Below are positions 1-64,000 of a stretch of 64,000 nt of DNA, piece by piece. How positions within the stretch are numbered: position 1 is the stretch's first letter; each line of letters opens with the position of its first letter. Where the stretch lies: positions 157,423-221,422 of the IMG/VR virus record IMGVR_UViG_3300024054_000362; one strand, written 5' to 3'. The notes under the pieces are model-generated. The model was not told where the DNA came from. It saw nothing but the letters and a program-made list of their open reading frames with translations, and did no database searches. The translations under genes were made by a program, and so were the position numbers.

Positions 1-207
1 GTCGGCTAGGCGAGTCCTGCGGACGACGGCGCTGCAGCTGTCCACAGTGTTTCATCGCGGCTCGATGGCGCGGCTGCATCCACACCGCCGAGAACATGCG
101 CAACGACGGTGGTGACGCGGATCGACCGGGACACCCGCTACCGCTCGGACGCGAGAACCCGGGCTATGTCGCGCTTCTCAAAGCACTTGGTCGATGAGGA
201 GGATCTG

Positions 208-690
208 ATGAGCAGCAAGTCGTACGAAGGCAAGATGTTGATCGTCACGCCGGACATGGACAAGGGTTGGATCGTCTTCGCAAACAAGCACGTGATGGAC
301 GATATCGACCAGCTGGGATCGCACGCGATCGACGACATCCTCGGGAAAGAGCAGCCGCCTGAGCCCGGCGTCTGGATCTGGGAGGGCAAGGTCGTTTGGT
401 CGTCACACCAGAGCTTCGAAGGCGACTACGATTGTGACGTCGACTACCGCAACGGCACGTGGCGTCGGCCGACCGACGAAGAGACTGCCATGCTCGTACG
501 TGGCGAGTCGCCATGGCCGATCCCGCCGGAGAAAGAACCTTGGATCGATCCGAACCACAAACCGGAGGCACGGAACATGTGCATCTGCTGCAACTGCAAC
601 GGTCATCAAGTCCCTATCGGTGACCTGAACAACACCTGTCCGTTTTGCGGACAGACGCAAGCAGAGATCAACAAGCTGGAGGGACCATGA
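208..690 (+). CDS. hypothetical protein with C-terminal Zn-ribbon
   Basis: ATG at 208 after GAGGAGG; CxCxxC...CPFCG near C-terminus. Confidence 0.6.
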   Translation: MSSKSYEGKMLIVTPDMDKGWIVFANKHVMDDIDQLGSHAIDDILGKEQPPEPGVWIWEGKVVWSSHQSFEGDYDCDVDYRNGTWRRPTDEETAMLVRGESPWPIPPEKEPWIDPNHKPEARNMCICCNCNGHQVPIGDLNNTCPFCGQTQAEINKLEGP

Positions 691-851
691 TCTCCGGGTT
701 CCATGCGACGGTCGCAGCGTTCGTCGCGTTCGCGATCGCCTTGTCGCTTTACGCCGTCGGAGAGCCGTTGCTGCTTGCGGGCGTGTGTTGGTTCACGCTC
801 AGCTGGTTCATCAACGATCTCCTCGACGATCGACTGAAACAGTCGAAGTGA
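687..851 (+). CDS. small membrane protein
   Basis: ATGA overlap with previous stop; two hydrophobic segments. Confidence 0.5.
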   Translation: MISGFHATVAAFVAFAIALSLYAVGEPLLLAGVCWFTLSWFINDLLDDRLKQSK

Positions 852-1186
852 TGCCTCCGACCCTGGCCTGCTATCTCTTGCGCGAAGACGGTGAGTGGTA
901 CGACCTCGGCAACGTCTACCTATGGCGATCAGCCTTCACGACGTTTCCTGGACCGGTAGACGGTTCTGTAGTGCTTCGCGGGGCCGAGGACACTCGCGTG
1001 CTCGGTCTTCGCCTCGACGGTTACGGTCACGACCAGGTCACATTGAACCGCATTGCGGCTGATATCGTTCGATGGGGTGATGGCAAGCGGATGCTCTTCG
1101 TGACTGAGTTGGACCCTGAAGTAGACCCCGACGTACGACCGTCGCCGATCATGGGCAGCGTGCGCGAAGCGCTCATGTCGTGCTAG
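851..1186 (+). CDS. hypothetical protein
   Basis: TGATG coupling with previous gene. Confidence 0.5.
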   Translation: MPPTLACYLLREDGEWYDLGNVYLWRSAFTTFPGPVDGSVVLRGAEDTRVLGLRLDGYGHDQVTLNRIAADIVRWGDGKRMLFVTELDPEVDPDVRPSPIMGSVREALMSC

Positions 1187-1302
1187 GTTCCGCAGCTTCA
1201 TGCGGGAACTAGTTACTCCAGCGATCGCCACCGAAGCCGACCAGAACGAACTGGAGCTGCTCGTGCTCGAAATCGTCGAAGGTCAGCTCAACCGCGCACG
1301 GC

Positions 1303-1575
1303 TTGTGTATAGTCGAGAACAAGATGATTGCCGCGATCGAGCTACCAGACAAGCTGTGCGTGATCCGTTGGGTAGGTCGTGAACGTCTTCACGTAGCCGT
1401 AGTAACCGTCTGTGGCACCAAAATGAACGTCGACAGAGGCGTAGTGCAAGTACCGGACTTCGTTCTCGATGGTCGGCCCGTCATGAGCTTCTCCGACTTC
1501 GACGGCCAGGGCCGTCGTCCGCTCAAGATCTGCGAAACCTGCAAGAACGCGATCGCGGCTGCGATCAAGGGCTGA
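1303..1575 (+). CDS. hypothetical protein
   Basis: ORF with C-terminal CxxC; start uncertain. Confidence 0.4.
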   Translation: MCIVENKMIAAIELPDKLCVIRWVGRERLHVAVVTVCGTKMNVDRGVVQVPDFVLDGRPVMSFSDFDGQGRRPLKICETCKNAIAAAIKG

Positions 1576-2320
1576 CGCGCGGGTTCAGTAGTCGATCGCG
1601 CAGCGCCAGTTGCTTGGCGGCGCGAAGCGCTAGGGCGCTGATGCCGATGACGGCGACGAGGCCGAGTGTGCCGATGGCCAACTTGGTGTTGGGCGACATG
1701 CCTGCGATCGGTGTCGGGGTTGCGGTCGTCAGGACTGCGTTGGCGAGCTGAGGGCCTGCATTCGCGGCACCGGCCACGGTGAAATGAACGCCGTCGGAGG
1801 TGTGCTCAGCGTCGCGTGTCAGGTTGCGTGCATCGATCGTGTGATCGACACCGAAGACGTTTTGCATCACCTGCAACAGGGTCGGTGCCCCTTGCGTGTA
1901 ATGGTCGTTTGTGTACGACGGTGGCCCGATCGCGAAGACCTCTGCTCCCATCGCGCGATACGCATCGCGGATCTTCGTCATCGCGTTCGTAGTTTGTGCA
2001 AGCGCGGCAGCCGTCAGGCCTTGATCGATATCGTTCGTACCGAGCATGACGATGACCTTGCTCGGACGAAACGTACGGTCGCTTGCGAGAAGGCCCGCGC
2101 TGTCTTCGTTTGAGAAGAAGCTCTGTGCCGAGCGACCGACGCGCGCATCGATGCGGACAGCTTGCGCGCCACCGTTGAGCAACTGCTGACCTACGATCTC
2201 GCCGGGCGCCGACGACGCCGTAACACGTTTGGCGAGATCGACGATCGTCGGGCCGCTATCGCTGCCTGGATGCGACAAGCTGTCGCCGAAGATGATGATG
2301 CGTTCACCGACGACGTTCAC
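1565..2320 (-). CDS. SGNH/GDSL hydrolase with C-terminal TM anchor
   Basis: FGDSL, VMLGTND and DGVHF blocks; GTG at 2320 with GGAGG; C-terminal hydrophobic helix and basic tail. Confidence 0.85.
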   Translation of the reverse strand: MNVVGERIIIFGDSLSHPGSDSGPTIVDLAKRVTASSAPGEIVGQQLLNGGAQAVRIDARVGRSAQSFFSNEDSAGLLASDRTFRPSKVIVMLGTNDIDQGLTAAALAQTTNAMTKIRDAYRAMGAEVFAIGPPSYTNDHYTQGAPTLLQVMQNVFGVDHTIDARNLTRDAEHTSDGVHFTVAGAANAGPQLANAVLTTATPTPIAGMSPNTKLAIGTLGLVAVIGISALALRAAKQLALRDRLLNPRVSP

Positions 2321-3272
2321 GGCGCCTCCCACGCAACACCGCCGTGGTGGCGAACTTTTTTGCGAGACGGATAGCACCGTAACCAAGGCCGACGAAGCCG
2401 CCTACGAGAAGGAGGCCCGCAAGAAACTGTCGACCGCTCGTTTGTGCGGGCTGCCCAGGTACGTTTGTGCAGATCGGCAGACTGGCGGACCAAACTGGAC
2501 GCAGGCTTTGCGCAATGATGCCGTTGGCGTCGTAGACCGGATTGCCGAAGACCTTGCGAGCGCGTTCGATCAGTTGCTGACCTTCGAACGAATTTGCGTC
2601 CAAACCAAGCTTTCGAAACTGCGCCGTCTTCCAGTGATCGACACCGGGAATTGGCCCAACCCAGTAACTGCCGCCCGACTGCGTGCAACCTGTCCGTTTT
2701 TTGCCGAATGCCTCACACAAAACTCGTTCCATCGGAACCGGGAAGAACGCGCGAAACTCAAGGCCGTCCTGATCGTCGGCGCCGAGGTTGATGTTCTCGC
2801 TCTTGCCGCTCATGACGAGATCGGCGAGTAGAGTTGTCAGAACGCTTGGATCGCGACTTGTTGCTGCGAAGCGGTTGCCGATGTTGCCGTGACCGGGAAC
2901 GTTGATCTCGCCGTAGAGTTTGGACGGCTGTGTAAACAGGAGCAGGCCGTTGACGTCCGTCTTGCGGCGCGCGGCCTGGTTGACGGCGACCTCGCCGACG
3001 GCGACACGTTCTTCGACGGTGCCGTCACCGACCTCGCTGTGCATATAGCGCGCGAGCGTATACGTCAACAGTGTGAGCGGCTTGTCAGCAGGCCAGAAGC
3101 CAGATGCTTGGAGCTGTTTCTCCGCGCTCGCACGCATGGCTTCCGGGTCGCAGCGAATCTCTCCTAGCTCGTCGGTACGACAGCCCGAATTCAGGATTCG
3201 AAGATCGGCGGGACCACCGCGCATCGGCGCGAACTTCGGGTGCCACGTCGGGTAGCAATCAAGCACGGCCAT
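2304..3272 (-). CDS. SleB/Hydrolase_2-like cell-wall hydrolase with C-terminal TM anchor
   Basis: TLARYMHSEVGDGTVEERVAVGEVAVN resembles the SleB catalytic Glu helix; ends TM + VLRGRRRERRR. Confidence 0.65.
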   Translation of the reverse strand: MAVLDCYPTWHPKFAPMRGGPADLRILNSGCRTDELGEIRCDPEAMRASAEKQLQASGFWPADKPLTLLTYTLARYMHSEVGDGTVEERVAVGEVAVNQAARRKTDVNGLLLFTQPSKLYGEINVPGHGNIGNRFAATSRDPSVLTTLLADLVMSGKSENINLGADDQDGLEFRAFFPVPMERVLCEAFGKKRTGCTQSGGSYWVGPIPGVDHWKTAQFRKLGLDANSFEGQQLIERARKVFGNPVYDANGIIAQSLRPVWSASLPICTNVPGQPAQTSGRQFLAGLLLVGGFVGLGYGAIRLAKKFATTAVLRGRRRERRR

Positions 3273-3957
3273 AGCGCCTCCGTCGACCAAGCGTCATCGC
3301 GGCGCCTTTGGCGAAGCGCAGTGCGAGCCAGCTGAGTCCAACGAGTGTACCGAGCGCAGCGACGCCGACGAAGAAATCGCGTGTCGCGTGGCTTGTCTCT
3401 TGAACGGTGACCGCCGTCTGAGGACGATCGCGGAACAGCGGAATGCCGAGTGTCTTCGCGTTCGCGACCACCGATGCCGAATAACCGTCGACAGGGAGCC
3501 ACGGCTCGGCGGGGATTCCAACGCCGAAACCGAAATCAGAGAAGAAGCCCGTCGACGGCTTGCCAACGGCCTGTACGACAGCTGCGGTCAACGATTGCGG
3601 CACGAACAGATCGAAGTGGAGATGCGGTCCACCAGAGAGACCCGTCGAGCCTGAAAGGCCAATCTGTTGGCCCTTGGTGACCGCTTGACCTTGAGAGATC
3701 TGTGCTTGCGAAAGGTGCAGGTAGCGCGAGACGACGCCATCGGCGTGTGTGAGCGCGATGAAGATGCCAGCATCACTAGAGTCGGTTGGGACGACGCGCG
3801 TTGCAACGCCGTCAGCTGCAGCAAGGATCGGTGTCCCGACGGCCAACGGAATGTCAAGCGCGGGATGAAGTCCGGTCGCGCGCTGCGACCAACCGTCCAG
3901 CACTGTCAACGTGACGTTGCTGGGGGCGACGCGACCGAGATCGGGATCGAAAGCCAT
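3259..3957 (-). CDS. M23 metallopeptidase with C-terminal TM anchor
   Basis: HPALD (HxxxD), GTPILAAADG, YLHLS, GPHLHF (HxH); ends TM + TLGRRRRYGRA. Confidence 0.9.
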   Translation of the reverse strand: MAFDPDLGRVAPSNVTLTVLDGWSQRATGLHPALDIPLAVGTPILAAADGVATRVVPTDSSDAGIFIALTHADGVVSRYLHLSQAQISQGQAVTKGQQIGLSGSTGLSGGPHLHFDLFVPQSLTAAVVQAVGKPSTGFFSDFGFGVGIPAEPWLPVDGYSASVVANAKTLGIPLFRDRPQTAVTVQETSHATRDFFVGVAALGTLVGLSWLALRFAKGAAMTLGRRRRYGRA

Positions 3958-3958
3958 T

Positions 3959-4597
3959 TCATGCTCGACGACGGAAGTACTTGGGCGTGCGGTGGTTGCG
4001 ACTGAAGCGACGGCGGCCGAATCCTGCCCGATGCTTGGGTTTGCCGAAACCTTGAGCAATCGCAATCGTCGGCGTGATGATGGGGAACAAGGCTCCGAAG
4101 ATACCCCAGACGATCGCCCAGCCCACGCTGTCGTTGCGTTTGTAGCCGTGATAGACGCTCGCCGCGAACGACGCCGTTGCGAGGACGCTCCAGATTATAC
4201 GAACGGGCGTTGGTAGTCGCTTGAAGATCGTCGTGATACCGTTCGCCTTGGCAAGTGCCGCGTTGATCTGATTCGCCTGCGCGCCAAGCTTCACGGCACG
4301 CAGAGCGACATCAGAGCGATCACTGGCGTCGGGGATTGTCTGAAGAACCGCAACGGCTTGATCGAAGTTTTCAGTAGTCCCGAACTGTGTAATCAGGTCC
4401 AAAAGTCGTTTCGCGAGCGTATTCTTGTCGTCTTCGGTAAGCGCTCCTAAACCATTGAAGTGAACATCACCGTCGGGCGGCAGATCCCACGGGACTTTCT
4501 GAATGCTTCCGCCCCCGCCGGTGACGAAGACCGTCTCGTGCGGATGGACGGGGTAGAGGGTCTCGATACCAAGGGGCGTCGACACGGCGGCGAGCAT
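3959..4597 (-). CDS. membrane protein (MLA leader, GLG motif, two TMs, Arg tail)
   Basis: MLAAVSTPLG...NGLGA; two hydrophobic helices; AGFGRRRFSR tail. Confidence 0.7.
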   Translation of the reverse strand: MLAAVSTPLGIETLYPVHPHETVFVTGGGGSIQKVPWDLPPDGDVHFNGLGALTEDDKNTLAKRLLDLITQFGTTENFDQAVAVLQTIPDASDRSDVALRAVKLGAQANQINAALAKANGITTIFKRLPTPVRIIWSVLATASFAASVYHGYKRNDSVGWAIVWGIFGALFPIITPTIAIAQGFGKPKHRAGFGRRRFSRNHRTPKYFRRRA

Positions 4598-4630
4598 GTT
4601 GCCTCAATCCTACACCGGAAACAGCACCTT

Positions 4631-4646
4631 GATCGCGCGAACGATC
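4631..4646. promoter_or_regulatory. GATCGC-N4-RCGATC palindrome
   Basis: GATCGCGCGAACGATC between divergent genes. Confidence 0.6.
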
Positions 4647-4664
4647 GCGCAGTAAGGTCCCGCG

Positions 4665-4919
4665 ATGCCACGAGGTAAGAAGCCGGACACCGACGAAGCG
4701 TGGGGATTCTACGGCGGTCCGCCGCACGAAGAGGGACGTTCGGCGCGAGCGCTCGCCGAGCTGGTTCGCAACACGAAGCTACGCACGCTGCACGACATGT
4801 CCGAACGTGAGATCCGTGCGCTGGAACGCTTCTACGGCTGTCCTGTGATCAGACCGGCTAGACTGCCGAAATCGTCGCGTCAACGCAACCGCGCTGTCCT
4901 CGCGGCTCTCGTAGCTTGA
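4665..4919 (+). CDS. hypothetical protein
   Basis: ORF immediately downstream of the palindrome. Confidence 0.45.
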   Translation: MPRGKKPDTDEAWGFYGGPPHEEGRSARALAELVRNTKLRTLHDMSEREIRALERFYGCPVIRPARLPKSSRQRNRAVLAALVA

Positions 4920-5188
4920 ACTAGACGCGGGCTGTCGCGTCGTAGCTCGCGGGCCATTGCGTGATCACCGCGTCGCTCGGCACCACGCGCGAGTGCTTCG
5001 ATGACTCGTGCGTGGAGTCGATCGGCCGAGGGGCTCGGCAAACGCAGCTGCAAAAAGATCGTCGATCGTGGGGTCGGACGGGACTGTTTGGGAGGCATAC
5101 CTGACGTATCGAGCGTCTCAGGGATGGGTCAGGATCTACTTGATCTAGGCCCCAGAACCGGCTAGATCCTCGAAAATACGCTCAAATT

Positions 5189-5227
5189 CGCCCTAGGAAA
5201 TCGCATACTTACAAGTTACTCTCGACA
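5189..5227 (+). promoter_or_regulatory. conserved ~40-bp upstream element, copy 1
   Basis: CGCCCTAGGAAATCGCATACTTACAAGTTACTCTCGACA; related copy at 62582-62620. Confidence 0.55.
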
Positions 5228-5327
5228 AGTCTGAATAAACTGGTGATCTGAGGCGTCGTTCCTGGCAGAGTTGCCAAGTAGCTCTCGCTATTTTAATCCA
5301 CGGCGATTCGCCGCTTCGGAGGATACC

Positions 5328-5774
5328 ATGTCGGCAGGGCAGATTACGGACGGCGCGCAGGCACGCAAGTTCATCTTGGGCGGTAACGCGCGGGTGACCC
5401 TCGTCTCCCAAAGGACGGGCACACGGTTCACGTTCCGTGTCAAGGCGAAGGACATCCCCAAGGCGGGCGCGCCCGAGGCCCCGTGGTTTGTCTCGCTGCT
5501 GCGCGGCCCGGAGAACACCACGGACTACACGTTTCTGGGGACGATCTTCGAGGACCAGACCACATACCGTCACGGGCGTAAGTCGACCGTCTCGGACGGG
5601 GCGCCGAGCGCCAAGGGCTGGGCGTGGGCCTGGTCCTTCCTGGCGAAGGGCGAACTGCCGCCGGGCTGCGAAGTCTGGCACGAGGGCCGGTGCGGCCGGT
5701 GCGGTCGGGCACTCACGGTGCCCGAGTCGATCGAGGCGGGTCTGGGTCCCGAGTGCGCCACGGCGGGGTTCTAG
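5328..5774 (+). CDS. DUF6011-like Zn-finger protein
   Basis: C-terminal GRCGRCGRALTVPESIEAGLGPEC; GGAGG RBS. Confidence 0.75.
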   Translation: MSAGQITDGAQARKFILGGNARVTLVSQRTGTRFTFRVKAKDIPKAGAPEAPWFVSLLRGPENTTDYTFLGTIFEDQTTYRHGRKSTVSDGAPSAKGWAWAWSFLAKGELPPGCEVWHEGRCGRCGRALTVPESIEAGLGPECATAGF

Positions 5775-5938
5775 TCATGTCCAAGCCCAAGTCCAACAAG
5801 AAGTGCACGTGCGAGGGCAAGCTGCTCCCTGCACGGCTCAGTCTAGCACCGCCCTCGATGATCACTGCCTTCTTCAAGAAGCGCGCGAAGCAGAACAAGC
5901 GTCGCGCCGAGCTTCGTCGTCAGAAGGGACGCTAAGCC

Positions 5939-6304
5939 GTGAAGTACTCAGTCCGCTACGTTCACAAGGTCACGCAGACGTGCAGCTGCAAGCACGTCGA
6001 GGGAAGCCACTACAGCTACGTCGCCGATGCGAAGGCGCCGAACGGTCTGCAATGGACCCGCGGCAAGTGCACCGTGCGTGACTGTCGTTGTGAGGGCTAC
6101 GAGCCCGACGTCGAGCACCACGATCTGCCAGACGGCGTGCCGGGCGATCGCAACGCGGTTACCAAGATCCTGTGCGAGCACCGGCTGCTCAGCGGTGGCC
6201 AGAAGCTGCAGGAAGTCCGTCGCAACAACGCCGGCCAGGTCGTGTGCTTCCTCAAGAACAGCACGTTTCACTCGATCATCCTCACCCGCTCGAAGGGAGC
6301 CTGA
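5939..6304 (+). CDS. hypothetical Cys/His-rich protein
   Basis: CSCKH...C..CRC; in operon. Confidence 0.55.
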   Translation: MKYSVRYVHKVTQTCSCKHVEGSHYSYVADAKAPNGLQWTRGKCTVRDCRCEGYEPDVEHHDLPDGVPGDRNAVTKILCEHRLLSGGQKLQEVRRNNAGQVVCFLKNSTFHSIILTRSKGA

Positions 6305-6306
6305 AC

Positions 6307-7500
6307 ATGAAGATCACGTCTTTCACGCTCGGCGGCGCGTTCGGCATCGACGCGATTCCGGTCTACATCACGTGCACTGTCGACGCCGATCGGCTCGATG
6401 CGTTCAAGATCACCGGTGTATCGCCGGTGCGCGCCAAGGAAATCGAGGTGCGTGTTCGTTCTGCGATCACGTCAGTCGGGCTGTGCGCGTGGCCAGTCGG
6501 TCAGGTGACGGTCGATGTCGATACCCGAGGCGCCAAGTTCCCTTCGGCAGCGCTCGATCTGCCGGTTGCTTGTGCGATCGCGGGCGTGAACGTCGACGGA
6601 CTGCTCGTCGCGGGCGAGCTTGGACTCGACGGGCGCACGCGTCCCGTGCGCGGCATCGTGCAGGCGACGCTCCTCGCCAAGAGCCTCGGGCTGCGCGGCG
6701 TGCTGATTCCTGCCGACAACGAACGTGACGCGAAGGAAACGATCGGCGATGCGATCGACGTCTATGTGCTCTCGCATCTCGTCGACTTGAACGGCGACAT
6801 CGACGTTCTGAAGCTCGAATACACGGTGCGAACGTCGCGCACGAGGGCGACGTGTGACTTCTCCGAAGTCCGTGGACAGTCGGATGCGGTCTTGGCAATT
6901 GCAAACGCAGTCCGCACGCGCAGCAACGTGCTCCTGTCAGGACCGCCGGGCGTCGGAAAGACCATGATCGCGCGCCGGATCCCAACGGTGCTCTCCGCGA
7001 TGACCAAGGACGAACAGATCGACGTGACGGAAGCCTACAGCGCGGTCGGCATGTCCGACGGGCTCGTGACCGAGCGTCCGTTTCGCGCTCCGCACCATAC
7101 GGTCTCGGTTTCTGCCTTGACGGGCGGCGGGATCGCGCCGCGTCCGGGCGAGGTTCAACTCGCAACCCACGGCGTGCTGTTCCTCGACGAAGTCGACCAG
7201 TTCTCGCGCGGCGCGATCGATGGTCTGGTCTCGACGCTGAATGCGATGCCGGTGGCGTCGCGGCCCCTCGTGGTCGCAGCTGCGAACCCCTGCCCGTGCG
7301 GCTGGCACGGTTCGACGGTGCGTCCCTGTGCGTGTTCCCCGGGGTCGATCAAGCGGCACGAGACGCGGGTCAACGAAGTGGCCGGGAAGTTGCGCCTGAC
7401 GGTTCGTGTGGAGCTGCAGCATGTGGATCTCGCCCAGCTTCGTACGGCGCCGGTCGGCGAGTCGAGCGCGACGATTGCCGCCCGAATCGCCGGCTGCTAG
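6307..7500 (+). CDS. YifB/ComM-like AAA+ ATPase, shortened
   Basis: ALDLPVA, GELGLDG, GPPGVGKT, PFRAPHHT, GVLFLDE, AAANPCPCG; C-terminal domain absent. Confidence 0.85.
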   Translation: MKITSFTLGGAFGIDAIPVYITCTVDADRLDAFKITGVSPVRAKEIEVRVRSAITSVGLCAWPVGQVTVDVDTRGAKFPSAALDLPVACAIAGVNVDGLLVAGELGLDGRTRPVRGIVQATLLAKSLGLRGVLIPADNERDAKETIGDAIDVYVLSHLVDLNGDIDVLKLEYTVRTSRTRATCDFSEVRGQSDAVLAIANAVRTRSNVLLSGPPGVGKTMIARRIPTVLSAMTKDEQIDVTEAYSAVGMSDGLVTERPFRAPHHTVSVSALTGGGIAPRPGEVQLATHGVLFLDEVDQFSRGAIDGLVSTLNAMPVASRPLVVAAANPCPCGWHGSTVRPCACSPGSIKRHETRVNEVAGKLRLTVRVELQHVDLAQLRTAPVGESSATIAARIAGC

Positions 7501-7739
7501 ATTTACTCTCGCTTTGTTGAATAAGATGCCTTCCTCAGGCGTCTACTGTCATGAAAGACAGAAGAATGAGCGACGAGAACAACGACAAAGCTCCCTGGGC
7601 AGACGACGTGTGGCGTGCCATCTGGGCCCGAATCACGACGCGGCGTGAATGGCGTCGAAAGCGTAACGAGCGTCGCGTACAGCGTCGCCTTTGCGCGTTT
7701 GCTGAACCCTTCAAAGCTGAAGGGAAAGGATAGAAATCG

Positions 7740-8294
7740 ATGCGCGAGCGAGCAGTCGGTGGGTACGAGCCGGATGACGTCGAACAGCGTGAGCTGGTCG
7801 AGCTGTGGCACCTCTCGCGGGGGATGGCGCCGTTCAGTGTCGAGCTGCTTTCGAAGCACGGCACGCCGCGCGGCGTCCGAATCGCGTGGGTGGTCGATGA
7901 GTACATGAAGCAGCACGAGGGCAAGCCGAACGTCAAGCGCAAGTGGATCTACGTCTGGTGTGAGGCTGCACTCGGTCACTTGGTCGATCGCACGGTCACC
8001 GAGGTCGACTCACGCGGGCGCGGCGGCGTGGTCGCCGCTCAGCAGTGGATGTCGTGCTGCACGCATCACGCGACCGGTGGACCGACAACGGTCGCGTGCT
8101 CCGACGAAGTCTGGCACCGCCGCGCGCGAGTTCGCGTCCACGGTGGTGAAGTCACCGTCGGCGTGACTCGTATCTCGGACGTCGTGCCGCGCGATGATCT
8201 CAAGGTCTGCAAGGAGTGCAAGCTGCCGCGCCTCATGCACGGCACGCCGATGACCAACTGTACTGCGATGACGTCGTCACCGAGGAGCAAGTGA
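7740..8294 (+). CDS. hypothetical protein
   Basis: ORF in plus-strand run. Confidence 0.5.
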   Translation: MRERAVGGYEPDDVEQRELVELWHLSRGMAPFSVELLSKHGTPRGVRIAWVVDEYMKQHEGKPNVKRKWIYVWCEAALGHLVDRTVTEVDSRGRGGVVAAQQWMSCCTHHATGGPTTVACSDEVWHRRARVRVHGGEVTVGVTRISDVVPRDDLKVCKECKLPRLMHGTPMTNCTAMTSSPRSK

Positions 8295-8496
8295 TGCGAG
8301 GCCGACGGAAGCAGTCACCACCGCCTCCCCAGTCACCGCCTTTCCAAAAGGGTATTACGGCGTGGCTTGCAGCGAAGACGCAGATGGATACGGACGGACT
8401 TACCGTTAATCTATTTCGTCAAGTCGCGAAATGTATGTACGCGGAGTTGGCGGAGGAAGTTTCACCTACGCTCGGTGGCCGTCAACGTTGGCGGCA

Positions 8497-9084
8497 TCAC
8501 CCGACGCTTCGAACAGCGGCGCTTCGTGCGAGGCGCAACGCGAGCCAACTGAGTCCGACGACGCTCCCGACTACAACTAGACCGGCGGCGACCTTTGCAC
8601 CCGTCGATGACGTCGGCGGCGCGGCTGGCTTCACGAGCGCGAGTTGATCTTTCAACCACTGGTTTGGATCGATCGTGTTCGGTGGGATGACCCCAAGACG
8701 TTGCTTGCGGACCTCCCAGTGCGTGTGCCCAGTGGCCGCGTCGAATTTCGCGAGGAGCGTGCCCTCAAGCACCGTCTGACCAGGACGCACCGTGATCGAA
8801 TTGAAATCGAGATGCGAGAGCAGGTGGAAGAAGCCACTCTTGCCCTGCATTAGTACAACGCCGGGACCGTAGCCGACAAACGGCGCTGAGTTGCCGTCGG
8901 CAACATCGATGACGGTACCGTCCTCGGGTGCGAACACCTGCGGCGCGGTCGCGAACATGTCGACCCCGAAGTGCTGACACGGGAACGTCCCGATGCCGCA
9001 CGAGCCGTCGGCAGGCGTTTGTCGAACGCACCCGAAGCAACCCGTCCGGTGCGTGTCGAACGGTCCGGTCGGGAAGCGCGCCAC
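8497..9084 (-). CDS. M23 metallopeptidase, second copy, with C-terminal TM anchor
   Basis: HFGVD, FAPEDG, LSHL, HTHWE; TM segment GLSWLALR shared with the 3259-3957 protein. Confidence 0.85.
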   Translation of the reverse strand: MARFPTGPFDTHRTGCFGCVRQTPADGSCGIGTFPCQHFGVDMFATAPQVFAPEDGTVIDVADGNSAPFVGYGPGVVLMQGKSGFFHLLSHLDFNSITVRPGQTVLEGTLLAKFDAATGHTHWEVRKQRLGVIPPNTIDPNQWLKDQLALVKPAAPPTSSTGAKVAAGLVVVGSVVGLSWLALRLARSAAVRSVG

Positions 9085-9085
9085 G

Positions 9086-9700
9086 TTACGCCGCCCTGCG
9101 ACGACGCGCCATCACGACGCCGACGGTGATCGAAGCCGCAACGATCGCGCCTGTGATCACGAGTGCGAAGAAGCGCTTGGGAGGCGATGGCGTCGCATCG
9201 GCGAGCATCATCTTCTTGCGCCGGGGGATTACAACCACGCCGACGCGGTCACGGAACTGCCAGCGCTGATCGAATTCGCGGCGTGAGATCGTGCGACGAT
9301 TGCCGCGAACGTTCGGGTCCATAACGACCACGTTGGTCGGCTTCACCTTGGTGGCGACGACGAAGTGGCCTTGGCCTGGACGTGTGAAGCTGCGGATCGC
9401 TACGATCACTGGAACATCGCTGTTGGTGTACGACCCCAACTCGTCGATGTTGCTGAAGCGCCGTGTCTGTGCGAAGTAGTTGCGTCGACGGGCGGCCATC
9501 GTGACCTGCCATGCCGTGGAGCCCGCCTTGGGATCGATGCCGATTTCGCGGATCAGAGTCGACTCGTCGACGTGATCGCCCCAGTGTCCCATCACCGCCT
9601 TGAGTGCGGCGGCACCGCACGAGTATGGCTGGATCTGTTGGTAGGGCGCTACCTCACCCAACCCAGCATCACCAAGACCTTGGGATTGTAGTGCCAACAT
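9086..9700 (-). CDS. C39-family cysteine peptidase with C-terminal TM anchor
   Basis: QQIQPYSCGAAAL (Q, C), GHFVV (H), VMDP (D); stand-alone, no ABC transporter; starts MLALQSQGLGDAGLG. Confidence 0.85.
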   Translation of the reverse strand: MLALQSQGLGDAGLGEVAPYQQIQPYSCGAAALKAVMGHWGDHVDESTLIREIGIDPKAGSTAWQVTMAARRRNYFAQTRRFSNIDELGSYTNSDVPVIVAIRSFTRPGQGHFVVATKVKPTNVVVMDPNVRGNRRTISRREFDQRWQFRDRVGVVVIPRRKKMMLADATPSPPKRFFALVITGAIVAASITVGVVMARRRRAA

Positions 9701-9732
9701 TGTCCGCGTACTTCGAATGGTATCATGCTGCG

Positions 9733-10308
9733 GTGCCGCGCCACGTGATCACCGCGCCGGACGATCCTCCGACGATGACCTGTCCTTCGGGACCGATGGT
9801 CTATCTCGCAGGCCCGATCCAGGGCTCGGCGAACTGGCAGATGGAGGCGATCCAAATTCTTGATGATCTGGCGCCTGAGCTTCACGTCGCGTCGCCGCGG
9901 GCGAAGGACTTCAAGGGTGGCGCCGAGAGGTTTCTTGCGTGGGAGCAGCAGGCACTTGTTCGTGCGGCGGCGGACGGCGTCGTGTTGTTCTGGTTGGCGA
10001 AGGAGACCAAGCATCACTGCAGTCGACCGTATGCTGCGAACGCACGCTTCGAACTGGGCGAGCTGGCCGTGAAGGCGGCCACAGGTCTTTTGTGCGTCGT
10101 CGTTGGAATCGAACAAGGTTTCCCGGGCGGGAAGTACTTGCAGCGTCGGTTGACACTCTCGTACCCACAGATTCCGATCTGTCGAACACTTCGTCAGACG
10201 TGTGCGGTTGCGGCCGAGCGTGCTTGCGTCGACACGCTCTCAGCGGCGCTTCCACGATCGTTGGCCGAGCTGTTCGTGGTGCCGTCGTTCGGCCGGAACA
10301 ACGGTTAG
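9733..10308 (+). CDS. nucleoside 2-deoxyribosyltransferase-like protein
   Basis: VYLAGPIQG..WQ, WE..AL, VVLFW, RFELGE; start uncertain. Confidence 0.7.
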   Translation: MPRHVITAPDDPPTMTCPSGPMVYLAGPIQGSANWQMEAIQILDDLAPELHVASPRAKDFKGGAERFLAWEQQALVRAAADGVVLFWLAKETKHHCSRPYAANARFELGELAVKAATGLLCVVVGIEQGFPGGKYLQRRLTLSYPQIPICRTLRQTCAVAAERACVDTLSAALPRSLAELFVVPSFGRNNG

Positions 10309-10694
10309 AAGCCAGCGCGCTTGAGTGCTTCGTCGATCTCTTCTTCGACGGCTCTGGCGAGGTTGTGCTTCTGATCGATGGTGAGGCGCTTCCACGCCTG
10401 TACAGTCATCCTTTCGGGCGACTGCCACTCGAACACGCCGACCATCTGCGTGAGCGCCGCGACCTTGCTCCTGCTTCGACTGAATACAACGCGTTCCGCG
10501 AGCCACTTCGGGCCGAAGCCGTAGTTGCCTCCGAGCAACCAGCCAACTCGCTCCCCAACAATTTGGGGCGTATCGCGCATGGCCTCGAAGAAGTCGTCGC
10601 GCGCTGCTTGTCGATCGACGAGCGGAGCTGCGTTGACTTCCTGGGCCTGCCTGCGCGCGATCGCGATCTCGCGCTTCTCGTAGTCACCGGACAT
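10305..10694 (-). CDS. hypothetical protein
   Basis: ORF directly downstream of 10698-10958. Confidence 0.55.
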   Translation of the reverse strand: MSGDYEKREIAIARRQAQEVNAAPLVDRQAARDDFFEAMRDTPQIVGERVGWLLGGNYGFGPKWLAERVVFSRSRSKVAALTQMVGVFEWQSPERMTVQAWKRLTIDQKHNLARAVEEEIDEALKRAGF

Positions 10695-10697
10695 GAG

Positions 10698-10958
10698 TTA
10701 CCGATGGCGACGGCGACGGGCGATCTTCTTGAGGGCCATCATCTTGCCGCCGCTTCCGACGACCTTGTACGACGTCTTGCGCCCGCGCTTCAGCGGACAG
10801 ACGCGGATTTTGCCGACGGGGCAGTAGCGACCTTTGCCCTTGTAGCGGCGGCCACCGATCTTGATGCTGCAGTCGCTGGCCGTGAACGTTCGGCAGTAGG
10901 CCGACTTGCCGTGCCGAGCAGCCGTGAACCGACGACGACGCTTTCTGCGCTTTGCCAT
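10698..10958 (-). CDS. small Arg/Lys-rich protein
   Basis: MAKRRKRRRR...ARRRRHR, four Cys. Confidence 0.6.
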   Translation of the reverse strand: MAKRRKRRRRFTAARHGKSAYCRTFTASDCSIKIGGRRYKGKGRYCPVGKIRVCPLKRGRKTSYKVVGSGGKMMALKKIARRRRHR

Positions 10959-10997
10959 ACCCTATCCATACCATCGATCGCGCACGGGAAGCGAGTT

Positions 10998-11013
10998 GAT
11001 CGCGCGAGCGATC
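10998..11013. promoter_or_regulatory. GATCGC-N4-RCGATC palindrome
   Basis: GATCGCGCGAGCGATC, followed after 5 nt by TACCGT. Confidence 0.7.
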
Positions 11014-11075
11014 GGGGGTACCGTTCAGGCACCTCGCTCGACTTCGTCGAGCCCGGCTACGGCTAGGAGGCGATC

Positions 11076-11426
11076 ATGGCTCTGGTTCTGAAACGCGAAG
11101 GCGCGTCGCCCAATCTTCTGAAGTACAGCGTCGTGGCCGACGCCGAGGGCGGTGAAGTCGTGTTGAGCCGTGATGCCTTGATTCGAGACACCGTACGCGG
11201 ACCCTTGCAGACGTACGTCGAACGCGGTGTTCGCGTCGACGATCCCTGCCGCTACCTCCTGTGCAACCCGTCGATGCGGACTTTCGTGACGCCACGGACG
11301 TTCGCGCGAGTTGCTGTCGACGCGGTCACCGAAGGTCCGTCGTCGGCAGTCGCCTTCAAGATCATGGCAGAGCCCAACGCGACTGCGATCGTTGCGCTCG
11401 AATTTCGACACACACTCGCAGCGTAA
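11076..11426 (+). CDS. hypothetical protein, possibly structural
   Basis: AGGAGG RBS; first gene downstream of the palindrome. Confidence 0.6.
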   Translation: MALVLKREGASPNLLKYSVVADAEGGEVVLSRDALIRDTVRGPLQTYVERGVRVDDPCRYLLCNPSMRTFVTPRTFARVAVDAVTEGPSSAVAFKIMAEPNATAIVALEFRHTLAA

Positions 11427-11435
11427 AGGGACCCC

Positions 11436-11828
11436 ATGAGCAAGAACGCAGGACAACTTCTTTGGAACCGCCAACGGATCAATCTCCCGGCGGGAACGAC
11501 GCAAGTCAACACCGGTCTCACCCAGATCAACCGGTCGTTCGAAAGCGAGTCGATCGGCGAACCACCACTCGGTGTGACTGCGGCGCCTCCAGGGCCGGCG
11601 CCTGGCACGTTGCCGGCATCACGTGTCCAGGTCATCCCGCTCGCTCAGACGGACAAGTGGGCCAACGTCACCCACGGCGAGCCGTACCTCAACCCGGCGA
11701 CGAACACGATTTTCGTCGCGTTTCAGAACGCCTCTGAGATTGGCATCACCGATCTCAACGTCCTGTTCTGGTTGCCGCACTCGATGATCGGTCCGGGCGA
11801 CGCCGATACGTACAACCTCGCGGACTAG
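11436..11828 (+). CDS. hypothetical beta-rich protein, paralogue A
   Basis: MSKNAGQLLWNRQR...GPGDADTYN; highly similar to 15753-16148. Confidence 0.75.
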   Translation: MSKNAGQLLWNRQRINLPAGTTQVNTGLTQINRSFESESIGEPPLGVTAAPPGPAPGTLPASRVQVIPLAQTDKWANVTHGEPYLNPATNTIFVAFQNASEIGITDLNVLFWLPHSMIGPGDADTYNLAD

Positions 11829-11835
11829 TCGGAAC

Positions 11836-12327
11836 ATGCTCCGGCGGTATTGCTGGAACGATCCATCGACGTTCCTCGACGCGCTTCGAGGGGAGGTTCT
11901 TCGTCGCGCATCACTCACGCCGTCGTTCTTCTCGCACAACGTCGGCGGTTGGCGCTCCGAAGACGATTTTTTCGAATGGCCGTTGGAGCAGGCGACACAG
12001 CTCCGTGTGCGCTTCGCCGAGATCGTCGGTGAGTTACCGTCGACCAAGGACCCTCATACGTACCGGTATCGTGCATGGGCGATCGTGAACCGCGCAGGTA
12101 GTTTCCACCGCAGACACGTCCACGGAGGATCTATCTGGTCGGGCGTCTTCTATGTCGACGCGGGCGGTCATCCGAGTGCGCGAACACTTTTCGAAATCGA
12201 AGGACGAGTCTTTCACATCGATCCAGAATCGGGCCTGATGACGGTGTTTCCGTCGTGCACACCTCACAGCGTAGAACCTCACCTCGGCGGCGGCGAACGC
12301 GTTACGATCGCCTTTGACGCATATTAG
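11836..12327 (+). CDS. 2OG-Fe(II) oxygenase (TIGR02466-like)
   Basis: WAIVN..G.FH..HVH, WSGVFYV, FPS..PHSVEPH, ERVTIAF. Confidence 0.85.
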   Translation: MLRRYCWNDPSTFLDALRGEVLRRASLTPSFFSHNVGGWRSEDDFFEWPLEQATQLRVRFAEIVGELPSTKDPHTYRYRAWAIVNRAGSFHRRHVHGGSIWSGVFYVDAGGHPSARTLFEIEGRVFHIDPESGLMTVFPSCTPHSVEPHLGGGERVTIAFDAY

Positions 12328-12336
12328 GAGGCACAC

Positions 12337-12519
12337 ATGTTAGCGATGACGTTTAGTGGTCCGCGTGGCGGACACGGTGGAGGGCACGGTGGTGGCGGAC
12401 ATGGCGGTGGACACGGCGGTGGCGGTTTCCGTCGCGGCGGCGGTTTTCGTCGCGGCGGTGGATGGTGGCCCAACTACTACGGCTACGGTCCTGAGGTTGT
12501 AGTCCTCCCGCCCGTATAG
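12337..12519 (+). CDS. Gly/His-rich small protein with MLA start
   Basis: GGGH and RRGGG repeats; AGGAGG RBS. Confidence 0.55.
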   Translation: MLAMTFSGPRGGHGGGHGGGGHGGGHGGGGFRRGGGFRRGGGWWPNYYGYGPEVVVLPPV

Positions 12520-12616
12520 ACGGACTGTCAGTTCACGATCCGAATGCCGACCGGTGAGCAGATCATCGTGGTTGGTCCGTGTCCGACGGCGCTGACCCAA
12601 CCCGTCAACGCGTTGA

Positions 12617-13306
12617 TCACGCCGCGCTGAGCGTTGTCAGCCGGCGTGCCGCGATCAACCAATCGGTGGCTTCATCCGGGATGGCTGTGTGTTCGGCGTG
12701 CGAGAGCGTGCGCCACGACGGTGGTACGTATCGTCGAGGGCTGGTGTTGTTGACGTGCGTCGATGCGATCAGGAAGGTCCGTGCAGGCATCGCTGGGCGT
12801 TCACGGTGTGCGTTGCACCAGAGGACGTCTTCGCCCGAGTCGACGTCATCGAAGGGATGCTTGTGCCAGAGGTCACGTAGGTATAGGAGCGACGCACCAA
12901 CAGCTCCGGGAAGCTCGGCCGAATATGTGTACTGCCAGTAGTCGCCGGTTCGCAGGTCGAAGAACGGAAGTGTCCGTAGTCCTGAAACTGCGACACCGCC
13001 CGCACGAAGGACGCCAACCTGCTCTTGAAGTCGCCACGGTGCGTACCAATCGTCGTCATCCCAGTGCGCCACGATGGTGCCGCGAGCGTGCGTGAGCCCG
13101 AGGTTGCGTTTGGCGCCGAGTCTGAGGCCGTCTGTTTCGATGAACCGGATGCGTTCGTCGTTTGGCAGCAGTGACGCGATTGGTCGTGGTCCGACGACGA
13201 TCAGCTCACGATTGTCGTAGGTCTGTGCCTGCCAGCAGCGGAGCGTGAGAGGAATCCAGAGGGCGCGCCGAACGGTCGTCGGCATGATCGCACTTACGAG
13301 TGTCAT
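12617..13306 (-). CDS. GT2 glycosyltransferase
   Basis: VSAIMPT, QTY.NRELIVV, GAKRN, HWDDDDWY, GED. Confidence 0.9.
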   Translation of the reverse strand: MTLVSAIMPTTVRRALWIPLTLRCWQAQTYDNRELIVVGPRPIASLLPNDERIRFIETDGLRLGAKRNLGLTHARGTIVAHWDDDDWYAPWRLQEQVGVLRAGGVAVSGLRTLPFFDLRTGDYWQYTYSAELPGAVGASLLYLRDLWHKHPFDDVDSGEDVLWCNAHRERPAMPARTFLIASTHVNNTSPRRYVPPSWRTLSHAEHTAIPDEATDWLIAARRLTTLSAA

Positions 13307-13345
13307 CGTTGAAATCGGCGGTGAGGATCTTCATCATACCGTTCG

Positions 13346-13996
13346 ATGCAGGTGATCGTCAGCATGACGTCGATTCCGGCGCGCAACGGCCGACTCGCGT
13401 CGACGCTCGCCTCGTTGCAATCACAGACACGGCTGCCAGACGAGATTCGGCTCTACCTCGGGCCTGGATGTGCGCTCGTCGCAGACGTGACGTGCGTCGA
13501 TGTTGAAGATCGCGGGCCGATCACCAAGTTGTCAGCGGTCGTGGATCCAGAAATTCCTGACGACGCGTTGATTGTTACCGTCGACGACGACATCCTCTAC
13601 GAACCGACTTGGCTGGAGACGTTGGTGGCTGCCGCTGAAGCGTCGCCGGGAGCGGTAGTTGGACGTTCGGGCTGGTTGGTTGCAGACTTCCTGCGTAGCG
13701 AGCATCACGGCTACTTCATCTGGGCGCAGGAAGACACGTGCGACGTCCTAGAAGGCTGGGCGGGCGTTGCCTATCGCAAGAGCTTCTTCGACGGATCCGT
13801 ACTCGAACCGCCGCCGGAGTTTCGACTTGTCGATGACGTTTGGATCTCTGGTTACCTCTATCGGCGTGGTATCGAACGTCGCATCGTTCGTCCACCGATG
13901 GCCATCCCCGATCCGAAGGGTCTGCCGGGTCTTCACAACAGGTCTGACTTCGTCAAACTCAACCGCAAAGCCGCACGGATCGCCTTCGCACCATGA
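13346..13996 (+). CDS. GT-A glycosyltransferase
   Basis: VSMTSIPAR, DRGPITKL, IVTVDDDILY, VDDVWISG. Confidence 0.85.
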   Translation: MQVIVSMTSIPARNGRLASTLASLQSQTRLPDEIRLYLGPGCALVADVTCVDVEDRGPITKLSAVVDPEIPDDALIVTVDDDILYEPTWLETLVAAAEASPGAVVGRSGWLVADFLRSEHHGYFIWAQEDTCDVLEGWAGVAYRKSFFDGSVLEPPPEFRLVDDVWISGYLYRRGIERRIVRPPMAIPDPKGLPGLHNRSDFVKLNRKAARIAFAP

Positions 13997-15204
13997 ACCC
14001 TATCAAGCTGTCCATCTGCATCAGTTCGCTCAACAGTCGGCACGCAACGTTGCACCGTCTCGTACGGCAGCTCCAGACACAACCACGTAGCGACGAGATC
14101 GAGATCCTGATCGCTGCCGACGAGCGACGACATCCCACCGGTGCCAAGCGCAATCGGTTGGTGGCTTCTGCCGTTGGTGCCTACGTCGTTCACATCGACG
14201 ACGATGACATGGTTGCGGTCGACTACGTCCCCAAGGTACTTGCTGCGATCGATGCGAATCGTGGCGTCGACGTCATCCTGCTTCGCGGTCGCCGTACGCA
14301 TGTGGGTGGAGCTGCAGTCGTGTTCGACTATCGGCTCGGCGGTGAAGAAGGCGAAGTCGACAAGAACGGCGTCCTCTGGCGCAACCCGGCCCATTTGTGT
14401 CCCATCCGTGCGGACATCGCCAAGTCGGTTCCGTTTGAGGAGATCTGGTTCGCTGAAGATGTTCGTTGGCTCGAACAGGTCAAGCCTCTTCTCAAGACCG
14501 CTGCGCGCGCAGGCACACCTAACGAAGTGCTCTACAACTACCTATGGGAACCTAACAAGGACGTCTATATCTCCATGGTCACCGATCCGAAAGCCCCCAA
14601 GCCCGTCATGAAGATCGGCGGCGTCGTCATCGCAAACCCGGCAGCGACCGTCGACGTTTCCGATCACGAGTGCATCTTCGCGCCACAGTACGTCGAGCGA
14701 TCAGGACCCGGCTCGACGGTCGAATTCAGTGCGCCGTACCGCGAGTTTCTGCGCAACTTCATCCGCGATCTGAAGATCCGTTCGATCGTCGATCTCGGCT
14801 GCGGTGACATGACCATCATGTCGAACGTCGACATGAACGACGCGCAATACCTAGGACTCGACGTCATTCCCGAACGCATCAAGCGCAACCGCGTGAAGTG
14901 TCCGCAGCTGGCTTTCGAGCATCGCGACATTCACAAGGGGCCGTTCCCGGCTGCGGACCTCTTCATTTGCAAGGATGTCGTCCAACACTGGTCGAACGAG
15001 GACATCCAAGGCTGGCTCGTCGATCTGCGAAGGGCACACTTTCGCTTCGCGCTCGTTACAAACTGCAACTACGGGCCGACGGTCAACACCAAGATCGCGA
15101 CCGGCGGCTGGCGTGCAATCGACTTGACCAAATCGCCGTTCTCCGTCGGCGAAGTCGTCTTCACCTGGGGCAACAAGGATGTCGTCCTACTGCGAGGCAT
15201 GTGA
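13993..15204 (+). CDS. GT2 glycosyltransferase fused to class I SAM methyltransferase
   Basis: GAKRN, HIDDDD, AED in N-half; SGPGS, VDLGCGD, KDVVQHW in C-half. Confidence 0.85.
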   Translation: MNPIKLSICISSLNSRHATLHRLVRQLQTQPRSDEIEILIAADERRHPTGAKRNRLVASAVGAYVVHIDDDDMVAVDYVPKVLAAIDANRGVDVILLRGRRTHVGGAAVVFDYRLGGEEGEVDKNGVLWRNPAHLCPIRADIAKSVPFEEIWFAEDVRWLEQVKPLLKTAARAGTPNEVLYNYLWEPNKDVYISMVTDPKAPKPVMKIGGVVIANPAATVDVSDHECIFAPQYVERSGPGSTVEFSAPYREFLRNFIRDLKIRSIVDLGCGDMTIMSNVDMNDAQYLGLDVIPERIKRNRVKCPQLAFEHRDIHKGPFPAADLFICKDVVQHWSNEDIQGWLVDLRRAHFRFALVTNCNYGPTVNTKIATGGWRAIDLTKSPFSVGEVVFTWGNKDVVLLRGM

Positions 15205-15752
15205 TGCATCTCCACGAAATTCTCACTGCCGAGTTCAACCGTTTCGGCAACGCACCGCTCAACATCATCGAGACCGGTACGATTCGCGGCGACAGTGAGG
15301 CGTCTCGCCTCGGTGACGGCTGGTCGACGCTCTGGTTCGCAGAGCGTCGTGCGCGATGCGGCGGTGAGCTGCTCTCGATCGACCTGGACGTGTCGACGGC
15401 GGCAACGGTGCTCGCCGAGCACGGCGTCGCGGATGGCGTCGAACTGGAACAAGGCCACAGCATCGATCGTCTGGCGTTCCGTTGCCGTCGAGGTCGACGA
15501 TGGGACGTCATCCTTCTCGACAGCGACAACGACGCACAGCTCATCCTGCACGAGTTTCTGATCGCGCAGCACCTCGTCACCGATGGCGGTCTCGTCATGA
15601 TCGATGACGTCCGTATGCCGAACCAACCGATCGGCGCCCTCAAGGGCGATCAGGTATGGCCCTACATCAAGAAGCGCGGTCTCGCGCATCACATCGTAGA
15701 GCGTGAAGGCTGGAACGGTTATCGCACGGGCGTACTCACCGTCCAGCTGTGA
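15204..15752 (+). CDS. class I SAM methyltransferase (Methyltransf_24-like)
   Basis: IIETGT, SIDLD, ILLDS, GGLVMIDD, KG; TGATG coupling. Confidence 0.8.
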   Translation: MHLHEILTAEFNRFGNAPLNIIETGTIRGDSEASRLGDGWSTLWFAERRARCGGELLSIDLDVSTAATVLAEHGVADGVELEQGHSIDRLAFRCRRGRRWDVILLDSDNDAQLILHEFLIAQHLVTDGGLVMIDDVRMPNQPIGALKGDQVWPYIKKRGLAHHIVEREGWNGYRTGVLTVQL

Positions 15753-16148
15753 CTACTGGCCGGGGTTGTACGTGTCCGCGTCGCCGGGTCCCACGATCGA
15801 GTGTGGATCCCAGAAGAGCACGTTCGGTGTCACTGTCACCGGTGGCGAGCTGGTGTTGGTGAACGTGACCTTTACGGTGTTGGTCGCTGGGTCGACGAAC
15901 GGCTCGCCGTGGGTGATGCCTGTCCAGTCCGATAGCGGCGCCATCGGGATCACCTGGATACGCGACGCCGGAAGGGTACCGTCGGCAGGTCCCGGTGGTG
16001 CCACTGTCACACCGAGAGGCGGTTCGCCGATCGACTCGCTCTCGAACGACCTGTTGACCTGGGTGAGACCGGTGTCGATGGTCGTCACGCCGCCCGCCAG
16101 CGTCATGCGCTGACGATTCCAGAGAAGCTGTCCTGCCTTCTTGCTCAT
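15753..16148 (-). CDS. hypothetical beta-rich protein, paralogue B
   Basis: MSKKAGQLLWNRQR...GPGDADTYN; inverted paralogue of 11436-11828. Confidence 0.75.
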   Translation of the reverse strand: MSKKAGQLLWNRQRMTLAGGVTTIDTGLTQVNRSFESESIGEPPLGVTVAPPGPADGTLPASRIQVIPMAPLSDWTGITHGEPFVDPATNTVKVTFTNTSSPPVTVTPNVLFWDPHSIVGPGDADTYNPGQ

Positions 16149-16212
16149 GGTTTCTCCTGTGCCGTAGCCGGATCCCGCAAAATGCGGGACGAGGTTCCAT
16201 GAAGCTACACCC

Positions 16213-16228
16213 GATCGCGCGAGCGATC
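16213..16228. promoter_or_regulatory. GATCGC-N4-RCGATC palindrome
   Basis: GATCGCGCGAGCGATC; on minus strand followed after 5 nt by TAGCTT. Confidence 0.7.
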
Positions 16229-16910
16229 AACGCCGCCTACGATAACGTCGACCTACGCCCGCGCTGCCGTGCCGCTTGGCGCGCCAACGGGACACGCCAT
16301 ACACGATTCCGGCACCGAGCCCAGCAAGCACAACGGCCGCGCCGGCTCCGACGAGGATCGGATGGTCGAGGGCGAACTGGGCCGCCGGATGCTTGTTGAG
16401 GAAGATCGCTGTGTCGAGGACAGGAATCAGCTTATCGACGCCGGAGCCCGTCGAAGTAGCTGGCGCAGAACCGTCAGCGGGTACGGGTGCCTTGGCAGCT
16501 TCTTGCGCCTTCAAGGTCTGAAGGCGTTCGATCACCTGTGGAAGTGCAGGGTCCTGTGCGATCTGAAGAATCGTGTCGAGGTGCGGTCCGGCTTGCGTGA
16601 GGATCTGTTGGAGCTTCGCAAGCAGCTCGGGAGCCTGCTGCACGATGGCGGCGATGTCGCTGGTGATGTCGCCAAGGCCGTTCGACATGAAAGGCAGCCG
16701 CGCAAGGCGGGACTGCAAATCGAAATCGTCATCGGTCGACCACACCGTCGGCCAGTTCTTGGGCTGACCTGGGATCGCGCCGACGCCGGCAAGGCCGGGG
16801 GGTTGCGGGATGAAATGGAAGACGCGACCAGCGCGTGCGATCGCGTCTTCTTGCGCATCGGTCGAGAGCACTCGCACGGAGCCGCCAAGCTGATGTTGAA
16901 GTGCGAGCAC
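16227..16910 (-). CDS. membrane protein (MLA leader, GLG motif, TM, Arg tail)
   Basis: MLALQHQLGG...NGLGD...TM...AGVGRRYRRRR. Confidence 0.7.
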   Translation of the reverse strand: MLALQHQLGGSVRVLSTDAQEDAIARAGRVFHFIPQPPGLAGVGAIPGQPKNWPTVWSTDDDFDLQSRLARLPFMSNGLGDITSDIAAIVQQAPELLAKLQQILTQAGPHLDTILQIAQDPALPQVIERLQTLKAQEAAKAPVPADGSAPATSTGSGVDKLIPVLDTAIFLNKHPAAQFALDHPILVGAGAAVVLAGLGAGIVYGVSRWRAKRHGSAGVGRRYRRRR

Positions 16911-16927
16911 GGTCCAAGCCTATCATC

Positions 16928-16943
16928 GATCGCGCGAGCGATC
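16928..16943. promoter_or_regulatory. GATCGC-N4-RCGATC palindrome
   Basis: GATCGCGCGAGCGATC; on minus strand followed after 5 nt by TAGGCT. Confidence 0.7.
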
Positions 16944-16996
16944 ACGACTCAGCCTTTGTGCTTCCCCATCGCGGATCCCGTAGTAGGGTCGCCGAC

Positions 16997-17578
16997 ATGA
17001 CGATCGAATCTCTCATCGTTGCGATCCTTGCCATCACGGGCACAGCAGCGCCGCACACGTCCAAGAATGCGCGCGTGCACGCAGAGAGCGCACAGGCAGT
17101 CGCCACCGTCGATTTCCCGGTCGAAGTTCTCCTCGGTACGGCCTACGTCGAATCGCGCTTCTATCAGACGGCGCTGAGTCGGTTGGAGGATTGTACGGAT
17201 CCGAAGGATCCTAAAACCTGCATTCGAAAGACCGGCGTGTGGGCCAGCCATGTACCGCCGCCGACGGCGCGACCGGACTGGTACTGTGGGCCGCTACAGA
17301 CGGGCGGCTGGGTCACGTGGGCCGAGTGTCAGCGGATGCGGACGGACGTGCTGTACGGTTACCAGCAGGGCGTGCGCGAGCTGACGAAGTGGTGGAACGA
17401 TCCGAGCTGTTCGCGACTACCGGATGACGATCGGCTGCGTTGTACGCTTGCCGGACACAACGCCGGGTATGCAGGTGCGGCGAACTACAAGGTCTCGCCG
17501 TACGTTCGTGACGTGTTCAAGGCGCGCGATCGGATCGTGAAGATCACCGAGCACGAAGAGTTGAAGCCGGGTAGCTAG
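16997..17578 (+). CDS. SLT-like lytic transglycosylase with signal peptide
   Basis: AYVESRF, CGPLQ, LAGHNAGY; hydrophobic N-terminus. Confidence 0.65.
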   Translation: MTIESLIVAILAITGTAAPHTSKNARVHAESAQAVATVDFPVEVLLGTAYVESRFYQTALSRLEDCTDPKDPKTCIRKTGVWASHVPPPTARPDWYCGPLQTGGWVTWAECQRMRTDVLYGYQQGVRELTKWWNDPSCSRLPDDDRLRCTLAGHNAGYAGAANYKVSPYVRDVFKARDRIVKITEHEELKPGS

Positions 17579-17904
17579 CGGCGCTTCTTGCGGCGGCTCT
17601 TGCGCTTGCGCGAGCGGCCGAGATTCGTGGGACAGAGACTGCCGTGGTAGAGCAGCGTGCCGGCAGGGTATCCACGGTTTTGCCGAGTCTGATTCCGCTC
17701 GGTGTACCAGTCGACGACCTTACGGTTCGTCGAGGACGAACACGGCACGTAGCATTGGATGTCGCCGCGCTGGCTCGGCTTCCCCGACGCCATCGCGACG
17801 TCGACGCACTCGCGCGTACTGAGGCCGTGGCGCTGCGCGGCGCGGCGCGCGCTTTTCATTGGGCCCTTGACGATCAACGAGACGCTGTTCGCACGTGTCG
17901 CCAC
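17575..17904 (-). CDS. small basic protein, paralogue of the C-terminal domain of 20409-20924
   Basis: VSLIVKGP...DIQC...GTLLY...C..NLGRSRKRKSRRKKRR. Confidence 0.65.
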   Translation of the reverse strand: MATRANSVSLIVKGPMKSARRAAQRHGLSTRECVDVAMASGKPSQRGDIQCYVPCSSSTNRKVVDWYTERNQTRQNRGYPAGTLLYHGSLCPTNLGRSRKRKSRRKKRR

Positions 17905-17906
17905 GG

Positions 17907-18344
17907 TTAGCGTCCTGCGGTGCGGTTCTTGGTGCGGCCCGCGTAGCGGTAGAGCGCGACGCCGAACACTGCGAGCGCACCACCGACGGCGAGCGCGCCA
18001 CCGGCGACGAGCATGTTCGAAACCGTCGGGCTCTGGTTCGCGAGGAACGAGTCGATGCCGCCGAACTGACGTCGGTAGGGGATCACGGTCTGGCCTCCGT
18101 TGATGGACGTGAAGTAGCTGGGGTCGCAGTAGTCGCAGACAGGTCCGCGTGCGGGGTAGCGGCGGCGGTACATCTGCGGCGTGCCGCCGGGGCCGTAGAC
18201 CGGTGTCGCGACGCGGGTCGGTCCGACGATGGCCTGATGTGGCGCGAGCGGCTGACCAGCCGATGGAAAAGACACCGTGGGCTCGTCGCGCAGCCCTGCG
18301 AGCTGCGCGTCACTGAGACCTTCCAAGGTGAATACGTGGGGCAC
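17907..18344 (-). CDS. membrane protein with C-terminal TM and basic tail
   Basis: QFGG followed by hydrophobic helix and RYAGRTKNR. Confidence 0.6.
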   Translation of the reverse strand: MPHVFTLEGLSDAQLAGLRDEPTVSFPSAGQPLAPHQAIVGPTRVATPVYGPGGTPQMYRRRYPARGPVCDYCDPSYFTSINGGQTVIPYRRQFGGIDSFLANQSPTVSNMLVAGGALAVGGALAVFGVALYRYAGRTKNRTAGR

Positions 18345-18375
18345 TGGGTCAGCTCCTTGCTCTACAACCTACCAC

Positions 18376-18391
18376 GATCGCGTGCGCGATC
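18376..18391. promoter_or_regulatory. GATCGC-N4-RCGATC palindrome
   Basis: GATCGCGTGCGCGATC; on minus strand followed after 4 nt by TAGGTT. Confidence 0.65.
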
Positions 18392-18392
18392 G

Positions 18393-18926
18393 TTACTTAC
18401 GTCGCCGCCCCCGTAGTGGCATGTCGGGCGGGAAATCGAACTTGCCGGTCGCGGCCCACGTGCCACAGGCGGCGTTTGCCTTGGCGACCGCATCCATGGG
18501 CGAGTCGACGTCGACGCGCACACCGGGCTGCTTGTCCGTGGTGCAGAAGCGCAAGAACGGTTGGCCCTTGTCGAATGCAAGTTGAACTGGGCAACCCTTG
18601 CGCTTGAGCGCACCTGCGCACGGCTTGGGACAGGGGCGTGGCTTTATCTTGCCCTTGTGCTTGCCCTTCTTGACTTCGTACTGGCCACACGACTTCCCGT
18701 CGACGGAATCGACGCTCTTGCTCGTCGAACGGAAGCTGCGGTTGAGGTCGAACTGCGTGACGGCAACGCGGCTCTCGCCAACGATCGTACACGCATTGGC
18801 GTCGACCTGTCCCGTTCGACCTGACTTGGCGCCGACAACGACACGAAGACAAGGCACGCTTGACGTGTCTGGCTTTGGCTTCTTGATCTTCTTGGGCTTG
18901 GTCGTGGTCGTTTGGGATTTCGCCAT
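18393..18926 (-). CDS. Lys/Cys-rich basic protein
   Basis: KPKKIKKPK start; ends PLRGRRRK. Confidence 0.65.
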   Translation of the reverse strand: MAKSQTTTTKPKKIKKPKPDTSSVPCLRVVVGAKSGRTGQVDANACTIVGESRVAVTQFDLNRSFRSTSKSVDSVDGKSCGQYEVKKGKHKGKIKPRPCPKPCAGALKRKGCPVQLAFDKGQPFLRFCTTDKQPGVRVDVDSPMDAVAKANAACGTWAATGKFDFPPDMPLRGRRRK

Positions 18927-18934
18927 GGCGATCC

Positions 18935-20308
18935 TCAGTGAAGAGAGTAGTTGACGATCTCACCGGGAGCGATCCAACAAGCGCGACAGCCCTTGCCGTC
19001 CGGTCCGCCGAGACCTGGCGGTGCTACGGCTTTGCGACACGTGTGCTTCGCGTCTTCGGTCGCATACGCTTGGCAGTTCCACGTGTAGCGAGGATCGGGA
19101 CCCGTCATCTTCGGCTCGAAGCGTTGGGCATGTTGATAGACGTACTGCTCGCGCTCCGGCGTCATGCCGCGGTTCTGTTCGACTTGCAGTACGACCGTCG
19201 CGCCCGCCCAGCCAGGACCGAGATGCTGTCCGACGGGGTCGTAGCCTTCGATGCGACGATTCCAGCCGGGACCGGGTTCGTTCACTTCGTACGCGCTCGG
19301 TCGGATGATGAAGTTGCGCGGATCGCGGTTGATGTCATTGACCGCGTCGGTACCCCATTCGGTCGCCCAGATGCGCGACGGCGCCCAGAACGTGATGTCA
19401 GGAAGGCGATCTGCGATCATCTTCCACTGCTGCAGGTATTCAGGTTCGAAGAAGTCGCCCGAGTCGTGGATCCGAAAGAAGCGCCGACCGGTCGGTTCAG
19501 ATGGCAGCGCTTGCGTCTTCTCGACGACCTTCTCTTCACCGGTCTCGGTGTTGACGATCTTCACCTCTTCCTTCACCGTGCCGCCGTTCAGCTTGTAGTC
19601 CGCGTTGTTGATCGCGTAGACCATTGTCTCGACGAACGCGGTCGACGGTCCGTACGGGCCTTGAACATTGAACTTGATCGCTTGCCGCGCCCACAGGAAC
19701 CGAAGGATCTGCGCGAACTGCACTTGGCCCGTCGAGTACTGTCCACCCTGCGCGTAACAGAACTGGCAGATGGCCTGCGCCAGGTTGACAGGCGCGTTGT
19801 ACGGTCGACCGAGACCGTAGTTGACGTACTTCGCTGCTTTGCGCAGTGCATCTGCGGGAACGAGGCTTTGTCCAGCGACCGCACCAGGGCACGCGCCACC
19901 GACTTGCGGCGGTCCTGCAGGGATGCTCCACGACGGCGTGTTCATCTTCGACGTCCATGACAGAAGTTGGTACTGCTGGACGTTGGGGTTGGTTGCAGGA
20001 TTCCACGCCGGGCCAGGCCCGATCGGCTGATCGAGCACGACGTAGACGTTGCTCGGATCCTTGCCGTGCACGTTGCCGGGACGGACGACAAACTGCTTGG
20101 TCTCCAGACTACGGATGACGGCGTCACGTACGAACATCATGCCGAGCAGCCCAGCATGCGCATCCGCGAGAACAGCACTGGGCGCAGGACAGGCCGGATG
20201 ATCCTCACCGAGGTACGCGCCGTTCATCGACCCGACGCACATATCGTACGCACGTTCGATGGCGGTGACGTCTTCGGTGACTTCGAGGTGCGGAATGATG
20301 GCTGCCAT
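18935..20308 (-). CDS. Gp88-like protein (radical-SAM-related Fe-S protein)
   Basis: SKM..PSWSIPAG, ACPGA, ICQFCYA, FRIHDSGDF, FWAPSR. Confidence 0.7.
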   Translation of the reverse strand: MAAIIPHLEVTEDVTAIERAYDMCVGSMNGAYLGEDHPACPAPSAVLADAHAGLLGMMFVRDAVIRSLETKQFVVRPGNVHGKDPSNVYVVLDQPIGPGPAWNPATNPNVQQYQLLSWTSKMNTPSWSIPAGPPQVGGACPGAVAGQSLVPADALRKAAKYVNYGLGRPYNAPVNLAQAICQFCYAQGGQYSTGQVQFAQILRFLWARQAIKFNVQGPYGPSTAFVETMVYAINNADYKLNGGTVKEEVKIVNTETGEEKVVEKTQALPSEPTGRRFFRIHDSGDFFEPEYLQQWKMIADRLPDITFWAPSRIWATEWGTDAVNDINRDPRNFIIRPSAYEVNEPGPGWNRRIEGYDPVGQHLGPGWAGATVVLQVEQNRGMTPEREQYVYQHAQRFEPKMTGPDPRYTWNCQAYATEDAKHTCRKAVAPPGLGGPDGKGCRACWIAPGEIVNYSLH

Positions 20309-20408
20309 GGTGTTTACTCGGTGATGCGGTAGCGGTCGCGACCCCGACGATCGAACAAGTTCCCCGAGTTGGGGCGTACGCCTTCGCGAAGATTTGGTGC
20401 ACGCATCT

Positions 20409-20924
20409 TCAGCGCCTCCGCTTGCGACGACGACGTGTGCCGTCGAGCGCGCTCAGGCACGAACCTCCGACGTACAGCAGCGAGCCGGGCGAACTCCAGG
20501 TCCGCTGCGTCGAACGGTTGGGACGGCTCGCCCTGAACCACTTGTCGAGGCGATCACGCGTCGATGGTGTGCAGGCGGTGAAGCACTGCACGTCCTTGCC
20601 GTGGGTCACGCACGACGACATCGGGATGCCGTAGCGCGCCGCCTCACGCTGGACGCTCTTCTTGGGGCCCTTCGCGATCAGCGAGACGTGCTCGCGGCGC
20701 TTCGCGGTGCCGAGGCCGCGCGAGCCGCGCCCACCCTTGACTTTGACGGACACGACGTTGCGATCGTCGGCAATGCCGGGCGTACCGTGCTTGCCACCCA
20801 TGTTGAGCACCCAGCCACCATGCGATGAACGCATGACGGCGGTGCCCGTGCGCTGTTGGCCTTGTGGCGTGACGATCGTAACGCGATCACCGGGCTTGAT
20901 GACCTTGATCAGTGGATTCGCCAT
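20409..20924 (-). CDS. two-domain basic protein with GLG linker and Arg tail
   Basis: N-domain, RGLG linker, domain paralogous to 17575-17904, LDGTRRRRKRRR. Confidence 0.65.
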   Translation of the reverse strand: MANPLIKVIKPGDRVTIVTPQGQQRTGTAVMRSSHGGWVLNMGGKHGTPGIADDRNVVSVKVKGGRGSRGLGTAKRREHVSLIAKGPKKSVQREAARYGIPMSSCVTHGKDVQCFTACTPSTRDRLDKWFRASRPNRSTQRTWSSPGSLLYVGGSCLSALDGTRRRRKRRR

Positions 20925-20926
20925 GG

Positions 20927-21331
20927 CTAGCGCCTCGCTTTCCGACGGCGTCGACGGCCGAGACCGTTGTTGCGATTGACGAGACAGTTCTCCGCGAACT
21001 CGCCCGCCGCTTTGCGGATCAGGCCTGCGTGCGACGGCGCGCTCGCACGACCGCCCGCGCTCTGGTGTGCGAGGTACTGACCGTAGTGCGTCATCATCTC
21101 GGCGTAGTCAGCCCACGCCGCACCGCACTTGCCGTTGCGCGACTTGTTGGTGACCATCGCGATCGAGTATCCGATGTCGTCGGACGCCTCGGTCATCTTC
21201 TTGGTGTGGATCGCCTCGGAGCTGCCAAGCCCGCGACGTGAACGCTTACGGCGTTGTGCATGGCCCTTCATACGACGCTCGTGCGCTTTGCGTTTGTGGA
21301 ACGCGCGAGAACGCGTCTTCTTGTTCGCCAT
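20927..21331 (-). CDS. Arg-rich protein
   Basis: Arg-rich leader, RRGLG, core, NGLGRRRRRKARR. Confidence 0.65.
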   Translation of the reverse strand: MANKKTRSRAFHKRKAHERRMKGHAQRRKRSRRGLGSSEAIHTKKMTEASDDIGYSIAMVTNKSRNGKCGAAWADYAEMMTHYGQYLAHQSAGGRASAPSHAGLIRKAAGEFAENCLVNRNNGLGRRRRRKARR

Positions 21332-21333
21332 GA

Positions 21334-21612
21334 CTAGCGCTTCGCCTTCCGGCGACGACGGCGACGACCGACGCCGCCGCCGACGTTGTAGCACTCGTTG
21401 CGGTTGCACTCGGCGATCGTCCGTTGCATGCCAGGCAGCCCTTCCTCGACGCGACAGACCGCGTTCGGGAACTGGCGCGAGCACGCGTGGCCGGCATCCA
21501 TCGCTGCGCTGTATGACTTGTGGAGGCTGCGTCGATAGCCCGAAGGGCCGCTGACGACAAATCGTCCCGACGACGAGCCGAGTGACTTCCTACGACGACG
21601 TTTCTTCGCCAT
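21334..21612 (-). CDS. Arg-rich protein
   Basis: MAKKRRRRKSLG, four-Cys core, GVGRRRRRRKAKR. Confidence 0.65.
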   Translation of the reverse strand: MAKKRRRRKSLGSSSGRFVVSGPSGYRRSLHKSYSAAMDAGHACSRQFPNAVCRVEEGLPGMQRTIAECNRNECYNVGGGVGRRRRRRKAKR

Positions 21613-21614
21613 GG

Positions 21615-21854
21615 CTAGCGGCTCCTCTTCTTCTTCTTGCTCTTGCCCTTCTTGCGACGACGGCGCCCGAAGTTGACGGGGCACGCGCGCTCGTGGATGC
21701 GTGTGTCGACGTCGCCGACGTTGAGTCGGCGACGGCCGCCCGGGAGGATGACCGTGTGACGAGCGTCGACCTTGCGACGCGTCGCCGTGATCGTCTCGGC
21801 GTCGAACGCGAAGCAGGCGCCGATCGGAAGCTGTCGGAACGTACGCGCTGGCAT
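21615..21854 (-). CDS. Arg/Lys-tailed small protein
   Basis: Ends CPVNFGRRRRKKGKSKKKKRSR. Confidence 0.6.
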   Translation of the reverse strand: MPARTFRQLPIGACFAFDAETITATRRKVDARHTVILPGGRRRLNVGDVDTRIHERACPVNFGRRRRKKGKSKKKKRSR

Positions 21855-22117
21855 CAACGTCTCCTCTTTCGCGTGCGTCGACTGCGTCCGGCGATTTGGA
21901 GTAAACACACCGGACGAAGGCCGAAGGTCCGCTGGTACTTCTGCCGTAACTTGTCCTCCATCTTGATGCGTGCGTCGGTGCAGTCGGTCGCGGCCACGTC
22001 GACATAGACGTGTTCGGTCCCGACCGTCTTGACCTTGAGGCCTGCGCGACGAATCTTGCGACTCATCTCGACCACGGTGACGGGACCCGTGTGGACCTTC
22101 ATTCGGAAGATCGGCAT
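21854..22117 (-). CDS. Arg-tailed small protein
   Basis: Ends IAGRSRRTRKRRR; TGATG coupling at both ends. Confidence 0.6.
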   Translation of the reverse strand: MPIFRMKVHTGPVTVVEMSRKIRRAGLKVKTVGTEHVYVDVAATDCTDARIKMEDKLRQKYQRTFGLRPVCLLQIAGRSRRTRKRRR

Positions 22118-22176
22118 CAGCGACGCCTCCTGCGCGCACGCTTGCGTTTGCCGAGTCTGTAGGTAACGCCTACGGA

Positions 22177-22374
22177 CTAGCGACGGCGGCGCTTGCGCCA
22201 ACGCGTGCCGCAGACCTTCGTGCCCCGCGCGGTGCGGATGCAGATCTTGCGACCCTTGCGGCGACCCTTGCGACCGCGGCGACGGCGACCGACGAGGGTG
22301 GGGAGAGCGCCCATGTGGCGACGACGACGGCGGCGACGCTTGCCGAGACCGTCGCCCTGATTCGAGGTGTCCAT
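22177..22374 (-). CDS. protamine-like Arg-rich protein
   Basis: MDTSNQGDGLG-KRRRRRRRHMG-ALPTLVG-RRRRGRKGRRK...; start inferred from AAGGA RBS. Confidence 0.6.
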   Translation of the reverse strand: MDTSNQGDGLGKRRRRRRRHMGALPTLVGRRRRGRKGRRKGRKICIRTARGTKVCGTRWRKRRRR

Positions 22375-22443
22375 CTTCTTGGTCCTTGTTGAAGTTGCCC
22401 CACAAGTCGGCGACGCCGTCTCGATGGGTGTTTCTTTCAAGAA

Positions 22444-22489
22444 GATCCCACGAGCGATCGAGGTCGTCAAGATGATCGCTGCTGCGATC
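22444..22489. promoter_or_regulatory. two GATCGC-N4-RCGATC-like sites
   Basis: GATCCCACGAGCGATC (22444) and GATCGCTGCTGCGATC (22474) between the Arg-rich operon and the divergent HTH gene. Confidence 0.55.
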
Positions 22490-22550
22490 GGTGTCATGGA
22501 AGCAGACGCCCAACGGTCACGATTGAAGGTACAGTTACGGCTCCAAACCG

Positions 22551-23258
22551 ATGAAACCGTTCAAACCTGGTAGCGATCCGCGTAAAGTCTTCAAAGGAGA
22601 ACACCGCGAACGAAAGCCAACTCGACTGTTCACGTTTGATGACCTTGCTACAGCGGCTGTCGAGGCGCCAGCAACGACACGCAAGAAGCTGCGAACGACG
22701 ACGAACGCGAGGACCGTAGCGCTCTACATCGTTGACGCACTGGCCCGTGGCTCTGTCCGACTTTCGGACGAAGAAGCTGTGCAAGCGCTCGCAGGAGCCG
22801 CGACGTTGAAGGAATGGCGAGGTCGTTGGCCACGCTTCGATCTATATCGATGCGGCTACCCCGACTGCGTGAACACGCTCCTCGATGCTGGCCTGTGTGT
22901 TAGCCATGGTGGGTCGGCTCGGCCGACCGTGAAGATTGAGGGTGACCACTTCGTGATGTGGACGGGCCGAGCGTACACACCGATCTGTCGGGTGATTTTT
23001 GGCGTGATCGATTCGGGTGCGGTCGAGCACATTGATCAGAACAGCTGGAACAACCACCCCGACAACCTCATCGCGCCCGCCGACGTTCACGTCCGTTCGA
23101 CGAGACGCAACCGTTGGTCGTATGGCTACGCCGAGCTGGGTGACCTGTTCGGCTTATCGGTCGACGGCACACGACAAGCTGCGTCGCGTGGACTCTTCGA
23201 TCCGGCGTCGCTCGACAGCGTGACGAGCTTCTGGTTCCTTCGACAGACCCCGCGTTAG
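22551..23258 (+). CDS. putative DNA-binding protein (HTH-like ends, HNH-like centre)
   Basis: EHIDQNSWNNHPDNL HNH-like motif; YAELGDLFGLSVDGTRQ HTH-like segment; CxxxxC...C..H. Confidence 0.55.
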   Translation: MKPFKPGSDPRKVFKGEHRERKPTRLFTFDDLATAAVEAPATTRKKLRTTTNARTVALYIVDALARGSVRLSDEEAVQALAGAATLKEWRGRWPRFDLYRCGYPDCVNTLLDAGLCVSHGGSARPTVKIEGDHFVMWTGRAYTPICRVIFGVIDSGAVEHIDQNSWNNHPDNLIAPADVHVRSTRRNRWSYGYAELGDLFGLSVDGTRQAASRGLFDPASLDSVTSFWFLRQTPR

Positions 23259-23524
23259 CGCAGGGTCGTATCGTTGCCCTTGCACTTGCGGCAAATTCGA
23301 ATCGAAAGACCGCGGTACGCGAAGTAGGTAATCTCCTGCTCGTTCAGGTTGGTCTTGGCGCACTTCAGGCAGAGCTTCTTCTGCATACCGTGGCGCTCTG
23401 CCATCTCGTACGCGGTATGCCACATGCCGATCTTGGTGGCAGCGACAACCGCGTCTCGAACGTTCCTGAGGGTCATCCCATCGGGGAAGACGTGATCGTC
23501 GGGCAGGGACGGTCGTTGCGCCAT
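23255..23524 (-). CDS. Zn-finger small protein
   Basis: CLKC...CRKC; GGAG RBS. Confidence 0.55.
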   Translation of the reverse strand: MAQRPSLPDDHVFPDGMTLRNVRDAVVAATKIGMWHTAYEMAERHGMQKKLCLKCAKTNLNEQEITYFAYRGLSIRICRKCKGNDTTLR

Positions 23525-23525
23525 G

Positions 23526-24416
23526 TCACTCTCCTCCCAAGAACGTATCATCGGAAACGATCAGGACCGCCGGTCGAAGTCCTCGACGTTCAGCGGTAGC
23601 ACCGACAGCGTGACGTTCGTGGACAGGCGCGATGGTCGCCCAGCTGTAGAGGTCGCGAACGTACTCATGGTCGCTGTTGGACGCGACGATTGTGGCACCG
23701 CGATCGTGTGCGGCACGAAGGGCCGTGGCGAGCGTGACGTGATCGTCGTCGGAGAAGCCTCCCGCCGTGTACTTGTCGAACGTCTCGTAGTAAGGCGAGT
23801 CGGCGTAGACGACGTCACCTGCTTGCGCGGCAGCGATCGTATCTCGGAAATCGGCGTGGCGAACGTCGGCGCCGCGAAGGGCGTGCGCGACGATCGCCAG
23901 GCTTTCGGCGGTGGGAACGCTCGCGCGACTGCGATCACCGCCGTGCGGGACGTTGAACTTGCCCTTGCTGTTTTCACGGTAGAGACCGTTGAAGCCGAAC
24001 CGGTTCAGGTACAGGAACCGAGCCGCCGCGAGGACCGGGCTACGCGACTCCTCGGCGCGGATGCGGATGTAGCTCTCTTTGTCGGTGCCACGATCCACGA
24101 GCGTCTTCAGCGCCCACGCGACCGATGCGGAGGTCTTCCGGATCGTCTGATACATCGAGATCAGCGGCTTGCAGTTGTCGCCGAGCACCATGTCAGGAAG
24201 CCCGAGATCGAGCGCGACCGCACCGCCACCGAGGAACGGTTCGACGTAACGTCCTCGGGTGACGGCGAGTCGTGCATGAATCGCGGGCGCCAAGAGCGGG
24301 ACCAGCCATCGTTTGCTTCCGACCCACTTGAGTGGCGGGGTGCAGCCGACGCGCGGTGGAAACACGTTCGCTGTGGGAACGGTCGATAGCGGGTTGGGCG
24401 TTGCGGTCGTCATCAT
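23526..24416 (-). CDS. dam: Dam-family DNA adenine methyltransferase
   Basis: PLKWVGSK, YVEPFLGGGAV, FNGLYRENSKGKFNVP; motif IV reads DSPY. Confidence 0.85.
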   Translation of the reverse strand: MMTTATPNPLSTVPTANVFPPRVGCTPPLKWVGSKRWLVPLLAPAIHARLAVTRGRYVEPFLGGGAVALDLGLPDMVLGDNCKPLISMYQTIRKTSASVAWALKTLVDRGTDKESYIRIRAEESRSPVLAAARFLYLNRFGFNGLYRENSKGKFNVPHGGDRSRASVPTAESLAIVAHALRGADVRHADFRDTIAAAQAGDVVYADSPYYETFDKYTAGGFSDDDHVTLATALRAAHDRGATIVASNSDHEYVRDLYSWATIAPVHERHAVGATAERRGLRPAVLIVSDDTFLGGE

Positions 24417-24582
24417 AGAGCCCCCTAGAGCTGTGCGAACAGGTACAGCGCGAGCACGATCAAGGTCAGCGTGACAGCGTAGCGTAGAAGCTGTTCGAGT
24501 AGACCTGGACTTTGTAGATACGGATCGCTGCTGCGAACGAGCAAGTCGCGCCACAGGTGGTTACGGGTCTCGCGGCTGAGTT

Positions 24583-24885
24583 TCACGTTGCCGAGCCTTC
24601 GTAGTCCATGCCGAGCTTTAGCTGGTCACGAAGATCCAGGTAGAAGCTGACCGCGGCACGAACGTCGTCGAAAAATTCTTCGTCGACAGCCACGCCGTCG
24701 GCCCTGTATTGACGCGAGACGCGGAAACGACCGTCTTCGACGCGGTCGATCCAAAAATCTGCGAACAGCTCGATGCCGAAGCCTGCTGGATGCGTCAAGA
24801 CAACCGCGAACGCGGCCATGAGCTGCTCGGCTTGGGCACGTTCGCGTTCTGGATCGATGTCAGCCATAGGGCGCCGAAGGTTCAC
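24583..24885 (-). CDS. hypothetical protein
   Basis: ORF coupled to tmk. Confidence 0.5.
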   Translation of the reverse strand: MNLRRPMADIDPERERAQAEQLMAAFAVVLTHPAGFGIELFADFWIDRVEDGRFRVSRQYRADGVAVDEEFFDDVRAAVSFYLDLRDQLKLGMDYEGSAT

Positions 24886-25562
24886 CCTCGGAGGACGTCC
24901 GTCAACACCTGATCGAGGAGCTTGTCGGTCGGCAAGGTTCCGTCGAGCAGCACCGTGTTGTCGAAGTGCTGGTAGGCGTACGCCAGGTAGCGAGCGCGCA
25001 GTCGCTGTTGGTAGGCGCGGTCTTTCTTCTCATACAGCTCGTTGCGCGTTTCGGCGCGTTTGGCGAAACGTTCCTCCATGACTTCGGGCGGGATGTCGAT
25101 GATGTACACGCGATCCGGACGAAGGAACTGGACGCGCTGCTGGAAGGCGTAGATCGCTTCGACGGGGTACTCCTCGGCCTGATACACGAGGCCGCTGACC
25201 TCGACGAGACGATCGGCGATGATGTAGCAGCCGCGATCGTAGGCGGCTTGGAGGTCCGGATCGCGTTCGACGCGATCGGCGACTAGTAGATACGCCATCC
25301 CGCGCGCGGACACGTGTTCGTGCTTGCTGAACACGCGACGGATCATCTGGCCCGGCGCTGACATCGAACTGGGGAAGTTGCAGGTGTAGATCCTGTCGGT
25401 CGTGACACCTTGCTTGTGCAGCGTCTCGGCGACAGCGCGCGAGAGGGTACTCTTGCCGCTACCGTCAGGGCCCTCGAAGGCGAGGAAGCGTGCACCGCCA
25501 GGGCGTGCCGCGAGGCGCTGTTGATCTTCGTAGTCCATGTGTGCGGTCTTGGTCTCGGTCAT
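24882..25562 (-). CDS. tmk: thymidylate kinase
   Basis: FLAFEGPDGSGKST, ADR, IIADR, SGLVYQ, RPD. Confidence 0.9.
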   Translation of the reverse strand: MTETKTAHMDYEDQQRLAARPGGARFLAFEGPDGSGKSTLSRAVAETLHKQGVTTDRIYTCNFPSSMSAPGQMIRRVFSKHEHVSARGMAYLLVADRVERDPDLQAAYDRGCYIIADRLVEVSGLVYQAEEYPVEAIYAFQQRVQFLRPDRVYIIDIPPEVMEERFAKRAETRNELYEKKDRAYQQRLRARYLAYAYQHFDNTVLLDGTLPTDKLLDQVLTDVLRG

Positions 25563-25576
25563 GTTCTTCTCCGAAT

Positions 25577-27643
25577 CTATCGTGAGGCTGATGCGAGGAA
25601 CTTGCCTGCGTCGGCGAGGACTTTCGAAAAGCCGACGAACGGAAGCGAACGGCGCATCATGCCGCCGTACGACTTTGCGAGGATGCGCGTGTCGAGAAGC
25701 ACGAACACACCGCGATCCGTCGTACTGCGAATCAGTCGACCGGCACCTTGCGCCAACTCGATGGCGGCGCGCGGGAAGTAGAAGTCGTCCCAGAAGGTGT
25801 CTGGGTGCTTCTGTTTCATCATGTCGACGAGCGGATCGTTGAACGATTCGAGGGGCAGCTTGTCGATCACGAGGCACGATAGTGCTTCGCCTTGAATGTC
25901 CAGCCCGACCCAAAAGCTCTTAGTCGCGAGGAGGACCGAGTCGGTCTGTTCGCGGAACATGTGCGCGAGGGTCTTGTTGGGCGCGTCGCCCTGAACCAGC
26001 AACGGGTAGTCGATGTTGCCTTGCAACTGCTCCGCGACGTACTTCAGGCGCCGCCACGACGTGAACAGGACGAGCGTGCGCCCTTTGCAATCACGGATGA
26101 GCGTCTTGATCGCTTCAGCGGCCTTCTGGTTGTAGATCGCGTCGTTTTCTGGAATCGGCCACGGGATGCCGAGCGGTACGATGAACTTGGCTTGTGTCGC
26201 GAAGTTGAAGGGGCTCGGTACACGCACACCGATGACGTTGGCGCCGGGGACGTTGGTGCCGCGTTGGGCGAACTGCCAGCTGTGCAGCCGGACGTCTTCG
26301 TTGCCGGCGTTGACTTTGTCGGTGCCGGGTAAAACCGCTTGGCGGACGAGGCCCAGCTCGTCGCGGATGAAGTCGAACGTTCCGCCGCTCGTCATCGTCG
26401 CAGACACGCAGATCACCGACGGGTACCGTTCGAAGACGCGCTCGGAAAGATGCTGTCCGACGCGGTATGGGACGGCGCGAAGCCGGACGGTAGCAGCCGT
26501 GACGCGCTGATCGTCGTTTGGCTTGTCGATCCAGTACGCCGTCGTGTCGTTGAGCTGCCCTGCAAATTCCTTGATTTGGACGACGAACGTCTCAGCACGG
26601 TCGCGACAGGACTTTCGCATCGCACACGTTCCACAGAGCGCGGGCGTGTCACATCCACAGCCGCCCTGCGCAGCCCGCATCGCATCGTCAAGCACGTCGA
26701 CGATTTCGATCGTCGCCACGCAATCGACTTCAGCGACGCGGGGTGATTCCATGTTGAGCGCGTAGCGCGCGACGTCTTCGAAGAAGGGGCTCGCGGTGTC
26801 GCGCAACGCCTTGGCGAGTCCGCGATCGCCGAGATACTTCGAGATGTCGGATGCGAGCTGGTTGATGTGGGTCAGGCCCAGTTCGCGACCGAAACATCGC
26901 CGCGCGATGTTGGCAGCCTCGTGAGCCTCATCGAAGATGACGGTCTGGAAGTTCGTCCACGTCGGATCAGTTGTGTGGAGCAACTTGGAGAAGAACAGGT
27001 CGTAGTTGGCGACCACCACGGTGGCGTTCTCTGCGTTGTCGGCGGCGCGTTCGGCGAAGCACGACTCGTAGTAGGCACACGCGCGACGCCCGCAGCGTTC
27101 ACCAGACACCGAGAAGACGTTCCACGTCCGTTGTGAGACAGCCGGTGGCGCCTCGGACTGATCGCCGGTAGGGGTGGCTGTTCCCCATGCGCTGAGCGCT
27201 TGCGCTTCGATGTTTCCGTCGAGATCGAGTCCCGGAATCGGTGCACCACTGTCGAACATCGCCATCTCGCGCTGGCAGAGGTAGTTCGCACGGCCCTTGA
27301 GGAGCGCGAAACTGAAGTCAATCTCTTCGTCGGCGGCGGCGAAGGCTTTCTCGACGACCGGAAGATCCTTGTCGATCAGCTGCTCCTGCAGCGCCTTGTT
27401 CGCCGTGACGACGAGGACGCGTCGACCCTTGTGGACGGCGTGCCGGATGGCCGGAATCAAGTACGCCATCGTTTTGCCGGTTCCAGTCGGTGCTTCTCCA
27501 AGGAGAACGAGGCGACCTTCGATCGCCTCGTCGACGGCCTGTGCAAGCTGCACTTGACCTTCACGCTTGGAGTACCCCGGGATCACGGTCGCAAGCGCAC
27601 CCGTGAAGTCGTCGAACATGTTGTCGATGTAGTTCGTGCTCAT
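25577..27643 (-). CDS. DinG/YoaA-family helicase
   Basis: EAPTGTGKT, KGRANYLC, FDEAH, SATM, LVLFTS, FWVGLD, QGAGRLIR. Confidence 0.92.
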   Translation of the reverse strand: MSTNYIDNMFDDFTGALATVIPGYSKREGQVQLAQAVDEAIEGRLVLLGEAPTGTGKTMAYLIPAIRHAVHKGRRVLVVTANKALQEQLIDKDLPVVEKAFAAADEEIDFSFALLKGRANYLCQREMAMFDSGAPIPGLDLDGNIEAQALSAWGTATPTGDQSEAPPAVSQRTWNVFSVSGERCGRRACAYYESCFAERAADNAENATVVVANYDLFFSKLLHTTDPTWTNFQTVIFDEAHEAANIARRCFGRELGLTHINQLASDISKYLGDRGLAKALRDTASPFFEDVARYALNMESPRVAEVDCVATIEIVDVLDDAMRAAQGGCGCDTPALCGTCAMRKSCRDRAETFVVQIKEFAGQLNDTTAYWIDKPNDDQRVTAATVRLRAVPYRVGQHLSERVFERYPSVICVSATMTSGGTFDFIRDELGLVRQAVLPGTDKVNAGNEDVRLHSWQFAQRGTNVPGANVIGVRVPSPFNFATQAKFIVPLGIPWPIPENDAIYNQKAAEAIKTLIRDCKGRTLVLFTSWRRLKYVAEQLQGNIDYPLLVQGDAPNKTLAHMFREQTDSVLLATKSFWVGLDIQGEALSCLVIDKLPLESFNDPLVDMMKQKHPDTFWDDFYFPRAAIELAQGAGRLIRSTTDRGVFVLLDTRILAKSYGGMMRRSLPFVGFSKVLADAGKFLASASR

Positions 27644-27657
27644 GCTGCTCCCCTAGT

Positions 27658-30600
27658 TCAGTTGACTTCCGCCCAAGTTTTTCCGGCCTTGGCGTCGACG
27701 GGAAAATTCATCTTGTTGCCGTTGTACTCGACCTCGCGCGTGAAGCACTTCACGACGAGGGCCTTGAGCAGATCCTGATCGTCTTCGTCGCACTCGAAGA
27801 CTACGGCATCGTGGATCTGAAGGATCGGCCACGCGCCCTCGGGCAGGAGCGGCATGATATCCGCGAGCCCCAGGTTGATAAGGTCAGCGCCCGACGCCTG
27901 AATCGGGAAGTTGACGACTTCGGTCAGGTCGAACTGCTTGATCGGAAAACATCGACGACGTCCGAGGATCATGCTTCGGATCTCGCCTTGCTGATCCGCC
28001 ATCCGTTGCATGTCCTGGTGCCACTTGGTGACGCCCGGCATGCGGGTCTTCATCACCTGCACCATCTTGCCGATCATGCCGATGGTGACCTGCGGGTAGT
28101 CGCGGACGACGGCCTTCCACAACGTCTCGATCGAGCCGGCGTAGAACGCGCCGTACTCCGGGCGCTTGATCAGGTCGCGGCGGACCTTGCGTTCGTCGAC
28201 AGGAACCGTGTCGAAGTCCGGCCAGACGATGCGCGCGAACTCGCTATGGATGTCCTTGTCCTTGTGGAAGATGTCGAGGAGGAACGGGTCACCTGACATG
28301 AGCGCGATCAGGCGTGCTTCGAGTTGCTTCGCATCGAAAGCGACGAACGCACGCCCGTACGGTGCGACCACCTGGCTACGGAGGTTGGGGCGTCCCTTCT
28401 TTTTGTCGGCCTTGGGCCAGTTCTGTGCTTGTGGTCCTTCGGAGCGCCATCGTCCAGTGATGGCGTGGACGCTCCATCGTGGGTGAACACGCAGCCACGG
28501 ATCGGCGAAGCCGTAACGGATCTTGCCGGGGATCGGTCGGCCTTCCTTGTCGAGGACCGGGCGATCGAGCATGCGTTCACAGAACGTCGACAGGAGCTTT
28601 GCGTTCTCGCGGTAGTTGAGGAGCGCTTGGATTTCCGGGTACTGCGAGAACGCTTCGAGGACGTCTTTCTTTGTCGAGATTCGACCACTGGCCGTCTGAA
28701 GACTGAGCGGCACACCGCAGGCCTTGAGGAAGGCCACGATGTGATCGCCCGAGTCGATCATGAAGTTGAACTTGCTAGCCTCGATCTCGCCGAGGCGTTT
28801 CGAAATACGTTCGTCAAGATCGATCGGATCGTGCTTTCGCGTACGCCGCGCCTGTTCGAAGGCGAGCCGTTCCTTGAAGCGCGCCAGGATCGTCGGATCC
28901 TGAATTTTGTCGTCCAGCTCTTTTTTGGCCGCATCGATGTTGGCGCGGAAGCCTTTGCGGAGTTGCCCGTTGATTTCTGGATCGATCGGGACGCCCTTCA
29001 TGTGCATCACGCTGGCGGCGTGCGCCATCGCGAGATCCACCTTGTAGGTCTTCTCGGCGTTCGACTCCTTGATGATGAGCGCGATCGGACCTTCGATACG
29101 TGCCGTCGCAAGCGTGTCGCGTGCGTTGTAGGGCAGCAGCTCGTCGAGCGTTCCTTGACCATGGCGGTATTCGGCCTTCCACGGCGGAGCGGCGTAGAAC
29201 TGCGTCAGGACACGCTGAAGGTTGTGTGCGAGGCCTGGGAACGCACTGTGATGCATGAGCATCGTGCAGTGGATTTCGCCGTTGATCTGAAAACCGTGAC
29301 GTTCCAAGACAGGTACGTCGTAGATCCGGTTGTGGAAGATCTTGACGACGGACTCGTCGGCGAACAGTTTGTCGAGCGGTTCGAGAACCTCCGGGATGCA
29401 CAGCTCCCACGCGATGCTGATCGCGCGCTCGAACGTGGCGAGCCCGAGCGCCGACATGTTGGCGTTGTAAGGTGAGAGCGCGGTGTGTTGCTTCGTGTTT
29501 TCGACGAAGGTCTCGGTGTCACACGCGAACCGACCTGAACGGTATGCGTCGACGACGAAGTCGGCGACGAGCTTCTTCGCCCGCTGCCAATCTTCTAGTT
29601 CGACCTGAATGTCGTCGGTGAACTTGATGTCGGCGCCCTGCGAGATCAGGTTCACCTTGGCCGTGTCGTAGAGCAGGTTCCAGAAGGCGAGGTCGACCGT
29701 GTGTGACCCACCACCGCCACTCGCACCGCCGCCACGAAGGATCGCAGCGGGGTGAATGCTCGGGATCACCGCACGCGTCCGTCCGCTGTTGTCGCAGTCG
29801 ACCTCGTGGTACGAGCCCGCCATCTGCGTGATCGAGAACTTCTCGTTGCCAGTGAGTTGTTGGGCGGCGTGAGCCCCGAGGGCGAGGACGGGCACGCCGG
29901 GGAACTGTGCGATCTCTTGTTTGAGTCGGTCGCCACAAGCTTGACGTGCTTGCTTCTTGATGGCGTCGGAGGCGCCGTGCGGCGGTTGGCAGTTGTGAAC
30001 GACGGCTCCGGGCGTGAGGAAGTTGTGCGTGCCTTCCACTTCGAGGCAGTACACGGTCGCGCCTTCGCCTTTTCGTCGGGGGCTCGTACAGACGCTCTCG
30101 GCCTGATCGTAAAAGGCCGCTGCTGGAATGGGCTCGTATGTTTGCGGGTCGTACTTGCCGCGATCTTCAGGTCGAAGTTTGTACGCCATCACAGGTGGAA
30201 CGTAAGTCGCGATCGCAGCACTGAATCGCGCAGTCCCTTCGACCGTGAATCGGATACGGCCGCGCCGAACGCGGTTTTCGAAACCGCGTGCACGTAGTAC
30301 TGCAGAGGCGTGAAGAAGATCTGGTTCGGGAAAGGCGACGCCACAAATCTCGGCGAGCGGACGGTGCCCGTTGCGGATCTGCATGTACCCATCGTCTAGG
30401 TACCAGACGGCAAACAACAGCTCGTCCGCCGAAGCGAGAACAGTCGATGGGATTCGTTTCTTGCCTTCGGGGTAGAAGAGGTCGCGTGTTGCATGTCCCC
30501 ATGCACCGGCAGCTGTACGGAACCCGTACTTAGCTTGCTCATTTTGTCGGGGTGGCTGTTGGAACAGTGACACGCCGAATTTTTTCAACACGCGCGCCTT

Positions 30601-31347
30601 CAGCATCGCGTACTGTTTTTGATCTTCGGCGTGGGTAACTACGAGTGAGCCCTTTGCGAGGGTTCCGTCACCGAGCAACGTTCCATAGGCAACCTGCAGT
30701 GCACGACCCGCAGGTGCCACGTCGCCGGTGGCGATCCACCCACCGTTGATATCGGCGGCGGGTCGCCAACCTTCCGGTGTCAGGACGGGATGATCTTCGG
30801 TAAGTACGGCATGCGTTCGTCCTCGGGCTCCTGCACGTTGCGCCCATCGGAACGATACGTCACGCATCTCGCGCGTTCCTCGTGGATTTCGATACCAGTT
30901 CGTAACGCGCGCTGCGATCACACTCCCTGTTGCGTCGATGGACTGTACGAGTCCGTCATAACGGTTGGCAACGAGGTGATCGATCCGTTTCAGGGATCCG
31001 TCTGCGAGTCGAACTTGGGTGGTCCCTTCGACGCACAGCATGCTGTTCGACACCCACAACGACTCACGTGCGATGCCGAGCCTGGAGAGCGTTTCGTTGA
31101 CGAGACGACCGGAGCTGCCGACGAACGGGCGCTGCTGGATGACTTCGTTCTGGCCAGGTCCTTCGCCGACGACGATGAAGTTTGGCCGTTCCCAGCCCTC
31201 ACCGAAGACAGGTTGGTTCGGTTTGCCGAACTTGCCGAATGGACAGTTTGCGCAGTCGGCGCCGTGCGCGTTGCCGCGGATTGTCTTCGGCGCGTCGTCG
31301 TCGACGAAGCGATCCTCGGACGGCATATCGGCAACGGTGAAGCTCAT
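27658..31347 (-). CDS. family A DNA polymerase with N-terminal family-4 uracil-DNA glycosylase domain and an intein
   Basis: UDG: CANC, VGEGPG, PFVGSSG, HPAAILR; exonuclease: CDTET, HNRIYD, YNARD; polymerase: DAKQLEAR, KRPEYG, QIHD; start at ATGA overlap. Confidence 0.92.
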   Translation of the reverse strand: MSFTVADMPSEDRFVDDDAPKTIRGNAHGADCANCPFGKFGKPNQPVFGEGWERPNFIVVGEGPGQNEVIQQRPFVGSSGRLVNETLSRLGIARESLWVSNSMLCVEGTTQVRLADGSLKRIDHLVANRYDGLVQSIDATGSVIAARVTNWYRNPRGTREMRDVSFRWAQRAGARGRTHAVLTEDHPVLTPEGWRPAADINGGWIATGDVAPAGRALQVAYGTLLGDGTLAKGSLVVTHAEDQKQYAMLKARVLKKFGVSLFQQPPRQNEQAKYGFRTAAGAWGHATRDLFYPEGKKRIPSTVLASADELLFAVWYLDDGYMQIRNGHRPLAEICGVAFPEPDLLHASAVLRARGFENRVRRGRIRFTVEGTARFSAAIATYVPPVMAYKLRPEDRGKYDPQTYEPIPAAAFYDQAESVCTSPRRKGEGATVYCLEVEGTHNFLTPGAVVHNCQPPHGASDAIKKQARQACGDRLKQEIAQFPGVPVLALGAHAAQQLTGNEKFSITQMAGSYHEVDCDNSGRTRAVIPSIHPAAILRGGGASGGGGSHTVDLAFWNLLYDTAKVNLISQGADIKFTDDIQVELEDWQRAKKLVADFVVDAYRSGRFACDTETFVENTKQHTALSPYNANMSALGLATFERAISIAWELCIPEVLEPLDKLFADESVVKIFHNRIYDVPVLERHGFQINGEIHCTMLMHHSAFPGLAHNLQRVLTQFYAAPPWKAEYRHGQGTLDELLPYNARDTLATARIEGPIALIIKESNAEKTYKVDLAMAHAASVMHMKGVPIDPEINGQLRKGFRANIDAAKKELDDKIQDPTILARFKERLAFEQARRTRKHDPIDLDERISKRLGEIEASKFNFMIDSGDHIVAFLKACGVPLSLQTASGRISTKKDVLEAFSQYPEIQALLNYRENAKLLSTFCERMLDRPVLDKEGRPIPGKIRYGFADPWLRVHPRWSVHAITGRWRSEGPQAQNWPKADKKKGRPNLRSQVVAPYGRAFVAFDAKQLEARLIALMSGDPFLLDIFHKDKDIHSEFARIVWPDFDTVPVDERKVRRDLIKRPEYGAFYAGSIETLWKAVVRDYPQVTIGMIGKMVQVMKTRMPGVTKWHQDMQRMADQQGEIRSMILGRRRCFPIKQFDLTEVVNFPIQASGADLINLGLADIMPLLPEGAWPILQIHDAVVFECDEDDQDLLKALVVKCFTREVEYNGNKMNFPVDAKAGKTWAEVN
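29992..31035 (-). mobile_element. LAGLIDADG intein (348 aa) in the UDG domain of the polymerase
   Basis: NSML|CVEGTT...HNFL..GAVVHN|CQPP; LLGDG and WYLDDG motifs. Confidence 0.9.
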
Positions 31348-32459
31348 GCGCGCAGTGCCTCCATGAACCACGTGAGCCACGAAGGAAGATCGACGATGGG
31401 CGCCGGAATCCAAAACGCCGGTTCACCAGAAACTTGCGTTGAAGGGGCGACTGCGATGAGGCCTCCTTCACAGAGAATTTCTAGGCCGGCCGCGAATCGT
31501 TGGCTGCGCGGGAGCCAGAGGCCGTGCGGAACGTTGTAGAAGTGCGCGCGCACGTCACCTGTCTGATGTGTCAACGTGATTGGTAGAGGCCCGTCGACAG
31601 TACTGACGGCGCGTGTGACTACGACCAAGAGTCGCGATGCTCCTCCAGTTCGAATGCCGATGCGCGTGCTTGGTGCGTGCCTCCACATATTGGCGACGCG
31701 TTCAGGGCGACATCCAGGAAATGTGTGTGAGACGAGATGCAGTCCAAGTTGTCTACAGGTTGTTCCTTCTGAACACGTACAACCGGCCTTGCCTTGTGCT
31801 TCAGGGGTCCTGAGCGGATTCGTGAATTGTAGATCTCGCAACGGGTCAACCCAGAAGTGGTGCTGCACATACCGTTGCGCAGCTTCGGTCAAGGACACCG
31901 TGTGATTCGGAAGCCAGGACCAGTCTCGGGTCTCGTGAGGCGTTGGTGGTGGTGGTGGCACTGCTGCGAGCAATTGTTCGGCGTCAGCCTCGCGCAGAAA
32001 TTTTTCCGGGATCAGATAACACGGTCGTGCAATGTCTTCGCGCCACCAGTTCGCGTAGCGCGCCAGACGTGGCAATGTCCAACCTACGATCTCGATCGAC
32101 GGACAACGGTGGGTGTTGACCAGGACGTGGGGGACATCTTCGGGATCTTGATCATGGAGTGGTAGACACCCGTTGGGATAGTTCGTCGAGCGAACACGGA
32201 TCCCCCCTACAAGACCAGCTTCTGTCCGCGCCGCTTCCCAGTCGCGCAGATTGAGTGCACCTGCCCATCCACAGTTCAGGAACTGTGCGAATGCGTACTC
32301 AGCGAGTGCACCTTGAATGTCGATCGTCTCACCGTCGGCTGTCGGCGTGACGCGCCCATCGTTGCGACCGCCTTGACGCTGTACGCGATAGCGTGTGCGA
32401 CCAACCTTGACGGCGTGCGCGACCTCGACATCAGACAGTTGAATCTGGATTCGCGTCAC
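31344..32459 (-). CDS. fusion of a nuclease-like domain and a degenerate primase-polymerase domain
   Basis: N-half GALAEYAF..VRST; C-half aligns by eye to 51726-52931 but lacks the DxD motif. Confidence 0.55.
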   Translation of the reverse strand: MTRIQIQLSDVEVAHAVKVGRTRYRVQRQGGRNDGRVTPTADGETIDIQGALAEYAFAQFLNCGWAGALNLRDWEAARTEAGLVGGIRVRSTNYPNGCLPLHDQDPEDVPHVLVNTHRCPSIEIVGWTLPRLARYANWWREDIARPCYLIPEKFLREADAEQLLAAVPPPPPTPHETRDWSWLPNHTVSLTEAAQRYVQHHFWVDPLRDLQFTNPLRTPEAQGKAGCTCSEGTTCRQLGLHLVSHTFPGCRPERVANMWRHAPSTRIGIRTGGASRLLVVVTRAVSTVDGPLPITLTHQTGDVRAHFYNVPHGLWLPRSQRFAAGLEILCEGGLIAVAPSTQVSGEPAFWIPAPIVDLPSWLTWFMEALRA

Positions 32460-34177
32460 GACGCGTCCTCGAAGAGTGCGTCGGCTGCTTTCACAGCGGC
32501 GCTGCCGACCTCGTTGGTCAGCTCCTTCGCACCGAGGCGAAGTAGGTACGCGTCGCGCGTCGATCGTTTGAAGCCGGTCAGCTCGTCGATCTCGGCTTTA
32601 TGGACGGGGTTCGGCCATGCGTTGGCGAGGATCTCCAACACCTGACGTTCGCCCTTGGGGAGCTTGGCGAACCAGTAGTCGCGTAACGCTTCGCCGGTAG
32701 GTAGCGGTTCGACGTCGGGCATCGCGGCGATGCCTTCCTCGGTTGCAAAGATCGTATCGCCGTCTTCCGAGAGGAGACCCTTCTTCCGAAGCCGCAGGAT
32801 GTAAGCATCCCGCGTCGAACGTTTGTAGCCGGTGAGCGTGGTGACTCGCTTCTTGATCAGCCCGTCAACGAACTGAATCGCCGCACGTAGCACGGCGGCC
32901 TCACCTTCGGGGAGTGGCTTGTCGTCGTAGGTGCCGTGCGACTTGGACGTAGAACGTACAGGCGCAGGTGCGGGCGTTAACGTGAAGCCCTTCGGTGCCT
33001 TCGTCGGCTGCTTCACGGGCAGCACGACAGGCGCCTTGAGCGTTCGGCCCGAATTCAAAACGAACGTTTGCAGCGTCGTCACCTGCGCGCGCAGGCTTGC
33101 CGTGCCGGCCGTCAGCGTCTCCAGGCCCGGCGCGAGCCTCTCACTGATCGCCAGCATCTTGACGGCGATCGCCTCGATACGCTTCAGGTCGCGATCTTTG
33201 AACGCAGGCTTCTCGACGATCTTGGTCTCGATCTTCGTCTCGGCCTTCGGCTGCGCGGCCTTGGTCTTGGTCAGCTCGGACTTCAGCTGTTTGATTTGCG
33301 CGCGCAGATCGCCGACGGTCTTGGCCTCTTCTTCGGCTTCGTGGGGCAGGTCCGCGAGCTGTGCGAGGACTTTCTTCACGCGCTCGCGTGGCGGCGTCGG
33401 AGGCGTCGCACGCTGACCTGCGCGCAGGTGCGTCGTCTGAACGCCGCCGACTTGGATCTGTTTGACTTCGTCGGCGAACGCGGGACCGAAGACGTAGAAC
33501 TGCCCTGGCTTGAGCGTGCGAAGCGACATCGTGTCTTCGCGCGTCGTGAAACCCAGCTCCGCGGCGGCGCGTTTCATGTCGACGTCGAGGGCCGACCTGC
33601 CAATCAACTTGTTGTTGCACTCGGCAGCGGCGTCCTTCGAGAGCTTGGCGATCCGCTGCGTCGCGAGTACGCCAGCGAAGCCGCGCTTGCGGCCGAGCGC
33701 CATGAGGTTCTTGACGGCGCCCGTTGAGACGGCGCTACCGACTTCGGGGCAGTAGAGGTGCGCTTCGTCGAGGATGACGAGCGCGGAGTGCCACAGGTCG
33801 CGTGGTGCGTTCACGAGCGATTCGAGGAACCGCTTCACGAATTCGGCACGCTGGGTACCAAGCTCGTAGATGTCGACGATCACGGAAACGTTCAGCTCCA
33901 GAAGTCGACGAGCGAGCAGCGTCGCGCTTTTCAAATCGGCGGGGCAGTCGCCTTTCTGACCCGCGAGCACGAAGTCGAACTTCTCGCGCAGCGTGTGGTA
34001 CTCGCCGTCGTGATCGATGACGATCTGTTGGGCCTTGCCGTACGTCTGTTCGATGAGACGGCGGATCGCCCAGCTCTTTCCGGCACCGCTGTTGGCTTGA
34101 ACCAGGAGGCGCGATTCGACGAGCTTGTCGACGTCGATCGCACAGTCCGCTCCTAGTAATGGTTCACGCTTTGTCAT
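32456..34177 (-). CDS. HerA/DUF87-like ATPase with coiled coil and tandem winged-helix repeats
   Basis: QANSGAGKS, IDHDGEY, LDEAH, GRKRG..LATQR; repeated TG[YF]KRSTRDAY. Confidence 0.8.
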   Translation of the reverse strand: MTKREPLLGADCAIDVDKLVESRLLVQANSGAGKSWAIRRLIEQTYGKAQQIVIDHDGEYHTLREKFDFVLAGQKGDCPADLKSATLLARRLLELNVSVIVDIYELGTQRAEFVKRFLESLVNAPRDLWHSALVILDEAHLYCPEVGSAVSTGAVKNLMALGRKRGFAGVLATQRIAKLSKDAAAECNNKLIGRSALDVDMKRAAAELGFTTREDTMSLRTLKPGQFYVFGPAFADEVKQIQVGGVQTTHLRAGQRATPPTPPRERVKKVLAQLADLPHEAEEEAKTVGDLRAQIKQLKSELTKTKAAQPKAETKIETKIVEKPAFKDRDLKRIEAIAVKMLAISERLAPGLETLTAGTASLRAQVTTLQTFVLNSGRTLKAPVVLPVKQPTKAPKGFTLTPAPAPVRSTSKSHGTYDDKPLPEGEAAVLRAAIQFVDGLIKKRVTTLTGYKRSTRDAYILRLRKKGLLSEDGDTIFATEEGIAAMPDVEPLPTGEALRDYWFAKLPKGERQVLEILANAWPNPVHKAEIDELTGFKRSTRDAYLLRLGAKELTNEVGSAAVKAADALFEDAS

Positions 34178-34242
34178 GCTCGTCTCCCTAGTGACGAGAT
34201 TGTGGTCGCTCCTGCTCGTAGACGCTCGGTGTTGTCCGGGGC

Positions 34243-34773
34243 TCAGCCGGGCAACGGCGCTTCCGCTTCGAACTTCTTCTCGACGGGACCGCCGAGCACG
34301 ATCTCGGGGACGTGTTCGTACGTGAGTAGATCACCATCGAACGTCGCCTCGACACGGATCTGATCGATGCGCTTGCGCTTGCCGTCGATGGCGACGTCGA
34401 ACGACTCACGCGCACGAGCATCGAGCATGATGCAATCGCCGTGTCGCAGAAGCAGTGGCTGCTTCGGCGTCCATCGGAAAGTGCTATGGCCGTCGACGAC
34501 CTGGAGTGGCAACGACTCGCCGATGTTGCGATTCCTCGCGGCATCGTGTGCGCTGATCTTGATCAACCGATCGAGGATGGGAGGCTGCACGTCACAGACA
34601 GCCCCCTCGGCGAGTGCAGTGAACTTGAACAGGATCGAAGACACTTCGAAGTCTTGGTACATCGAGTGAAGTCCGGTCTTGTCTGGGAACACGATCTTCT
34701 CACCTGCCTTCACGGTGACTTCGCCGCTGCGGGTGAAGGGGTCGCGATCGACGACGGGCTTTCCGTTCTGCAC
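34243..34773 (-). CDS. hypothetical beta-rich protein
   Basis: GTG with AAGGAG RBS; the upstream part of the listed long ORF overlaps nrdB. Confidence 0.6.
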   Translation of the reverse strand: MQNGKPVVDRDPFTRSGEVTVKAGEKIVFPDKTGLHSMYQDFEVSSILFKFTALAEGAVCDVQPPILDRLIKISAHDAARNRNIGESLPLQVVDGHSTFRWTPKQPLLLRHGDCIMLDARARESFDVAIDGKRKRIDQIRVEATFDGDLLTYEHVPEIVLGGPVEKKFEAEAPLPG

Positions 34774-34793
34774 GAGATCTCCTTGGTGAATCG

Positions 34794-36776
34794 TTAGAAG
34801 TCGGCGTTCAGGTCGACTTCGCCTTCGACGCCCTGTTGGTACGCCGACGCACGGCGTTCGAAGAAGTTGGTCATCTCTTGGACGTCCTGCAGGTCCATGA
34901 ACCCGAACGGATTCTTGACGTTGAACGTCTTGCTGTAGCCGAGCGCCGCAAGACGCTGATCGGCGACGAACTGGAGGTACGTCACGACGTCGTTGACCGA
35001 GAGGCCGGCGACGCCACCTGCCAGGAGGTCTTCCGCGAAGGCGGCTTCGCAGTCGATAGCTTCGTCGATCATCTGTCGGACGTCGCGTTCCAGTTCGGCG
35101 TCGAACAATTCGGGTTCTTCGCGGCGGACGGTGGCGACGACCGCGAACGCGAACGTCATGTGACAGTTGCCAGTGATCGAGACTTTGTTGTTGTAGCGCA
35201 TCACAAAAGCGCCGGTTGGGACGGTTACACAGTGAACGTTCCCGTCGTATGCGACGATGTCGTCGAGGATCGACCCGCACGACACGATATCGACGTCGTG
35301 GATCCACGTACGGTACATCGTCGAGTACGTATCCGATCTGTGATCTTCTTCGATGCCGAACGTGGCGTGTCGACCGCCTAGCGTTGCCACAGCTTGAACG
35401 ACGTCGACGTTGTCGCGGAACTTGGACGAGTAGTAGATGTAGTAGCCGTCCATTGGATCGGCTGGCGTATGTCCGTCCCAGTGCCGAAGTTCTTCGACGA
35501 AGTCAGTAGCCCACTTGGTGTCGATCTTCGTCAAGTCGACCCACGTGTTCAGGTGCTTGCTGAGAGGTGTAGAAGCGGGGACGTTGATGAAGAACTCGTT
35601 CCAGCCGTTCTCGTCGCAGTCAACTTTGTACTTCCAACCGAGACGCGTGACGAGATCTGTCAATCTCGCGATTTTGCGATCACGCCGCAGAGAGAACTTC
35701 GCCGGGACCGTCCCGCAACGCTCGCCGGTATACCGCTCGCTGAGGTGCCCGTCGGCTTGGAACGCGATCAAGAAACGTTGCTCGTCGGTAAGCTCCGGTG
35801 CGACCTGTAGCGCGTGTCCTGCCACTGGAAGCTTCTTCTTGCCGTTGATCTTGAATTCAGACGCCGGCTGCTTGGACCACTGCTTCTGATAGTCCCAGCG
35901 CTGCACGATGTCGTGATCCATTGTCATCATCTGATCGACACCACCCTTGCGGTGTCGCAGATGTCGAACAGATCCTCGGTGCGGCTTGTGAAGCACCCTG
36001 AGCGGCTTCACGAATGAAATTTCATGAGTCTGAAGATCGAACTGGGCGACCTGTGTGTCTTCCGTCAGCTCACGGAAGTCGACCCAACCCTTGGGGGTTA
36101 GCACTTCGGTGCCGTCAACCATACAACTCTCATCTCTAAACACCCAGTTGGTGCCGTCGGCGAGGCCGGGCAGGAGGCCCTTCGAGCGCAGGAAGTAGAC
36201 GTAGGCGAACGCGCCGAAGAAGAACAGACCTTCGATGCACGCGGCGAAGCAGATCAGATTCGAGAGAAACTGTCGACGCTGGCGGGGCGTGCTGATCCGA
36301 TCGAGCGATTGGATCGAGTCGATCCAGCGAAGACAGAAGTCAGCTTTCTGTTTGATCGACGGGATCGTCTCGACGGCGGCGAACGCTTTCTGTCGCTCGC
36401 TGTGTTCGGGGACGTAGGTGTCGAGCAGGGTCAGATAGAACTGGACGTGGAGCGCTTCCTCGAAGAGCTGTCGCGACAAGTACATCCGCGCCTCGGGGGC
36501 GTTGACGTGCTTGTAGAGGTTCAGCACGAGGTTGTTCGCGACGATCGAGTCGCCCGTCGCGAAGAACGCGACGAGCCGTTGGATCAGGTGACGTTCAGCC
36601 GACGTCATCTTGGTGAGGTCGGCGACGTCCGTCGAGAAGTTGATCTCCTCGACGGTCCACGTGTTCTTGATCGCCGCGCGGTACATCTCGAAGAACTGTG
36701 GATAGATCATCGGCCGCAGCGTCAGACACATCCCAGGATCGAGGAGACGCGCTGGTCGCTGCATGTCGATGTTCAC
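34794..36776 (-). CDS. nrdB: ribonucleotide reductase class I beta subunit with intein
   Basis: WTVEE, FFATGD, EALH..FY, IEGLFF, RDES|intein|CH, NFFE. Confidence 0.93.
   Translation of the reverse strand: MNIDMQRPARLLDPGMCLTLRPMIYPQFFEMYRAAIKNTWTVEEINFSTDVADLTKMTSAERHLIQRLVAFFATGDSIVANNLVLNLYKHVNAPEARMYLSRQLFEEALHVQFYLTLLDTYVPEHSERQKAFAAVETIPSIKQKADFCLRWIDSIQSLDRISTPRQRRQFLSNLICFAACIEGLFFFGAFAYVYFLRSKGLLPGLADGTNWVFRDESCMVDGTEVLTPKGWVDFRELTEDTQVAQFDLQTHEISFVKPLRVLHKPHRGSVRHLRHRKGGVDQMMTMDHDIVQRWDYQKQWSKQPASEFKINGKKKLPVAGHALQVAPELTDEQRFLIAFQADGHLSERYTGERCGTVPAKFSLRRDRKIARLTDLVTRLGWKYKVDCDENGWNEFFINVPASTPLSKHLNTWVDLTKIDTKWATDFVEELRHWDGHTPADPMDGYYIYYSSKFRDNVDVVQAVATLGGRHATFGIEEDHRSDTYSTMYRTWIHDVDIVSCGSILDDIVAYDGNVHCVTVPTGAFVMRYNNKVSITGNCHMTFAFAVVATVRREEPELFDAELERDVRQMIDEAIDCEAAFAEDLLAGGVAGLSVNDVVTYLQFVADQRLAALGYSKTFNVKNPFGFMDLQDVQEMTNFFERRASAYQQGVEGEVDLNADF
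35166..36125 (-). mobile_element. intein (320 aa) in nrdB
   Basis: RDES|CMVDGTEV...ITGN|CH; FQADGH and HWDGH LAGLIDADG-like motifs. Confidence 0.88.
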
Positions 36777-39154
36777 TGGCAGGCCTCACAGCTCTCGGGA
36801 TTCTCCAACGAACATGCGATCGCGGCCTCGTCAGGCATCACGGATGCCACGTTCGTCTTCGCGATCCTGGTTGCCGGGCGCGAGCGTAGGTAGTACGTCG
36901 TCTTCAGGCCGGCCTTCCAGGCGTAGAAGTACATCGACGAGAGCGCTCCGATGTTCGGGTTCTCGACGAACAGGTTCAGCGACTGGCTCTGATCGATGAA
37001 GGCGCCACGCTCGGCGGCCATATCGATCAGCGCACGCATCGGCAGCTCCCATGCGGTGCGGAACACCTTGCGGACGTCTTCGGGGACTTCCGCGAGCGTG
37101 TGAACCGAGCCCTCGGCGTTCTTGATCCGCGTCCGTGTGTGCTCCGTCCAGAGGCCGAGACGCTTGAGCGCGTCGACGAGGTAACGGTTGACCTGCAGGA
37201 AGTCACCGGACATCGTCTCGCGCTTGAAGAGGTTCGAGACCTGTGGCTCGATGCACTCGTAGCAGCCTGCGATCGACGCGATGGTCGCGGTCGGCGCGAT
37301 CGCGATCGTCAACGAGTTGCGAAGGCCCGTCTTCTTGATCCGCTCGCGTAACACGTTCCAGCGAACCGGATCGCGAGGGACGACGTTCCACGCGTCGAAC
37401 TGCAACTCGCCGTGTGCGGCGCGCGTATCATCGAACGTCTCGTGCTTGCCCTTCTCGACGGCGAGGTCGGCGGACGTCGTCAGCGCGTGGAAGTAGATCT
37501 CCTCCGAGATCCGTTTCGAGAGGTCTCGGGCTTCCGACGAGTCGAACGCCCAGCCGAGTTGGAAGAAGACGTCCTGCAGTCCCATGATCCCGAGGCCCAC
37601 GGGACGCCATCGCATGTTCGAGCGCTTGGTGCTCGGGATCGTGTAGAAGTTGACATCGATGACGAAGTCGAGCTGACGGATCGCGGTACGCACCGTACGC
37701 GCCAGCTTGGTGAAGTCGAACTTGCCGTCGATGACGTGGCGACCGAGGTTGATCGAGCCGAGGTTGCAGACCGCGGTCTCGTCTTGCGACGTGACTTCGA
37801 GGACCTCCGTGCAGAGATTGGACAGATGCACGACGCGATCGGGCGACCACGTCTGGTTGCACGCGCGGTTACACGCGTCCTTCCAGGTCATCCAACCGTT
37901 GCCGGTCTGCGCGAGCGTACGCATCATCTTGGCGTACAGGTCGCGTGCCTTGACGGTCTTCGCGGCGAGGCCGGCAGCTTCGGCCTTGATGTACTGCCTT
38001 TCGAATTCCGCACCCCAGACGTCACAGAGCGTCGGGACCATCTTCGGATCGAAGAGGCTCCACGGTTCGTCCGCTTCGACGCGGCGCATGAACAGATCCG
38101 GAACCCAGTTCGCGAGATGAAGGTTGTGGGTTCGGCTGCCCTCATCGCCCGTGTTGTTGCGCAGCTCCAGAAACTCCTCGATGTCGGCGTGCCACGTCTC
38201 CAGGTACACGCACGCTGCGCCCTTGCGCTTGCCGCCCTGGTTGACTGCTGCGACGCTTGCGTCGAGCGTCTTCAGCCACGGCACGATGCCGTTCGAGTGG
38301 CCGTTCGTGCTGGAGATCAGTGAGCCGCGTGACCGCACGCGGTGGTACGCCAGGCCGATGCCGCCGGAGAACTTCGACAACAACGCGACGTCGGAGTACC
38401 GCCCGTAGATGTTCTCCAGGTGATCTTTTGGCGAGTCGAGCAGGAAACAGCTCGACAGTTGCTCATGCGCTGTACCGGCGTTGAACAGCGTCGGCGAGCC
38501 CGGGAGATACTCCAGTGCGGAGAGGAGCGCGTACAGCTCCAACGCTTCGGAACATGTCGAGGTGAGCGCGCACGCGATGCGCAAGAAGAACTGCTGCGGC
38601 GTCTCGATCACCTGTCGCGACGTCGGATGACGAAGCAGGTAGCGATCGTAGAGTGTGCGCAGGCCGAAGTACTCGAAGTTGTCGTCGGCGAGCGGGTTGA
38701 CCGCATCGTTGAGCTTGCGCGTGTGGTGTCCGACGAACGTTGCCAACCGTTCGTTGATGAAGCCGAGCTGCACGCCTGCGTCGATCGACTGGCTGAAGGC
38801 GTGGATCTTTTGGCTTTGTACTTCCTTGGCAATGTAGTTCGCCAGAATGCGTGCCGCAAGACGGCTGTACTGCGGCTCTTCGGCGGTGAGACCGGCCGCG
38901 GTCTGGATCGACAAGAGATCCAGCTCTCGTGTAGTGGCGCCGTCGTAGAGGCCGCTGATGGTTCGTGTGGCGACCTGGAGCGCGTCGACGTCCTTGAGAC
39001 CTCCGCAGCACCGACTGATCGCACGCACGATCTTATTGATGTCGGCGATCTCCGATGAGCCGTCACGCTTGGTGACCCTCATCGTGGTGTGCGTCTTTAG
39101 ATCGGGGTTGGTGAGAGTTGTTGCCCGTTGGCTGTACGACCGCGTAACAGACAT
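36773..39154 (-). CDS. nrdA: ribonucleotide reductase class I alpha subunit with ATP cone
   Basis: VTKRDG, PTLFNAG, LSSCF, SNLCTE, VCNLGS, APTAT, TYYLR, C-terminal CEAC. Confidence 0.95.
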   Translation of the reverse strand: MSVTRSYSQRATTLTNPDLKTHTTMRVTKRDGSSEIADINKIVRAISRCCGGLKDVDALQVATRTISGLYDGATTRELDLLSIQTAAGLTAEEPQYSRLAARILANYIAKEVQSQKIHAFSQSIDAGVQLGFINERLATFVGHHTRKLNDAVNPLADDNFEYFGLRTLYDRYLLRHPTSRQVIETPQQFFLRIACALTSTCSEALELYALLSALEYLPGSPTLFNAGTAHEQLSSCFLLDSPKDHLENIYGRYSDVALLSKFSGGIGLAYHRVRSRGSLISSTNGHSNGIVPWLKTLDASVAAVNQGGKRKGAACVYLETWHADIEEFLELRNNTGDEGSRTHNLHLANWVPDLFMRRVEADEPWSLFDPKMVPTLCDVWGAEFERQYIKAEAAGLAAKTVKARDLYAKMMRTLAQTGNGWMTWKDACNRACNQTWSPDRVVHLSNLCTEVLEVTSQDETAVCNLGSINLGRHVIDGKFDFTKLARTVRTAIRQLDFVIDVNFYTIPSTKRSNMRWRPVGLGIMGLQDVFFQLGWAFDSSEARDLSKRISEEIYFHALTTSADLAVEKGKHETFDDTRAAHGELQFDAWNVVPRDPVRWNVLRERIKKTGLRNSLTIAIAPTATIASIAGCYECIEPQVSNLFKRETMSGDFLQVNRYLVDALKRLGLWTEHTRTRIKNAEGSVHTLAEVPEDVRKVFRTAWELPMRALIDMAAERGAFIDQSQSLNLFVENPNIGALSSMYFYAWKAGLKTTYYLRSRPATRIAKTNVASVMPDEAAIACSLENPESCEACQ

Positions 39155-39270
39155 GAATTCTCCCTGAGACGAAGAGGACTGCTAACAGCTCACTGTGGAC
39201 GGCTCTCTTGAACGAAATGGTCCGCGGCGTGGGTCCGATCCCACGTTACGCTGGTGATAGCCCGCGGGTC

Positions 39271-39286
39271 GATCGCGCGCACGATC
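39271..39286. promoter_or_regulatory. GATCGC-N4-RCGATC palindrome upstream of nrdA
   Basis: GATCGCGCGCACGATC in the intergenic gap. Confidence 0.55.
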
Positions 39287-39324
39287 ATCGGATGATCAAC
39301 GTTGAGCGATCAACGATCAGTCGG

Positions 39325-39900
39325 TTAACGACCCGCGCGGGCGCCGTTCCCGCTGGGCGGGGACTGCGGACGACGCGGTGCGTTCGACGTCGGCTTGGTG
39401 GGCTGCGCCGGGGGCGGCTGCGCCGGGGGCGGAGCTGCCGCTTGCGCCTGGCCGACATCGGCGCCGACCGGACGCTCACGCACCCACGACGTGAAGTCGC
39501 GCTCGACCTCGTTGCCCATCTTGTCGATGGTCTTGCCGGCGCGCTTCTCGACGTCCGCCGTGAAGCTCAGGCCGACGAGCTGGTCGGTGTCGAACCCACC
39601 GTTGTCGTCGATCACCGCGTTGGAAGCGGTCAGGAACGACAGCATACGACCGCGCGCGAAGTCGCTGTCGTTGACGAGGTACGAGTTGACCATCGTACGC
39701 CCCATCATCGGGTTGCCCTCGGGACCGACGACCTGACCGGTGACCTTGAGGGTGTTGTTGCCCGCGTTCGACGTTCCGGTCGCAACCTTCGTGATCTCGA
39801 AGTCGTACGTGCCGGGATCGACGGACTGGAACCCGCCGTCGTTCGGACGGAGGTTCGGGTCCTTCAGGTTCATGCTGCTGATGATCTTGACGTGATCCAT
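39325..39900 (-). CDS. DUF669-like single-stranded DNA-binding protein
   Basis: FQSVDPGTYDFEI, SNAGN..L; Pro/Ala-rich tail; adjacent to the AAA and exonuclease genes. Confidence 0.7.
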   Translation of the reverse strand: MDHVKIISSMNLKDPNLRPNDGGFQSVDPGTYDFEITKVATGTSNAGNNTLKVTGQVVGPEGNPMMGRTMVNSYLVNDSDFARGRMLSFLTASNAVIDDNGGFDTDQLVGLSFTADVEKRAGKTIDKMGNEVERDFTSWVRERPVGADVGQAQAAAPPPAQPPPAQPTKPTSNAPRRPQSPPSGNGARAGR

Positions 39901-39933
39901 GTGACTCTCTCCCTGGTTTGCTTGGTTGTCTCG

Positions 39934-40902
39934 CTACCTGGACGACGGTCGTCCAGACTGTGCCGCTGTCTGAGGACGCACCGGCGCCTTGCCTCTGTTG
40001 TTGGGCGTTGGCGTCGGATCTGGTGTAGCAGTCGCCGGAGCGACTACTGAAGGCTCTGGGGTCGCTGCAGCGACTGGTTGTGCAGTCTCGCTTGGAAGCG
40101 ACACTGGAGTCTCCGGTGGAAGATCGAAAAGATCTTCGACGCGTTCGAGCGGATCGAGGATCCCGAGCGCTTCTGCGAGAGTGCGGTAGGTGCACTCGGG
40201 GATGAAGACGTCCTTGTTGTCGGCGCCCTCGGTGATGTAACCGAGCGGATCGGGAAGACGACCTTCGTCGCGACCGCCTGCTGCGTAGCTGCCGAACTTG
40301 CGCGTTCGGACTTCCCACTGTAACGGCCCGTTGCCGCTCTGAAAGTGACGGTGGTAGAGCAGGTAGTCGCAACCTGCCGAGAACTTCTGCGCGTTCTGTC
40401 CTGACAGCATCGGACCGCCGACGGGCTGTTCTTCGCCAGGATCCTTGGCGAGGCAGAGCCAGACGACGTTGCATCCGAGAAGGTGAATCTCTTCGCGCAA
40501 CGTCTTCAGGTGCGCGGCGAGCTTCTGGTAGAGACGGCGCGGGTCGCGTTCGCCGCCAGCAGACTCGAAGAAGTTGAAGACGAGATCCGAGTAGAACGTC
40601 AGCGAGTCGATGACGATCGTGCGCACTTCACCGCGTTTGATCAGCGGCTCGGCGTCCTTCACCGCCTTGGTCATGTCGATCATCTTCTCGATCGCCCAGA
40701 CCTTCGGATCGCGCCCTTCTTCGAAGAGGATGCTCTTGTCCATGTTCTGCAGCGTCGTCCAGCCGGACTCGGTGGCGTCCGAGAGGAACAGCGGTCTCGG
40801 CCAGCTGCCGGCGAAGCGTGTCTTGCCGCTTCGCGACGCGCCGTAGGAGAGCGCGGTGATGCGCTGATGCTTTCCCGGTTTCGATACGTCGATTACACGC
40901 AT
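39934..40902 (-). CDS. AAA_24/Sak4-like ATPase
   Basis: YGASRSGKT, TIVIDSLT. Confidence 0.8.
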   Translation of the reverse strand: MRVIDVSKPGKHQRITALSYGASRSGKTRFAGSWPRPLFLSDATESGWTTLQNMDKSILFEEGRDPKVWAIEKMIDMTKAVKDAEPLIKRGEVRTIVIDSLTFYSDLVFNFFESAGGERDPRRLYQKLAAHLKTLREEIHLLGCNVVWLCLAKDPGEEQPVGGPMLSGQNAQKFSAGCDYLLYHRHFQSGNGPLQWEVRTRKFGSYAAGGRDEGRLPDPLGYITEGADNKDVFIPECTYRTLAEALGILDPLERVEDLFDLPPETPVSLPSETAQPVAAATPEPSVVAPATATPDPTPTPNNRGKAPVRPQTAAQSGRPSSR

Positions 40903-40968
40903 GGCTCTCCCTTAGCTCTCTGTGGTTGCGTTGTCAGACGAAGGTTGCAGGTGTCGGTCTGCACACCG

Positions 40969-43245
40969 TTACTCGTTGGTTGAGGTCTCCGCCGAAGAAA
41001 CGCCGTTTGCCGTATCGCTCGACGGCGTCGTGAGATCAAGTCCCATCTGCGACTCAGTCGCTTCCGCGATCGGTGCATCGGCAGCCTTCGCCGCCTTGGC
41101 TGCGCGCACCGCCTTCTCAAGTCTGCGAAGCGGCGTGAGCTTTTCGTTCGTCGAGCAGTGTTGAAACAACGAACACATGCCGTAACGATGGACGCAGTTG
41201 TTGCGAGCCTTCGGCCAGGTGTTCGTTGCGCGACACATCTCTTGGTACGCCGCCCACACGCGTAGATCGTCGTCGTGGCCGCTGACGTGCCACGCTTGGG
41301 CCGGCACGATGATGCGTTGAAACTGGGGGATCTTCTGTTTGCCGACGATATTGACGATGGTGCCGCGCAGCTTGCCGTACTTCTTGTCGAGCTTGGCCTG
41401 TTTCCAGACCATGATCTGTCCCAAGATTTCGCCGTCGTTGTGCCAGCCTTCGAGAAGGTCTGCGGTGAATCGGGAGGCCGTGTTGTGGGTGATGATTCCG
41501 TTCGCGACGAAGTTGTGAACGCGCGGAACGGTGATGTCATACATCATCGCGCGACCGCTGACGACGACGTGGCTAACACGATCCCAGGTCAATTCGGCGT
41601 AGATGACGTTGTCGAATTCCTTGGATGGGCGATCGACGGCGTACTTCTTCAGCGTCTCGCGTTCGACGGCGCGATTCTTGAGCTGCTGTCGAAGGGCGCC
41701 AGGTTGATTCTCGACGGGTACGTGCAGTTTGACGTATGTCGACGGAACGTAGGCGTCGTCGCCCTGCTTGAGGCAACGAAGGACAGGGCGTACGTCGTAC
41801 TTTACGAACCACACGTGCTTGTCATCGATGGCGCACAGGAAACGACGTTTGCCTTCGCGCGTGATGACTTTGGTGGTCCACACGTCGCGACGTTCGCCGT
41901 CGTACTCGACGGAAGACTCGGTGACCGAAGACGGAATGCCGCGTCGATGAAGAAGTGCTTGTACGCCCATGCACAGCTTCTCGCTACGTGAGACGTACGC
42001 GATTCGAACCTTGTCTTGTGACGGCTTGCCGTCGTTACGGTCCTCGCGGAAGAGGTCGACACATCCGTCGGTGTTCCACAGCGCGCCGAGAAGAATGTCG
42101 ACTTGACGATCAGGACAACCGAACAGCTGGTCGGGGATGAACTTGGTGGCTGCCAAGCATTCAGAAAGGCCAAGTTCGTCGAGGAGTACCTGTGCCGGGT
42201 TGTCGGTCGCACGGGAGACAGATACCGTCGGAGCGCGTTCTTCGCTTCGAAAGAGCGTCGGCTTGGCGCCGATCGTGGCAGCGACGTCCTGGAAACGTTC
42301 AAGGATCGCCTCGTTGGTGTTTGTGAACTTGCCGTTCGTCATGCAGCCGTCGCCGAGCATGAGACCGACGAATTCAACTTGCGCGTCGGTGAACGGACTC
42401 GGGCCGTCGTAACCGCCGGTTGACGGCGCGATCGCAACCCAGTCTTCGTGCGTTAGCGCTGCAGCAGGAACCCAACCGCGTGCGGTCAGAAACGGGTGAT
42501 TGTCAGAAGTGCGCAGCCGGCGACCGGATTCCAAAACGACTTCATAGACGTCTCGGACCGACGTTGGCTCGGGAACACCTGCGCGAGTCTTGACCATCCG
42601 TCGCGTGTTCTCGTCGTAGGCCAGGACGATCGGCTCTTGCTTGCGTGCTGCTAGCTCTGCAATGGACAGCAGCTCGCCGGTGCCGTAATCGAACAGCTTC
42701 TCGTCAGCGTGGAGGCACTTGTGTTCGATGATCCACGTGCCTTCACGGATGCCCGGCTGATCTTCGACGACGCGCGCGATCAAGTCGTACCGGCACGTAT
42801 TGCCGCGATCACCCATTGCCCAGTCCTCGATCGCGATCGGGTCGAGGTAGTCGTTCGGGTAGTGATCGCGGTACGACTCGTAACACTTCCACCCGGCGAG
42901 GACGGCTTCCATGCGTGCGCCGCCTTCGATGAGCAGCTCACGACACATGTCAGGCGTGAGCTTGAGGTTCTCGTCCATCATCCACAAGTAGTGGAGCGCC
43001 ATGAACGTGTGAAACGCTGAGCCGGTCTCCAGCGCCATCGCTGCTGGACCGCGCTCGCCGTCGATGTAGTTGACCTTGTAGAGATACGGACAGCGTTGGA
43101 ACGTTGCGTACGACGACCAGCCGCGCCCGGATGCTCCGCCGAGGCGTTCCATCCCGAACTTCTTGAAAATCTCTTCGAGGACGTCGTCGAGACGACGAAT
43201 GTCGTCGCGCGGCATGAGGCTGATGACGGTACCGTCGACGTTCAT
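40969..43245 (-). CDS. PD-(D/E)XK (Cas4/RecB-like) exonuclease with intein
   Basis: SSYATFQRCP, GSAFH, RYDLI, EHK|intein|T, C-terminal C..YGMC..F..C. Confidence 0.85.
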   Translation of the reverse strand: MNVDGTVISLMPRDDIRRLDDVLEEIFKKFGMERLGGASGRGWSSYATFQRCPYLYKVNYIDGERGPAAMALETGSAFHTFMALHYLWMMDENLKLTPDMCRELLIEGGARMEAVLAGWKCYESYRDHYPNDYLDPIAIEDWAMGDRGNTCRYDLIARVVEDQPGIREGTWIIEHKCLHADEKLFDYGTGELLSIAELAARKQEPIVLAYDENTRRMVKTRAGVPEPTSVRDVYEVVLESGRRLRTSDNHPFLTARGWVPAAALTHEDWVAIAPSTGGYDGPSPFTDAQVEFVGLMLGDGCMTNGKFTNTNEAILERFQDVAATIGAKPTLFRSEERAPTVSVSRATDNPAQVLLDELGLSECLAATKFIPDQLFGCPDRQVDILLGALWNTDGCVDLFREDRNDGKPSQDKVRIAYVSRSEKLCMGVQALLHRRGIPSSVTESSVEYDGERRDVWTTKVITREGKRRFLCAIDDKHVWFVKYDVRPVLRCLKQGDDAYVPSTYVKLHVPVENQPGALRQQLKNRAVERETLKKYAVDRPSKEFDNVIYAELTWDRVSHVVVSGRAMMYDITVPRVHNFVANGIITHNTASRFTADLLEGWHNDGEILGQIMVWKQAKLDKKYGKLRGTIVNIVGKQKIPQFQRIIVPAQAWHVSGHDDDLRVWAAYQEMCRATNTWPKARNNCVHRYGMCSLFQHCSTNEKLTPLRRLEKAVRAAKAAKAADAPIAEATESQMGLDLTTPSSDTANGVSSAETSTNE
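41482..42717 (-). mobile_element. LAGLIDADG intein (412 aa) in the exonuclease
   Basis: EHK|CLHADE...HNFVANGIITHN|T; SDNHPFLT, LMLGDG, LWNTDG. Confidence 0.92.
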
Positions 43246-43457
43246 TTCGAAATCCTTGCTCGGGGGTACTTCGGCTCACCGTCGACCGCAACGACTTCGC
43301 TCGGAGCAATCCAACCACAACCATCGCACTCGAACTCTTCGTGCATGCGAAGCACGCCGTCGCCGTCGAGGTCTTTCTCGCGAAGGATCGTCTCGACGTC
43401 GTTGCCGCAAGCGCGATGGATTTCTTTCATTCGCCCTTCTCCCAGTCGTAGTCCCAA
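43242..43457 (-). CDS. small Zn-ribbon protein
   Basis: HRACG...CDGCG. Confidence 0.45.
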   Translation of the reverse strand: MGLRLGEGRMKEIHRACGNDVETILREKDLDGDGVLRMHEEFECDGCGWIAPSEVVAVDGEPKYPRARISK

Positions 43458-45223
43458 AGGGACCCGTGGTAGTCGCTGTCGCCGTCGTCGAGATCGGGAT
43501 GGTCCATCATCAACGCCTTCGCGAGCGCGTCGAAGTCGTCGGGACCGTCAGTGATACGCGCGAAGGCCGCAGCGAGGACACCGATCGTCGACTCGGCCGC
43601 GGGCACACCCATGCGATACGCGACATCGCACTTGTCCTGCAGCGCTGCAAGGATCTTGCGGTCGATTTCGTGATCGATGATCACGTACGTGGCCGCCATC
43701 GGGCGTAGCGGTGAGAACGTACGCATCTCAGCCTGTGCCACCACCGACGGCGTGAAGTCCAACTCGGCGAACACACAGTGGCGGGCCGCGCTGAGATCGA
43801 TGCCGACTTGACCGACGGACAACGTGATACAGAGAGGCGCAGGCTTCTCGTAGGTACGCCAACGATCGAAGATGTCCTCACGGATCGACATTGGCGTCTC
43901 GCCGCCGCCGGAGACGACGACGCCCGGGAAGCCGGCTTCCGAGAGCCTGTGCTCGATCTGAAGGGCGACGTCGCGGTGCCAGCTCCAGATCACGACCTTC
44001 TCACCGCTTTGCAGGATTCGCTTGGCGACGTCGACGGCTACGGGGATCTTGTGCTTGGCGAGGAGCCGTCGGAACCGCGCCATCGCACCGATGGCAGTGG
44101 TTCGCTTGTTGTGGTCGCGAACGCGTTCAGCGTCCTTCTCGATTTCGAATTGCTGCGTTTCCGAAACGACCACTGCCTCGACCGCGCGTTCGATCGCCGG
44201 CAGCTCGCCCGAGACGTCCTGCCACGTGCGGCGGATCATGATCTCGGAGAGGCGTTCTCGAAACTCGTCCTCATTGGAGGCGCCGTCGTACTCGTAGCCG
44301 TGCGTTCCGGGATGCGCGTCGCAGTAGCGTACGGCGTAGTCGAAGAACTTGCCGAACGCAGCAGGCGCCACGCACGACAGCGTCGTGAAGAGCCCCGACG
44401 GTCTATTCCAAATCGGCGTTCCCGTTGCTGCGATCACGCGTTCGGCAAGGTTAGACACGAACGTCACTGCTTCGGCGCGGCGCGAGACGCGTTGGGAGAT
44501 GAGATGGATCTCATCGAGCACGAGCGTTCCGATACGGCGACCGTTCAGCTCCATCCAAGTTTCGAGAATGTCGTAGTTGCAGAAGATCAGCTTGGCGTCG
44601 GCGAGCTGCTTCGGATCGAACCGCTTGCCTTCGATCAGGTCGAAGCCGCGATCGCGTCTGGGTGCGACGGGCTTCTTGGGATTGGTCCGCTCGATCATTC
44701 GGCCGCTGAGGACGACGGGACGTACGTCAGGCCAGCGTCGACGCATCCAAGCAAGCCAAACTTCACGTGTCGCGAGCGGTGCGACGACGAGCATCGGTCC
44801 CAGTTCAGGATCGTGTGATGACGTCGCCGTCAGGGTCTTACCGACGCGCATCGCGTCGCCAAGGAGCGTACCGCGACGTGCACGGATGAAGTCGCGGCCG
44901 TCGTGTTGATAGGAGCGAAGGGTCCAGCCGTTCGGACTGGTGGTCGCGTCGAAGGCCGCTCGATCGCGGCAGCGATCACTTTCCGATCGCTGCCGCGATC
45001 GGAGGTCGGCCAAAAAAACAGCGGCCTCCGGGTGCGTCTTGGCGAGAAGCGGCAGATGGGAACGGTGCGCTAGCGGGCCGATGCGCGCGTCGTAGCCGAC
45101 GGACGGAGCGATCGCGATCTCCGGGGTCCATGCCGCCGGGATCGCGTACCAGTCCTGTCGTTTTGGGTGCGGTCGGATGACGACGGGGCTCGCCGTCGCC
45201 GCGACCGCGGCCGATGCTCTCAT
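43427..45223 (-). CDS. SNF2-family helicase
   Basis: LRSYQ, DAMRVGKT, LDEIH, ATGTPIWN, VGIDLSAA, QAEMR. Confidence 0.88.
   Translation of the reverse strand: MRASAAVAATASPVVIRPHPKRQDWYAIPAAWTPEIAIAPSVGYDARIGPLAHRSHLPLLAKTHPEAAVFLADLRSRQRSESDRCRDRAAFDATTSPNGWTLRSYQHDGRDFIRARRGTLLGDAMRVGKTLTATSSHDPELGPMLVVAPLATREVWLAWMRRRWPDVRPVVLSGRMIERTNPKKPVAPRRDRGFDLIEGKRFDPKQLADAKLIFCNYDILETWMELNGRRIGTLVLDEIHLISQRVSRRAEAVTFVSNLAERVIAATGTPIWNRPSGLFTTLSCVAPAAFGKFFDYAVRYCDAHPGTHGYEYDGASNEDEFRERLSEIMIRRTWQDVSGELPAIERAVEAVVVSETQQFEIEKDAERVRDHNKRTTAIGAMARFRRLLAKHKIPVAVDVAKRILQSGEKVVIWSWHRDVALQIEHRLSEAGFPGVVVSGGGETPMSIREDIFDRWRTYEKPAPLCITLSVGQVGIDLSAARHCVFAELDFTPSVVAQAEMRTFSPLRPMAATYVIIDHEIDRKILAALQDKCDVAYRMGVPAAESTIGVLAAAFARITDGPDDFDALAKALMMDHPDLDDGDSDYHGSLWDYDWEKGE
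44961..45001. repeat. 17-bp inverted repeat made of two palindrome motifs
   Basis: CGATCGCGGCAGCGATC-ACTTTCC-GATCGCTGCCGCGATCG. Confidence 0.7.
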
Positions 45224-45517
45224 TTTTCAGACCCCTAGCTCTGCGAACAAGCTCTGACCTTGGCACGCTATGTGTGGATGGCCGGTCTGTCAAGTCGGTT
45301 GCGCGTGAACGCACAGCGAATGTCGCATCGCCTACGTTGGCGGGATCTGCTTCCCTCGATCCACAGCTTGTGGATAGACTGTGAAGTTGGATCGCGATCG
45401 TCGCGATCTGACGAGATTCTCGACGAGAGATCTCGATGACGCTCGTACGAAAACTTGACGGGCACCGTCGCGGCATGTAGTGATGCGCGAACACGCTTGC
45501 GCGTGCGTGGTGGACAC
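45224..45517. promoter_or_regulatory. divergent non-coding region, candidate origin/control region
   Basis: Coding-strand switch; ATCCACA-GCT-TGTGGAT at 45359-45375; GATC-rich palindromes. Confidence 0.45.
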
Positions 45518-45730
45518 ATGAGACACGTGAGTCGCACGAAGAACATCGACAACCTCATGACCGCCGAGCAGGTCGCCGCGTTCTTGGGCGTGTCGGTTGC
45601 CACGGTGTGGCGCTTGACAAGTTCAAAGAAGCTCACGGGGACCCGCGTGCTCGGTCGAACCGTTTTTGATCGCGCCAAGGTTGAAGCGGTTCACAGACAG
45701 CGTCAACGAACGGCGACGGCGGCGGGTTGA
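45518..45730 (+). CDS. HTH_17/excisionase-like DNA-binding protein
   Basis: LMTAEQVAAFLGVSVATVWRL...GRTVF. Confidence 0.8.
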   Translation: MRHVSRTKNIDNLMTAEQVAAFLGVSVATVWRLTSSKKLTGTRVLGRTVFDRAKVEAVHRQRQRTATAAG

Positions 45731-45795
45731 GGATGCAACCAGGGGCGGTGTACATCATTCTTCTGGGCGAAGTCGTACGCCCATAGACGAGGCGC

Positions 45796-47481
45796 ATGTC
45801 GAACAACGTCATCCCCTTCCCCGGAACGACTGTGCCCGCGGCACCGCAGGCGCCTAGCAGTCCCATCAGCGATCCGGATCCGGAAGCGTGGGTTGAGCAA
45901 CGGATCTGGACCATCCGTTACGACAAGACGTTCAACCTCGATCAGAAGGCGCGCATTATCTACAACTTCATCTGGAGCTACGAAAGCTCCAGGACACGCG
46001 CAGGGTGCGCCTGGCTTTCCGTCGACGGTCGCCCGTATCTCTGGGTCTACGATCCACGCCGTCCGCGGCTCCTGGAGATCGACAACAAGAATCTCGAATT
46101 CACGAGCTACTTCTTCTTGCGCTACGGGCTTACGCACTCCGAGCCGCTCACGCGCCACCTGATCGACATGCTCCGCAACGGCGCTGCCGGTAGCGGCCAT
46201 CCGCGCACCGAACGACGGTTCTCATACTGGGATCGGTGGACCAAGACCCTCTACATCTCGTCGTACGACGGCTACTGTTGGGAGATCACGGGCGCACCGA
46301 TCGATCCAAAAAACCCCGGCGATCAACGCGGCGTGACGTCGCAGCCCAACGGCGCCGGTCGAACGCTATTTATCGACGACGATCGTGGCATGACACCCGC
46401 GGATCCGCTCCTCGGCAGCGACAACCGTGCACTGTTTCGACACCTGATCGAGGACTTGCAGTACGCACCGACGCGCGAGCAGTCGGGCATGTCACCGGAG
46501 ATCCAGAAGACGTGCCTCGGGATCTGGATCTTCGCGATCGCGTTCCCAGACCTGCTTCCGACCAAGCCGATCCTCCTCATCGAGGGCGATCCAGGATCCG
46601 GCAAGACGATGGCCATGCAGCGCATTGCGCTCGCACTCCACGGCGAGAACATGCCGATCCAGGTTCCCAAGCAGGAGGACAAGGACTTCGGCGTGAAGAT
46701 TCTACGTCGACCGATCGCCATCCTCGACGACATCAACGAACCGGTGACGTGGCTGCGCGACATGCTCTGCACCTACGCGACCGGCGGCGGCTGGAGCAAG
46801 CGCAAGCACTACACCAACGACGCCGAGCACGTGATCAAGCCGGAGAGCTTCCTCGCGATCACGACGAACAACCCATCGACGTTCCGCCAGGCGCAGTTGG
46901 CTGACCGTTGTCTCATCCTTCGCCTCGAACGTCGCGAGGACAAGAACGGTTACCTCGGCGCCGAAGCACTGTTCGAGCAGATCCGCGCCGATCGTGACGA
47001 GATCTTCGGCGACTGGCTCACGTGGCTCAACGAGATCGTCGCTGAGCTGCGCAAGAACCGGAAACCGCGTCCGACGAAGTCGCGCATGGCTGACTTCGCG
47101 CACCTTGCACACGTGATCGGTCGCGTGCTCTCTCGTCCAGGCGGACCGAAAGGCAACTGGTCGCCTGAAGCGATCGACACGATGCTTACGTGCATGCAGT
47201 CCGAGCGCAACGCGCTCGTGATCGAGGGTGATCCGCTGACCGAGATCATCGACCGTTGGCTCGAAGTCGCTTCGAACCAGGGTCGTGAGGTTCGCGTTTC
47301 AGATTTGCATCGCGAGCTGGCGAATATCGCGCGCGCATCTGGTAGTACGACGTTCTTCAAGTCACCCAAGGCGCTCGCTACACGCCTCAAGGAGGCGGAC
47401 GCCGCGCTCAAGGAACACTTCGAGATCTCGCGACGTGTCGCCCACGGCGGCGTCACGATGTACACGTTCCGACGTACGTAA
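45796..47481 (+). CDS. P-loop ATPase, probable primase-associated replicative helicase
   Basis: LIEGDPGSGKT, ILDDI, R..YTN, LADR, SRMADFA; C-terminal wHTH-like segment. Confidence 0.75.
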   Translation: MSNNVIPFPGTTVPAAPQAPSSPISDPDPEAWVEQRIWTIRYDKTFNLDQKARIIYNFIWSYESSRTRAGCAWLSVDGRPYLWVYDPRRPRLLEIDNKNLEFTSYFFLRYGLTHSEPLTRHLIDMLRNGAAGSGHPRTERRFSYWDRWTKTLYISSYDGYCWEITGAPIDPKNPGDQRGVTSQPNGAGRTLFIDDDRGMTPADPLLGSDNRALFRHLIEDLQYAPTREQSGMSPEIQKTCLGIWIFAIAFPDLLPTKPILLIEGDPGSGKTMAMQRIALALHGENMPIQVPKQEDKDFGVKILRRPIAILDDINEPVTWLRDMLCTYATGGGWSKRKHYTNDAEHVIKPESFLAITTNNPSTFRQAQLADRCLILRLERREDKNGYLGAEALFEQIRADRDEIFGDWLTWLNEIVAELRKNRKPRPTKSRMADFAHLAHVIGRVLSRPGGPKGNWSPEAIDTMLTCMQSERNALVIEGDPLTEIIDRWLEVASNQGREVRVSDLHRELANIARASGSTTFFKSPKALATRLKEADAALKEHFEISRRVAHGGVTMYTFRRT

Positions 47482-47509
47482 GACACTCTCAAGCTAGGGG
47501 ATCACGTCC

Positions 47510-47767
47510 ATGAGTCAATTGACAGCGTGCCAGCCGGGTTGGTTGGCGATTTTCGAAAACGCCCACGGAGACGGCTTCTCGACGGAGCCCATCGCGTGTT
47601 GGTTGTTGTCCAACGACGACGAGGACGTGCGACCGATCTGTGCGCTCGGTGGTGACATGACCGACGCCTCGCAGGCCAAGAACTTCATCGGTGTTGCCGG
47701 TCCGGGAACAGCGGCCAAAGCGGTGTATGAGGCAATGCGCGCGCTGCCGGTCAAGAAGGCAACGTAG
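47510..47767 (+). CDS. hypothetical protein
   Basis: ORF in operon. Confidence 0.5.
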   Translation: MSQLTACQPGWLAIFENAHGDGFSTEPIACWLLSNDDEDVRPICALGGDMTDASQAKNFIGVAGPGTAAKAVYEAMRALPVKKAT

Positions 47768-47958
47768 TCATGCAACGAAACTTGGTAGAAGGTGACGAAA
47801 TCAAGACCGCCGCGGGGACCGGGAAAATCCGTCGCATCGGTCCGATTCAACGTAGCGACAGCAGCAAGTACGCGTGGGCGATGCTCACGTTGGATCTTGC
47901 CGGGCAGACCGCCTACTGCGTTGCGCGCGAGGACGAGCTGCTGCGCAGCGACTGATCC

Positions 47959-48243
47959 ATGGCGCTGGTCGAAACTACAGTCGTCAACGTCTACACGACG
48001 CCGTTCGATGTGAAGATCGATCGGACGACGCCGTTCGGCAACCCATTCATCTTGGGCAAGGACGGCGATCGCACGACGGTGCTCGCGAAGTTCAAGACGT
48101 ACTTCCTAAAGCGCGTCGAAGAAGAGCCGTTTTTTCGTCGACAGGTGTTGGCGCTTCGTGGAAAAAAGTTAGGGTGTGTCTGTGCTCCAAAAATCTGTCA
48201 CGGGATGGTGATCGCCGAGTGGTTGGAGGCGAACGCAGCATGA
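47959..48243 (+). CDS. DUF4326 protein
   Basis: IDR.TPFGNPF, LRGKKLGCVCAPKICHG. Confidence 0.8.
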   Translation: MALVETTVVNVYTTPFDVKIDRTTPFGNPFILGKDGDRTTVLAKFKTYFLKRVEEEPFFRRQVLALRGKKLGCVCAPKICHGMVIAEWLEANAA

Positions 48244-48806
48244 ACGCACAACAGAAAGCGCTCGTCAGCCGCGAGCTGGCGAAGGCGTCGACGGCGCTAC
48301 ACAACGCCCACATGTTGGCCGTGCACGGCGGTGATATGGATCTGGCCGCCGCACTCATGAAGGACAAGATCTCGGTCGCGACGCAGATCACCGCGCTGAG
48401 CGGCGGTCCTGTGCGCGTCACCGGAGCTGAGCTACTGAAGCACCCGCCGAAGTAACGCAATAGTCGCCCACTAGGGAACGCGCAAGCGTGTGGGCAAGGG
48501 AGAGCTGATGAGCCGTAGGAAGCCAGAAGGACCGACGCACTTGCTTTGCGTCGTTGCTACAGCGAGCGCCGACGATGTCGGACCGGCGATCGCACACCAA
48601 CGCGCACAGCTACAGGGCAAGACAGCTGCATGGGTCCCTGATGTTCCGACGCTGTGGAATCCCAACACGGTGGAGACAGTTCGCGACGGTAGTGGTCGCC
48701 CGGTGATGATCATCCCGATCGAGAAGCTCGATCCGCGCGTGAAGTTCGTCGCCGTCTACATCGACGACTACGACGCGAGCATGAGCACGACACTTGGGGA
48801 GCTGCA

Positions 48807-49148
48807 GTGACCGCCGCGACGCAGAAGACCGGCCGCGTCACCAAGCTGACGCACGTCAAAGGCGCGATGGAGTACCGCTTCGTGCCCAAGGGCTGGACCA
48901 CGCCTCCCGGATTCGAAAATCTGTGTTGGTTCGAATTCGATCCTGTCGAGCACGCCGACGAGTACGCGAAGTGGAAGGCGGACATCGGTCACGCCCGTGG
49001 TGCGCGCCTCAAGAAGTTCACCGGCTCCAACGTCGAGTGGGACTTCACAGCGAGCTGGTACCACGACGGCAAGATCGTCTACCGAGTCCGCGTTGACCAT
49101 GATCCTGTCGAGCGTCCTGTGCTCGTCGTTATCGGAGGCTTCTCGTGA
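48807..49148 (+). CDS. hypothetical protein
   Basis: GTGA-coupled ORF. Confidence 0.5.
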   Translation: MTAATQKTGRVTKLTHVKGAMEYRFVPKGWTTPPGFENLCWFEFDPVEHADEYAKWKADIGHARGARLKKFTGSNVEWDFTASWYHDGKIVYRVRVDHDPVERPVLVVIGGFS

Positions 49149-49468
49149 ACAAGCACACCACGTTTCGGAAGCTCTTGAAGGAACGACTCGCCATTGGGCA
49201 GGCGCTACAGACGGAGCTGGACAAGCTCGTGCCACCAACTCCAACGGGCTACCTCCGCGCCAATGAACACTGGAAGGTCGTCTACGTCGCGCCGGGTGAG
49301 GGTCCCGTGGAGTTGGAGATCGCCATCGAGCCCCCTGACGGCGCTTACGAGTGGCGTTCGCCGCGAGCGCAGCAACTCAACACACTTCAAGCGCTACTCG
49401 GCTGCGACGACATCTACGTCAAGGCGATCGGCGGACCTCACTACATCGCGTACTACAACAAGACCTAA
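49145..49468 (+). CDS. hypothetical protein
   Basis: GTGA-coupled ORF. Confidence 0.5.
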   Translation: MNKHTTFRKLLKERLAIGQALQTELDKLVPPTPTGYLRANEHWKVVYVAPGEGPVELEIAIEPPDGAYEWRSPRAQQLNTLQALLGCDDIYVKAIGGPHYIAYYNKT

Positions 49469-49483
49469 CTGAAGGACCACGCC

Positions 49484-50881
49484 ATGAAAGAGCCGTTTCT
49501 CAAGATCGTCGACCACCTGAACCCCGAAGACGTCGCCATGTTGCAAGCGCTCTACTCGCGTTCGGCAGACAGCGTCGAAGAGCATCTGAAGCGCGTCAAG
49601 GAGGTCGGCTCCGGCAAGTTCATGAAGCAGTACTACGTCGGCTTCAACCACAAGTCGATTGCCGACTGCGGCTCGACGACGATGTTCACCGAAGGCGTAA
49701 GCCTTCTCGCGGCGAAGGCGATCCAGGATTGGCCGCTGTACTCGGGCCAAGAGACGAGCACGCGCTACATCAACATGAGCCAGCAGCCGATCATCGACCC
49801 GATCGGGTCAGCCGAGTCGCTAGCGATCCTCGAAGCGTGGATGGCCTTCTACGTGAAGCATCAGGATCGTGTCGCCGAGATCATCGCCCTTCGATATCCG
49901 AAGGGCGAAGCTGAGAAGCAAGAGACTTACGATCGTGCGGTGAAGGCGCGCGTGTTCGATGTTCTCCGTGGCTTCCTGCCAGCTGGAATCACAACGCAGC
50001 TGTCGTGGCACTCAAACTTGCGACAAGCCGACGACCACCTATCATGGATGCTGCATCATCCGATGCCAGAGGTTGTGCGGGTCGCGCTGCAGCTGCGCAG
50101 ATTGCTCCACGAGCGCTATCCGTCGAGCGGGTTCAACCATTTTGGTGGGGCTGGCGTCAGCGGCGTCGCCAACAAGGACGAAGGACTCCGCGATGTACGT
50201 CAGGAGTGGATGTGGCGTGTAGCCACGGAGTGGACGTATTCGGCGCGGTGGGCACCGACGCACGCGGAGAGTGTCGACGTGTTATCGACGGGCTTTCGTG
50301 GTCTCGACTACGACGCGGACGCGCGGATGGAGCCCTACAAGGAGATGCTCGCGACGAGGCCGGAAGGCTGCGTGCTGCCGCACTTCCTGACGTCACTCGG
50401 GCAGTTCAACCTACGACACTTGATCGATTTCGGTTCGTTCCGCGACGCACAACGACACCGAAACGGCGTCGTTCAGATGCCGCTCCTCGACACGAGCTTC
50501 GGCTTCGAGCGGTGGTACCTGGAGCAGCTTGGTGACCCAAACAACGGGGATGTCGGCGGCCTTCGCGACGAAGCCGTCGAGCTGATCCACAAGCAACAGG
50601 AACGAATCCGTACACTGTCGACGGATCCTGTGAAGCGCCAGTACTATGTCGCGCTCGGCTTCCGTGTGCCGTGCCAGATGACGATGGCGCTTCCCGCGCT
50701 GCTCTACTACCTGGAGCTGCGCTCGAAGAAGACCGTCCATCCGACGCTGCGGCATCAGGTTCATAACGTGGTCAGGAAGTTCCAGCAGGTCTACCCGCCG
50801 GAGCAGATCGCGTTGCATGTGGACATGGACCCGAGCGACTGGGATGTCCGTCGCGGCAACCAGACGATCACGAAGCGTTGA
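49484..50881 (+). CDS. thyX: flavin-dependent thymidylate synthase, long two-domain form
   Basis: YYVGFNHKSIAD, QETSTRY, FDVLRGFLP, DFGSFRDAQRHR, YYLELRS. Confidence 0.85.
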   Translation: MKEPFLKIVDHLNPEDVAMLQALYSRSADSVEEHLKRVKEVGSGKFMKQYYVGFNHKSIADCGSTTMFTEGVSLLAAKAIQDWPLYSGQETSTRYINMSQQPIIDPIGSAESLAILEAWMAFYVKHQDRVAEIIALRYPKGEAEKQETYDRAVKARVFDVLRGFLPAGITTQLSWHSNLRQADDHLSWMLHHPMPEVVRVALQLRRLLHERYPSSGFNHFGGAGVSGVANKDEGLRDVRQEWMWRVATEWTYSARWAPTHAESVDVLSTGFRGLDYDADARMEPYKEMLATRPEGCVLPHFLTSLGQFNLRHLIDFGSFRDAQRHRNGVVQMPLLDTSFGFERWYLEQLGDPNNGDVGGLRDEAVELIHKQQERIRTLSTDPVKRQYYVALGFRVPCQMTMALPALLYYLELRSKKTVHPTLRHQVHNVVRKFQQVYPPEQIALHVDMDPSDWDVRRGNQTITKR

Positions 50882-50884
50882 GCT

Positions 50885-51736
50885 GTGGCAAACGAACTTG
50901 TCAACGCCGCCATCGAATACGCCAACCTGATCTATGGACTGATCGACCCACGAACGCAGATGGTCTTTTACATCGGAAAAACTGAACGCGGGCTTTCGCG
51001 CACAAAGCAGCATCGTCATGAGAAAAAGAATAAGGCGCTACGCGCCGTAATCGCTGCCTTGCAGAAAGCCGGGCTGACTTACGAGGTTATCGTACTTGAT
51101 CGAACCGACGAGCCTCGAACGCCGCGCGTCGTGTGTTGGTGGAACCGAGATCGCGCCCCAACGCACCTCGCCGATCTGGAGAGGTGGTGGATTGCAATGG
51201 GTCGCGCAATGGAATGGCCGTTGACGAATCAAACTGACGGCGGTGAAGGCGCGCCAAACCGATTCGACGTAGGACAACGTTCGATCATCGCCAAGAAGGC
51301 CAAAGCGGCGATGTCACCGAAACAACGGAGTGCGGCTGTGGTCAAAGCCAACGCAACACGCGGTCCTGAACAGCGAAAAGCGATTGCACAAAGAGCAGCG
51401 GCGACACGTGTTGCATCGGGCGTCCAAGCAATGCTGAACGCGGCCACGTCACAACGCAACAGGACACGAACGTCAGAACAGAATTCAGAGAACTCGCGAC
51501 GTTCATGGTCAGAAGAACGCCGCGCACATCGTAGCGCGCAAATGACGGCTTACATGGCGAAGTTCACACCCGAAGAACGTCGCGAGCGCGCCCGCCGCAG
51601 CAACGCCTTACGAACGCATGAAGAACGTAGCGCTGCTGTACGGAGGGTGCATGCGGCACGTACGCCTGAACAGCGGAGCGAGATCGTGCGAAAAGGGCAT
51701 TTAGCTCGTCGGAGGTCTTCCACCAATGTCGAATGA
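50885..51736 (+). CDS. free-standing GIY-YIG homing endonuclease
   Basis: IYGLIDPR...FYIGK, ERWWI, LTNQTDGGEG; C-terminal TPE[QE]R helical repeats. Confidence 0.8.
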   Translation: MANELVNAAIEYANLIYGLIDPRTQMVFYIGKTERGLSRTKQHRHEKKNKALRAVIAALQKAGLTYEVIVLDRTDEPRTPRVVCWWNRDRAPTHLADLERWWIAMGRAMEWPLTNQTDGGEGAPNRFDVGQRSIIAKKAKAAMSPKQRSAAVVKANATRGPEQRKAIAQRAAATRVASGVQAMLNAATSQRNRTRTSEQNSENSRRSWSEERRAHRSAQMTAYMAKFTPEERRERARRSNALRTHEERSAAVRRVHAARTPEQRSEIVRKGHLARRRSSTNVE

Positions 51737-52931
51737 CCTCTTGGAAGCAGCACTTACGTATGCCAGTAGGGGATGGCGCGTGATCGCGTTGCATTTTTTA
51801 AATCAGTACAACGGAGTGACGGGCTGTTCATGTCGTAAGAAGACTGAGTGTACGGCAATAGGCAAACATCCGATCTTCCCAAAGTGGCGCGAGATCGCGA
51901 CGACGGATACAGATAGATTGCATGTCTGGTGGCGACATAAACCGAGAGGGAATGTTGGCCTCTTGATGGGTGGCGCAGCGAGTCTCGTGTGCGTCGACAT
52001 CGACGGCGACGAGGGCCGTGCGTCGTTGAAGAAGCTCGAAGCTGAGAACAGCAAGCTCCCGAAGACGCGCTCGCAGACGACGGGACGCGCGGGCGGCGGC
52101 GAGCACTTTCTCTTCCACGTCGATCCGTTCTACGTCGACTGGATTCGGAACCGCGCGAAGGTAGCGCCCGGCCTCGATTTCAGATCCGAGGGCGGCCTCA
52201 TCGTCGCGGCGCCGTCGCTGCACCTATCCGGCAACCGCTACCAGTGGCGTGATCCGAACTATCCCATCGCCGAGTTGCCGGAGTGGATGTTCAAGCTGGC
52301 GCTCTCGAAGCGCGAGGTCTCGCACGAGGTCTTGTCGAGCGGTGAGCGCCCCAAAGAGGAAGATCTCGCGCGAGTCGGTTGGCCGCTCGAACGGCGCATG
52401 GCCGCTGCGCGCGTCGAGCTGGCGAAGGCTGAACCGGCGATCCAAGGTCAGAACGGATCGGCCGCGTGCTATCGCGCAGCGATTCTCGTGACGCGTGGAT
52501 TCTGTATCCCCGTCGAGGGTCACAACCACGTCCACGACCTCATGTGGGAGGTCTACAACCCGCTGTGCGTACCGTCCTGGCCTGAGGACGAGCTGACGCA
52601 CAAGATCCACGACGCCGAGAAGGTCTCCTACGCGCCGTGGGGCTTCCGTCTGAACTTCGCGATCATGACGGAGCAGTATTCGAAGCCGCACAAGACCAAG
52701 CTGGTCGCGCCGATCGGTACAACGTCGCCGACAGGAGCCAGTGATGTACACGCGCGGCTGGCCGCGCACGCGTCGTTGGTGCGTCCACAGCCGAGTGCGC
52801 GGCCGGTGAGGCCGCCGACGCGGGCCGAATTGCTTGCGCGGCCTGATCGTCGAGATCCGGAGATCGCCTCACAACCAGTTCCGAAACCGTCTGTCGACGA
52901 AGACGACGAAGGAGTCGCCGAATGCGTTTGA
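51726..52931 (+). CDS. bifunctional DNA primase/polymerase (Prim-Pol)
   Basis: AALTYASRGWRV, CSC..C...GKHP, NVGL, VDID, GGEH, GLDFRSEGGLIVAAPSLH. Confidence 0.88.
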   Translation: MSNDLLEAALTYASRGWRVIALHFLNQYNGVTGCSCRKKTECTAIGKHPIFPKWREIATTDTDRLHVWWRHKPRGNVGLLMGGAASLVCVDIDGDEGRASLKKLEAENSKLPKTRSQTTGRAGGGEHFLFHVDPFYVDWIRNRAKVAPGLDFRSEGGLIVAAPSLHLSGNRYQWRDPNYPIAELPEWMFKLALSKREVSHEVLSSGERPKEEDLARVGWPLERRMAAARVELAKAEPAIQGQNGSAACYRAAILVTRGFCIPVEGHNHVHDLMWEVYNPLCVPSWPEDELTHKIHDAEKVSYAPWGFRLNFAIMTEQYSKPHKTKLVAPIGTTSPTGASDVHARLAAHASLVRPQPSARPVRPPTRAELLARPDRRDPEIASQPVPKPSVDEDDEGVAECV

Positions 52932-53332
52932 TCTACTTGGCACATCCTCTCGGCGCACCGACCCCCGAAGGTGTCGAAGCCAACAAGGCACGCGCCCGTC
53001 GCTGGATCCGATGGATCTACGATCACCTCAATGTCGGACGTGTTCGAGTTGCCGTCGTCGCTGATTGGCTGATCACGTGCGACGTCCTCGACGACTTCAA
53101 CCCTGATCATCGTTCGCAGGGTATGACGATGAACAAGGCGATCATCCCCGTGTGTCACGAGTTTTGGATGGTGGGTGGTCGCGTCTCGTCGGGCATGGAA
53201 GAGGAGTGGAAGCTCGTCCGCAACCTCATCGCGAGTCGAATGAGTCCGATGAAGCGCTACTTCGACCTGACGTGGCTCGGCGACGAGCCGCCAGCTGTCA
53301 TGCCTGATGAGGTCAAGGCACTCGTCGCATGA
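52922..53332 (+). CDS. DUF4406/NDT-fold protein
   Basis: IYLAHPL, N..RAR, C.EFWMVG..SSGM..E. Confidence 0.65.
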   Translation: MRLIYLAHPLGAPTPEGVEANKARARRWIRWIYDHLNVGRVRVAVVADWLITCDVLDDFNPDHRSQGMTMNKAIIPVCHEFWMVGGRVSSGMEEEWKLVRNLIASRMSPMKRYFDLTWLGDEPPAVMPDEVKALVA

Positions 53333-53997
53333 CGCTCGATCCCAACATCCGGCGTGAGGCGTGGGGCGTCTTGAAGATGTACTCGACGCCGCAGCAAGAG
53401 CTGATCAAGAAGAACCTGTACGGCCCCCGCGAAGCGCGTCTGGCAGGTGCCATCGTTGCCAACAGCATGGTTGCAGTGGTCCATCAGCAACCGACGGAAA
53501 CAGATGCGTTACGCGAGCTACAGGAAAGCGCCTGGGAGACCGTCTCGGCGCTGGTGGAGCTGTTGAAGCAGGCTGCGCAGATCATCGAGGACAACGTCGC
53601 CGGTGATCACGTGGCGTTGCTGAATGAGATCGATCGTGAAGTGTCGTCGGCCGAGGAGAACTTCGACTACGCGGAAGCTGACGCTGCGACGGAGGAAGGC
53701 ACGTCGTCGTTCAAGGTCATCGTGTTCCCGCCATTGATCGACGCGCCGGATCAAGCGATCACGGCGTTCGTGGAGAAGATACGGGTGCGGGCGATCCCAG
53801 TGTGGGTGGCCGACGAAAATGACCAGACCAAGCGCCTGAAGGCGATGACCATCCGCGAGATCTACAACATCGGCCGTGTTGCGGCCGTCGTCATCACGAA
53901 TGTTGATGGCATGGTGCTCGATGGCTGGTACAACGGTCTGCCCTGGGTAGAAGAAGTCACGAGCAAGTTGGCAGCGCTACAGGAGCGGTTTCGATGA
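53329..53997 (+). CDS. hypothetical protein
   Basis: ATGA-coupled ORF. Confidence 0.55.
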   Translation: MTLDPNIRREAWGVLKMYSTPQQELIKKNLYGPREARLAGAIVANSMVAVVHQQPTETDALRELQESAWETVSALVELLKQAAQIIEDNVAGDHVALLNEIDREVSSAEENFDYAEADAATEEGTSSFKVIVFPPLIDAPDQAITAFVEKIRVRAIPVWVADENDQTKRLKAMTIREIYNIGRVAAVVITNVDGMVLDGWYNGLPWVEEVTSKLAALQERFR

Positions 53998-54314
53998 AGC
54001 AGAAGACCAAGAAGCGCGTGCGTGACCCACTCGCGAAAGCCAAGAAGGCCGTGCCGCCCATATCGCTGGCGAGGGCCAAGGCAACAGTGCGTCGTCGACC
54101 GCCGCCGAAGAAGGTCACGTCGAGCGTATTCCACGTTCTCGACACCAAGGGCGAGGTCTTTGGTGAGTACGCGACGCGCGAAGATGCCTGGCACGACGCC
54201 GTCGGCCCGCGGTTCTGCAAGGGCTTCTATATCGTCGAGTACGCGAAGCGCGGTGTGCGTCGGTACGACTATAACGCGGCGTCGCTGAAGGAGATGCGCG
54301 ATGTCGGTAGATGA
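53994..54314 (+). CDS. hypothetical basic protein
   Basis: ATGA-coupled ORF. Confidence 0.5.
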   Translation: MKQKTKKRVRDPLAKAKKAVPPISLARAKATVRRRPPPKKVTSSVFHVLDTKGEVFGEYATREDAWHDAVGPRFCKGFYIVEYAKRGVRRYDYNAASLKEMRDVGR

Positions 54315-55086
54315 AAAGAAGAGAGATGGCGGCTTCCTGGACGTTCAGCTCGTCGAGAAACTGTTGTCTTCGTCGGTCGAGATGCCGGCTGATGACAAGG
54401 TCAAGATCCTGCGCGGGCTCGTGACGACAGGCCCGTACGCGTCGGTCAAGGAGATGGAGGCGTTGCCGCAAGGCGTGGCGACGTTCCTACGTGCGCTGCG
54501 CGATCTGTTGCCTGACGTCCTCGACGAGATCGATCGAGCTGTCGGACAAGAGAAGCAGACGGCGTCGGCGTTGGATGGTTTTGTCGGCGATCTCGAACGC
54601 ATGCGCGACGCGAAGGTCCCTACGGAGATCTGCTGCCCACAGTGCAAGATGCTCCATGTTGACCAGGACGAGTGGGCGACGACGCGGCTGCACCGCAAGC
54701 ATCTGTGTGTGAAGTGCGGACATGTCTGGGCGCCGTACGCGGTCACGACGGTCGGCGTTGACTTTCACATCGAATGTCGCGTTGAAATGGAGCAGCTACG
54801 TACTGATGCTATCTGGCTCCGGTCAGCGTGGGAAACAGAAATCGAGGCGAACAAGAAGCTAATCGCACGTCGTGATGAGCTACTCACGATGATCGCCAAC
54901 CTTTCGCAAGCGGTTCCCCTCGACAGCGAAGTCGCGGGCGCGATCGATGCACAGCGCTCGCTCATCGCCGAGGTCGGTACGCTCAAAGCCCGCGTCGCCG
55001 AGCTGGAACGTGAGAAAGCCGAACGCGACAAGCCTCGCGAGTACGTCAACATGGCGACCGAGTACGACGGGACCGACTATGGCTAG
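54301..55086 (+). CDS. Zn-ribbon/coiled-coil protein
   Basis: CPQC..HVD..W...HRKHLC..CGHVW. Confidence 0.55.
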   Translation: MSVDEKKRDGGFLDVQLVEKLLSSSVEMPADDKVKILRGLVTTGPYASVKEMEALPQGVATFLRALRDLLPDVLDEIDRAVGQEKQTASALDGFVGDLERMRDAKVPTEICCPQCKMLHVDQDEWATTRLHRKHLCVKCGHVWAPYAVTTVGVDFHIECRVEMEQLRTDAIWLRSAWETEIEANKKLIARRDELLTMIANLSQAVPLDSEVAGAIDAQRSLIAEVGTLKARVAELEREKAERDKPREYVNMATEYDGTDYG

Positions 55087-55443
55087 AAAGACCACAACGA
55101 GAACAGCGGTGGCTACGCGTGTGCCGCATCGAGGCCACCCGAAGTGTCGTCCGGGCAAAACGGCGCACGGCACCAAAGCGCTCCAGCTGCGACCGAACGG
55201 TCGTTGGGGAAAGGATGATGGCGGTCCCGGGCTCGCGTTCATCGGTACGGCTGCTAGCGAGATCGATCCGCAGACGGCGACGGTGTGGGTCGCGAACTGC
55301 AGCTGCAAGATCTACTTGCAGTGCCCGCTTGCGAAAGCGCTCGCCTACGCAGGTGATCGTTACGAAGCCACAACAGTCGAACGTCGTCGACGGGCGCAGG
55401 GTCGAAAGATCCGTCGACCGCGAGCGGGACGGACGCTGTTGTA

Positions 55444-55821
55444 GTGCCAGCGTTCCTTCGGGGGTTCATCGTCTGCGACGGCTGTGGCACGACCGCAACC
55501 GTGACGGCGAAGGTGTCTGCACGTGACCACACGGACCTGTGGTGGGATCTGCCGACGGGCTGGCAGCTGTTCGGGCGCGGACACAACGGGGTCATCGTGT
55601 ACTGCTCGCGCGCATGCAACACGAACGGCGCGTCGATGGGGTATCCAGATCAGCAAGGTCGCGGCAATCTCGATCCGGCGACGTTCGACGTACGCACGCT
55701 CGACAAGCTCTACGAGCTGATCGAGATCGGCGCGAAGAAATCGACGGGTGCCGACAACGTCCTCGCTGCGATCGAGGCCGTCTTGATCGCGTGGCGACAA
55801 CGCCCAAAGGGGGCATCATGA
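55444..55821 (+). CDS. hypothetical Zn-finger protein
   Basis: CDGCG...YCSRAC. Confidence 0.5.
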   Translation: MPAFLRGFIVCDGCGTTATVTAKVSARDHTDLWWDLPTGWQLFGRGHNGVIVYCSRACNTNGASMGYPDQQGRGNLDPATFDVRTLDKLYELIEIGAKKSTGADNVLAAIEAVLIAWRQRPKGAS

Positions 55822-56200
55822 GCAACAAAGGTCTCCTCAGATTTTGCTGGCAGGAACAGAACGGTGAAATCACCAACTGGTGGTCGGACGACCTGGCGAA
55901 GCAGAAGCATCGGTTCGTGCACACCGAGTGGGGAAAGTTCGCGGTCGCCGTCGACGTCAAGCTCGGCGAGGTGCAGCTTCAGATCGCCAACCCACCATCG
56001 CGGCGTATCGTACGTGTTGTCGACCTCCCTCGCGTCGACGGGAACGACTTTCAAATGGCGTTCGAAGCTGTCGCCATGACGGGTACGCACGCGGCGTTCG
56101 CGGTCGAGTTGTTCTTGCGAGCCATCGATCGCGACGATCTTGCAAGTTGCCTCACGCCGGACGGGCGACCTGAAGGCTATGACCCTGGAGGACGACTGCC

Positions 56201-56692
56201 GTGATTCTCGGCGTTACGGGACATCGACCCGATAAGATCGGCGGCTACGACGACGACGCCAACCCGCTACGCAGCTGGGTTCGTGGACAGATTCGTCGAC
56301 ACCTACAAACGTTTCGGCCGCTGTACGGCATCAGCGGGATGGCGCTCGGAACGGATCAAGATTTCGCCGCTGCCTGCGTCGAGCTGGGCATTCCGTTCAT
56401 CGCCGCCGTGCCGTTCAAAGGTCAGGAGCTGGCGTGGCGATCGCATCCGACGTCGCGCAAGAGGTATCGCGAGCTGATTGCGAAGGCTTACGAGGTCGTG
56501 ATCGTGAGTGAAGGTGGTTACGAGAATTTCAAAATGCAGGTGAGGAACGAGTGGGTCGTGGATCATTGCAACGCGATGTTGTGCGTGTTCGACGGTTCAC
56601 CCGGCGGAACGGCAAACACCGTCAACTACGCTGACCGCGTTCGCCGTGACAAGATCCGTATCAACCCTCGGGACTTTCAGGCGGCCGTGTGA
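56201..56692 (+). CDS. YspA/DUF1273 SLOG-family protein
   Basis: VTGHRP, SGMALGTD, RNEWVVD, DGSPGGT. Confidence 0.85.
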   Translation: MILGVTGHRPDKIGGYDDDANPLRSWVRGQIRRHLQTFRPLYGISGMALGTDQDFAAACVELGIPFIAAVPFKGQELAWRSHPTSRKRYRELIAKAYEVVIVSEGGYENFKMQVRNEWVVDHCNAMLCVFDGSPGGTANTVNYADRVRRDKIRINPRDFQAAV

Positions 56693-56912
56693 GGGTCGCG
56701 CGATCGAACCAAACGCAGACGTACGAACCAACGTCAGTGACCTTGGCATTCGAAGGCTGGAGCTACGACACATGACGACGTTCTTAATCGGCCTTGCTGC
56801 GTTCTCGTCGGTGTTCTTGGGCACTTTTTACGATGTTGCGATCAACTTTGATCGTGACGTGGATAGAAATCAGACCATCAACGTCACACATGGACGACAT
56901 GCAGGTGTATAA

Positions 56913-57446
56913 ATGAGTCGCGAAGACGACGACAAAGGCGAAATCGAAATCGGTGCCGTGTTCCCGGGCGGGACGCTCGAAGAAGCGCAAGCCTTCGTGC
57001 AGCTCCACCTGGCGAACGGCGCCAAGTGTCCTGCCTGTGGACAATTCGCCAAGCTCTATCGCAGAAAATTGAATGCCACGATGGCCTACGCGCTCGTGCT
57101 GATCCACCAGTTCTTCAAGAAGAACCCGCAACACGCCTGGATCCACGTCGCGTCGTTCTTGGTCAACACGCGTCGCGATAGCTCGGTGGCAGGTGGTGAT
57201 GTTGTCAAGCTCCGACACTGGGGCTTGATCGAGCGCGTCGACGGCGAGCGCGGCGATGGCAGTGACCGTGTCGGTCGGTACACGATCACGGAGCTGGGAC
57301 GACGGTTCGTCGAGGGGGCGATCGCCGTTCCGCGCTACGCATATCTGTTCAATCAGATGCTCATGCGGTTGAGTGAAGAGAAGACGACGATCCAGGAGGC
57401 GTTAGGCGATCGATTCTCGTACGAAGAGCTACTGCAAGGAGCCTGA
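56913..57446 (+). CDS. Zn-ribbon/winged-helix protein
   Basis: CPACGQ; LRHWGLIE...YTITELG. Confidence 0.6.
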   Translation: MSREDDDKGEIEIGAVFPGGTLEEAQAFVQLHLANGAKCPACGQFAKLYRRKLNATMAYALVLIHQFFKKNPQHAWIHVASFLVNTRRDSSVAGGDVVKLRHWGLIERVDGERGDGSDRVGRYTITELGRRFVEGAIAVPRYAYLFNQMLMRLSEEKTTIQEALGDRFSYEELLQGA

Positions 57447-58314
57447 AGATGAACTGCACCTGCGATCAGCGCGGCGACTTCTGCCCCGAGCATCCCACCT
57501 GCGCGTGCGGTTGCGAGCGGCACGCGCACCGCGGCAACGCCGAGTGCATCGCCGGCTCGATGAACTGCCACGGTTGTAACGCCTACCGCCCGGCGCGGCT
57601 CAAACGCTTCCACGAGCTGTACGACCACGACCTTGAAGACATCACGTTGGATGCCCTCAAGCTCGCCTACAGAGACCTGCGCGCGCACCACATCGAAGAA
57701 ACCACGGCGTTGTGGCATAGGATCACCAATCCGAAGTGAAGACCTACGAGACCAAGCCGTCTGAGCCGCCGACAACATGTCCCGTCCCGCGATGTGGCTA
57801 CAAGCGCGTCTGGAAGTATTTCAAGTACGACCGCGTACGCGGTGGTCGTAAGCCGCCGCGTGACGGTTGGCGGGCGCACTGTGCAGCCTGTGCGGTGCTC
57901 ACCGAGCTACGCCATCATAAACGCCGCGCCGAAGTACTCCAAGAACGCTGGTCGGCGATGGTAGAACCGCCGAAGCCTGTGCCGCGTCGATAGTTCTCGT
58001 TCTGACGAAAAGCCTCGACGACGGTGAAGACCGACGACGGTGAGGACTTGCGGAATTAGTCTTGCTTTGGTGCTTGCTTTAGTGAGTGCCTTTGTGCTGT
58101 GCTATAGCTCTCGACTTCTAGGGGAACCATGGGCACCAAAATCACGGCACTTGCCAAGGCGAAAAAGATCGGCATGTACGAAGACGCCAAGAGGGCGATC
58201 TTCGTCAACGTCACCGAAATCGACATCGAGCGCGCGACATGCTTCGCGCCCGACCAGTGCGCAATGGCCAAGGCTGCTTGCCGCGCAATTCCGAATGCGT
58301 TGAGGGCCTTCTTC

Positions 58315-59505
58315 CATGCTTATCCGGTTAACACCCCAAACATGATTTAGACACATGAGTACCGTACTGACACATCAAGTCACGATCTGGATGGCAGGCG
58401 ACAAGTTGTGCTGAACCTCGCGAACTGGCGTAAGTACCAGCACCTGTTTGTCCCTCCGTCCGATCGCCCGTGCATCGCTGGAGTCAGCGGTGGTTCGACG
58501 AGTGGTGTGATGGCCGCGCTGCTCTCGGCTGCCGTGCTCATGTCGTTCCAGAACACGGGCAAAGAGCACGCGCTGACTTACGAATTCCTGGAGGCGCTCG
58601 CAGATGCTATCGGTCGCGAGATTGTCTGGTTGGAGTACCGCCCGCCCGCCTCGCGCGGGGCCCCGCCTGCGGCGGCACGTTTTGCAGTCGTAACACCGCG
58701 AACCGCTGATCGTAGCGGCGGACCGTTCGAGATGATGATGATGGACGCGATCAACGCATATCGCGCAGCCATCGGTAAGGGGCCGATCGCGCCGTGGTGG
58801 CGCTCGCGCATCTGCACGACGTACATGAAGACGCGACTCGCGCGCCGCTACGTGGAGTCGCTTGGGTGGAACGGCCACGATGAACTAGTGGGGCTTCGTG
58901 CCGACGAGCCCGATCGTGTGGCCAAACTCCGCGTGGGCGTCCCCAAGCGAATCGGTCGCCATGCGCCGCTTAGCGTCGCTGGTTTCACGGCCAACGATGT
59001 AGCTGCGTTCTGGGGTGAGCAGTCGTTCAGGCTCAACCTGCCGCCTCACCTCGGCAACTGCACTGGATGCTTTCTAAAGGACCAGGCCGACCAAAGCCGC
59101 GCGCTCGACCAGAATGGCGACGTCGATTACTGGGCGGGTATGCAGGAGCGGCATCCGGGATTCGGCGGCAAGAATCACCCCGGCTATCGTCGGCTCGCAG
59201 CCGAGGCGCCATCGCGTTACGCGATTGAGGCGGCACTGTTGGCCGGGCGAACGCCCGATAACGAGAACGGTATGGAGTCTCGTCGGTTCAAGCTTGTTGT
59301 CATCCAGGAGCGCAAGCGGCTAGCCGGACAGGTGGCGCCGTTCTCGTGTGCGTGCGAGGGCTCCGACGCACTAGCGCAGATGGACGACGACGAAGAGAAC
59401 GCATACATCGCATCACTACCAAGTGAGGACGCGGCATGAAGAGTGCCAATTCACAATCTAACAAGGACGGTCAGACCTGTTATGGGTGCCAACCGGATAA
59501 GCATG
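58315..59505. mobile_element. non-autonomous TIR transposon/mobile insertion cassette with passenger gene
   Basis: TIR CATGCTTATCCGGTT (58315-58329) and its complement (59491-59505); TSD CCTTCTTC at 58307-58314 and 59506-59513; no transposase. Confidence 0.9.
58408..59439 (+). CDS. PAPS-reductase/PP-loop family protein
   Basis: SGGSTS, NTGKEH..TY, RICT..MK, GLRADE..R, GNCTGCFLK. Confidence 0.8.
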   Translation: MLNLANWRKYQHLFVPPSDRPCIAGVSGGSTSGVMAALLSAAVLMSFQNTGKEHALTYEFLEALADAIGREIVWLEYRPPASRGAPPAAARFAVVTPRTADRSGGPFEMMMMDAINAYRAAIGKGPIAPWWRSRICTTYMKTRLARRYVESLGWNGHDELVGLRADEPDRVAKLRVGVPKRIGRHAPLSVAGFTANDVAAFWGEQSFRLNLPPHLGNCTGCFLKDQADQSRALDQNGDVDYWAGMQERHPGFGGKNHPGYRRLAAEAPSRYAIEAALLAGRTPDNENGMESRRFKLVVIQERKRLAGQVAPFSCACEGSDALAQMDDDEENAYIASLPSEDAA

Positions 59506-59815
59506 CCTTCTTCTACGAGAATGCTGTGTACATCGCATACTACGACACGAAGACAAAGAAGAAGAGGACCTTGCGCTTCATTCCTTCACCGGAAGCGCGG
59601 AAGAACATTCATACCTTCGACACGACCGGGAAGTTCTCTCCAGGACGCTACCGGCTGGACGCACCCAAGGGTTCGGACACGCTGGCCAGCATTCGTGAGC
59701 GGAGTCGACGTCGTCCTGGTCGACATCCTCCGAGCAACAAGCCGGTGATCAAGCGCGCTGTCAAGGCTACCGTCAAAGGGCGTCTGCAGTACGCCTACGC
59801 CTACTAGCCGAGACC

Positions 59816-60277
59816 GTGAAGACCGACGACGAGATCAGTCACGCGATCGCGCGAGCACACAGCGACGAAGCCGTGTTCGCTGACTACCTGCGCGGCTTTG
59901 GTCTCGTCGTCGATACACTCTCCCGCGGTTTTCGAAAGTCGCTCGACGACATCGCGCAGTACGCCCACGACGTCGACCTGCAAGTCGCCGGCTACGCTTG
60001 CCAGTACAAGCATCGCGGCAACGCGCGGCTCGCGTACATCGTCAGGAACTACTGGGGGCCGTTCCTCGACGAGAAGCAGAAGGCCGATCGCACGCCGGTC
60101 GACTTCTACATCCTCGACTTCACCGACGCGACAGTGATCGCACCGTATGCACCGGATCTGTGGAAAGTCCAGACCAACGACGATCGATCGGACCGAGCAC
60201 GCGCGAAACAGTTCTACATCGTGAACATCCGCGACTGCGTCCAGCTGCAAGCCTGGATCGACTGGCTCAGAAGCTGA
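59816..60277 (+). CDS. hypothetical protein, possibly nuclease fold
   Basis: DVDLQV...QYK. Confidence 0.5.
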   Translation: MKTDDEISHAIARAHSDEAVFADYLRGFGLVVDTLSRGFRKSLDDIAQYAHDVDLQVAGYACQYKHRGNARLAYIVRNYWGPFLDEKQKADRTPVDFYILDFTDATVIAPYAPDLWKVQTNDDRSDRARAKQFYIVNIRDCVQLQAWIDWLRS

Positions 60278-60430
60278 CGTCGAGTGATCTCGCCGCGGTT
60301 CGTTCGCATCATAGGCTTGACTTGTCAGGTACATCTGCGAAACGTTCAGTTCCAGTAGAGAACGGCTTGACTCGTCGAAGTCGTGCGTGAGAGGTTCAGT
60401 TCGAGTAGAGCGCGACAATTTAGGGAGCAC

Positions 60431-62536
60431 ATGAAGAGCACGAGGCTAGGGCCTCGGTCACTCACTGCCCGTAGGGTTCGGGACGTTGAGCGACCACTGG
60501 TCGAGGACATTCTTGCGACCGCAGATCGTGGAGCCGCTCTCGCCGTAGCGTTCGGTGCGCAGGAAACTCGCGCTGTCTGTCTTTGGTCGGATATCGGCAA
60601 GGCATCCGAGTCCTGGCAGATCCAGCAACGCGGGTCGAAGTACGGCCTACGTATTAACCATGTTGGATTAGGCGTTTGGCACACCTTACGCGTTCCCGGC
60701 ATCCCGTCCATGCAACGATTGGCAATCGCTGTCGCGATCGCCGGTCACCATGGTGGTCTCCCAGACGCAAGTTACCTACCTGCACTGGCAGATGAGAGCG
60801 CACCGCTTCGAGAGGCGCTGATCGATCTTCCCGACGAGATCACTGCCCTTCCCGTAATGCGACAACGTCGGTTCGCAAACGCGACGCATTTGTTCATGTT
60901 CACGCAGATGATCGCGTCGGCACACATCGACGCCGACTGGCAAAACGCGGCGGAATGGGAGCGAGAAGTCTGTGGTGCGCCCATCACACGACCTTCGTAT
61001 CCGAGCATCGAACAGCTCTACCGACAGTTGGAGAGCGTGTGCAGTGACACACGGCTCGATCGGAGCGATCTCCGTACTGCGTTCCGTTTGCACTATCTAA
61101 GTGCCGCTGAACGTGTTCCGGGGTTCTATTCGTTCTCAGCCCCTCTCGGTGCGTTCAACGTCGAAGCCTTGGCGCTGTACGGGCTGGCACACGCGCGACG
61201 CAACGCACGAGAAAGGGTCATCCTTGTCTGTTCGACGCAGATGATGTTCGAAGAGTGCACAGACAAGCTTCGTGCCTCTCTCGGAGACGCATTCGCAGAG
61301 CCCGCCGCGTTCGACGTCCAAAGTTGTGGGTTCAGTCCTCGTGTCGAGACCTGGGACGCTCCTGTCGTCGTTACCGCGCTTCGAGATTTCTTAGGGCTCC
61401 TCTTTGACAATCGTCCAGCGTCTCTGCGACGTTTCCATCACCTCGCACGCGCAGTGGTCGTTGTCGTCGACGCACAACAGATCCCGTTGCCCGTGCGCAC
61501 GTTGACCCGCGAAGCGTTACAAGTACTCGTTGATCATTTCCACGCTTCGGTGTCGCTCGTGTCGGCGGTCCCCTACGGAGTCGCGGAGGACGATCGACCA
61601 GAGTTGTTGGGGCCAAAGGACGCCTTCAACACGGTCTACGGAGAGATTCAGACCACATGGCCCGATCATCACGAACCGTTACCCTCCGCCGTACAGATCG
61701 CACACGAGATCGCCGAGCACGCTGAGTGTTTGACGGTTCTCCAAGATGCATCCAGATTGCGTGAGGTAGCACAAGCGATGAGGGCGTACGTCCCCGACGT
61801 CCAGGTCACTGCCGTGTCGTCTCGGATGTGTGCTGAACATCGTCGTGCGGTGATACGTAACCTTCGTGGAGGGTGTATCATCGCCGACGAAATCGGGAGT
61901 GCTCTCGCGAGGACGTTCAATACGGTCCTGTGTGAGATGACCGAACTGCCGACCATGGCCGCTGCTGCCTGTCGTGCGTTTGGTGACGGTCAGCGGCGTG
62001 CAAACTTCAAAGTTCTTCTCTCGACGAGACGTACGGCTGGAGCTGTCGTCACGCACCTCATGTGGCGAGGTCGTTCAACACTGGCGTTTCAGGATCCCGC
62101 AACCTGGCGCGAGTACTTTCTGGACTTGCGCTCCGGGGTTCTACCAAACGATCGGCAGTGGGCCGACGCTCGTCAGGCGGACGTCGAGTGTCTTCGGTTC
62201 CGAACACTGGCCGCGGAAATGTTGCGTGTCGGCAAACGCTGCGCGGCACCTGTGAGCCTTGGGTTGGGAGAAGCCAGCCTAGTCCCGGTCGTCGTTCCTA
62301 TGCCACTGCCGAGGGGTGGCTCCAGACCGGCGACCAAAGCCTTGATCGACAGGCTTCGTGCAGACGGTTCAAGTCAAGAAATTCTACGTCGACTCATGAG
62401 CTACGTCGTGTGGATCTCCGTCGACGAGCGCACACAACTTCTTCGCGACGGTCATGCTGTCTGGGTCAGCGAGGCCGTGGTCTATGTGATCAACGAGCTT
62501 CTGTACGATGAATTTGGGCTGAAGCCACTAGCCTAG
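60431..62536 (+). CDS. cas3: type I-C Cas3 homologue, catalytically degenerate
   Basis: IAGHHGGLPD, IDADW, ETWDAPVVVT, SRMCAEHR and YD..FG match I-C Cas3; HD reads SD, Walker A reads APLGAFNV, Walker B reads VDAQ. Confidence 0.85.
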   Translation: MKSTRLGPRSLTARRVRDVERPLVEDILATADRGAALAVAFGAQETRAVCLWSDIGKASESWQIQQRGSKYGLRINHVGLGVWHTLRVPGIPSMQRLAIAVAIAGHHGGLPDASYLPALADESAPLREALIDLPDEITALPVMRQRRFANATHLFMFTQMIASAHIDADWQNAAEWEREVCGAPITRPSYPSIEQLYRQLESVCSDTRLDRSDLRTAFRLHYLSAAERVPGFYSFSAPLGAFNVEALALYGLAHARRNARERVILVCSTQMMFEECTDKLRASLGDAFAEPAAFDVQSCGFSPRVETWDAPVVVTALRDFLGLLFDNRPASLRRFHHLARAVVVVVDAQQIPLPVRTLTREALQVLVDHFHASVSLVSAVPYGVAEDDRPELLGPKDAFNTVYGEIQTTWPDHHEPLPSAVQIAHEIAEHAECLTVLQDASRLREVAQAMRAYVPDVQVTAVSSRMCAEHRRAVIRNLRGGCIIADEIGSALARTFNTVLCEMTELPTMAAAACRAFGDGQRRANFKVLLSTRRTAGAVVTHLMWRGRSTLAFQDPATWREYFLDLRSGVLPNDRQWADARQADVECLRFRTLAAEMLRVGKRCAAPVSLGLGEASLVPVVVPMPLPRGGSRPATKALIDRLRADGSSQEILRRLMSYVVWISVDERTQLLRDGHAVWVSEAVVYVINELLYDEFGLKPLA

Positions 62537-62581
62537 GTGGCTGGTCTTCCGAGCAGGTTCGCAGGGAAAGTAGGCTAGGTA

Positions 62582-62620
62582 CGCCTTAAAAATCAAGGAC
62601 TTACGAGTTTACTCTCGACA
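62582..62620 (+). promoter_or_regulatory. conserved ~40-bp upstream element, copy 2
   Basis: CGCCTTAAAAATCAAGGACTTACGAGTTTACTCTCGACA upstream of cas5. Confidence 0.55.
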
Positions 62621-62663
62621 GAACGGACGCCTCGCGCGTCGTAGACAACAACAGGGAGAGCAC

Positions 62664-63299
62664 ATGAAACGGAGCAGTGTACTTGCACTACGCGCAATGG
62701 GGCGGCGCGCGTGTTGGACGAACCATCTTTGTCGTGTCGAACGACAGACATACGACATTCCTACGCCGTCTGGCGCTGTAGGGGTGTTCGAAGCTGTCAA
62801 TTGGCATCCCGGAATGCATTGGGAGCTGCACAAAATCTGGGTACTCAAGCCCATTCAGCACTTTTCACTGCGCACGAACGAGGTGAAGTGTTTCGCAGGC
62901 CGCCAGCCAATCAACATCGACAGCAATCGGACGCAGCGCAATACCGTCGGGCTCTACGACGTCGACTACATCTTCGAGGCCAGCTTCGTACTGGACGCGC
63001 GTGCGTCTCACGACGTCGCGACCAACGAAGACATCTTTCGTCGGCGCGTCAAGAACGGTGCCTGCTATCACACGCCGTATCTGGGGATGCACCCCTTTAT
63101 CTGTGACGTGATGGCGCCGCCTGCCCAGTATACGCCGATTCGCCTGAGTCGGAGTTTTGGGCGAATGTTGTACGGGTTCGACTACACGAATAAGAAGCCG
63201 ACGCCGCTCTACTTCGAAGCCTCGATGGAGAACGGTGTCGTGCAGATCCCTTCGCGTGAATACGTTCTTCAGAACCAAGGGATCAACCATGTTCCGTGA
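62664..63299 (+). CDS. cas5: type I-C Cas5 (Cas5d/Cas5c)
   Basis: ACWT...VERQTYDIPTPS, W.P, VLKPI, RTNEV, RTQR..L.DVDY, PYLG, GRMLY. Confidence 0.92.
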   Translation: MKRSSVLALRAMGRRACWTNHLCRVERQTYDIPTPSGAVGVFEAVNWHPGMHWELHKIWVLKPIQHFSLRTNEVKCFAGRQPINIDSNRTQRNTVGLYDVDYIFEASFVLDARASHDVATNEDIFRRRVKNGACYHTPYLGMHPFICDVMAPPAQYTPIRLSRSFGRMLYGFDYTNKKPTPLYFEASMENGVVQIPSREYVLQNQGINHVP

Positions 63300-64000
63300 G
63301 TTGTACGAATTCGCCCAGCGCAACCGATTAGCAGACCCCGGCTTTCAGAATCGATTCGTCCATTACGAGATCGTCCTCGACGAGAACGGTCGATTGATCT
63401 CAGGACATCGGATCGACGCAGAAATGCGCGCCCCCATGATGCCGAACAGGGCTGGTACCATCGTCCGTCCACAAGCTTGCATCGAATCGGTGCAGTACAT
63501 CCTTGGGCACGTCCTCGCAAAGCCGGGGGAGGACCCGCACAAGAAGCAAGAGCGTGCAGTGATTCTCTTCCGGGGACACTACGCGCACGTACACCGTATG
63601 GCGGAGGAAACCGGCGATCCCTACGCTCGGGCGTTGGCCAACTTCGTACGAGACGTCGACAATGGTGTCTATGGTCCGCCTCAACAGGCCGCCGAACGCT
63701 GTTTGGGATGGACATCTGTCGACGAACCGCTTACCGGCAGTGAGTGGTGTGTCTTCGCCGTCAAGGAACCGGATCAGCCGAAGTACTACATCCACGATCG
63801 GCCGGCGGTCTCACAGTGGCTTCGCGCGAACCGGCCCACTGCCGACAGCGACGTTGTTATCACATGCGCTGTGACAGGTCGCCAAGACAAACTCTGTATG
63901 ACGTGGAACAAGGTCAAAGGCATTCCTGGTACGCAAGGGTCAACTCTCGTTTCGTACAACCATGCCCCGTGGACTTCCTACGGCTTCGACCAAGGGGAAA
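63289..64000 (+). CDS. cas8c: type I-C Cas8c (Csd1), truncated by window end
   Basis: MFRELYEF..PGF...IVLDENG; YILG; CAVTG...KVKGIPG..LVSYN...SYGFDQGE; not in the ORF track because no stop codon occurs in the window. Confidence 0.85.
   Translation, partial: MFRELYEFAQRNRLADPGFQNRFVHYEIVLDENGRLISGHRIDAEMRAPMMPNRAGTIVRPQACIESVQYILGHVLAKPGEDPHKKQERAVILFRGHYAHVHRMAEETGDPYARALANFVRDVDNGVYGPPQQAAERCLGWTSVDEPLTGSEWCVFAVKEPDQPKYYIHDRPAVSQWLRANRPTADSDVVITCAVTGRQDKLCMTWNKVKGIPGTQGSTLVSYNHAPWTSYGFDQGE

Follow-up and report, generated by a model that had tools for sequence, protein, structure and literature searches.

Results

Genes at the locus

The analyzed window is a stretch of 64,000 nucleotides (positions 157,423 to 221,422 of IMG/VR record IMGVR_UViG_3300024054_000362) from the 221-kb genome of an uncultured, unclassified jumbo virus from lake water. 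This genome is designated G000 below, and related genomes have similar designations (G001, G004 etc.). The window encodes five predicted cell wall-cutting enzymes, each of which ends in a membrane anchor. All five are on the minus strand. The features are as follows (window coordinates):

1565..2320, minus strand: SGNH/GDSL esterase with a Thr/Pro linker, one C-terminal transmembrane (TM) segment and a basic tail; the longest ORF reaches 2386, but the real start is probably GTG at 2320, behind a GGGAGG site and overlapping the end of the SleB-like gene
2304..3272, minus strand: 322-aa SleB-fold putative lytic transglycosylase with a linker, one C-terminal TM and the tail RLAKKFATTAVLRGRRRERRR
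3259..3957, minus strand: M23a, an M23 metallo-endopeptidase with a linker, one C-terminal TM and the tail RFAKGAAMTLGRRRRYGRA; the longest ORF reaches 4065, but the likely start is ATG at 3957, one base after the upstream stop codon
3959..4597, minus strand: 212-aa protein with two TM helices and a basic tail, the first gene of the operon; it could be holin-like or a membrane scaffold
4631..4646, no strand assigned: one-mismatch copy (GATCGCGCGAACGATC) of a 16-bp quasi-palindromic motif in the 67-nt gap directly upstream of the four-gene operon, a probable promoter or operator
8497..9084, minus strand: M23b, a second and divergent M23 peptidase that starts one base after the C39 stop codon; its anchor contains GLSWLALR
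9086..9700, minus strand: C39 (papain-like, double-glycine type) cysteine peptidase with a Pro-rich linker, one C-terminal TM and the tail MARRRRAA
16227..16871, minus strand: a further tail-anchored protein of the same class (214 aa, tail +10); exact motif copies lie at 16213-16228 and 16928-16943
17907..18344, minus strand: a further tail-anchored protein (145 aa); a two-mismatch motif copy lies at 18376-18391

The observation made in the first-pass annotation, a set of five enzymes each with a catalytic domain, a Pro/Thr linker, a single TM and a basic tail but no obvious signal peptide, is confirmed. It did not include the 212-aa protein that heads the operon, the homology of the SGNH and SleB-like anchors to the M23 anchors, or the genome-wide spread of the layout.

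Catalytic domains

The SGNH protein has the conserved blocks GDSL (residue 34), GTND (116) and DGVH (198). Its Pfam scores exceed the gathering cutoffs (PF13472, Lipase_GDSL_2, 33.1 bits against 32.9; PF00657, 27.6 against 23.6). Both M23 proteins have the zinc ligands HxxxD and HxH (HPALD and HLH in M23a, HFGVD and HTH in M23b) and score 80.8 bits (E 8e-23) and 40.4 bits (E 3e-10), respectively, against a cutoff of 28.7. The C39 protein scores 60.6 bits against 22 (PF03412, E 2e-16) and contains QQIQPYSCG (QxxxxxxCG) and GHF. It is not the N-terminal domain of an ABC exporter acting on a double-glycine leader peptide: it is a stand-alone 204-aa protein with a C-terminal TM, and no transporter gene is adjacent. 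Among 58 homologues, 55 have the same build, with a C-terminal TM and an RRR tail.

The 322-aa protein matches no Pfam family at E ≤ 0.01, so it is not a sequence-level member of SleB/Hydrolase_2 (PF07486), and a profile search against PDB sequences found nothing relevant. Its catalytic domain has a SleB-like fold. Compared with SleB, a spore-cortex lytic transglycosylase (PDB 4fet, 4f55; 12% identity), the viral protein has about 50 extra N-terminal and 60 extra C-terminal residues and a membrane anchor in place of the N-terminal PG-binding domain of SleB; its substrate is not known. Residue E80 (SEVG) is invariant in 79 sequences, but in the absence of a residue-level superposition this leaves undecided whether it corresponds to the catalytic glutamate of SleB. 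A sub-clade of the SleB-like family carries the anchor at the N-terminus.

The 212-aa protein has no Pfam or PHROG match. Its orthologues occur in G001 (49% identity, same position), G007 and G004. An anchored orthologue of M23a occurs in G009, and anchored orthologues of the SGNH esterase occur in G001, G008 and G010. Homologues of the 214-aa protein occur in G001 and G004.

Tail anchors

The membrane layout, for which topology prediction had been suggested in advance as a check, was examined by hydropathy. Each of the five enzymes has a Pro/Thr/Ala-rich linker, one strong C-terminal hydrophobic segment (Kyte-Doolittle 19-residue mean 2.0–2.4) and a basic tail with a net charge of +3 to +9. 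None has an N-terminal hydrophobic h-region. As was also pointed out in the first-pass annotation, GLSWLALR is shared exactly by the two M23 proteins. Their catalytic domains are not detectably similar by BLASTP, and the best segment between them is the anchor. Four of the five enzymes (both M23 proteins, the SleB-like protein and the SGNH esterase) carry a homologous anchor, G-[LI]-S-x-L-A-L-R-x-A-[KR].

Five of the six wall-hydrolase-domain proteins in the genome carry the anchor, against 24 of 354 genes overall (binomial P = 8e-6), which is more than chance. In total, the genome holds 19–24 proteins of this layout, whereas in a control actinophage we found 1 of 63 ORFs. Many of the tail-anchored proteins have no enzymatic domain.

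A shared upstream motif

Sixteen of the 24 tail-anchored proteins lie in operons behind the motif GATCGCGCGAGCGATC (hypergeometric P = 4e-8). These include the operon of the 212-aa protein, M23a, the SleB-like protein and the SGNH esterase, whose orthologous operon in G001 is preceded by an exact copy. The motif also precedes the operon next to the lineage hallmark gene, a conserved 328-aa protein and fibre-like genes. However, the C39–M23b operon has no upstream motif, and in G001 the motif also precedes a holin-like gene.

A separate endolysin

A conventional soluble endolysin (GH25 + PG_binding_1) with small TM proteins upstream lies at 37.5–40.1 kb of the genome, so the anchored set is an extra system. 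The motif was not found at two mismatches or fewer upstream of this cassette in G000. The cassette of holin-like proteins and GH25 with a wall-binding domain is conserved in the lineage. In the complete 85-kb relative G007 the SleB-like gene is located between the conserved small-protein block and spike-like genes, about 8 kb from the holin-like plus GH25 cassette.

Some relatives fuse the SleB-like and GDSL domains in one protein of about 545 aa, and the two genes are adjacent in four other loci.

Search for hallmark genes of tailed phages and membrane-containing viruses

Fourteen related records, eight of them at least 90% complete, have no match at E ≤ 0.1 to five TerL Pfam families or to Phage_portal (PF03237, PF17289, PF03354, PF20441, PF04466 and PF04860). 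The 13 records other than G000 also lack an HK97 Phage_capsid match (PF05065) at E ≤ 0.01. In G000 itself capsid (PF05065) and sheath (PF04984) were searched at E ≤ 0.1, also with no match. Control searches for M23 and GDSL worked. Every G000 protein of 400 aa or more was scanned, and none is a TerL or portal. PHROG scans found no structural family, although G000 has weak tail-fibre matches. The tailed-phage hallmarks are absent by sequence only; the folds were not tested. Relatives encode tailspike-like beta-helix proteins, and ESM Atlas clusters of related proteins are labelled mostly Uroviricota.

The most conserved protein of the lineage is a jelly-roll-like beta-sandwich that weakly resembles capsid proteins of membrane-containing viruses. 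The hallmark protein has more than 437 homologue clusters, and none of 50,697 GenBank phage records holds it. In the 60–98 kb region around that gene, 21 of 59 genes have a strong TM segment, against 12.7% genome-wide. No FtsK/HerA/A32-type packaging ATPase is conserved in the lineage, so the hallmark ATPase of Varidnaviria is missing too, and no packaging ATPase of either viral realm was found.

Discussion

A proposed membrane-mounted set of wall-breaching enzymes

We suggest that the enzymes form a co-regulated, membrane-mounted wall-breaching kit that is separate from the ordinary lysis system of the virus. In this view, the SGNH esterase would strip O-acetyl groups from peptidoglycan so that the SleB-fold lytic transglycosylase can cut the glycan strands, while the two M23 peptidases and the C39/papain-like peptidase would cut the peptide cross-links. 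All five would be held on one membrane by a shared C-terminal glycine-zipper helix with an Arg-rich tail. As there is no signal peptide, the catalytic domains would stay on the cytoplasmic face of the host membrane after synthesis. The most likely reading is that such membrane patches, loaded with some 20 tail-anchored viral proteins, are taken into the particle as a virion membrane, as in PRD1 and Toil, and that on the next infection the enzymes open the wall locally for genome entry.

The domains, motifs and anchors, the homology of four of the anchors, the conservation of the layout in relatives, the SleB-like/SGNH fusions, the shared upstream motif, the separate soluble endolysin and the lack of matches to the tailed-phage hallmark families searched follow directly from our data. 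In contrast, the substrates, the topology and, above all, the assignment of the membrane to the virion are our inferences. The virion-membrane reading is plausible but unproven, and we hold it only tentatively. The evidence in its favor is circumstantial: the absence of matches to the terminase, portal, HK97 capsid and sheath families tried, the jelly-roll-like conserved protein, the co-regulation of anchored genes with a conserved, membrane-protein-rich gene block, and the precedents of PRD1 P7 and Toil gp23. There is no direct evidence for lipid or for virion association. Further points against this reading are that C-terminal-TMD endolysins are known in tailed phages (Enc34, M4Lys), that some relatives carry tailspike-like genes and G000 has weak tail-fibre matches, that ESM Atlas clusters of related proteins are labelled mostly Uroviricota, that no packaging ATPase of either viral realm was found, that the C39–M23b operon has no upstream motif, and that in G001 the motif also precedes a holin-like gene. 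Known prokaryotic membrane-containing non-tailed viruses have genomes under about 50 kb, so the prior is low.

The interpretation given in the first-pass annotation is therefore partly supported. The tail-anchored layout holds, and it does differ from that of the usual endolysin. The suggestion that the SGNH protein de-O-acetylates cell-wall polymers gains support from the gene fusions and adjacency, which match the requirement of lytic transglycosylases for a free MurNAc C6-OH. This support is genetic linkage only; the specificity of the esterase is untested. The claim that the enzymes are displayed on a virion membrane for entry has not been shown.

Comparison with known systems

The closest systems are PRD1 P7 and gp23 of the Rhodococcus tectivirus Toil, virion-membrane transglycosylases with an N-terminal lysozyme- or transglycosylase-like domain, a C-terminal TM domain and no signal peptide. 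Each is encoded alongside a separate lysis enzyme (P15 in the case of PRD1) and is proposed to open the wall at entry (PMC5773508). The SleB-like protein likewise combines a putative transglycosylase domain with a C-terminal TM. Here, however, five enzymes of four chemistries share the layout, four of them with a homologous anchor, and the transglycosylase has a SleB fold rather than the lysozyme-like domain (IPR023346) reported for Toil gp23. The genome is 221 kb against about 15–17 kb, replicates with PolA rather than a protein-primed PolB, and shows no DJR capsid protein or A32/FtsK-type ATPase. The question whether the virus has the internal membrane, jelly-roll capsid and FtsK/HerA-type ATPase of such viruses is left unanswered by our analysis.

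Enc34 ORF39, M4Lys and Siskin, endolysins of chi-like phages, also combine an N-terminal catalytic domain with a C-terminal TM domain (TMD) and lack a signal peptide; their TMD is needed for activity from within (PMC8943055, PMC7143992). Those enzymes belong to the PHA02564 all-helical lysozyme family, have a two-helix TMD and sit in the lysis cassette between holin and spanins of tailed phages. Here the folds and families differ, the anchor is a single helix with an Arg-rich tail, and the canonical cassette is elsewhere.

In Ape1-type systems, O-acetylated MurNAc blocks lytic transglycosylases until it is de-acetylated by the esterase. The genetic coupling of an SGNH esterase to a lytic transglycosylase is similar here, but it is viral, by gene adjacency or fusion, and both partners are membrane-anchored. 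A LysB-like lipid or mycolate esterase role is not excluded.

C39-type and M23 domains are standard wall-cutting modules of actinophage lysin A (PMC12821328), and SAR endolysins are membrane-tethered. LysA modules are soluble and usually fused to a glycosidase or a wall-binding domain, and SAR domains are N-terminal and releasable, whereas here each module is a separate protein with a C-terminal anchor.

Alternative explanations

The main rival, which is possible although doubtful, is that these are host-membrane-tethered accessory lysins of a very divergent tailed phage. They would sit on the inner face of the cytoplasmic membrane and attack the wall when the membrane is breached at the end of infection, or breach it themselves through their TM domains, as the holin-independent Enc34 and M4Lys endolysins do. 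Tethering would time or localize lysis, or stop the enzymes killing neighboring host cells. The holin-like form of the two-TM protein that starts the operon, the N-terminal anchors in a sub-clade of the SleB-like family, which resemble those of SAR or signal-anchor endolysins, and the tailspike-like genes of relatives are consistent with this. LysA with C39 and M23 domains plus an esterase (LysB) is the usual actinophage lysis set. On the other hand, a complete conventional cassette already exists, and in G007 the SleB-like gene is not in it. Five tethered hydrolases plus about 15 other tail-anchored proteins of unknown function in one regulon are hard to explain by lysis alone, no terminase, portal or capsid gene was found to support a tailed virion, and cytoplasm-facing tethered enzymes would reach the wall poorly.

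It is unlikely that the enzymes are ejected pilot proteins of a tailed virion, packed in the head or tail and injected so that their helices insert into the host membrane while the catalytic domains open the wall, as in T7 gp16 and T5 Pb2. Lytic transglycosylase and M23 domains are the commonest virion-associated wall hydrolases, T5 Pb2 combines membrane-inserting segments with muralytic activity, and the SleB-like gene lies beside spike genes in relatives. However, a strongly hydrophobic C-terminal TM with an RRRR tail would send the newly made protein to the host membrane rather than into a proteinaceous capsid, about 20 such proteins are too many for an ejection apparatus, and no tail, portal or capsid genes are recognizable.

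Slightly less likely still is remodelling of the infected cell envelope that serves neither entry nor exit, for example superinfection exclusion, making room for a large replication or assembly site, or changing the cell surface. The region also encodes glycosyltransferases and methyltransferases, many tail-anchored proteins lack an enzymatic domain, and the operon lies among replication-type genes in the window. But a full set of glycan-, peptide- and ester-cleaving activities looks destructive, and the catalytic domains have no export signal.

Finally, sortase, exosortase or archaeosortase sorting signals, cleaved to attach the enzymes covalently to the wall, are mimicked by the linker, TM and basic tail, and one C39 homologue is named an “LPXTG-motif cell wall-anchored protein” by JGI, but this is very improbable because no LPXTG, PEP, PGF or other conserved motif precedes the TM helices, the signal peptide that these pathways require is absent, and the conserved part (GLSxLALRxAK) lies inside and after the helix.

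Implications for the lineage

The window belongs to a widespread, wholly uncultured lineage of large bacterial viruses (85–230 kb). A more far-reaching reading, which we consider doubtful but not excluded, is that this lineage is not tailed. It would build a lipid-containing particle around a jelly-roll-type shell, and the tail-anchored hydrolases, together with some 20 other tail-anchored proteins under one promoter motif, would be its entry apparatus. That would be a new major group of membrane-containing prokaryotic viruses, several-fold larger than any that we know of.

Results

Genomic context

The window occupies the last 64 kb of a 221,422-bp IMG/VR virus record (hereafter G000), which CheckV rates as 100% complete. 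The GC content is about 61%. The record carries 13 tRNA genes and encodes a family-A DNA polymerase with an intein, ribonucleotide reductase, helicases and primases. Insertions of inteins or homing endonucleases are present in the DNA polymerase (LAGLIDADG) and in a PD-(D/E)XK nuclease (Intein_splicing + LAGLIDADG), and the small subunit of ribonucleotide reductase is 660 aa long and matches its family in two stretches (window 27658-31413, 40969-43245 and 34794-36776, all on the minus strand). Many HNH endonucleases and three endonuclease VII families occur genome-wide. Only genetic code 11 was used.

The virus carries a type I-C CRISPR-Cas system (window 60383-63999, continuing at genome 61-6215). 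A Cas3 HD domain lies at window 60383-62536, and the last ORF, 63157-63999, runs off the record end. The C-terminal part of Cas8c (genome 61-1296) and Cas7 (1381-2562) are located at the record start and are followed by an array of about 45 degenerate 36-nt repeats ending in GGATAGAAAC, with a period of 72-74 nt. The cas operon straddles the record ends, so the record is circularly permuted and probably complete.

The DNA recurs in at least 11 lake-water metagenome runs, and no RNA run holds it. A megablast search of the region against GenBank phages found no match. The host could not be fixed: relatives occur in three MAGs, two of Actinomycetes and one of Polyangiales. Neighbouring genes (window 5328-5774, 6307-7500, 9796-10308, 18935-20308 and 58408-59439) include a DUF6011 protein, a ComM-like Mg-chelatase/Lon-type ATPase, a nucleoside 2-deoxyribosyltransferase-like protein, a GP88-family protein and a PAPS-reductase-like protein. 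DUF6011 and GP88 are typical of actinobacteriophages, which hints weakly at an actinobacterial host. A small ORF at window 12337-12519 (plus strand) encodes a Gly/His-rich repeat peptide (GGHGGGHGGG...) of unknown function.

Anchored enzymes

The feature consists of six minus-strand genes in two operons:
window 4597 down to 1565, minus strand: operon A, encoding in this order a 212-aa protein with two C-terminal TM helices and a +12 tail, the M23 peptidase M23a, a 322-aa protein without a Pfam match (the SleB-like protein), and an SGNH/GDSL esterase
window 9700 down to 8497, minus strand: operon B, encoding a C39 peptidase and, one base later, the second M23 peptidase, M23b

The genes of operon A abut or overlap. 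The ATG of M23a lies one base after the upstream stop codon, and the GTG of the SGNH gene at 2320 is placed behind GGGAGG, inside the codons for the Arg-rich tail of the preceding gene. Pfam confirms GDSL, M23 (twice) and C39 above the curated cutoffs, and the catalytic motifs are intact. Each enzyme has a Pro/Thr/Ala linker, one strongly hydrophobic C-terminal segment and a net-positive tail, and none has an N-terminal signal-like segment. Thus the layout that the first-pass annotation described for these five enzymes was found to be real.

The segment GLSWLALR, which the same annotation had reported in both M23 proteins, is exact in the two. BLASTP finds no similarity between their catalytic domains, and the best segment is the anchor. 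When lined up, the anchors of SGNH, the 322-aa protein, M23a and M23b share a glycine-zipper helix that ends in G-[LI]-[SG]-x-[LG]-A-[LI]-R-x-A-[KR]. The C39 anchor is different, but 55 of 58 of its homologues keep it, with a YRRRK-type tail.

SleB-like protein

The 322-aa protein has more than 155 metagenomic homologues, none with a Pfam domain. A tblastn search with it against GenBank phages found nothing. An AlphaFold2 model built on 79 sequences is confident (pLDDT 91, pTM 0.83). We therefore treat the protein as a putative lytic transglycosylase of the SleB type, but it is not a sequence member of that family. An invariant Glu (E80, in SEVG) is a candidate catalytic residue, although it was not mapped onto SleB. 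A complex prediction for the SleB-like and SGNH catalytic domains returned a score of 0.00, which counts neither for nor against binding.

Conservation of the layout

Of 120 homologues of the SleB-like protein, 84 have a C-terminal anchor and 14 have the hydrophobic helix at the N-terminus instead. In both classes the more basic flank follows the helix. Many of the N-anchored forms are fused to a C-terminal GDSL domain, giving proteins of about 545 aa. The SleB-like and SGNH genes are adjacent in four further loci. In the 196-kb relative G001 the order 212-aa homologue, SleB-like, SGNH is kept, and both enzymes keep the R-[IV]-A-K anchor.

Anchored SGNH or M23 orthologues occur in the related records G008, G009 and G010. 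In two more, G012 and G013, SGNH variants of 607 and 535 aa have the esterase, then a TM helix, then a further C-terminal domain of 300-370 aa. These proteins therefore have domains on both sides of the membrane.

The fusion and the adjacency fit established biochemistry. O-acetylated MurNAc blocks lytic transglycosylases until an SGNH esterase such as Ape1 removes the acetyl group. The substrate of the enzymes studied here is inferred.

Tail-anchored proteins and a shared motif

Genes were called throughout the genome with our own codon-usage gene caller, and proteins were classed by hydropathy. A soluble N-domain, a single C-terminal TM and a short tail are found in 24 of 354 genes, 19 of them with a tail of +2 or more. 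The generic hydropathy class of TM proteins is noisy, since it flagged the TerL and the capsid protein of a control actinophage, and only the positional tail-anchored class was used for statistics. The control actinophage has 1 such gene of 63; this is a single control, so it carries little weight. Five of the six wall-hydrolase proteins in the genome carry the anchor (P = 8e-6). PHROG and Pfam scans of the other tail-anchored proteins found no families.

A 16-bp quasi-palindrome, GATCGCGCGAGCGATC, occurs 39 times in the genome at two mismatches or fewer, mostly between genes, and marks about 30 intergenic sites. Copies in the window include those at 4631-4646, 10998-11013, 16213-16228 and 16928-16943. 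Within the window there are 34 matches at three mismatches or fewer against 5 expected, a number reached by 0 of 100 shuffles. At several sites GTGGTA follows a few bases downstream. A scan for the sigma-70 consensus found no promoter.

Operons directly downstream of the motif hold 16 of the 24 tail-anchored genes (hypergeometric P = 4e-8). A one-mismatch copy lies 34 nt upstream of operon A, whereas operon B has no copy. The motif is conserved in G001 (40 sites), which has an exact copy upstream of its orthologous operon, and is absent from the 85-kb relatives.

A copy also lies upstream of the gene for a lineage-core 281-aa protein (genome 67097-67942, plus strand). This protein has an N-terminal TM followed by RRR and a C-terminal domain with a Cys...His pattern (CDGH) reminiscent of transglutaminase-like peptidases. 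It may be another membrane-anchored hydrolase, anchored at the opposite end.

A separate, probable lysis cassette

Outside the window, at genome 39232-40104 (plus strand), lies a conventional soluble endolysin, a GH25 muramidase with a PG_binding_1 domain. Its gene has very high codon adaptation and is preceded by small TM proteins (genome 37534 and 38709). This is probably the real lysis cassette, and it is conserved in relatives. In the complete 85.6-kb relative G007 the late region consists of a conserved block of small proteins, then the SleB-like gene on the opposite strand, then the spike-like genes, and then a holin-like gene followed by GH25. The anchored hydrolases are therefore an additional system and not the endolysin.

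Search for virion genes

Five Pfam large-terminase families, Phage_portal and Pox_A32 have no match in G000 and 13 related IMG/VR records, the terminase and portal families being searched at E <= 0.1. Eight of these 14 records are at least 90% complete and four have terminal repeats. The HK97 Phage_capsid family gave no match in the other 13 records at E <= 0.01 and none in G000 at E <= 0.1. The sheath family was searched in G000 only, at E <= 0.1, and was absent. Control searches for M23 and GDSL in the same records worked. No FtsK match over the cutoff was found in the 14 genomes, and no A32- or FtsK-type ATPase was found. The morphogenesis genes of this lineage are not recognisable by sequence.

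All G000 proteins of 400 aa or more were scanned, and none is a terminase or portal. No structural PHROG reaches E 1e-22 among 112 proteins; these were scanned as a pseudo-alignment that lists only the top families, so a weak structural hit between E 1e-5 and 1e-22 could be hidden. Two PHROG accessions, phrog_2 and phrog_9, gave no matches, but they were only presumed to be terminase families and the result is uninformative. A phmmer search with the structural proteins of Microbacterium phage IAmGroot against all ORFs of four lineage genomes found nothing. Sequence searches of the core proteins against PDB also found nothing; the large set of protein representatives was not searched. ESM Atlas comparisons showed that the 503-aa protein is a GHKL/HSP90-like ATPase and gave no lead for the 866-aa protein. 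G007 has only two canonical P-loop proteins, and both are replication or recombination proteins.

G000 shares 166 proteins with G001 and 33-39 with the 85-kb genomes. The shared set comprises replication genes and a block of small proteins. The G000 region that holds this block (60-98 kb) is rich in TM proteins: 21 of 59 genes, against 12.7% genome-wide. Relatives have tailspike-like beta-helix proteins.

The most conserved protein of the lineage (genome 72831-73580, plus strand) is 249 aa long, with 90%, 62% and 59% identity to its orthologues in the three relatives. It has more than 437 homologue clusters, on contigs of up to 232 kb, and no Pfam match, and a tblastn search found it in no GenBank phage. 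Its model is of only moderate quality (pLDDT 65) and is a beta-sandwich. The best matches are jelly-roll capsid proteins of internal-membrane viruses (SPV1 6.3, HCIV-1 5.9, HHIV-2 5.4, P23-77 VP17 5.0, PRD1 P3 4.4), but these matches are weak, and unrelated beta-sandwiches and tail or baseplate proteins score alike. A fold search of the model in the atlas returned only unnamed viral clusters, and a search of BFVD found nothing at E <= 0.001.

We therefore assign no particle type to this virus. A conventional tailed phage is not supported by sequence, and a membrane-containing particle is not shown.

Discussion

The analysis itself demonstrates a set of active-looking enzymes covering glycan, peptide and ester bonds, which have conserved membrane anchors, shared by four of the five, and are encoded apart from the standard endolysin, with a shared regulatory motif upstream of operon A. 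Everything beyond this is inference. Without a signal peptide the large N-terminal domains would stay cytoplasmic, as those of tail-anchored proteins do. The N-anchored relatives, which have acidic N-tails and basic residues after the helix, predict the same side.

Enzymes on the cytoplasmic face of the host membrane cannot reach the wall unless one of two things happens. Either the membrane is breached (lysis), or the membrane patch is taken into the particle and presented to the next host. The second case is the model of PRD1 P7 and Toil gp23 (PMC5773508). We tentatively prefer it, i.e., we regard the enzymes as an entry kit of a virion membrane, although this preference is weak. Display on a virion membrane for entry was also the interpretation of the first-pass annotation, but it is not shown that the membrane belongs to the virion. 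Lysis by enzymes tethered to the host membrane, as in Enc34 and M4Lys (PMC8943055, PMC7143992), is somewhat less likely and is itself doubtful. Ejected pilot proteins are unlikely, and envelope remodelling during infection is slightly more so. Sortase-type sorting signals are very improbable.

Single phage wall hydrolases with a C-terminal membrane anchor, such as those of PRD1 (P7) and Enc34, are known as curiosities. What is new here is a whole toolkit of an esterase, a putative transglycosylase and three peptidases, with a common anchor in all but the C39 peptidase and a shared regulatory motif upstream of operon A but not of operon B, in a layout that is kept across a large uncultured lineage. 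It gives a concrete, testable case of membrane-mounted wall degradation. It also provides a natural pairing of an inferred O-acetyl esterase with a putative lytic transglycosylase, which could be useful for enzybiotics against O-acetylated walls, and it offers a reusable anchor module. The lineage itself may be the larger finding. If the membrane proves to be part of the virion, the finding would mark an unrecognised group of large lipid-containing bacterial viruses that marker-gene classification files with the tailed phages.

What the first reader, a model, noticed from the sequence alone, without database searches (positions are those of the whole stretch)
1551..45001. Recurrent palindrome GATCGC-N4-RCGATC, often just upstream of a TAnnnT box
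Seen at 1551, 4631, 10998, 16213, 16928, 18376, 22474, 39017, 39271, 44962 and 44985, with near-matches at 22444 and 24523. Three copies are the identical 16-mer GATCGCGCGAGCGATC. Most are intergenic and upstream of putative virion genes. In four cases TAnnnT follows 4-5 nt later in the direction of transcription (TACCGT, TAGCTT, TAGGCT, TAGGTT). Inference: an element-specific late promoter or operator. Each copy holds two GATC sites, so the encoded Dam-like MTase could gate binding.
Basis: partly seen in the sequence, partly recalled or inferred. Interest (0 to 1): 0.72.

Follow-up and report, generated by a model that had tools for sequence, protein, structure and literature searches.

The report
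Repeated operator-promoter palindrome of a jumbo phage
A 16-base palindrome, repeated about 40 times in this uncultivated 221-kb lake phage and kept in its relatives, marks a set of host-type promoters, many for leaderless genes, and is most likely the docking site of one phage regulator.

Summary
The window is the last 64 kb of a complete 221-kb virus record that holds 41 sites. GATCGC-Nk-GCGATC occurs 36 times at k=4 and at most 4 times at any other spacing. Thirty-one of 41 sites are intergenic, though only 11.5% of the genome is.

About half the sites lie 1-7 nt upstream of an extended -10 box (TGnTAnnnT) with no -35. An ATG or GTG usually follows exactly 6 nt later, with no Shine-Dalgarno, so these transcripts would be leaderless. 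Other sites lie at about +6 to +21 of full TTGACA/TAGCTT promoters or flank a -35.

The sites fill divergent gene gaps and are nearly absent from convergent ones. Related phages (49-66% GC) keep them at orthologous positions.

Best reading: an operator for a phage-encoded dimeric regulator, probably a repressor, acting on host-RNAP promoters. No regulator was identified, and no transcript data exist.

"Late promoter" and "virion genes" are not supported: the neighbouring genes are replication genes and ORFans. A Dam methylase is encoded, but methylation gating remains untested.

The parts
1551..1566 (.). Exact palindrome GATCGCGGCTGCGATC at the 3' end of a small ORF, in a convergent gene context. 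No promoter-like box lies beside it.
4631..4646 (.). Variant palindrome (right half ACGATC) in a divergent gap, flanked by two outward -10 boxes. TAAGGT at 4653-4658(+) is followed 6 nt later by ATG 4665. TAGGAT at 4607-4612(-) is followed 9 nt later by ATG 4597. G001 keeps a palindrome at the same distance from both orthologs.
10998..11013 (.). Exact palindrome in the divergent gap between 10698-10958(-) and 11076-11426(+). TACCGT lies at 11019-11024(+), with no TGn. The G001 ortholog of the downstream gene has no palindrome.
16213..16228 (.). Exact palindrome upstream of gene 15753-16148(-). The -10-like TAGCTT lies at 16202-16207(-). The downstream gene has a leader. Conserved in G001.
16928..16943 (.). 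Exact palindrome in a divergent gap. The extended -10 TGaTAGGCT (hexamer 16917-16922, minus strand) is followed 6 nt later by GTG 16910, a leaderless start of ORF 16227-16910(-). Conserved in G001 for both flanking genes.
18376..18391 (.). Exact palindrome followed by the extended -10 TGgTAGGTT (hexamer 18366-18371, minus strand), then a Shine-Dalgarno sequence and GTG 18344 of gene 17907-18344(-). The half-sites, TA...T, the SD and the start codon are invariant in five genomes. N4, the inner -10 bases and the flanks vary.
22444..22489 (.). Double site. A one-mismatch copy at 22444-22459 and an exact copy at 22474-22489 bracket a -35-like TTGACG at 22465-22470(-). The region lies between 22177-22497(-) and 22551-23258(+). 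The whole arrangement is kept in L012, L013, L014 and G001.
24523..24538 (.). One-mismatch copy (GATCGCTGCTGCGAAC) inside a small ORF upstream of the Dam gene. Its function was not assessed and it may be a chance match.
39017..39032 (.). Variant copy (ACGATC) inside the ribonucleotide reductase ORF 36773-39154(-). No promoter context. Probably not functional.
39271..39286 (.). Variant copy (ACGATC) in the gap 116 nt upstream of the RNR start codon. No adjacent -10. Not conserved in G001.
44961..45001 (.). Two exact copies (44962-44977 and 44985-45000) that together form a 17-bp-stem inverted repeat. The RNA fold is -39.6 kcal/mol with z = -6.8. It lies inside the 5' part of the SNF2-like helicase ORF 43427-45223(-). 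G001 partly keeps it.
23526..24416 (-). Dam-type (D12 class) N6-adenine DNA methyltransferase gene. It would methylate the two GATC sites in each palindrome. It is kept at this locus in every relative, including the motif-less L253.
45527..45730 (+). Small HTH_17 (Xis/MerR-like) DNA-binding protein, 56% identical in G001. It is a candidate trans-factor only, and binding was not tested.
22551..23258 (+). Conserved 235-aa protein, transcribed divergently from the double site. Its only resemblance is a weak one to HNH_3 endonucleases. It does not look like a classical repressor.

Best explanation
The palindrome [c]GATCGC-N4-GCGATC[g] is the operator half of a repeated operator-promoter cassette in a complete, uncultivated 221-kb lake-water phage and its relatives.

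The promoter half is a host sigma-70/sigmaA-type extended -10 box (TGnTAnnnT) with no -35 element. In most cases the start codon lies exactly 6 nt downstream, so the transcript would begin at the start codon and be leaderless.

In the commonest arrangement the palindrome covers about -32 to -17, which is where RNA polymerase must sit. At other promoters it lies at about +6 to +21, or it flanks the -35. The two half-sites are centred 10 bp apart, the geometry of a dimeric helix-turn-helix protein.

I infer that one phage-encoded dimeric regulator binds all of the roughly 40 sites. I infer that it is most likely a repressor that shuts a regulon of about 25-30 small transcription units by blocking polymerase. 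Most of these units are ORFans, and some border the replication module.

Shown here: the motif, its spacing rule, its position relative to genes and -10 boxes, and its conservation. Inferred: that host RNAP reads these promoters, that the transcripts are leaderless, that a protein binds the palindrome, and that its effect is negative.
For: Enrichment and the spacing rule. The window has 11 sites against 0.09 expected. The genome has 41 against 2.1 under an order-5 Markov model. Counts are 36 at N4 and at most 4 at any other spacing.

Placement. 31 of 41 sites are intergenic. There are 15 sites in 35 divergent gaps, 15 in 292 co-directional gaps and 1 in 35 convergent gaps.

The composite. 21 site-strands in G000 and 14 in G001 have TAnnnT 3-14 nt downstream, mostly 4-5 nt, usually with TGn and an RTG 6 nt later. 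Random positions do this 0.4% of the time. Of 24 strict TGnTAnnnT-N5-8-RTG(ORF) sites in the genome, 15 carry the palindrome. The bases upstream of the palindrome show no -35-like conservation.

Leaderless starts. 34 independently called gene starts have TAnnnT 5-7 nt upstream, against 2.8 expected. Only 3 of these 34 have an SD-like motif, against 183 of 329 other genes.

Single palindromes serve two divergent -10 boxes at genome 16660, window 4631 and G001 69062.

Conservation. G001 (median 56% amino-acid identity) has 44 sites under the same spacing rule. Of 20 orthologs of palindrome-preceded genes, 16 keep a palindrome at nearly the same distance, against 10 of 121 controls. A five-genome alignment, including a contig of 49% GC, keeps the half-sites and TA...T while N4 and the flanks vary.

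Sign of regulation. The +6 to +21 arrangement behind TTGACA-N17/18-TAGCTT is conserved. TGn is present in 8 of 10 palindrome-bearing leaderless promoters and in 9 of 24 without a palindrome. That points to intrinsically strong promoters that need shutting off.

No Sigma70_r2 match, T7-like RNAP or Rpb1-type RNAP was detected.
Against: No protein was shown or predicted to bind the site. The only DNA-binding domains that Pfam detects and that G001 also keeps are two small HTH_17 proteins, a type that more often binds as a monomer or to direct repeats.

No RNA data exist, so transcription starts, leaderless status and temporal class are all inferred.

The palindrome-to-box distance varies from 3 to 14 nt. 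That fits steric repression, but it does not prove it.

About a quarter of the sites lie in ORFs or have no recognisable promoter nearby.

The gene calls are my own crude ones. Divergent phage RNA polymerases could escape Pfam.
Confidence: 0.55

Rival explanations
1. The palindrome is an activator site that stands in for the missing -35. A phage-encoded dimer bound at about -30 and -20 would recruit or remodel host RNAP at promoters that have only a -10. This would resemble the T4 MotA box at -30 or the mycobacterial PafBC -26 element, and would define a middle or delayed class.
For: These promoters lack any -35. In the main spacing class the distal half-site sits near -30. A separate class of full promoters with a strong TTGAC -35 exists in the long co-directional blocks and could be the true early class.
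Against: The distance to the -10 varies continuously from 3 to 14 nt, which is unusual for an activator that contacts RNAP. The conserved +6 to +21 copies and the copy inside a promoter spacer cannot activate. Palindrome-bearing promoters have the better core, with TGn in 8 of 10 against 9 of 24. Nine of 24 strict promoters of this type lack the palindrome.
Confidence: 0.2
2. The palindrome acts as a hairpin rather than a protein site. It would be a PeSL-like terminator or attenuator placed in front of each promoter, or an RNA stability element. It might also serve as a recombination linker for gene-cassette shuffling.
For: Every copy can fold into a 6-8 bp stem with a tetraloop, at -10 to -13 kcal/mol. 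Like the PeSLs of T4-type phages, it precedes a host-type promoter in front of ORFans (PMC2839356, PMC4122927). The pair at 44961-45001 forms a very stable hairpin.
Against: No T/U run follows, and none of the copies is picked up as terminator-like. Fold z-scores are only -0.4 to -2.9. The sites are nearly absent from convergent gaps (1 in 35) and richest in divergent gaps, where nothing needs terminating. The stem sequence is invariant and shows no covariation, while the loop varies and has no strand preference. That points to sequence recognition on double-stranded DNA. There is no excess at boundaries between conserved and non-conserved genes against G001: odds ratio 1.0, p = 1.
Confidence: 0.07
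3. Methylation switch, which could hold together with either protein model. The phage Dam methylase modifies the two GATC sites in each operator. The regulator or RNAP would then distinguish methylated from newly replicated DNA, coupling this regulon to replication or packaging.
For: A D12-class Dam gene is encoded. It is kept beside the conserved double operator in all relatives. Both half-sites always contain GATC. All four promoter-linked one-mismatch variants have their mismatch in the inner GC and leave GATC intact.
Against: There is no methylation or binding data. GATC is not over-represented once trinucleotides are accounted for, with obs/exp of 1.03, so about 2,500 other GATC sites exist. 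The motif-less sister contig L253 keeps Dam. The mismatch pattern is also what a GATC-rich background would give.
Confidence: 0.12
4. The sites are targets for a phage nuclease or nickase, for example the conserved HNH_3-like protein at 22551, and are not transcription sites.
For: An HNH_3-like protein, supported by a weak lead only, is conserved next to the double site and the Dam gene.
Against: The tight, oriented link to -10 boxes and start codons and the bias to divergent gaps are not expected of nick or cleavage sites. The HNH assignment is below curated cut-offs.
Confidence: 0.03

Closest known systems
PeSLs (promoter-early stem-loops) of T4-type phages (PMC2839356, PMC4122927)
   Same: Dozens of copies per large phage genome of a short intergenic composite. 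A palindrome that can form a stem-loop sits beside a host-RNAP promoter, mostly in front of ORFans in variable regions.
   Different: A PeSL spans about 100 bp, with a variable polyG/polyC stem that terminates transcription, a full -35/-10 and an SD. Here the conserved part is only 6+6 fixed bases with an exact 4-nt spacer, plus an extended -10 without a -35 and mostly leaderless starts. These sites are nearly absent from convergent gaps and show no link to indel boundaries.
Stoperators of Cluster A mycobacteriophages such as L5 and Bxb1 (PMC9283540, PMC6550527)
   Same: One phage regulator with tens of near-identical binding sites spread across the genome in short intergenic spaces. The promoter style (TAnnnT, leaderless) also suggests an actinobacterial setting.
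   Different: Stoperators are asymmetric and are bound by a monomeric repressor (PMC9283540). From my own knowledge, they are 13-14 bp long and stop elongation in one orientation only. The present site is a perfect dyad placed mainly on core promoters. No repressor has been identified.
Conserved inverted repeats (CIRs) bound by the phiC31 c repressor. This is from my own knowledge (Ingham et al. 1994, Wilson et al. 1995) and was not retrievable here.
   Same: An inverted-repeat operator of about 17 bp, found in many intergenic regions near early promoters of an actinophage.
   Different: The sequence differs. phiC31 is a 41-kb temperate phage with far fewer copies. Nothing about this comparison was tested here.
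Upstream elements that replace the -35: the T4 MotA box with AsiA, and the mycobacterial PafBC -26 element. This is from my own knowledge.
   Same: A good -10 combined with a specific element just upstream in place of a -35.
   Different: Those elements are asymmetric and sit at a nearly fixed distance. Here the element is a dyad at a variable distance, and it also occurs downstream of start sites.
Dam-sensitive promoters and operators (IS10 pIN, pap, agn43, Mu mom). This is from my own knowledge.
   Same: GATC sites lie inside a regulatory site, and a Dam-type methylase is present.
   Different: Those systems use one to three GATC sites at one locus and a known methylation-sensitive binder. 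Here there are about 40 loci and no evidence of sensitivity.

Membership tests
Sigma-70/sigmaA-type extended -10 promoter | A TAnnnT hexamer preceded by TGn one base upstream | tested here: met
   17 of 21 oriented sites in G000 and 11 of 14 in G001 have TGn before TAnnnT. Random positions reach the score threshold 0.4% of the time. TA...T is invariant in five genomes.
Sigma-70/sigmaA-type extended -10 promoter | Transcription starts about 7 nt downstream of the hexamer | not testable with these tools
   No RNA run could be listed. The DNA runs add nothing.
Leaderless mRNA | The start codon sits at the predicted +1 (6-7 nt after the -10) and there is no Shine-Dalgarno | tested here: met
   34 called starts have TAnnnT 5-7 nt upstream against 2.8 expected, 32 of them at exactly 6 nt. 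SD-like motifs occur in 3 of 34 against 183 of 329 other genes. The 5' ends themselves were not mapped.
Operator of a dimeric DNA-binding regulator | Dyad symmetry with fixed half-site spacing, repeated at promoters | tested here: met
   36 sites at N4 against at most 4 at any other spacing. The same rule holds in G001. The centre shows no strand bias. The link to promoters is shown.
Operator of a dimeric DNA-binding regulator | An identified protein that binds the site | not testable with these tools
   Only candidates were found: HTH_17 proteins at window 45527-45730 and genome 70397-70624. The complex job with DNA was not folded.
PeSL (T4-type promoter-terminator cassette) | The stem-loop works as a terminator between transcription units | tested here: not met
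   No T-run follows. Only 1 site lies in the 35 convergent gaps, against 15 in the 35 divergent gaps. The hairpins are weak. Function itself was not assayed.
PeSL (T4-type promoter-terminator cassette) | Copies flank insertions, deletions and replacements between related genomes | tested here: not met
   In the comparison of G000 with G001 the odds ratio is 1.0 and p = 1.
Intrinsic terminator | A GC-rich hairpin followed by a U-run | tested here: not met
   Flanks are shown and the scan. No palindrome qualifies.
Stoperator (Cluster A mycobacteriophage) | An asymmetric site oriented with transcription | tested here: not met
   The site is a perfect dyad, and N4 shows no strand preference relative to the promoter.
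Dam-gated regulatory site | A GATC methylase is encoded and GATC lies in the site | tested here: met
   PF02086 matches with E = 9.5e-41 at window 23613-24326(-). There are two GATC sites per palindrome.
Dam-gated regulatory site | Binding or activity depends on methylation state | not testable with these tools
   No methylation or binding data exist. The motif-less contig L253 keeps Dam. GATC obs/exp is 1.03.
Host transcription-factor regulon motif | The motif recurs within cellular genomes | tested here: inconclusive
The 22-mer composite gives none.

The most novel reading that the evidence does not exclude
The roughly 40 operators form a replication-coupled switch. A phage regulator would read the Dam-methylation state of the two GATC sites in each palindrome. 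Fully methylated infecting DNA and freshly replicated DNA would then be transcribed differently. This would time a whole regulon of leaderless genes in a clade of jumbo phages that rely on host RNAP and, in this genome at least, also carry their own type I-C CRISPR-Cas system.
Probability: 0.1. Interest if true: 0.75.

Novelty: new member of a known kind. Interest (0 to 1): 0.45.

Why it matters
The motif gives a first, testable map of transcription units for a clade of uncultivated freshwater jumbo phages in which most genes have no known relatives. It defines where promoters lie, which genes are probably leaderless, and which roughly 25-30 units share one control signal.

The promoter style (TAnnnT, TGn, leaderless starts) also hints at the host group, possibly Actinomycetota. 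That is my inference only.

The fixed 16-mer is a ready bait for finding the regulator by DAP-seq or a one-hybrid screen. It is also a sequence tag for recognising members of the clade in metagenomes. As a kind of element it is not new: repeated phage operators and promoter cassettes are well known.

Tried and rejected
- **Transcript evidence.** No RNA run could be listed for the locus.
- **Population variation.** Four DNA runs laid on window 12500-18499 hold mainly the same strain as fragments; the longest pieces listed match without other letters, one C>T aside. They gave no test of selection and no indel junctions.
- **Protein-DNA complex.** The job with HTH_17 x2 plus the palindrome was not folded. 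It is not evidence either way.
- **Virion genes.** PHROGs on 30 large or conserved proteins, plus Pfam Terminase_6N and Phage_capsid searches of the genome, found no virion module. The motif could therefore not be placed relative to late genes.
- **Genes downstream of sites.** 20 were scanned with Pfam and only one matched, to DUF5661.
- **Further conserved small proteins.** About 30 more gave no new DNA-binding domain.
- **Phage polymerase or sigma.** Sigma70_r2, WhiB, T7-like RNAP and Rpb1 searches found none. The T7-like search has no positive control.
- **Nucleotide relatives.** None was found in the GenBank phage collection.
- **Cellular genomes.** The 16-mer gives scattered single hits only, and the 22-mer gives none, so there is no host clue. 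Cas7 homologs carried no organism names.
- **Known RNA families.** Rfam found none in the window.
- **Canonical scan.** The sigma-70 promoter scan found nothing above shuffles, and no palindrome was picked up as terminator-like.
- **PeSL-style shuffling.** Rejected at this divergence.
- **GATC as a special signal.** Rejected: its abundance is compositional.
- **The 'GGATAGAAAC' motif.** This intergenic-enriched word turned out to be the end of the CRISPR repeat, not a -10 box.

Full report
**What the sequence is.** The window is the last 64 kb (bases 157423-221422) of a single 221,422-bp virus record with 61% G+C, rated 100% complete by CheckV. It comes from lake-water metagenomes. No phage in GenBank is similar at the nucleotide level. 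At the protein level the best matches to its DinG-like helicase are below 31% identity, to Bacillus SP-15, Listeria, Streptomyces and Arthrobacter phages. On the minus strand, window 18-45 kb holds a replication and nucleotide module:
- PolA with a LAGLIDADG insert
- class I ribonucleotide reductase
- two helicases
- dTMP kinase
- a Dam-type methylase

Primase-like genes follow on the plus strand. These are not virion genes.

**Check of the observation.** All 11 sites are at the stated coordinates, against 0.09 expected from dinucleotide shuffles. Both near-matches carry one mismatch. Genome-wide there are 41 sites, against a mean of 2.1 and a maximum of 6 under an order-5 Markov model. Conditional on the abundant half-sites (399 GATCGC, 409 GCGATC), 0.74 pairs are expected per spacing. 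Observed counts are 36 at N4 and at most 4 at every other spacing from 0 to 24. Direct and everted arrangements show no comparable peak. Using my own crude gene calls, 31 of 41 sites are intergenic, although only 11.5% of the genome is. GATC occurs 2,534 times, but that is what its trinucleotides predict (obs/exp 1.03). It does not explain the palindrome.

**Anatomy.**
- Pooling both strands, the motif is cGATCGC-KSSM-GCGATCg.
- The outer C and G are present in about 69% of sites.
- The centre is G+C-rich and variable, most often GCGA/TCGC.
- The centre has no orientation preference relative to the neighbouring gene.
- Beyond that, the flanks are unconserved, and nothing resembles a -35.

**Adjacent -10 box.** On one side, and sometimes on both, about half the sites have TAnnnT 3-14 nt away. 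The modal distance is 4-5 nt, and TGn usually precedes the box. This holds for 21 site-strands in G000 and 14 in relative G001, against 0.4% of random positions. An ATG or GTG that opens a long ORF then typically follows exactly 6 nt later.

**Leaderless starts.** Independently of the palindrome, 34 of 363 called gene starts have TAnnnT 5-7 nt upstream, 32 of them at exactly 6 nt, against 2.8 expected. Only 3 of these 34 have a Shine-Dalgarno-like motif, against 183 of 329 other genes. Leaderless expression from -10-only promoters therefore appears to be a real feature of this phage. Ten of these 34 genes have the palindrome within 60 nt upstream.

**Other arrangements.**
- A second, conserved arrangement places the palindrome about 11 nt downstream of a full TTGACA-N17/18-TAGCTT promoter, at roughly +6 to +21 and ahead of an SD and ATG. 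Examples are genome 64137 and 66972, and G001 143238 and 140560.
- At window 22444/22474, an exact copy and a one-mismatch copy bracket a TTGACG -35.
- Single palindromes serve two divergent -10 boxes at window 4631, genome 16660 and G001 69062.

**Sites in the window.**

| Context | Sites |
|---|---|
| -10 box 4-6 nt away | 4631, 10998, 16213, 16928, 18376 |
| Flanks a -35 (with its partner 22444) | 22474 |
| No recognisable promoter | 1551, 39017, 39271, 44962, 44985 |

Site 39017 lies inside the RNR ORF. The pair 44962/44985 lies inside a helicase ORF and forms a 17-bp-stem hairpin of -39.6 kcal/mol.

**DNA signal or hairpin?** Three results favour a sequence read on double-stranded DNA at promoters:
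- Divergent gaps are rich in sites (15 in 35 gaps). Co-directional gaps have 15 in 292, and convergent gaps 1 in 35. That is the opposite of what a terminator would show.
- No T-run follows any copy, and no palindrome is picked up as terminator-like.
- The isolated hairpins fold at only -10 to -13 kcal/mol, with z-scores of -0.4 to -2.9.

In addition, the stem bases never covary, because they are simply invariant, while the loop varies. The window has no Rfam match.

**Conservation.**
- Helicase homologs at 60-78% identity lead to syntenic contigs (L012-L015, L252) that carry the palindrome at orthologous places. One of these contigs has only 49% G+C.
- A five-genome alignment upstream of the 'MPHV' gene (window 18376) has invariant half-sites, TA...T, SD and start codon. 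N4, the inner -10 bases and the upstream flank differ.
- Scanning IMG/VR for the exact 16-mer, then scanning whole records for the pattern, gave the counts below. The reversed-pattern control gave none.

| Record | Length | Sites |
|---|---|---|
| G001 | 195.8 kb | 44 |
| G002 | 91 kb | 20 |
| G003 | 35.7 kb | 7 |
| G004 | 64.8 kb | 11 |

- G001 shares only 175 of 363 genes with this genome, at a median of 56% amino-acid identity. It obeys the same spacing rule and has the same composites.
- Of 20 genes that have an upstream palindrome here and an ortholog in G001, 16 orthologs have one at almost the same distance, for example 30/30, 62/62 and 86/86 nt. The figure is 10 of 121 for genes without a palindrome.
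- A more distant syntenic contig (L253, helicase 53% identical) has none in 22 kb. The motif therefore marks a subclade.
- In cellular genomes the 16-mer appears only as scattered single hits, and the 22-mer composite not at all.

**Mechanism.** No Sigma70_r2 match, WhiB, T7-like RNAP or Rpb1-type RNAP was detected. The box TGnTAnnnT is the signature of a sigma-70-family holoenzyme, so host RNAP most likely reads these promoters. This is an inference. In the main spacing class the palindrome spans about -32 to -17, and its half-sites are one helical turn apart. A dimer bound there would occupy the polymerase's own footprint.

The same protein at +6 to +21, or around a -35, would also block transcription. 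One repressor is therefore the most economical explanation for all the arrangements. Two further observations fit this. The palindrome-to-box distance is continuously variable, which suits steric hindrance better than a precise activating contact. Palindrome-bearing leaderless promoters also have the stronger core, with TGn in 8 of 10 against 9 of 24.

An activator that replaces the -35, in the manner of MotA or PafBC, remains a serious rival. The sign of regulation cannot be settled without experiments.

**Candidate binders.** The binder is unknown. The Pfam-detectable DNA-binding proteins that G001 also keeps are two small HTH_17 proteins, at window 45527-45730 and genome 70397-70624. The 22551 protein resembles an HNH_3 endonuclease only weakly.

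**Dam.** The methylase is real and is kept at the same locus in all relatives. It is also kept in the motif-less L253. GATC richness is compositional. Among one-mismatch variants, the few that are linked to promoters retain both GATC sites, but a GATC-rich background would give the same pattern. Methylation gating is possible and untested.

**Comparison with known systems.**
- The closest kinds are the PeSL promoter/stem-loop cassettes of T4-type phages (PMC2839356, PMC4122927), the multi-copy stoperators of Cluster A mycobacteriophages (PMC9283540, PMC6550527) and, from my own knowledge, the phiC31 CIR operators.
- The element differs from PeSLs in having a short fixed dyad, no terminator features and no link to gene-content boundaries (odds ratio 1.0).
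- It differs from stoperators in being symmetric and centred on promoters.
- I file it as a new member of the known kind 'phage-specific repeated operator/promoter motif'.
- It is distinctive for combining a -35-less extended -10 with leaderless starts.

**Verdict.**

| Claim | Status |
|---|---|
| The observation | Confirmed and extended to the whole genome and clade |
| 'Promoter/operator' | Supported |
| 'Late' and 'virion' | Not supported |
| 'Dam gating' | Open |
| Interest | Moderate |

Noticed in passing
window 60383-63999, continuing at the contig's other end (L002:61-6250): The phage encodes a type I-C CRISPR-Cas system. In the window: cas3 with an HD domain (60383-62536), cas5c (62664-63299), and the N-terminal part of cas8c/Csd1 (63157-63999), which runs off the contig end. 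At the other end: the C-terminal part of cas8c (genome 61-1296) and cas7/Csd2 (1381-2562). An array of 27 or more variable 36-nt repeats ending in GGATAGAAAC follows at genome 2.7-6.2 kb. The split cas8c implies the linear record is a closed circle or is terminally redundant. No cas1, cas2 or cas4 was looked for.
   Followed up: partly
window 56835-56870: A solitary, degenerate copy of the CRISPR repeat (9 mismatches, ending GGATAGAAAT) lies far from the array. It could be a stray or regulatory repeat unit of the kind reported in phages as RNA anti-CRISPRs. That comparison is from my own knowledge.
   Followed up: no
L004:10690-10730 (genome ~50702), L009:10545-10610 (genome ~150559), genome 40721, 101980 and 110775; also G001 ~100720: A second conserved intergenic motif, GCTCTTGAC(W)WG, occurs mostly in the long co-directional gene blocks. 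At two places it forms its own palindrome, for example TAGCTCTTGACTTGTCAAGAGCTA. It looks like a strong -35 or a second operator family, and possibly marks a different temporal class.
   Followed up: partly
whole genome G000, e.g. window 9721-9735: About 9% of called genes (34 of 363) have TAnnnT exactly 5-7 nt before the start codon and almost never have an SD. This implies widespread leaderless expression, a style typical of Actinomycetota and Deinococcota hosts. The host assignment is my inference.
   Followed up: yes
window 27658-31347 (-): The PolA gene carries a LAGLIDADG homing-endonuclease or intein-like insert at residues ~217-393. Relatives carry inteins in the RNR and GP88 genes instead.
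   Followed up: no
window 44961-45001: Two palindromes form a 17-bp-stem hairpin (-39.6 kcal/mol, z = -6.8) inside the 5' part of the SNF2-like helicase ORF. G001 partly keeps it. Its role is unknown: it could be an internal operator or roadblock, or an RNA structure.
   Followed up: partly
L253 (sister contig, helicase 53% identical): This contig is syntenic (PolA, helicase, dTMP kinase, Dam, GP88) but has no GATCGC-N4-GCGATC sites in 22 kb. The operator and its presumed regulator are therefore specific to a subclade, which makes this contig useful for finding the regulator by comparison.
   Followed up: partly
L009:11581-12516 (genome 151581-152516): A tyrosine recombinase (Phage_integrase family) is encoded, and a Cro/CI-type HTH protein lies at genome 126642-126956. 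The phage may be temperate, or it may use the recombinase to resolve dimers.
   Followed up: no
window 49484-50881 (+): A 465-aa protein matches a thymidylate-synthase PHROG only in its first ~180 residues. Together with the helicase's distant similarity to that of Bacillus phage SP-15, this raises the possibility of modified bases in the DNA. This is speculation.
   Followed up: no

What the first reader, a model, noticed from the sequence alone, without database searches (positions are those of the whole stretch)
20409..22374. Operon of six small Arg-rich, Cys-containing proteins
Six tightly coupled genes each have a short Cys-bearing core with polycationic ends, and one is protamine-like. 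A further example lies at 10698-10958. Inference: genome-condensing core proteins, or membrane-active cationic peptides.
Basis: inference. Interest (0 to 1): 0.6.

Follow-up and report, generated by a model that had tools for sequence, protein, structure and literature searches.

The report
Arginine-tailed small-protein cassettes in a jumbo phage
A lake-water jumbo phage carries a fast-shuffling row of six small, cysteine-paired proteins that each end in a poly-arginine tail; the same tail marks about twenty of its proteins and most likely keeps them on DNA, perhaps as cargo packed and injected with the genome.

Summary
Six translationally coupled minus-strand genes (22374-20409; 65-171 aa, pI 11.5-12, net charge +16 to +27) each end in a disordered Gly-(Arg/Lys)8-16 tail, and two also start with a polybasic leader. 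None matches Pfam, PHROGs or PDB.

New findings:
- The tail is proteome-wide in this 221-kb phage: 21 of 363 predicted proteins, against about 1 expected.
- Tail charge is conserved between orthologues while the codons change.
- Tailed proteins have even cysteine counts (17 even, 3 odd) against 126:130 for the rest. All operon proteins in six genomes have 2, 4 or 8 Cys, widely spaced with no CxxC. This points to disulfide staples and an oxidising destination.
- The locus keeps its place (Dam/HNH to a GP88-like gene) in five relatives, but modules are swapped, reordered and fused.
- The modelled cores are folded, at high to moderate confidence: SH3-like and ferredoxin-like in F, a small beta domain in C. 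E is helical in the ESM Atlas model.

Best reading (about 0.38): a functional analogue of the T-even internal-protein locus, that is, diverse small proteins sharing only a short tag, held on DNA in the head and ejected. Rivals are cytoplasmic nucleic-acid binders, envelope-active polycations and protease-removed pro-regions. An antimicrobial-peptide reading is disfavoured. No expression or virion data exist.

The parts
22177..22374 (-). Gene A: 65 aa, protamine-like (45% R+K, net +27), 2 Cys spaced by 9 residues. It is the first gene of the array in all six genomes.
   Evidence: orthologues in L004, L005, L026, L049, L050
22375..22550 (-). Conserved upstream region shared with the divergent HNH-like gene. 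It holds TTGACG, three CGATCGC boxes and four GATC sites, and is a putative promoter/operator.
   Evidence: six-genome DNA alignment with long invariant blocks
21854..22117 (-). Gene B: 87 aa, 2 Cys, tail G-RSRRTRKRRR. No orthologue was seen in the relatives examined.
   Evidence: only a weak PHROG hit (phrog_30201, E 0.049)
21615..21854 (-). Gene C: 79 aa, a small beta domain with 2 invariant Cys (residues 14 and 58) and a 17-residue Lys/Arg tail. In other phages it is fused behind the Fn domain.
21334..21612 (-). Gene D: 92 aa, polybasic leader followed by LGSS, a core with 4 conserved Cys, and tail G-RRRRRRKAKR.
20927..21331 (-). Gene E: 134 aa, a long polybasic leader followed by GLGSS, a helical core with 2 conserved Cys, and tail G-RRRRRKARR.
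20409..20924 (-). Gene F: 171 aa with two domains. Fn (residues 1-65) is an SH3-like barrel carrying the HGGWVLNMGG motif. A GLG linker follows. Fc (about residues 75-160) is ferredoxin-like with 4 Cys. The tail is disordered.
20314..20406 (-). 30-codon ORF in the gap between F and the GP88-like gene. It is absent from relatives, where the last cassette abuts GP88. Probably a remnant.
18935..20308 (-). GP88-like gene (457 aa), the conserved downstream anchor of the array.
22551..23258 (+). Divergent HNH-like gene (235 aa), the conserved upstream anchor. The Dam-type methyltransferase lies just beyond it at 23526-24416 (-).
10698..10958 (-). Solitary member of the class: 86 aa, polybasic at both ends, 4 Cys.
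17575..17904 (-). Paralogue of the Fc module (109 aa, 4 Cys) with a 13-residue tail.
18393..18926 (-). 177-aa basic protein with 8 Cys, ending RGRRRK. It is conserved just downstream of GP88 in relatives.
9086..9661 (-). Peptidase_C39 domain followed by a C-terminal TM helix and RRRR. A candidate processing protease (speculative).
3259..4059 (-). Peptidase_M23 followed by a C-terminal TM helix and G-RRRR tail, representing the membrane-anchored tailed class. A second M23 lies at 8497-9084 (-).

Best explanation
The six genes form a cassette array of small, unrelated protein modules. The modules that could be modelled are folded, and the even, widely spaced cysteines suggest disulfide staples. 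All share one thing: a disordered polycationic tag, Gly-(Arg/Lys)n at the C-terminus and sometimes also a polybasic N-leader. The tag is a proteome-wide address label in this phage lineage. Its most likely action is plain electrostatic binding to a polyanion, above all DNA. I read the locus as a functional analogue of the T-even phage internal-protein (IP) locus. On this reading the modules travel with the phage DNA inside the head, where they add counter-charge. The paired cysteines are inferred to become disulfides in the oxidising outside world. The modules are then ejected into the next host to act early, in anti-defence or takeover. The rapid swapping of modules reflects an arms race. Shown: the genes, the tails, selection on tail charge, the Cys parity, the synteny with shuffling and fusion, and the modelled folds for F, C and E. 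Inferred: DNA binding, disulfide formation, packaging, ejection and effector roles.
For: 1. The tail is enriched 20-fold or more at C-termini across the proteome. Its charge is kept between orthologues through many synonymous Arg-codon changes.
2. The tag can sit at either end (leaders in D, E, the 10698 gene and a GNAT-like protein). That fits position-independent electrostatics rather than a C-terminal export signal.
3. Cys parity: 31 of 32 operon proteins in six genomes have 2, 4 or 8 Cys. Genome-wide, tailed proteins are 17 even to 3 odd against 126:130 for the rest (Fisher p 0.002), and a size-matched control holds. Spacings of 9, 24, 43 and 46 residues with no CxxC argue for disulfides rather than zinc. 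That implies an oxidising destination, yet B-F have no signal peptide.
4. The locus keeps its place in L004, L005, L026, L049 and L050, but module content and order differ and modules fuse. Junction DNA (tail, stop, ATG GCG AA) is 79-83% identical between successive junctions. The T-even IP locus is described in the same terms: diverse injected defence proteins sharing only a short capsid-targeting tag (PMC3012670).
5. The Fn module also occurs inside large multidomain proteins of up to 1181 aa, two of them with RadC or DUF2958. The Atlas model of D weakly resembles YodL, LPD11 and LPD16 clusters. Two proteins with weak, sub-threshold GNAT matches carry the tag. GNAT, RadC, YodL and LPD domains are themes of injected 'polyvalent proteins' (PMC5512222, PMC7824862).
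6. F and C model as compact domains with disordered tails.
Against: - There is no direct evidence of expression or virion location. Only DNA runs hold the sequence.
- The operon lies inside the replication and nucleotide-metabolism gene block, on the same strand, not next to recognisable structural genes. Those could not be located at all.
- Tailed phages load internal proteins into the prohead before DNA enters, so a DNA-binding tail cannot by itself explain loading. An acidic scaffold partner would be needed and none was identified.
- Disulfide formation is inferred from parity only, because model coordinates could not be inspected. No phage thiol oxidase was found.
- Links to polyvalent-protein domains are weak (TM about 0.5; 2 of 46 proteins).
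- Many tailed proteins are C-terminally membrane-anchored wall enzymes, which fit a virion-cargo model only if they are ejection proteins.
Confidence: 0.38

Rival explanations
1. Cytoplasmic nucleic-acid binders that are not packaged. The tails hold the modules on host or phage DNA or RNA inside the infected cell, for nucleoid takeover, coating of phage DNA against nucleases, or RNA chaperoning.
For: The operon sits among replication genes on the same strand. SH3-like (KOW/Tudor/Sm) and ferredoxin-like (RRM/ACT) folds are common in nucleic-acid binders. Poly-Arg binds nucleic acid generically. Cassette turnover fits anti-defence or takeover genes.
Against: The even-Cys bias with long spacings and no CxxC is not expected for proteins that stay in a reducing cytoplasm. 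The fold matches reach only Z about 7, which is fold level only.
Confidence: 0.25
2. Extracytoplasmic or released polycations. The modules act on the cell envelope or on anionic wall polymers, either in the periplasm or wall zone or after lysis.
For: Cationic proteins with paired Cys are typical of secreted proteins. Other tailed proteins are envelope enzymes: two M23 peptidases and a C39 peptidase. A neighbouring GDSL lipase at window 1565-2320 carries the same C-terminal membrane anchor but no poly-Arg tail. Tail-anchored proteins also lean towards even Cys counts, 17 to 6.
Against: B-F have no signal peptide, lipobox or hydrophobic or amphipathic segment. The modelled cores are globular domains, not peptides. 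In the membrane proteins the tail lies on the cytoplasmic side of the TM helix by the positive-inside rule, so there the tag is cytoplasmic.
Confidence: 0.12
3. The polybasic ends are pro-regions or linkers of a polyprotein-like system. A papain-fold protease, possibly the phage C39 peptidase at 9086-9661, would cut after a small-hydrophobic-Gly motif and release bare cores. This can combine with any of the location models.
For: Gly occupies the position before the tail in 12 of 41 tailed proteins genome-wide and 14 of 26 in related operons, against a background of 7.7%, with Leu, Val or Phe before it. A GLG tripeptide marks module junctions in many fused homologues from divergent phages. A C39 peptidase is conserved near the locus in L026 as well.
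Against: Gly is also the usual helix or strand cap before a disordered tail. The motif is partly inherited through homology. C39 enzymes characteristically need Gly-Gly (established knowledge of double-glycine leader peptidases). No cleavage data exist.
Confidence: 0.1
4. A by-product with no function. Arg runs would arise from CGN-repeat slippage in GC-rich DNA and from Shine-Dalgarno sequences embedded in gene ends.
For: AGG is three times commoner in tails than elsewhere. The last 3-4 tail codons overlap the next gene's ribosome-binding site. Alternative frames of this 61% GC genome are Arg-rich.
Against: Tails run to 8-17 residues, far longer than a ribosome-binding site. They also occur at ends with no coupled downstream gene. 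Charge is conserved through synonymous turnover. Enrichment is specific to termini and is linked to Cys parity.
Confidence: 0.04

Closest known systems
T-even phage internal proteins (IPI, IPII, IPIII and the polymorphic IP locus; PMC3012670, citing Repoila et al. 1994)
   Same: Both are an array of small, basic, mutually unrelated proteins that share only a short terminal tag. Gene content varies between close relatives and junction DNA is conserved. Compact folded cores are a further parallel: IPI* has 76 residues.
   Different: There is no sequence similarity. The T4 tag is a roughly 10-residue N-terminal capsid-targeting sequence removed by the prohead protease, whereas here it is a C-terminal poly-Arg run. 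T4 internal proteins are Lys-rich and lack the paired-Cys signature. Packaging is proven for T4 and unproven here.
Protamines and adenovirus core proteins VII and Mu
   Same: Both show extreme Arg content. Gene A is 45% R+K, with Cys that could cross-link as in eutherian protamine P1 (own knowledge). Adenovirus core precursors are basic and are trimmed at Gly-containing sites by a papain-like protease (own knowledge).
   Different: No homology was found (no Pfam hit). B-F are mostly folded domains with only a terminal Arg run. The hosts are bacteria. Condensation has not been shown.
Polyvalent proteins of phages and conjugative elements (Iyer et al. 2017, PMC5512222)
   Same: Both show combinatorial shuffling and fusion of many small uncharacterised domains. 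Delivery with the DNA is predicted for both. The Fn module occurs in giant multidomain proteins, and RadC, DUF2958 and weak GNAT-like matches appear in the same sets.
   Different: Here the modules are mostly separate genes, each with its own tag. No LPD, MuF or metallopeptidase domain was detected by sequence. The structural resemblance of D to YodL, LPD11 and LPD16 is weak (TM 0.48-0.55).
Cationic antimicrobial peptides and defensins
   Same: Both are small and cationic with an even number of cysteines.
   Different: There is no signal or pro-peptide and no amphipathic or hydrophobic face. The domains are SH3-like, ferredoxin-like or helical, with the charge concentrated in a disordered tail.

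Membership tests
T4-type internal proteins | Sequence membership in known internal-protein families | tested here: not met
   No PHROG or Pfam family for A-F at E <= 0.1, apart from one chance-level hit for B. No tblastn match for F in 50,697 GenBank phage records.
T4-type internal proteins | N-terminal capsid-targeting sequence cleaved by the prohead protease | tested here: not met
   The N-termini of A-F share no common leader. D and E have polybasic leaders and B, C and F have none. No prohead protease was identified.
T4-type internal proteins | Presence in the head and ejection with the DNA | not testable with these tools
   The phage is uncultured and known only from lake-water DNA runs.
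Protamine / protamine-like nuclear basic proteins | Homology to protamine families | tested here: not met
   The Pfam scan of gene A returned nothing and the PDB sequence search returned nothing. Only the composition is alike.
Protamine / protamine-like nuclear basic proteins | Condenses DNA | not testable with these tools
   Needs a DNA condensation assay with purified protein.
Polyvalent proteins (Iyer 2017) | Several conflict-related domains in one polypeptide, including known LPD, MuF, ParB, ART or peptidase domains | tested here: inconclusive
   A-F are one- or two-module proteins without Pfam LPD hits. Of 46 long Fn-bearing proteins, one has RadC and one DUF2958, and the rest have nothing. 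D shows only weak structural resemblance to YodL, LPD11 and LPD16 clusters.
Cationic antimicrobial peptides / defensins | Secretion signal and an amphipathic or Cys-knotted peptide fold | tested here: not met
   No N-terminal hydrophobic segment in B-F. F and C model as globular domains. No defensin-type family hit.
Zinc-ribbon / zinc-finger nucleic-acid binders | Paired CxxC or CxxH ligand motifs | tested here: not met
   Cys spacings are 9, 24, 43 and 46 residues in A, B, C and E, 8/15/4 in D, and 8/3/37 in F. There is no CxxC and no Zn-domain Pfam hit.
PEP-CTERM / LPXTG-type sorting signals | Signature motif, then a TM helix, then an Arg-rich end, with an N-terminal signal peptide | tested here: not met
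   A-F have no TM helix. The TM-bearing tailed proteins lack an N-terminal signal peptide, and no PEP or LPXTG motif is seen before the helix.

The most novel reading that the evidence does not exclude
The poly-Arg ends work as cell-penetrating tags. The disulfide-stapled modules would be released at lysis, survive outside the cell, and enter neighbouring uninfected bacteria to disarm defences ahead of the progeny phage. This would be a virus-encoded, trans-acting 'public good' delivered without a secretion system or a virion.
Probability: 0.05. Interest if true: 0.92.

Novelty: new variant of a known kind. Interest (0 to 1): 0.62.

Why it matters
If the tag really loads or holds about twenty different proteins on the phage DNA, it would be a second, mechanistically different solution to the problem T4 solves with its capsid-targeting sequence. 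It would be a very simple one, a run of arginines, and could be reused to load foreign cargo into phage heads.

It would also define, by sequence alone, the 'cargo proteome' of an uncultured jumbo-phage lineage. That set includes a pool of a dozen or more fast-shuffling small domains that are good candidates for new anti-defence or takeover factors.

The link between tail and even cysteine count is a cheap computational marker. It can be applied to the thousands of huge-phage genomes now in databases.

The Fn domain (776 clusters at 50% identity) is a widespread domain that no Pfam or PHROGs model matched.

Tried and rejected
- Family and structure look-ups gave nothing for A-F: Pfam and PHROGs, PDB sequence search for A-D, and megablast and tblastn against GenBank phages.
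- Foldseek against PDB for F gave no hit at E <= 0.001. VIA-align gave only fold-level matches at Z about 7. For C the best Z was 2.4.
- The ESM Atlas feature search gave nothing usable for E and only sub-threshold leads for D. The 'atlas' fold library was not available.
- I could not place the structural module. Twenty large proteins scanned in PHROGs gave no capsid, sheath or clear portal hits. Pfam Phage_capsid, Phage_sheath_1 and Phage_portal were absent from the genome.
- The search for a phage disulfide system found no Erv1/Alr and no DsbA, only a sub-threshold thioredoxin-like match.
- Promoter-motif mining was swamped by CRISPR repeats. The sigma-70 consensus scan found nothing upstream of A.
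- There is no RNA run for this phage, so read laying was not used and expression stays untested.
- Tandem Repeats Finder missed the CRISPR array. The repeat finder showed it.
- Rejected ideas: zinc-finger proteins (no CxxC), ribosomal-protein mimics (no family hit), sortase or exosortase signals (no motif or signal peptide), and DNA hitch-hiking through the portal as the loading route (internal proteins enter the prohead before the DNA; established T4 biology).
- Only genetic code 11 was used.
Full report
**What is there**

The window is the last 64 kb of a 221,422-bp IMG/VR virus record with about 61% GC. The sequence is held by lake-water metagenome DNA runs only. It has no close relative among 50,697 GenBank phage records. 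Its helicase is at most 31% identical to those of phages in GenBank, many of them phages of Gram-positive bacteria.

Between 22374 and 20409 the minus strand carries six genes:
- A: 65 aa
- B: 87 aa
- C: 79 aa
- D: 92 aa
- E: 134 aa
- F: 171 aa

They are spaced by 59 nt, a 1-nt overlap, and then 2 nt three times. A Shine-Dalgarno-like sequence lies in the last codons of each upstream gene. No terminator-like site stands out inside the span. The consensus scan gives two weak hits there, at 21301-21316 on the + strand and 21576-21562 on the - strand, against about six expected by chance over the scanned region.

Every product ends in Gly-(Arg/Lys)8-16. D and E also begin with polybasic leaders followed by (S/G)LGSS. 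pI is 11.5-12.0 and net charge is +16 to +27. Cys counts are 2, 2, 2, 4, 2, 4. The extra example at 10698-10958 is of the same kind. Two corrections apply: F is a two-domain protein, and the cationic part is chiefly C-terminal.

**More than chance, and more than this operon**

I predicted 363 genes in the whole genome with a self-trained codon model. Twenty-one of them have at least 6 basic residues in 8 within the last 11 or so residues. About 1.1 would be expected from the internal rate and 0.44 from residue shuffles. The six-gene operon is the densest cluster of a proteome-wide class.

The class also includes:
- two proteins of 164 and 281 aa with weak GNAT matches just below Pfam's cut-off
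- a 340-aa protein
- a set of proteins built as domain, C-terminal TM helix, spacer and poly-Arg; these carry two M23 peptidases and a C39 peptidase and have no N-terminal signal peptide

A GDSL lipase at window 1565-2320 has the same C-terminal TM anchor but no poly-Arg tail.

**The tail is selected as protein**

Between orthologues in related contigs the tails keep their length and charge while the Arg codons change freely among CGT, CGC, CGG and CGA. AGG is threefold enriched in tails, and the last 3-4 codons double as the next gene's ribosome-binding site. That explains the terminal K-x-R-R pattern but not the Arg run upstream of it. The cores evolve under purifying but rather relaxed selection (dN/dS 0.24-0.62).

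**Paired cysteines**

Every operon protein in six genomes has 2, 4 or 8 Cys. That is 31 of 32 proteins, and the one exception is an over-long call of gene A.

Genome-wide, tailed proteins are 17 even to 3 odd with 1 lacking Cys. The rest are 126 even to 130 odd with 86 lacking Cys (Fisher p 0.002). The size-matched control holds: at 200 aa or less, tailed proteins are 13:2:0 against 76:91:76. By my count from the protein lists, the soluble tailed proteins fall into about 18 independent families with even counts against one with an odd count.

Spacings are long (9, 24, 43 and 46 residues) and there is no CxxC motif. Disulfide staples are therefore more likely than zinc sites. That points to an oxidising destination, yet B-F have no signal peptide or hydrophobic segment. 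No phage Erv1 or DsbA was found.

**A shuffling cassette locus**

The same position, between a Dam-type methyltransferase plus a divergent HNH-like gene on one side and a GP88-like gene on the other, holds an array of tailed small genes in L004, L005, L026, L049 and L050.

- A is always first.
- The other modules, at least a dozen families, are present or absent, reordered, or fused. Examples are Fn+C, Fn+E, Fn+Fc, helix+D, and D plus a 130-aa extension.
- Whatever the number of modules, the polypeptide ends in one tail. Internal junctions are basic and contain GLG.
- The DNA across successive junctions (tail, stop, ATG GCG AA) is 79-83% identical. That gives recombination a foothold.
- The region upstream of A is strongly conserved. 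It carries TTGACG, three CGATCGC boxes and four GATC sites.

**Folds**

- F models with mean pLDDT 75.6. Its N-domain is a five-stranded SH3-like barrel with pLDDT about 92. Its best matches are KOW, Tudor and Sm domains at Z about 7. Its C-domain is a beta-alpha-beta-beta-alpha-beta ferredoxin-like fold whose best matches are ACT, PII and RRM-like domains at Z about 7. The tail is disordered. These matches are at fold level only.
- C is a small beta domain with pLDDT 71 and no PDB neighbour above Z 2.4.
- E is helical in the ESM Atlas model, with no informative neighbour.
- The Atlas model of D has low confidence (pLDDT 0.58). It weakly resembles clusters carrying YodL, LPD11 and LPD16 (TM 0.48-0.55).
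- The Fn domain has 776 clusters at 50% identity in a 1.84-billion-protein library. It occurs alone or inside proteins of up to 1181 aa. Of 46 long carriers, only isolated ones have Pfam domains: RadC, DUF2958, RuvA_C and HNH.

**Interpretation**

The tag can sit at either end and sits on unrelated folds. It therefore most likely acts by charge alone, on a polyanion.

Combined with paired Cys and the absence of signal peptides, the simplest common destination is the DNA-filled head of the particle. The locus then closely parallels the T-even internal-protein locus. [quoted passage not shown] It also echoes the 'polyvalent protein' theme of shuffled small domains delivered with DNA, which includes GNAT and RadC domains (PMC5512222, PMC7824862).

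I give this reading 0.38. Several things weigh against it:
- The operon lies in the replication block.
- The structural genes could not be located.
- Prohead loading needs a partner that I could not identify.
- There are no expression or particle data.

The rivals are:
- cytoplasmic nucleic-acid binders (0.25)
- envelope-acting or released polycations (0.12)
- pro-regions cut at a small-hydrophobic-Gly motif, possibly by the C39 peptidase (0.10, and compatible with the others)
- a non-functional by-product (0.04)

A classical antimicrobial-peptide reading is disfavoured.

**Membership and novelty**

The proteins are not members of any named family that I could test. This holds for internal proteins, protamines, defensins, zinc fingers and sorting-signal substrates. 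Polyvalent-protein membership is inconclusive.

I rate the finding a new variant of a known kind. It is an internal-protein-like cassette locus with a different and far simpler tag, together with a tail-plus-even-Cys signature that I did not find described in the papers I searched.

**Limits**

- Gene calls come from my own simple predictor.
- The parity argument is statistical.
- The relatives sampled are close kin.

Noticed in passing
window 60383-63999, continuing at genome 61-6250 (outside the window): The phage carries a type I-C-like CRISPR-Cas set. It comprises Cas3 HD (60383-62536), Cas5 (62664-63299) and the N-terminal part of Cas8c/Csd1 (63157-63999, open at the record end). These continue at the record start with the C-terminal part of Csd1 and with Cas7, followed by about 45 degenerate 36-37-nt repeats ending GGATAGAAAC. 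Because cas8c spans the record ends, the 221-kb record is a circularly permuted complete genome. No cas1, cas2 or cas4 was seen next to the array.
   Followed up: partly
window about 56835-56870 (-); genome 55805, 91686 and 95852 (-): Solitary copies resembling the CRISPR repeat lie far from the array. They could be stray repeats or repeat-derived regulatory or anti-CRISPR RNAs.
   Followed up: no
window 1565-18344 and genome-wide: About 25-30 proteins have a single TM helix near the C-terminus followed by a basic end, with no N-terminal signal peptide. They include a GDSL lipase (1565-2320), two M23 peptidases (3259-4059 and 8497-9084) and a C39 peptidase (9086-9661). Their topology and export route are unexplained. 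Their Cys counts also lean even, 17 to 6.
   Followed up: partly
window 20730-20924 (-), the Fn domain of gene F: This roughly 65-residue SH3-like domain carries the near-invariant motif GGWVLNMGG. It has 776 clusters at 50% identity in the 1.84-billion-protein library and matched no Pfam model. It often sits at the extreme C-terminus of large phage proteins.
   Followed up: partly
window 22400-22500: Four GATC sites and three CGATCGC palindromic boxes lie in the conserved region upstream of gene A, about 1 kb from the phage's Dam-type methyltransferase (23526-24416). Methylation-sensitive control of the operon is conceivable.
   Followed up: no
window 27658-31413 (-) and 34794-36776 (-): The 1251-aa DNA polymerase carries a LAGLIDADG homing-endonuclease segment (residues 239-415), which looks like an intein. 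The 660-aa RNR small-subunit gene also has an inserted or extra segment.
   Followed up: no
window 11436-11828 (+) and 15753-16148 (-): Two inverted paralogous genes of 130 and 131 aa with near-identical N-termini flank a block of about 4 kb that includes a 403-aa ORF. A homologue sits near a glycosyltransferase in L026. The arrangement resembles an invertible or duplicated cassette boundary.
   Followed up: no
window 51726-52931 (+) and 45796-47481 (+): There is a Prim-Pol primase-polymerase (E 1.6e-41) and a 561-aa protein with weak STAND/NACHT NTPase matches.
   Followed up: no
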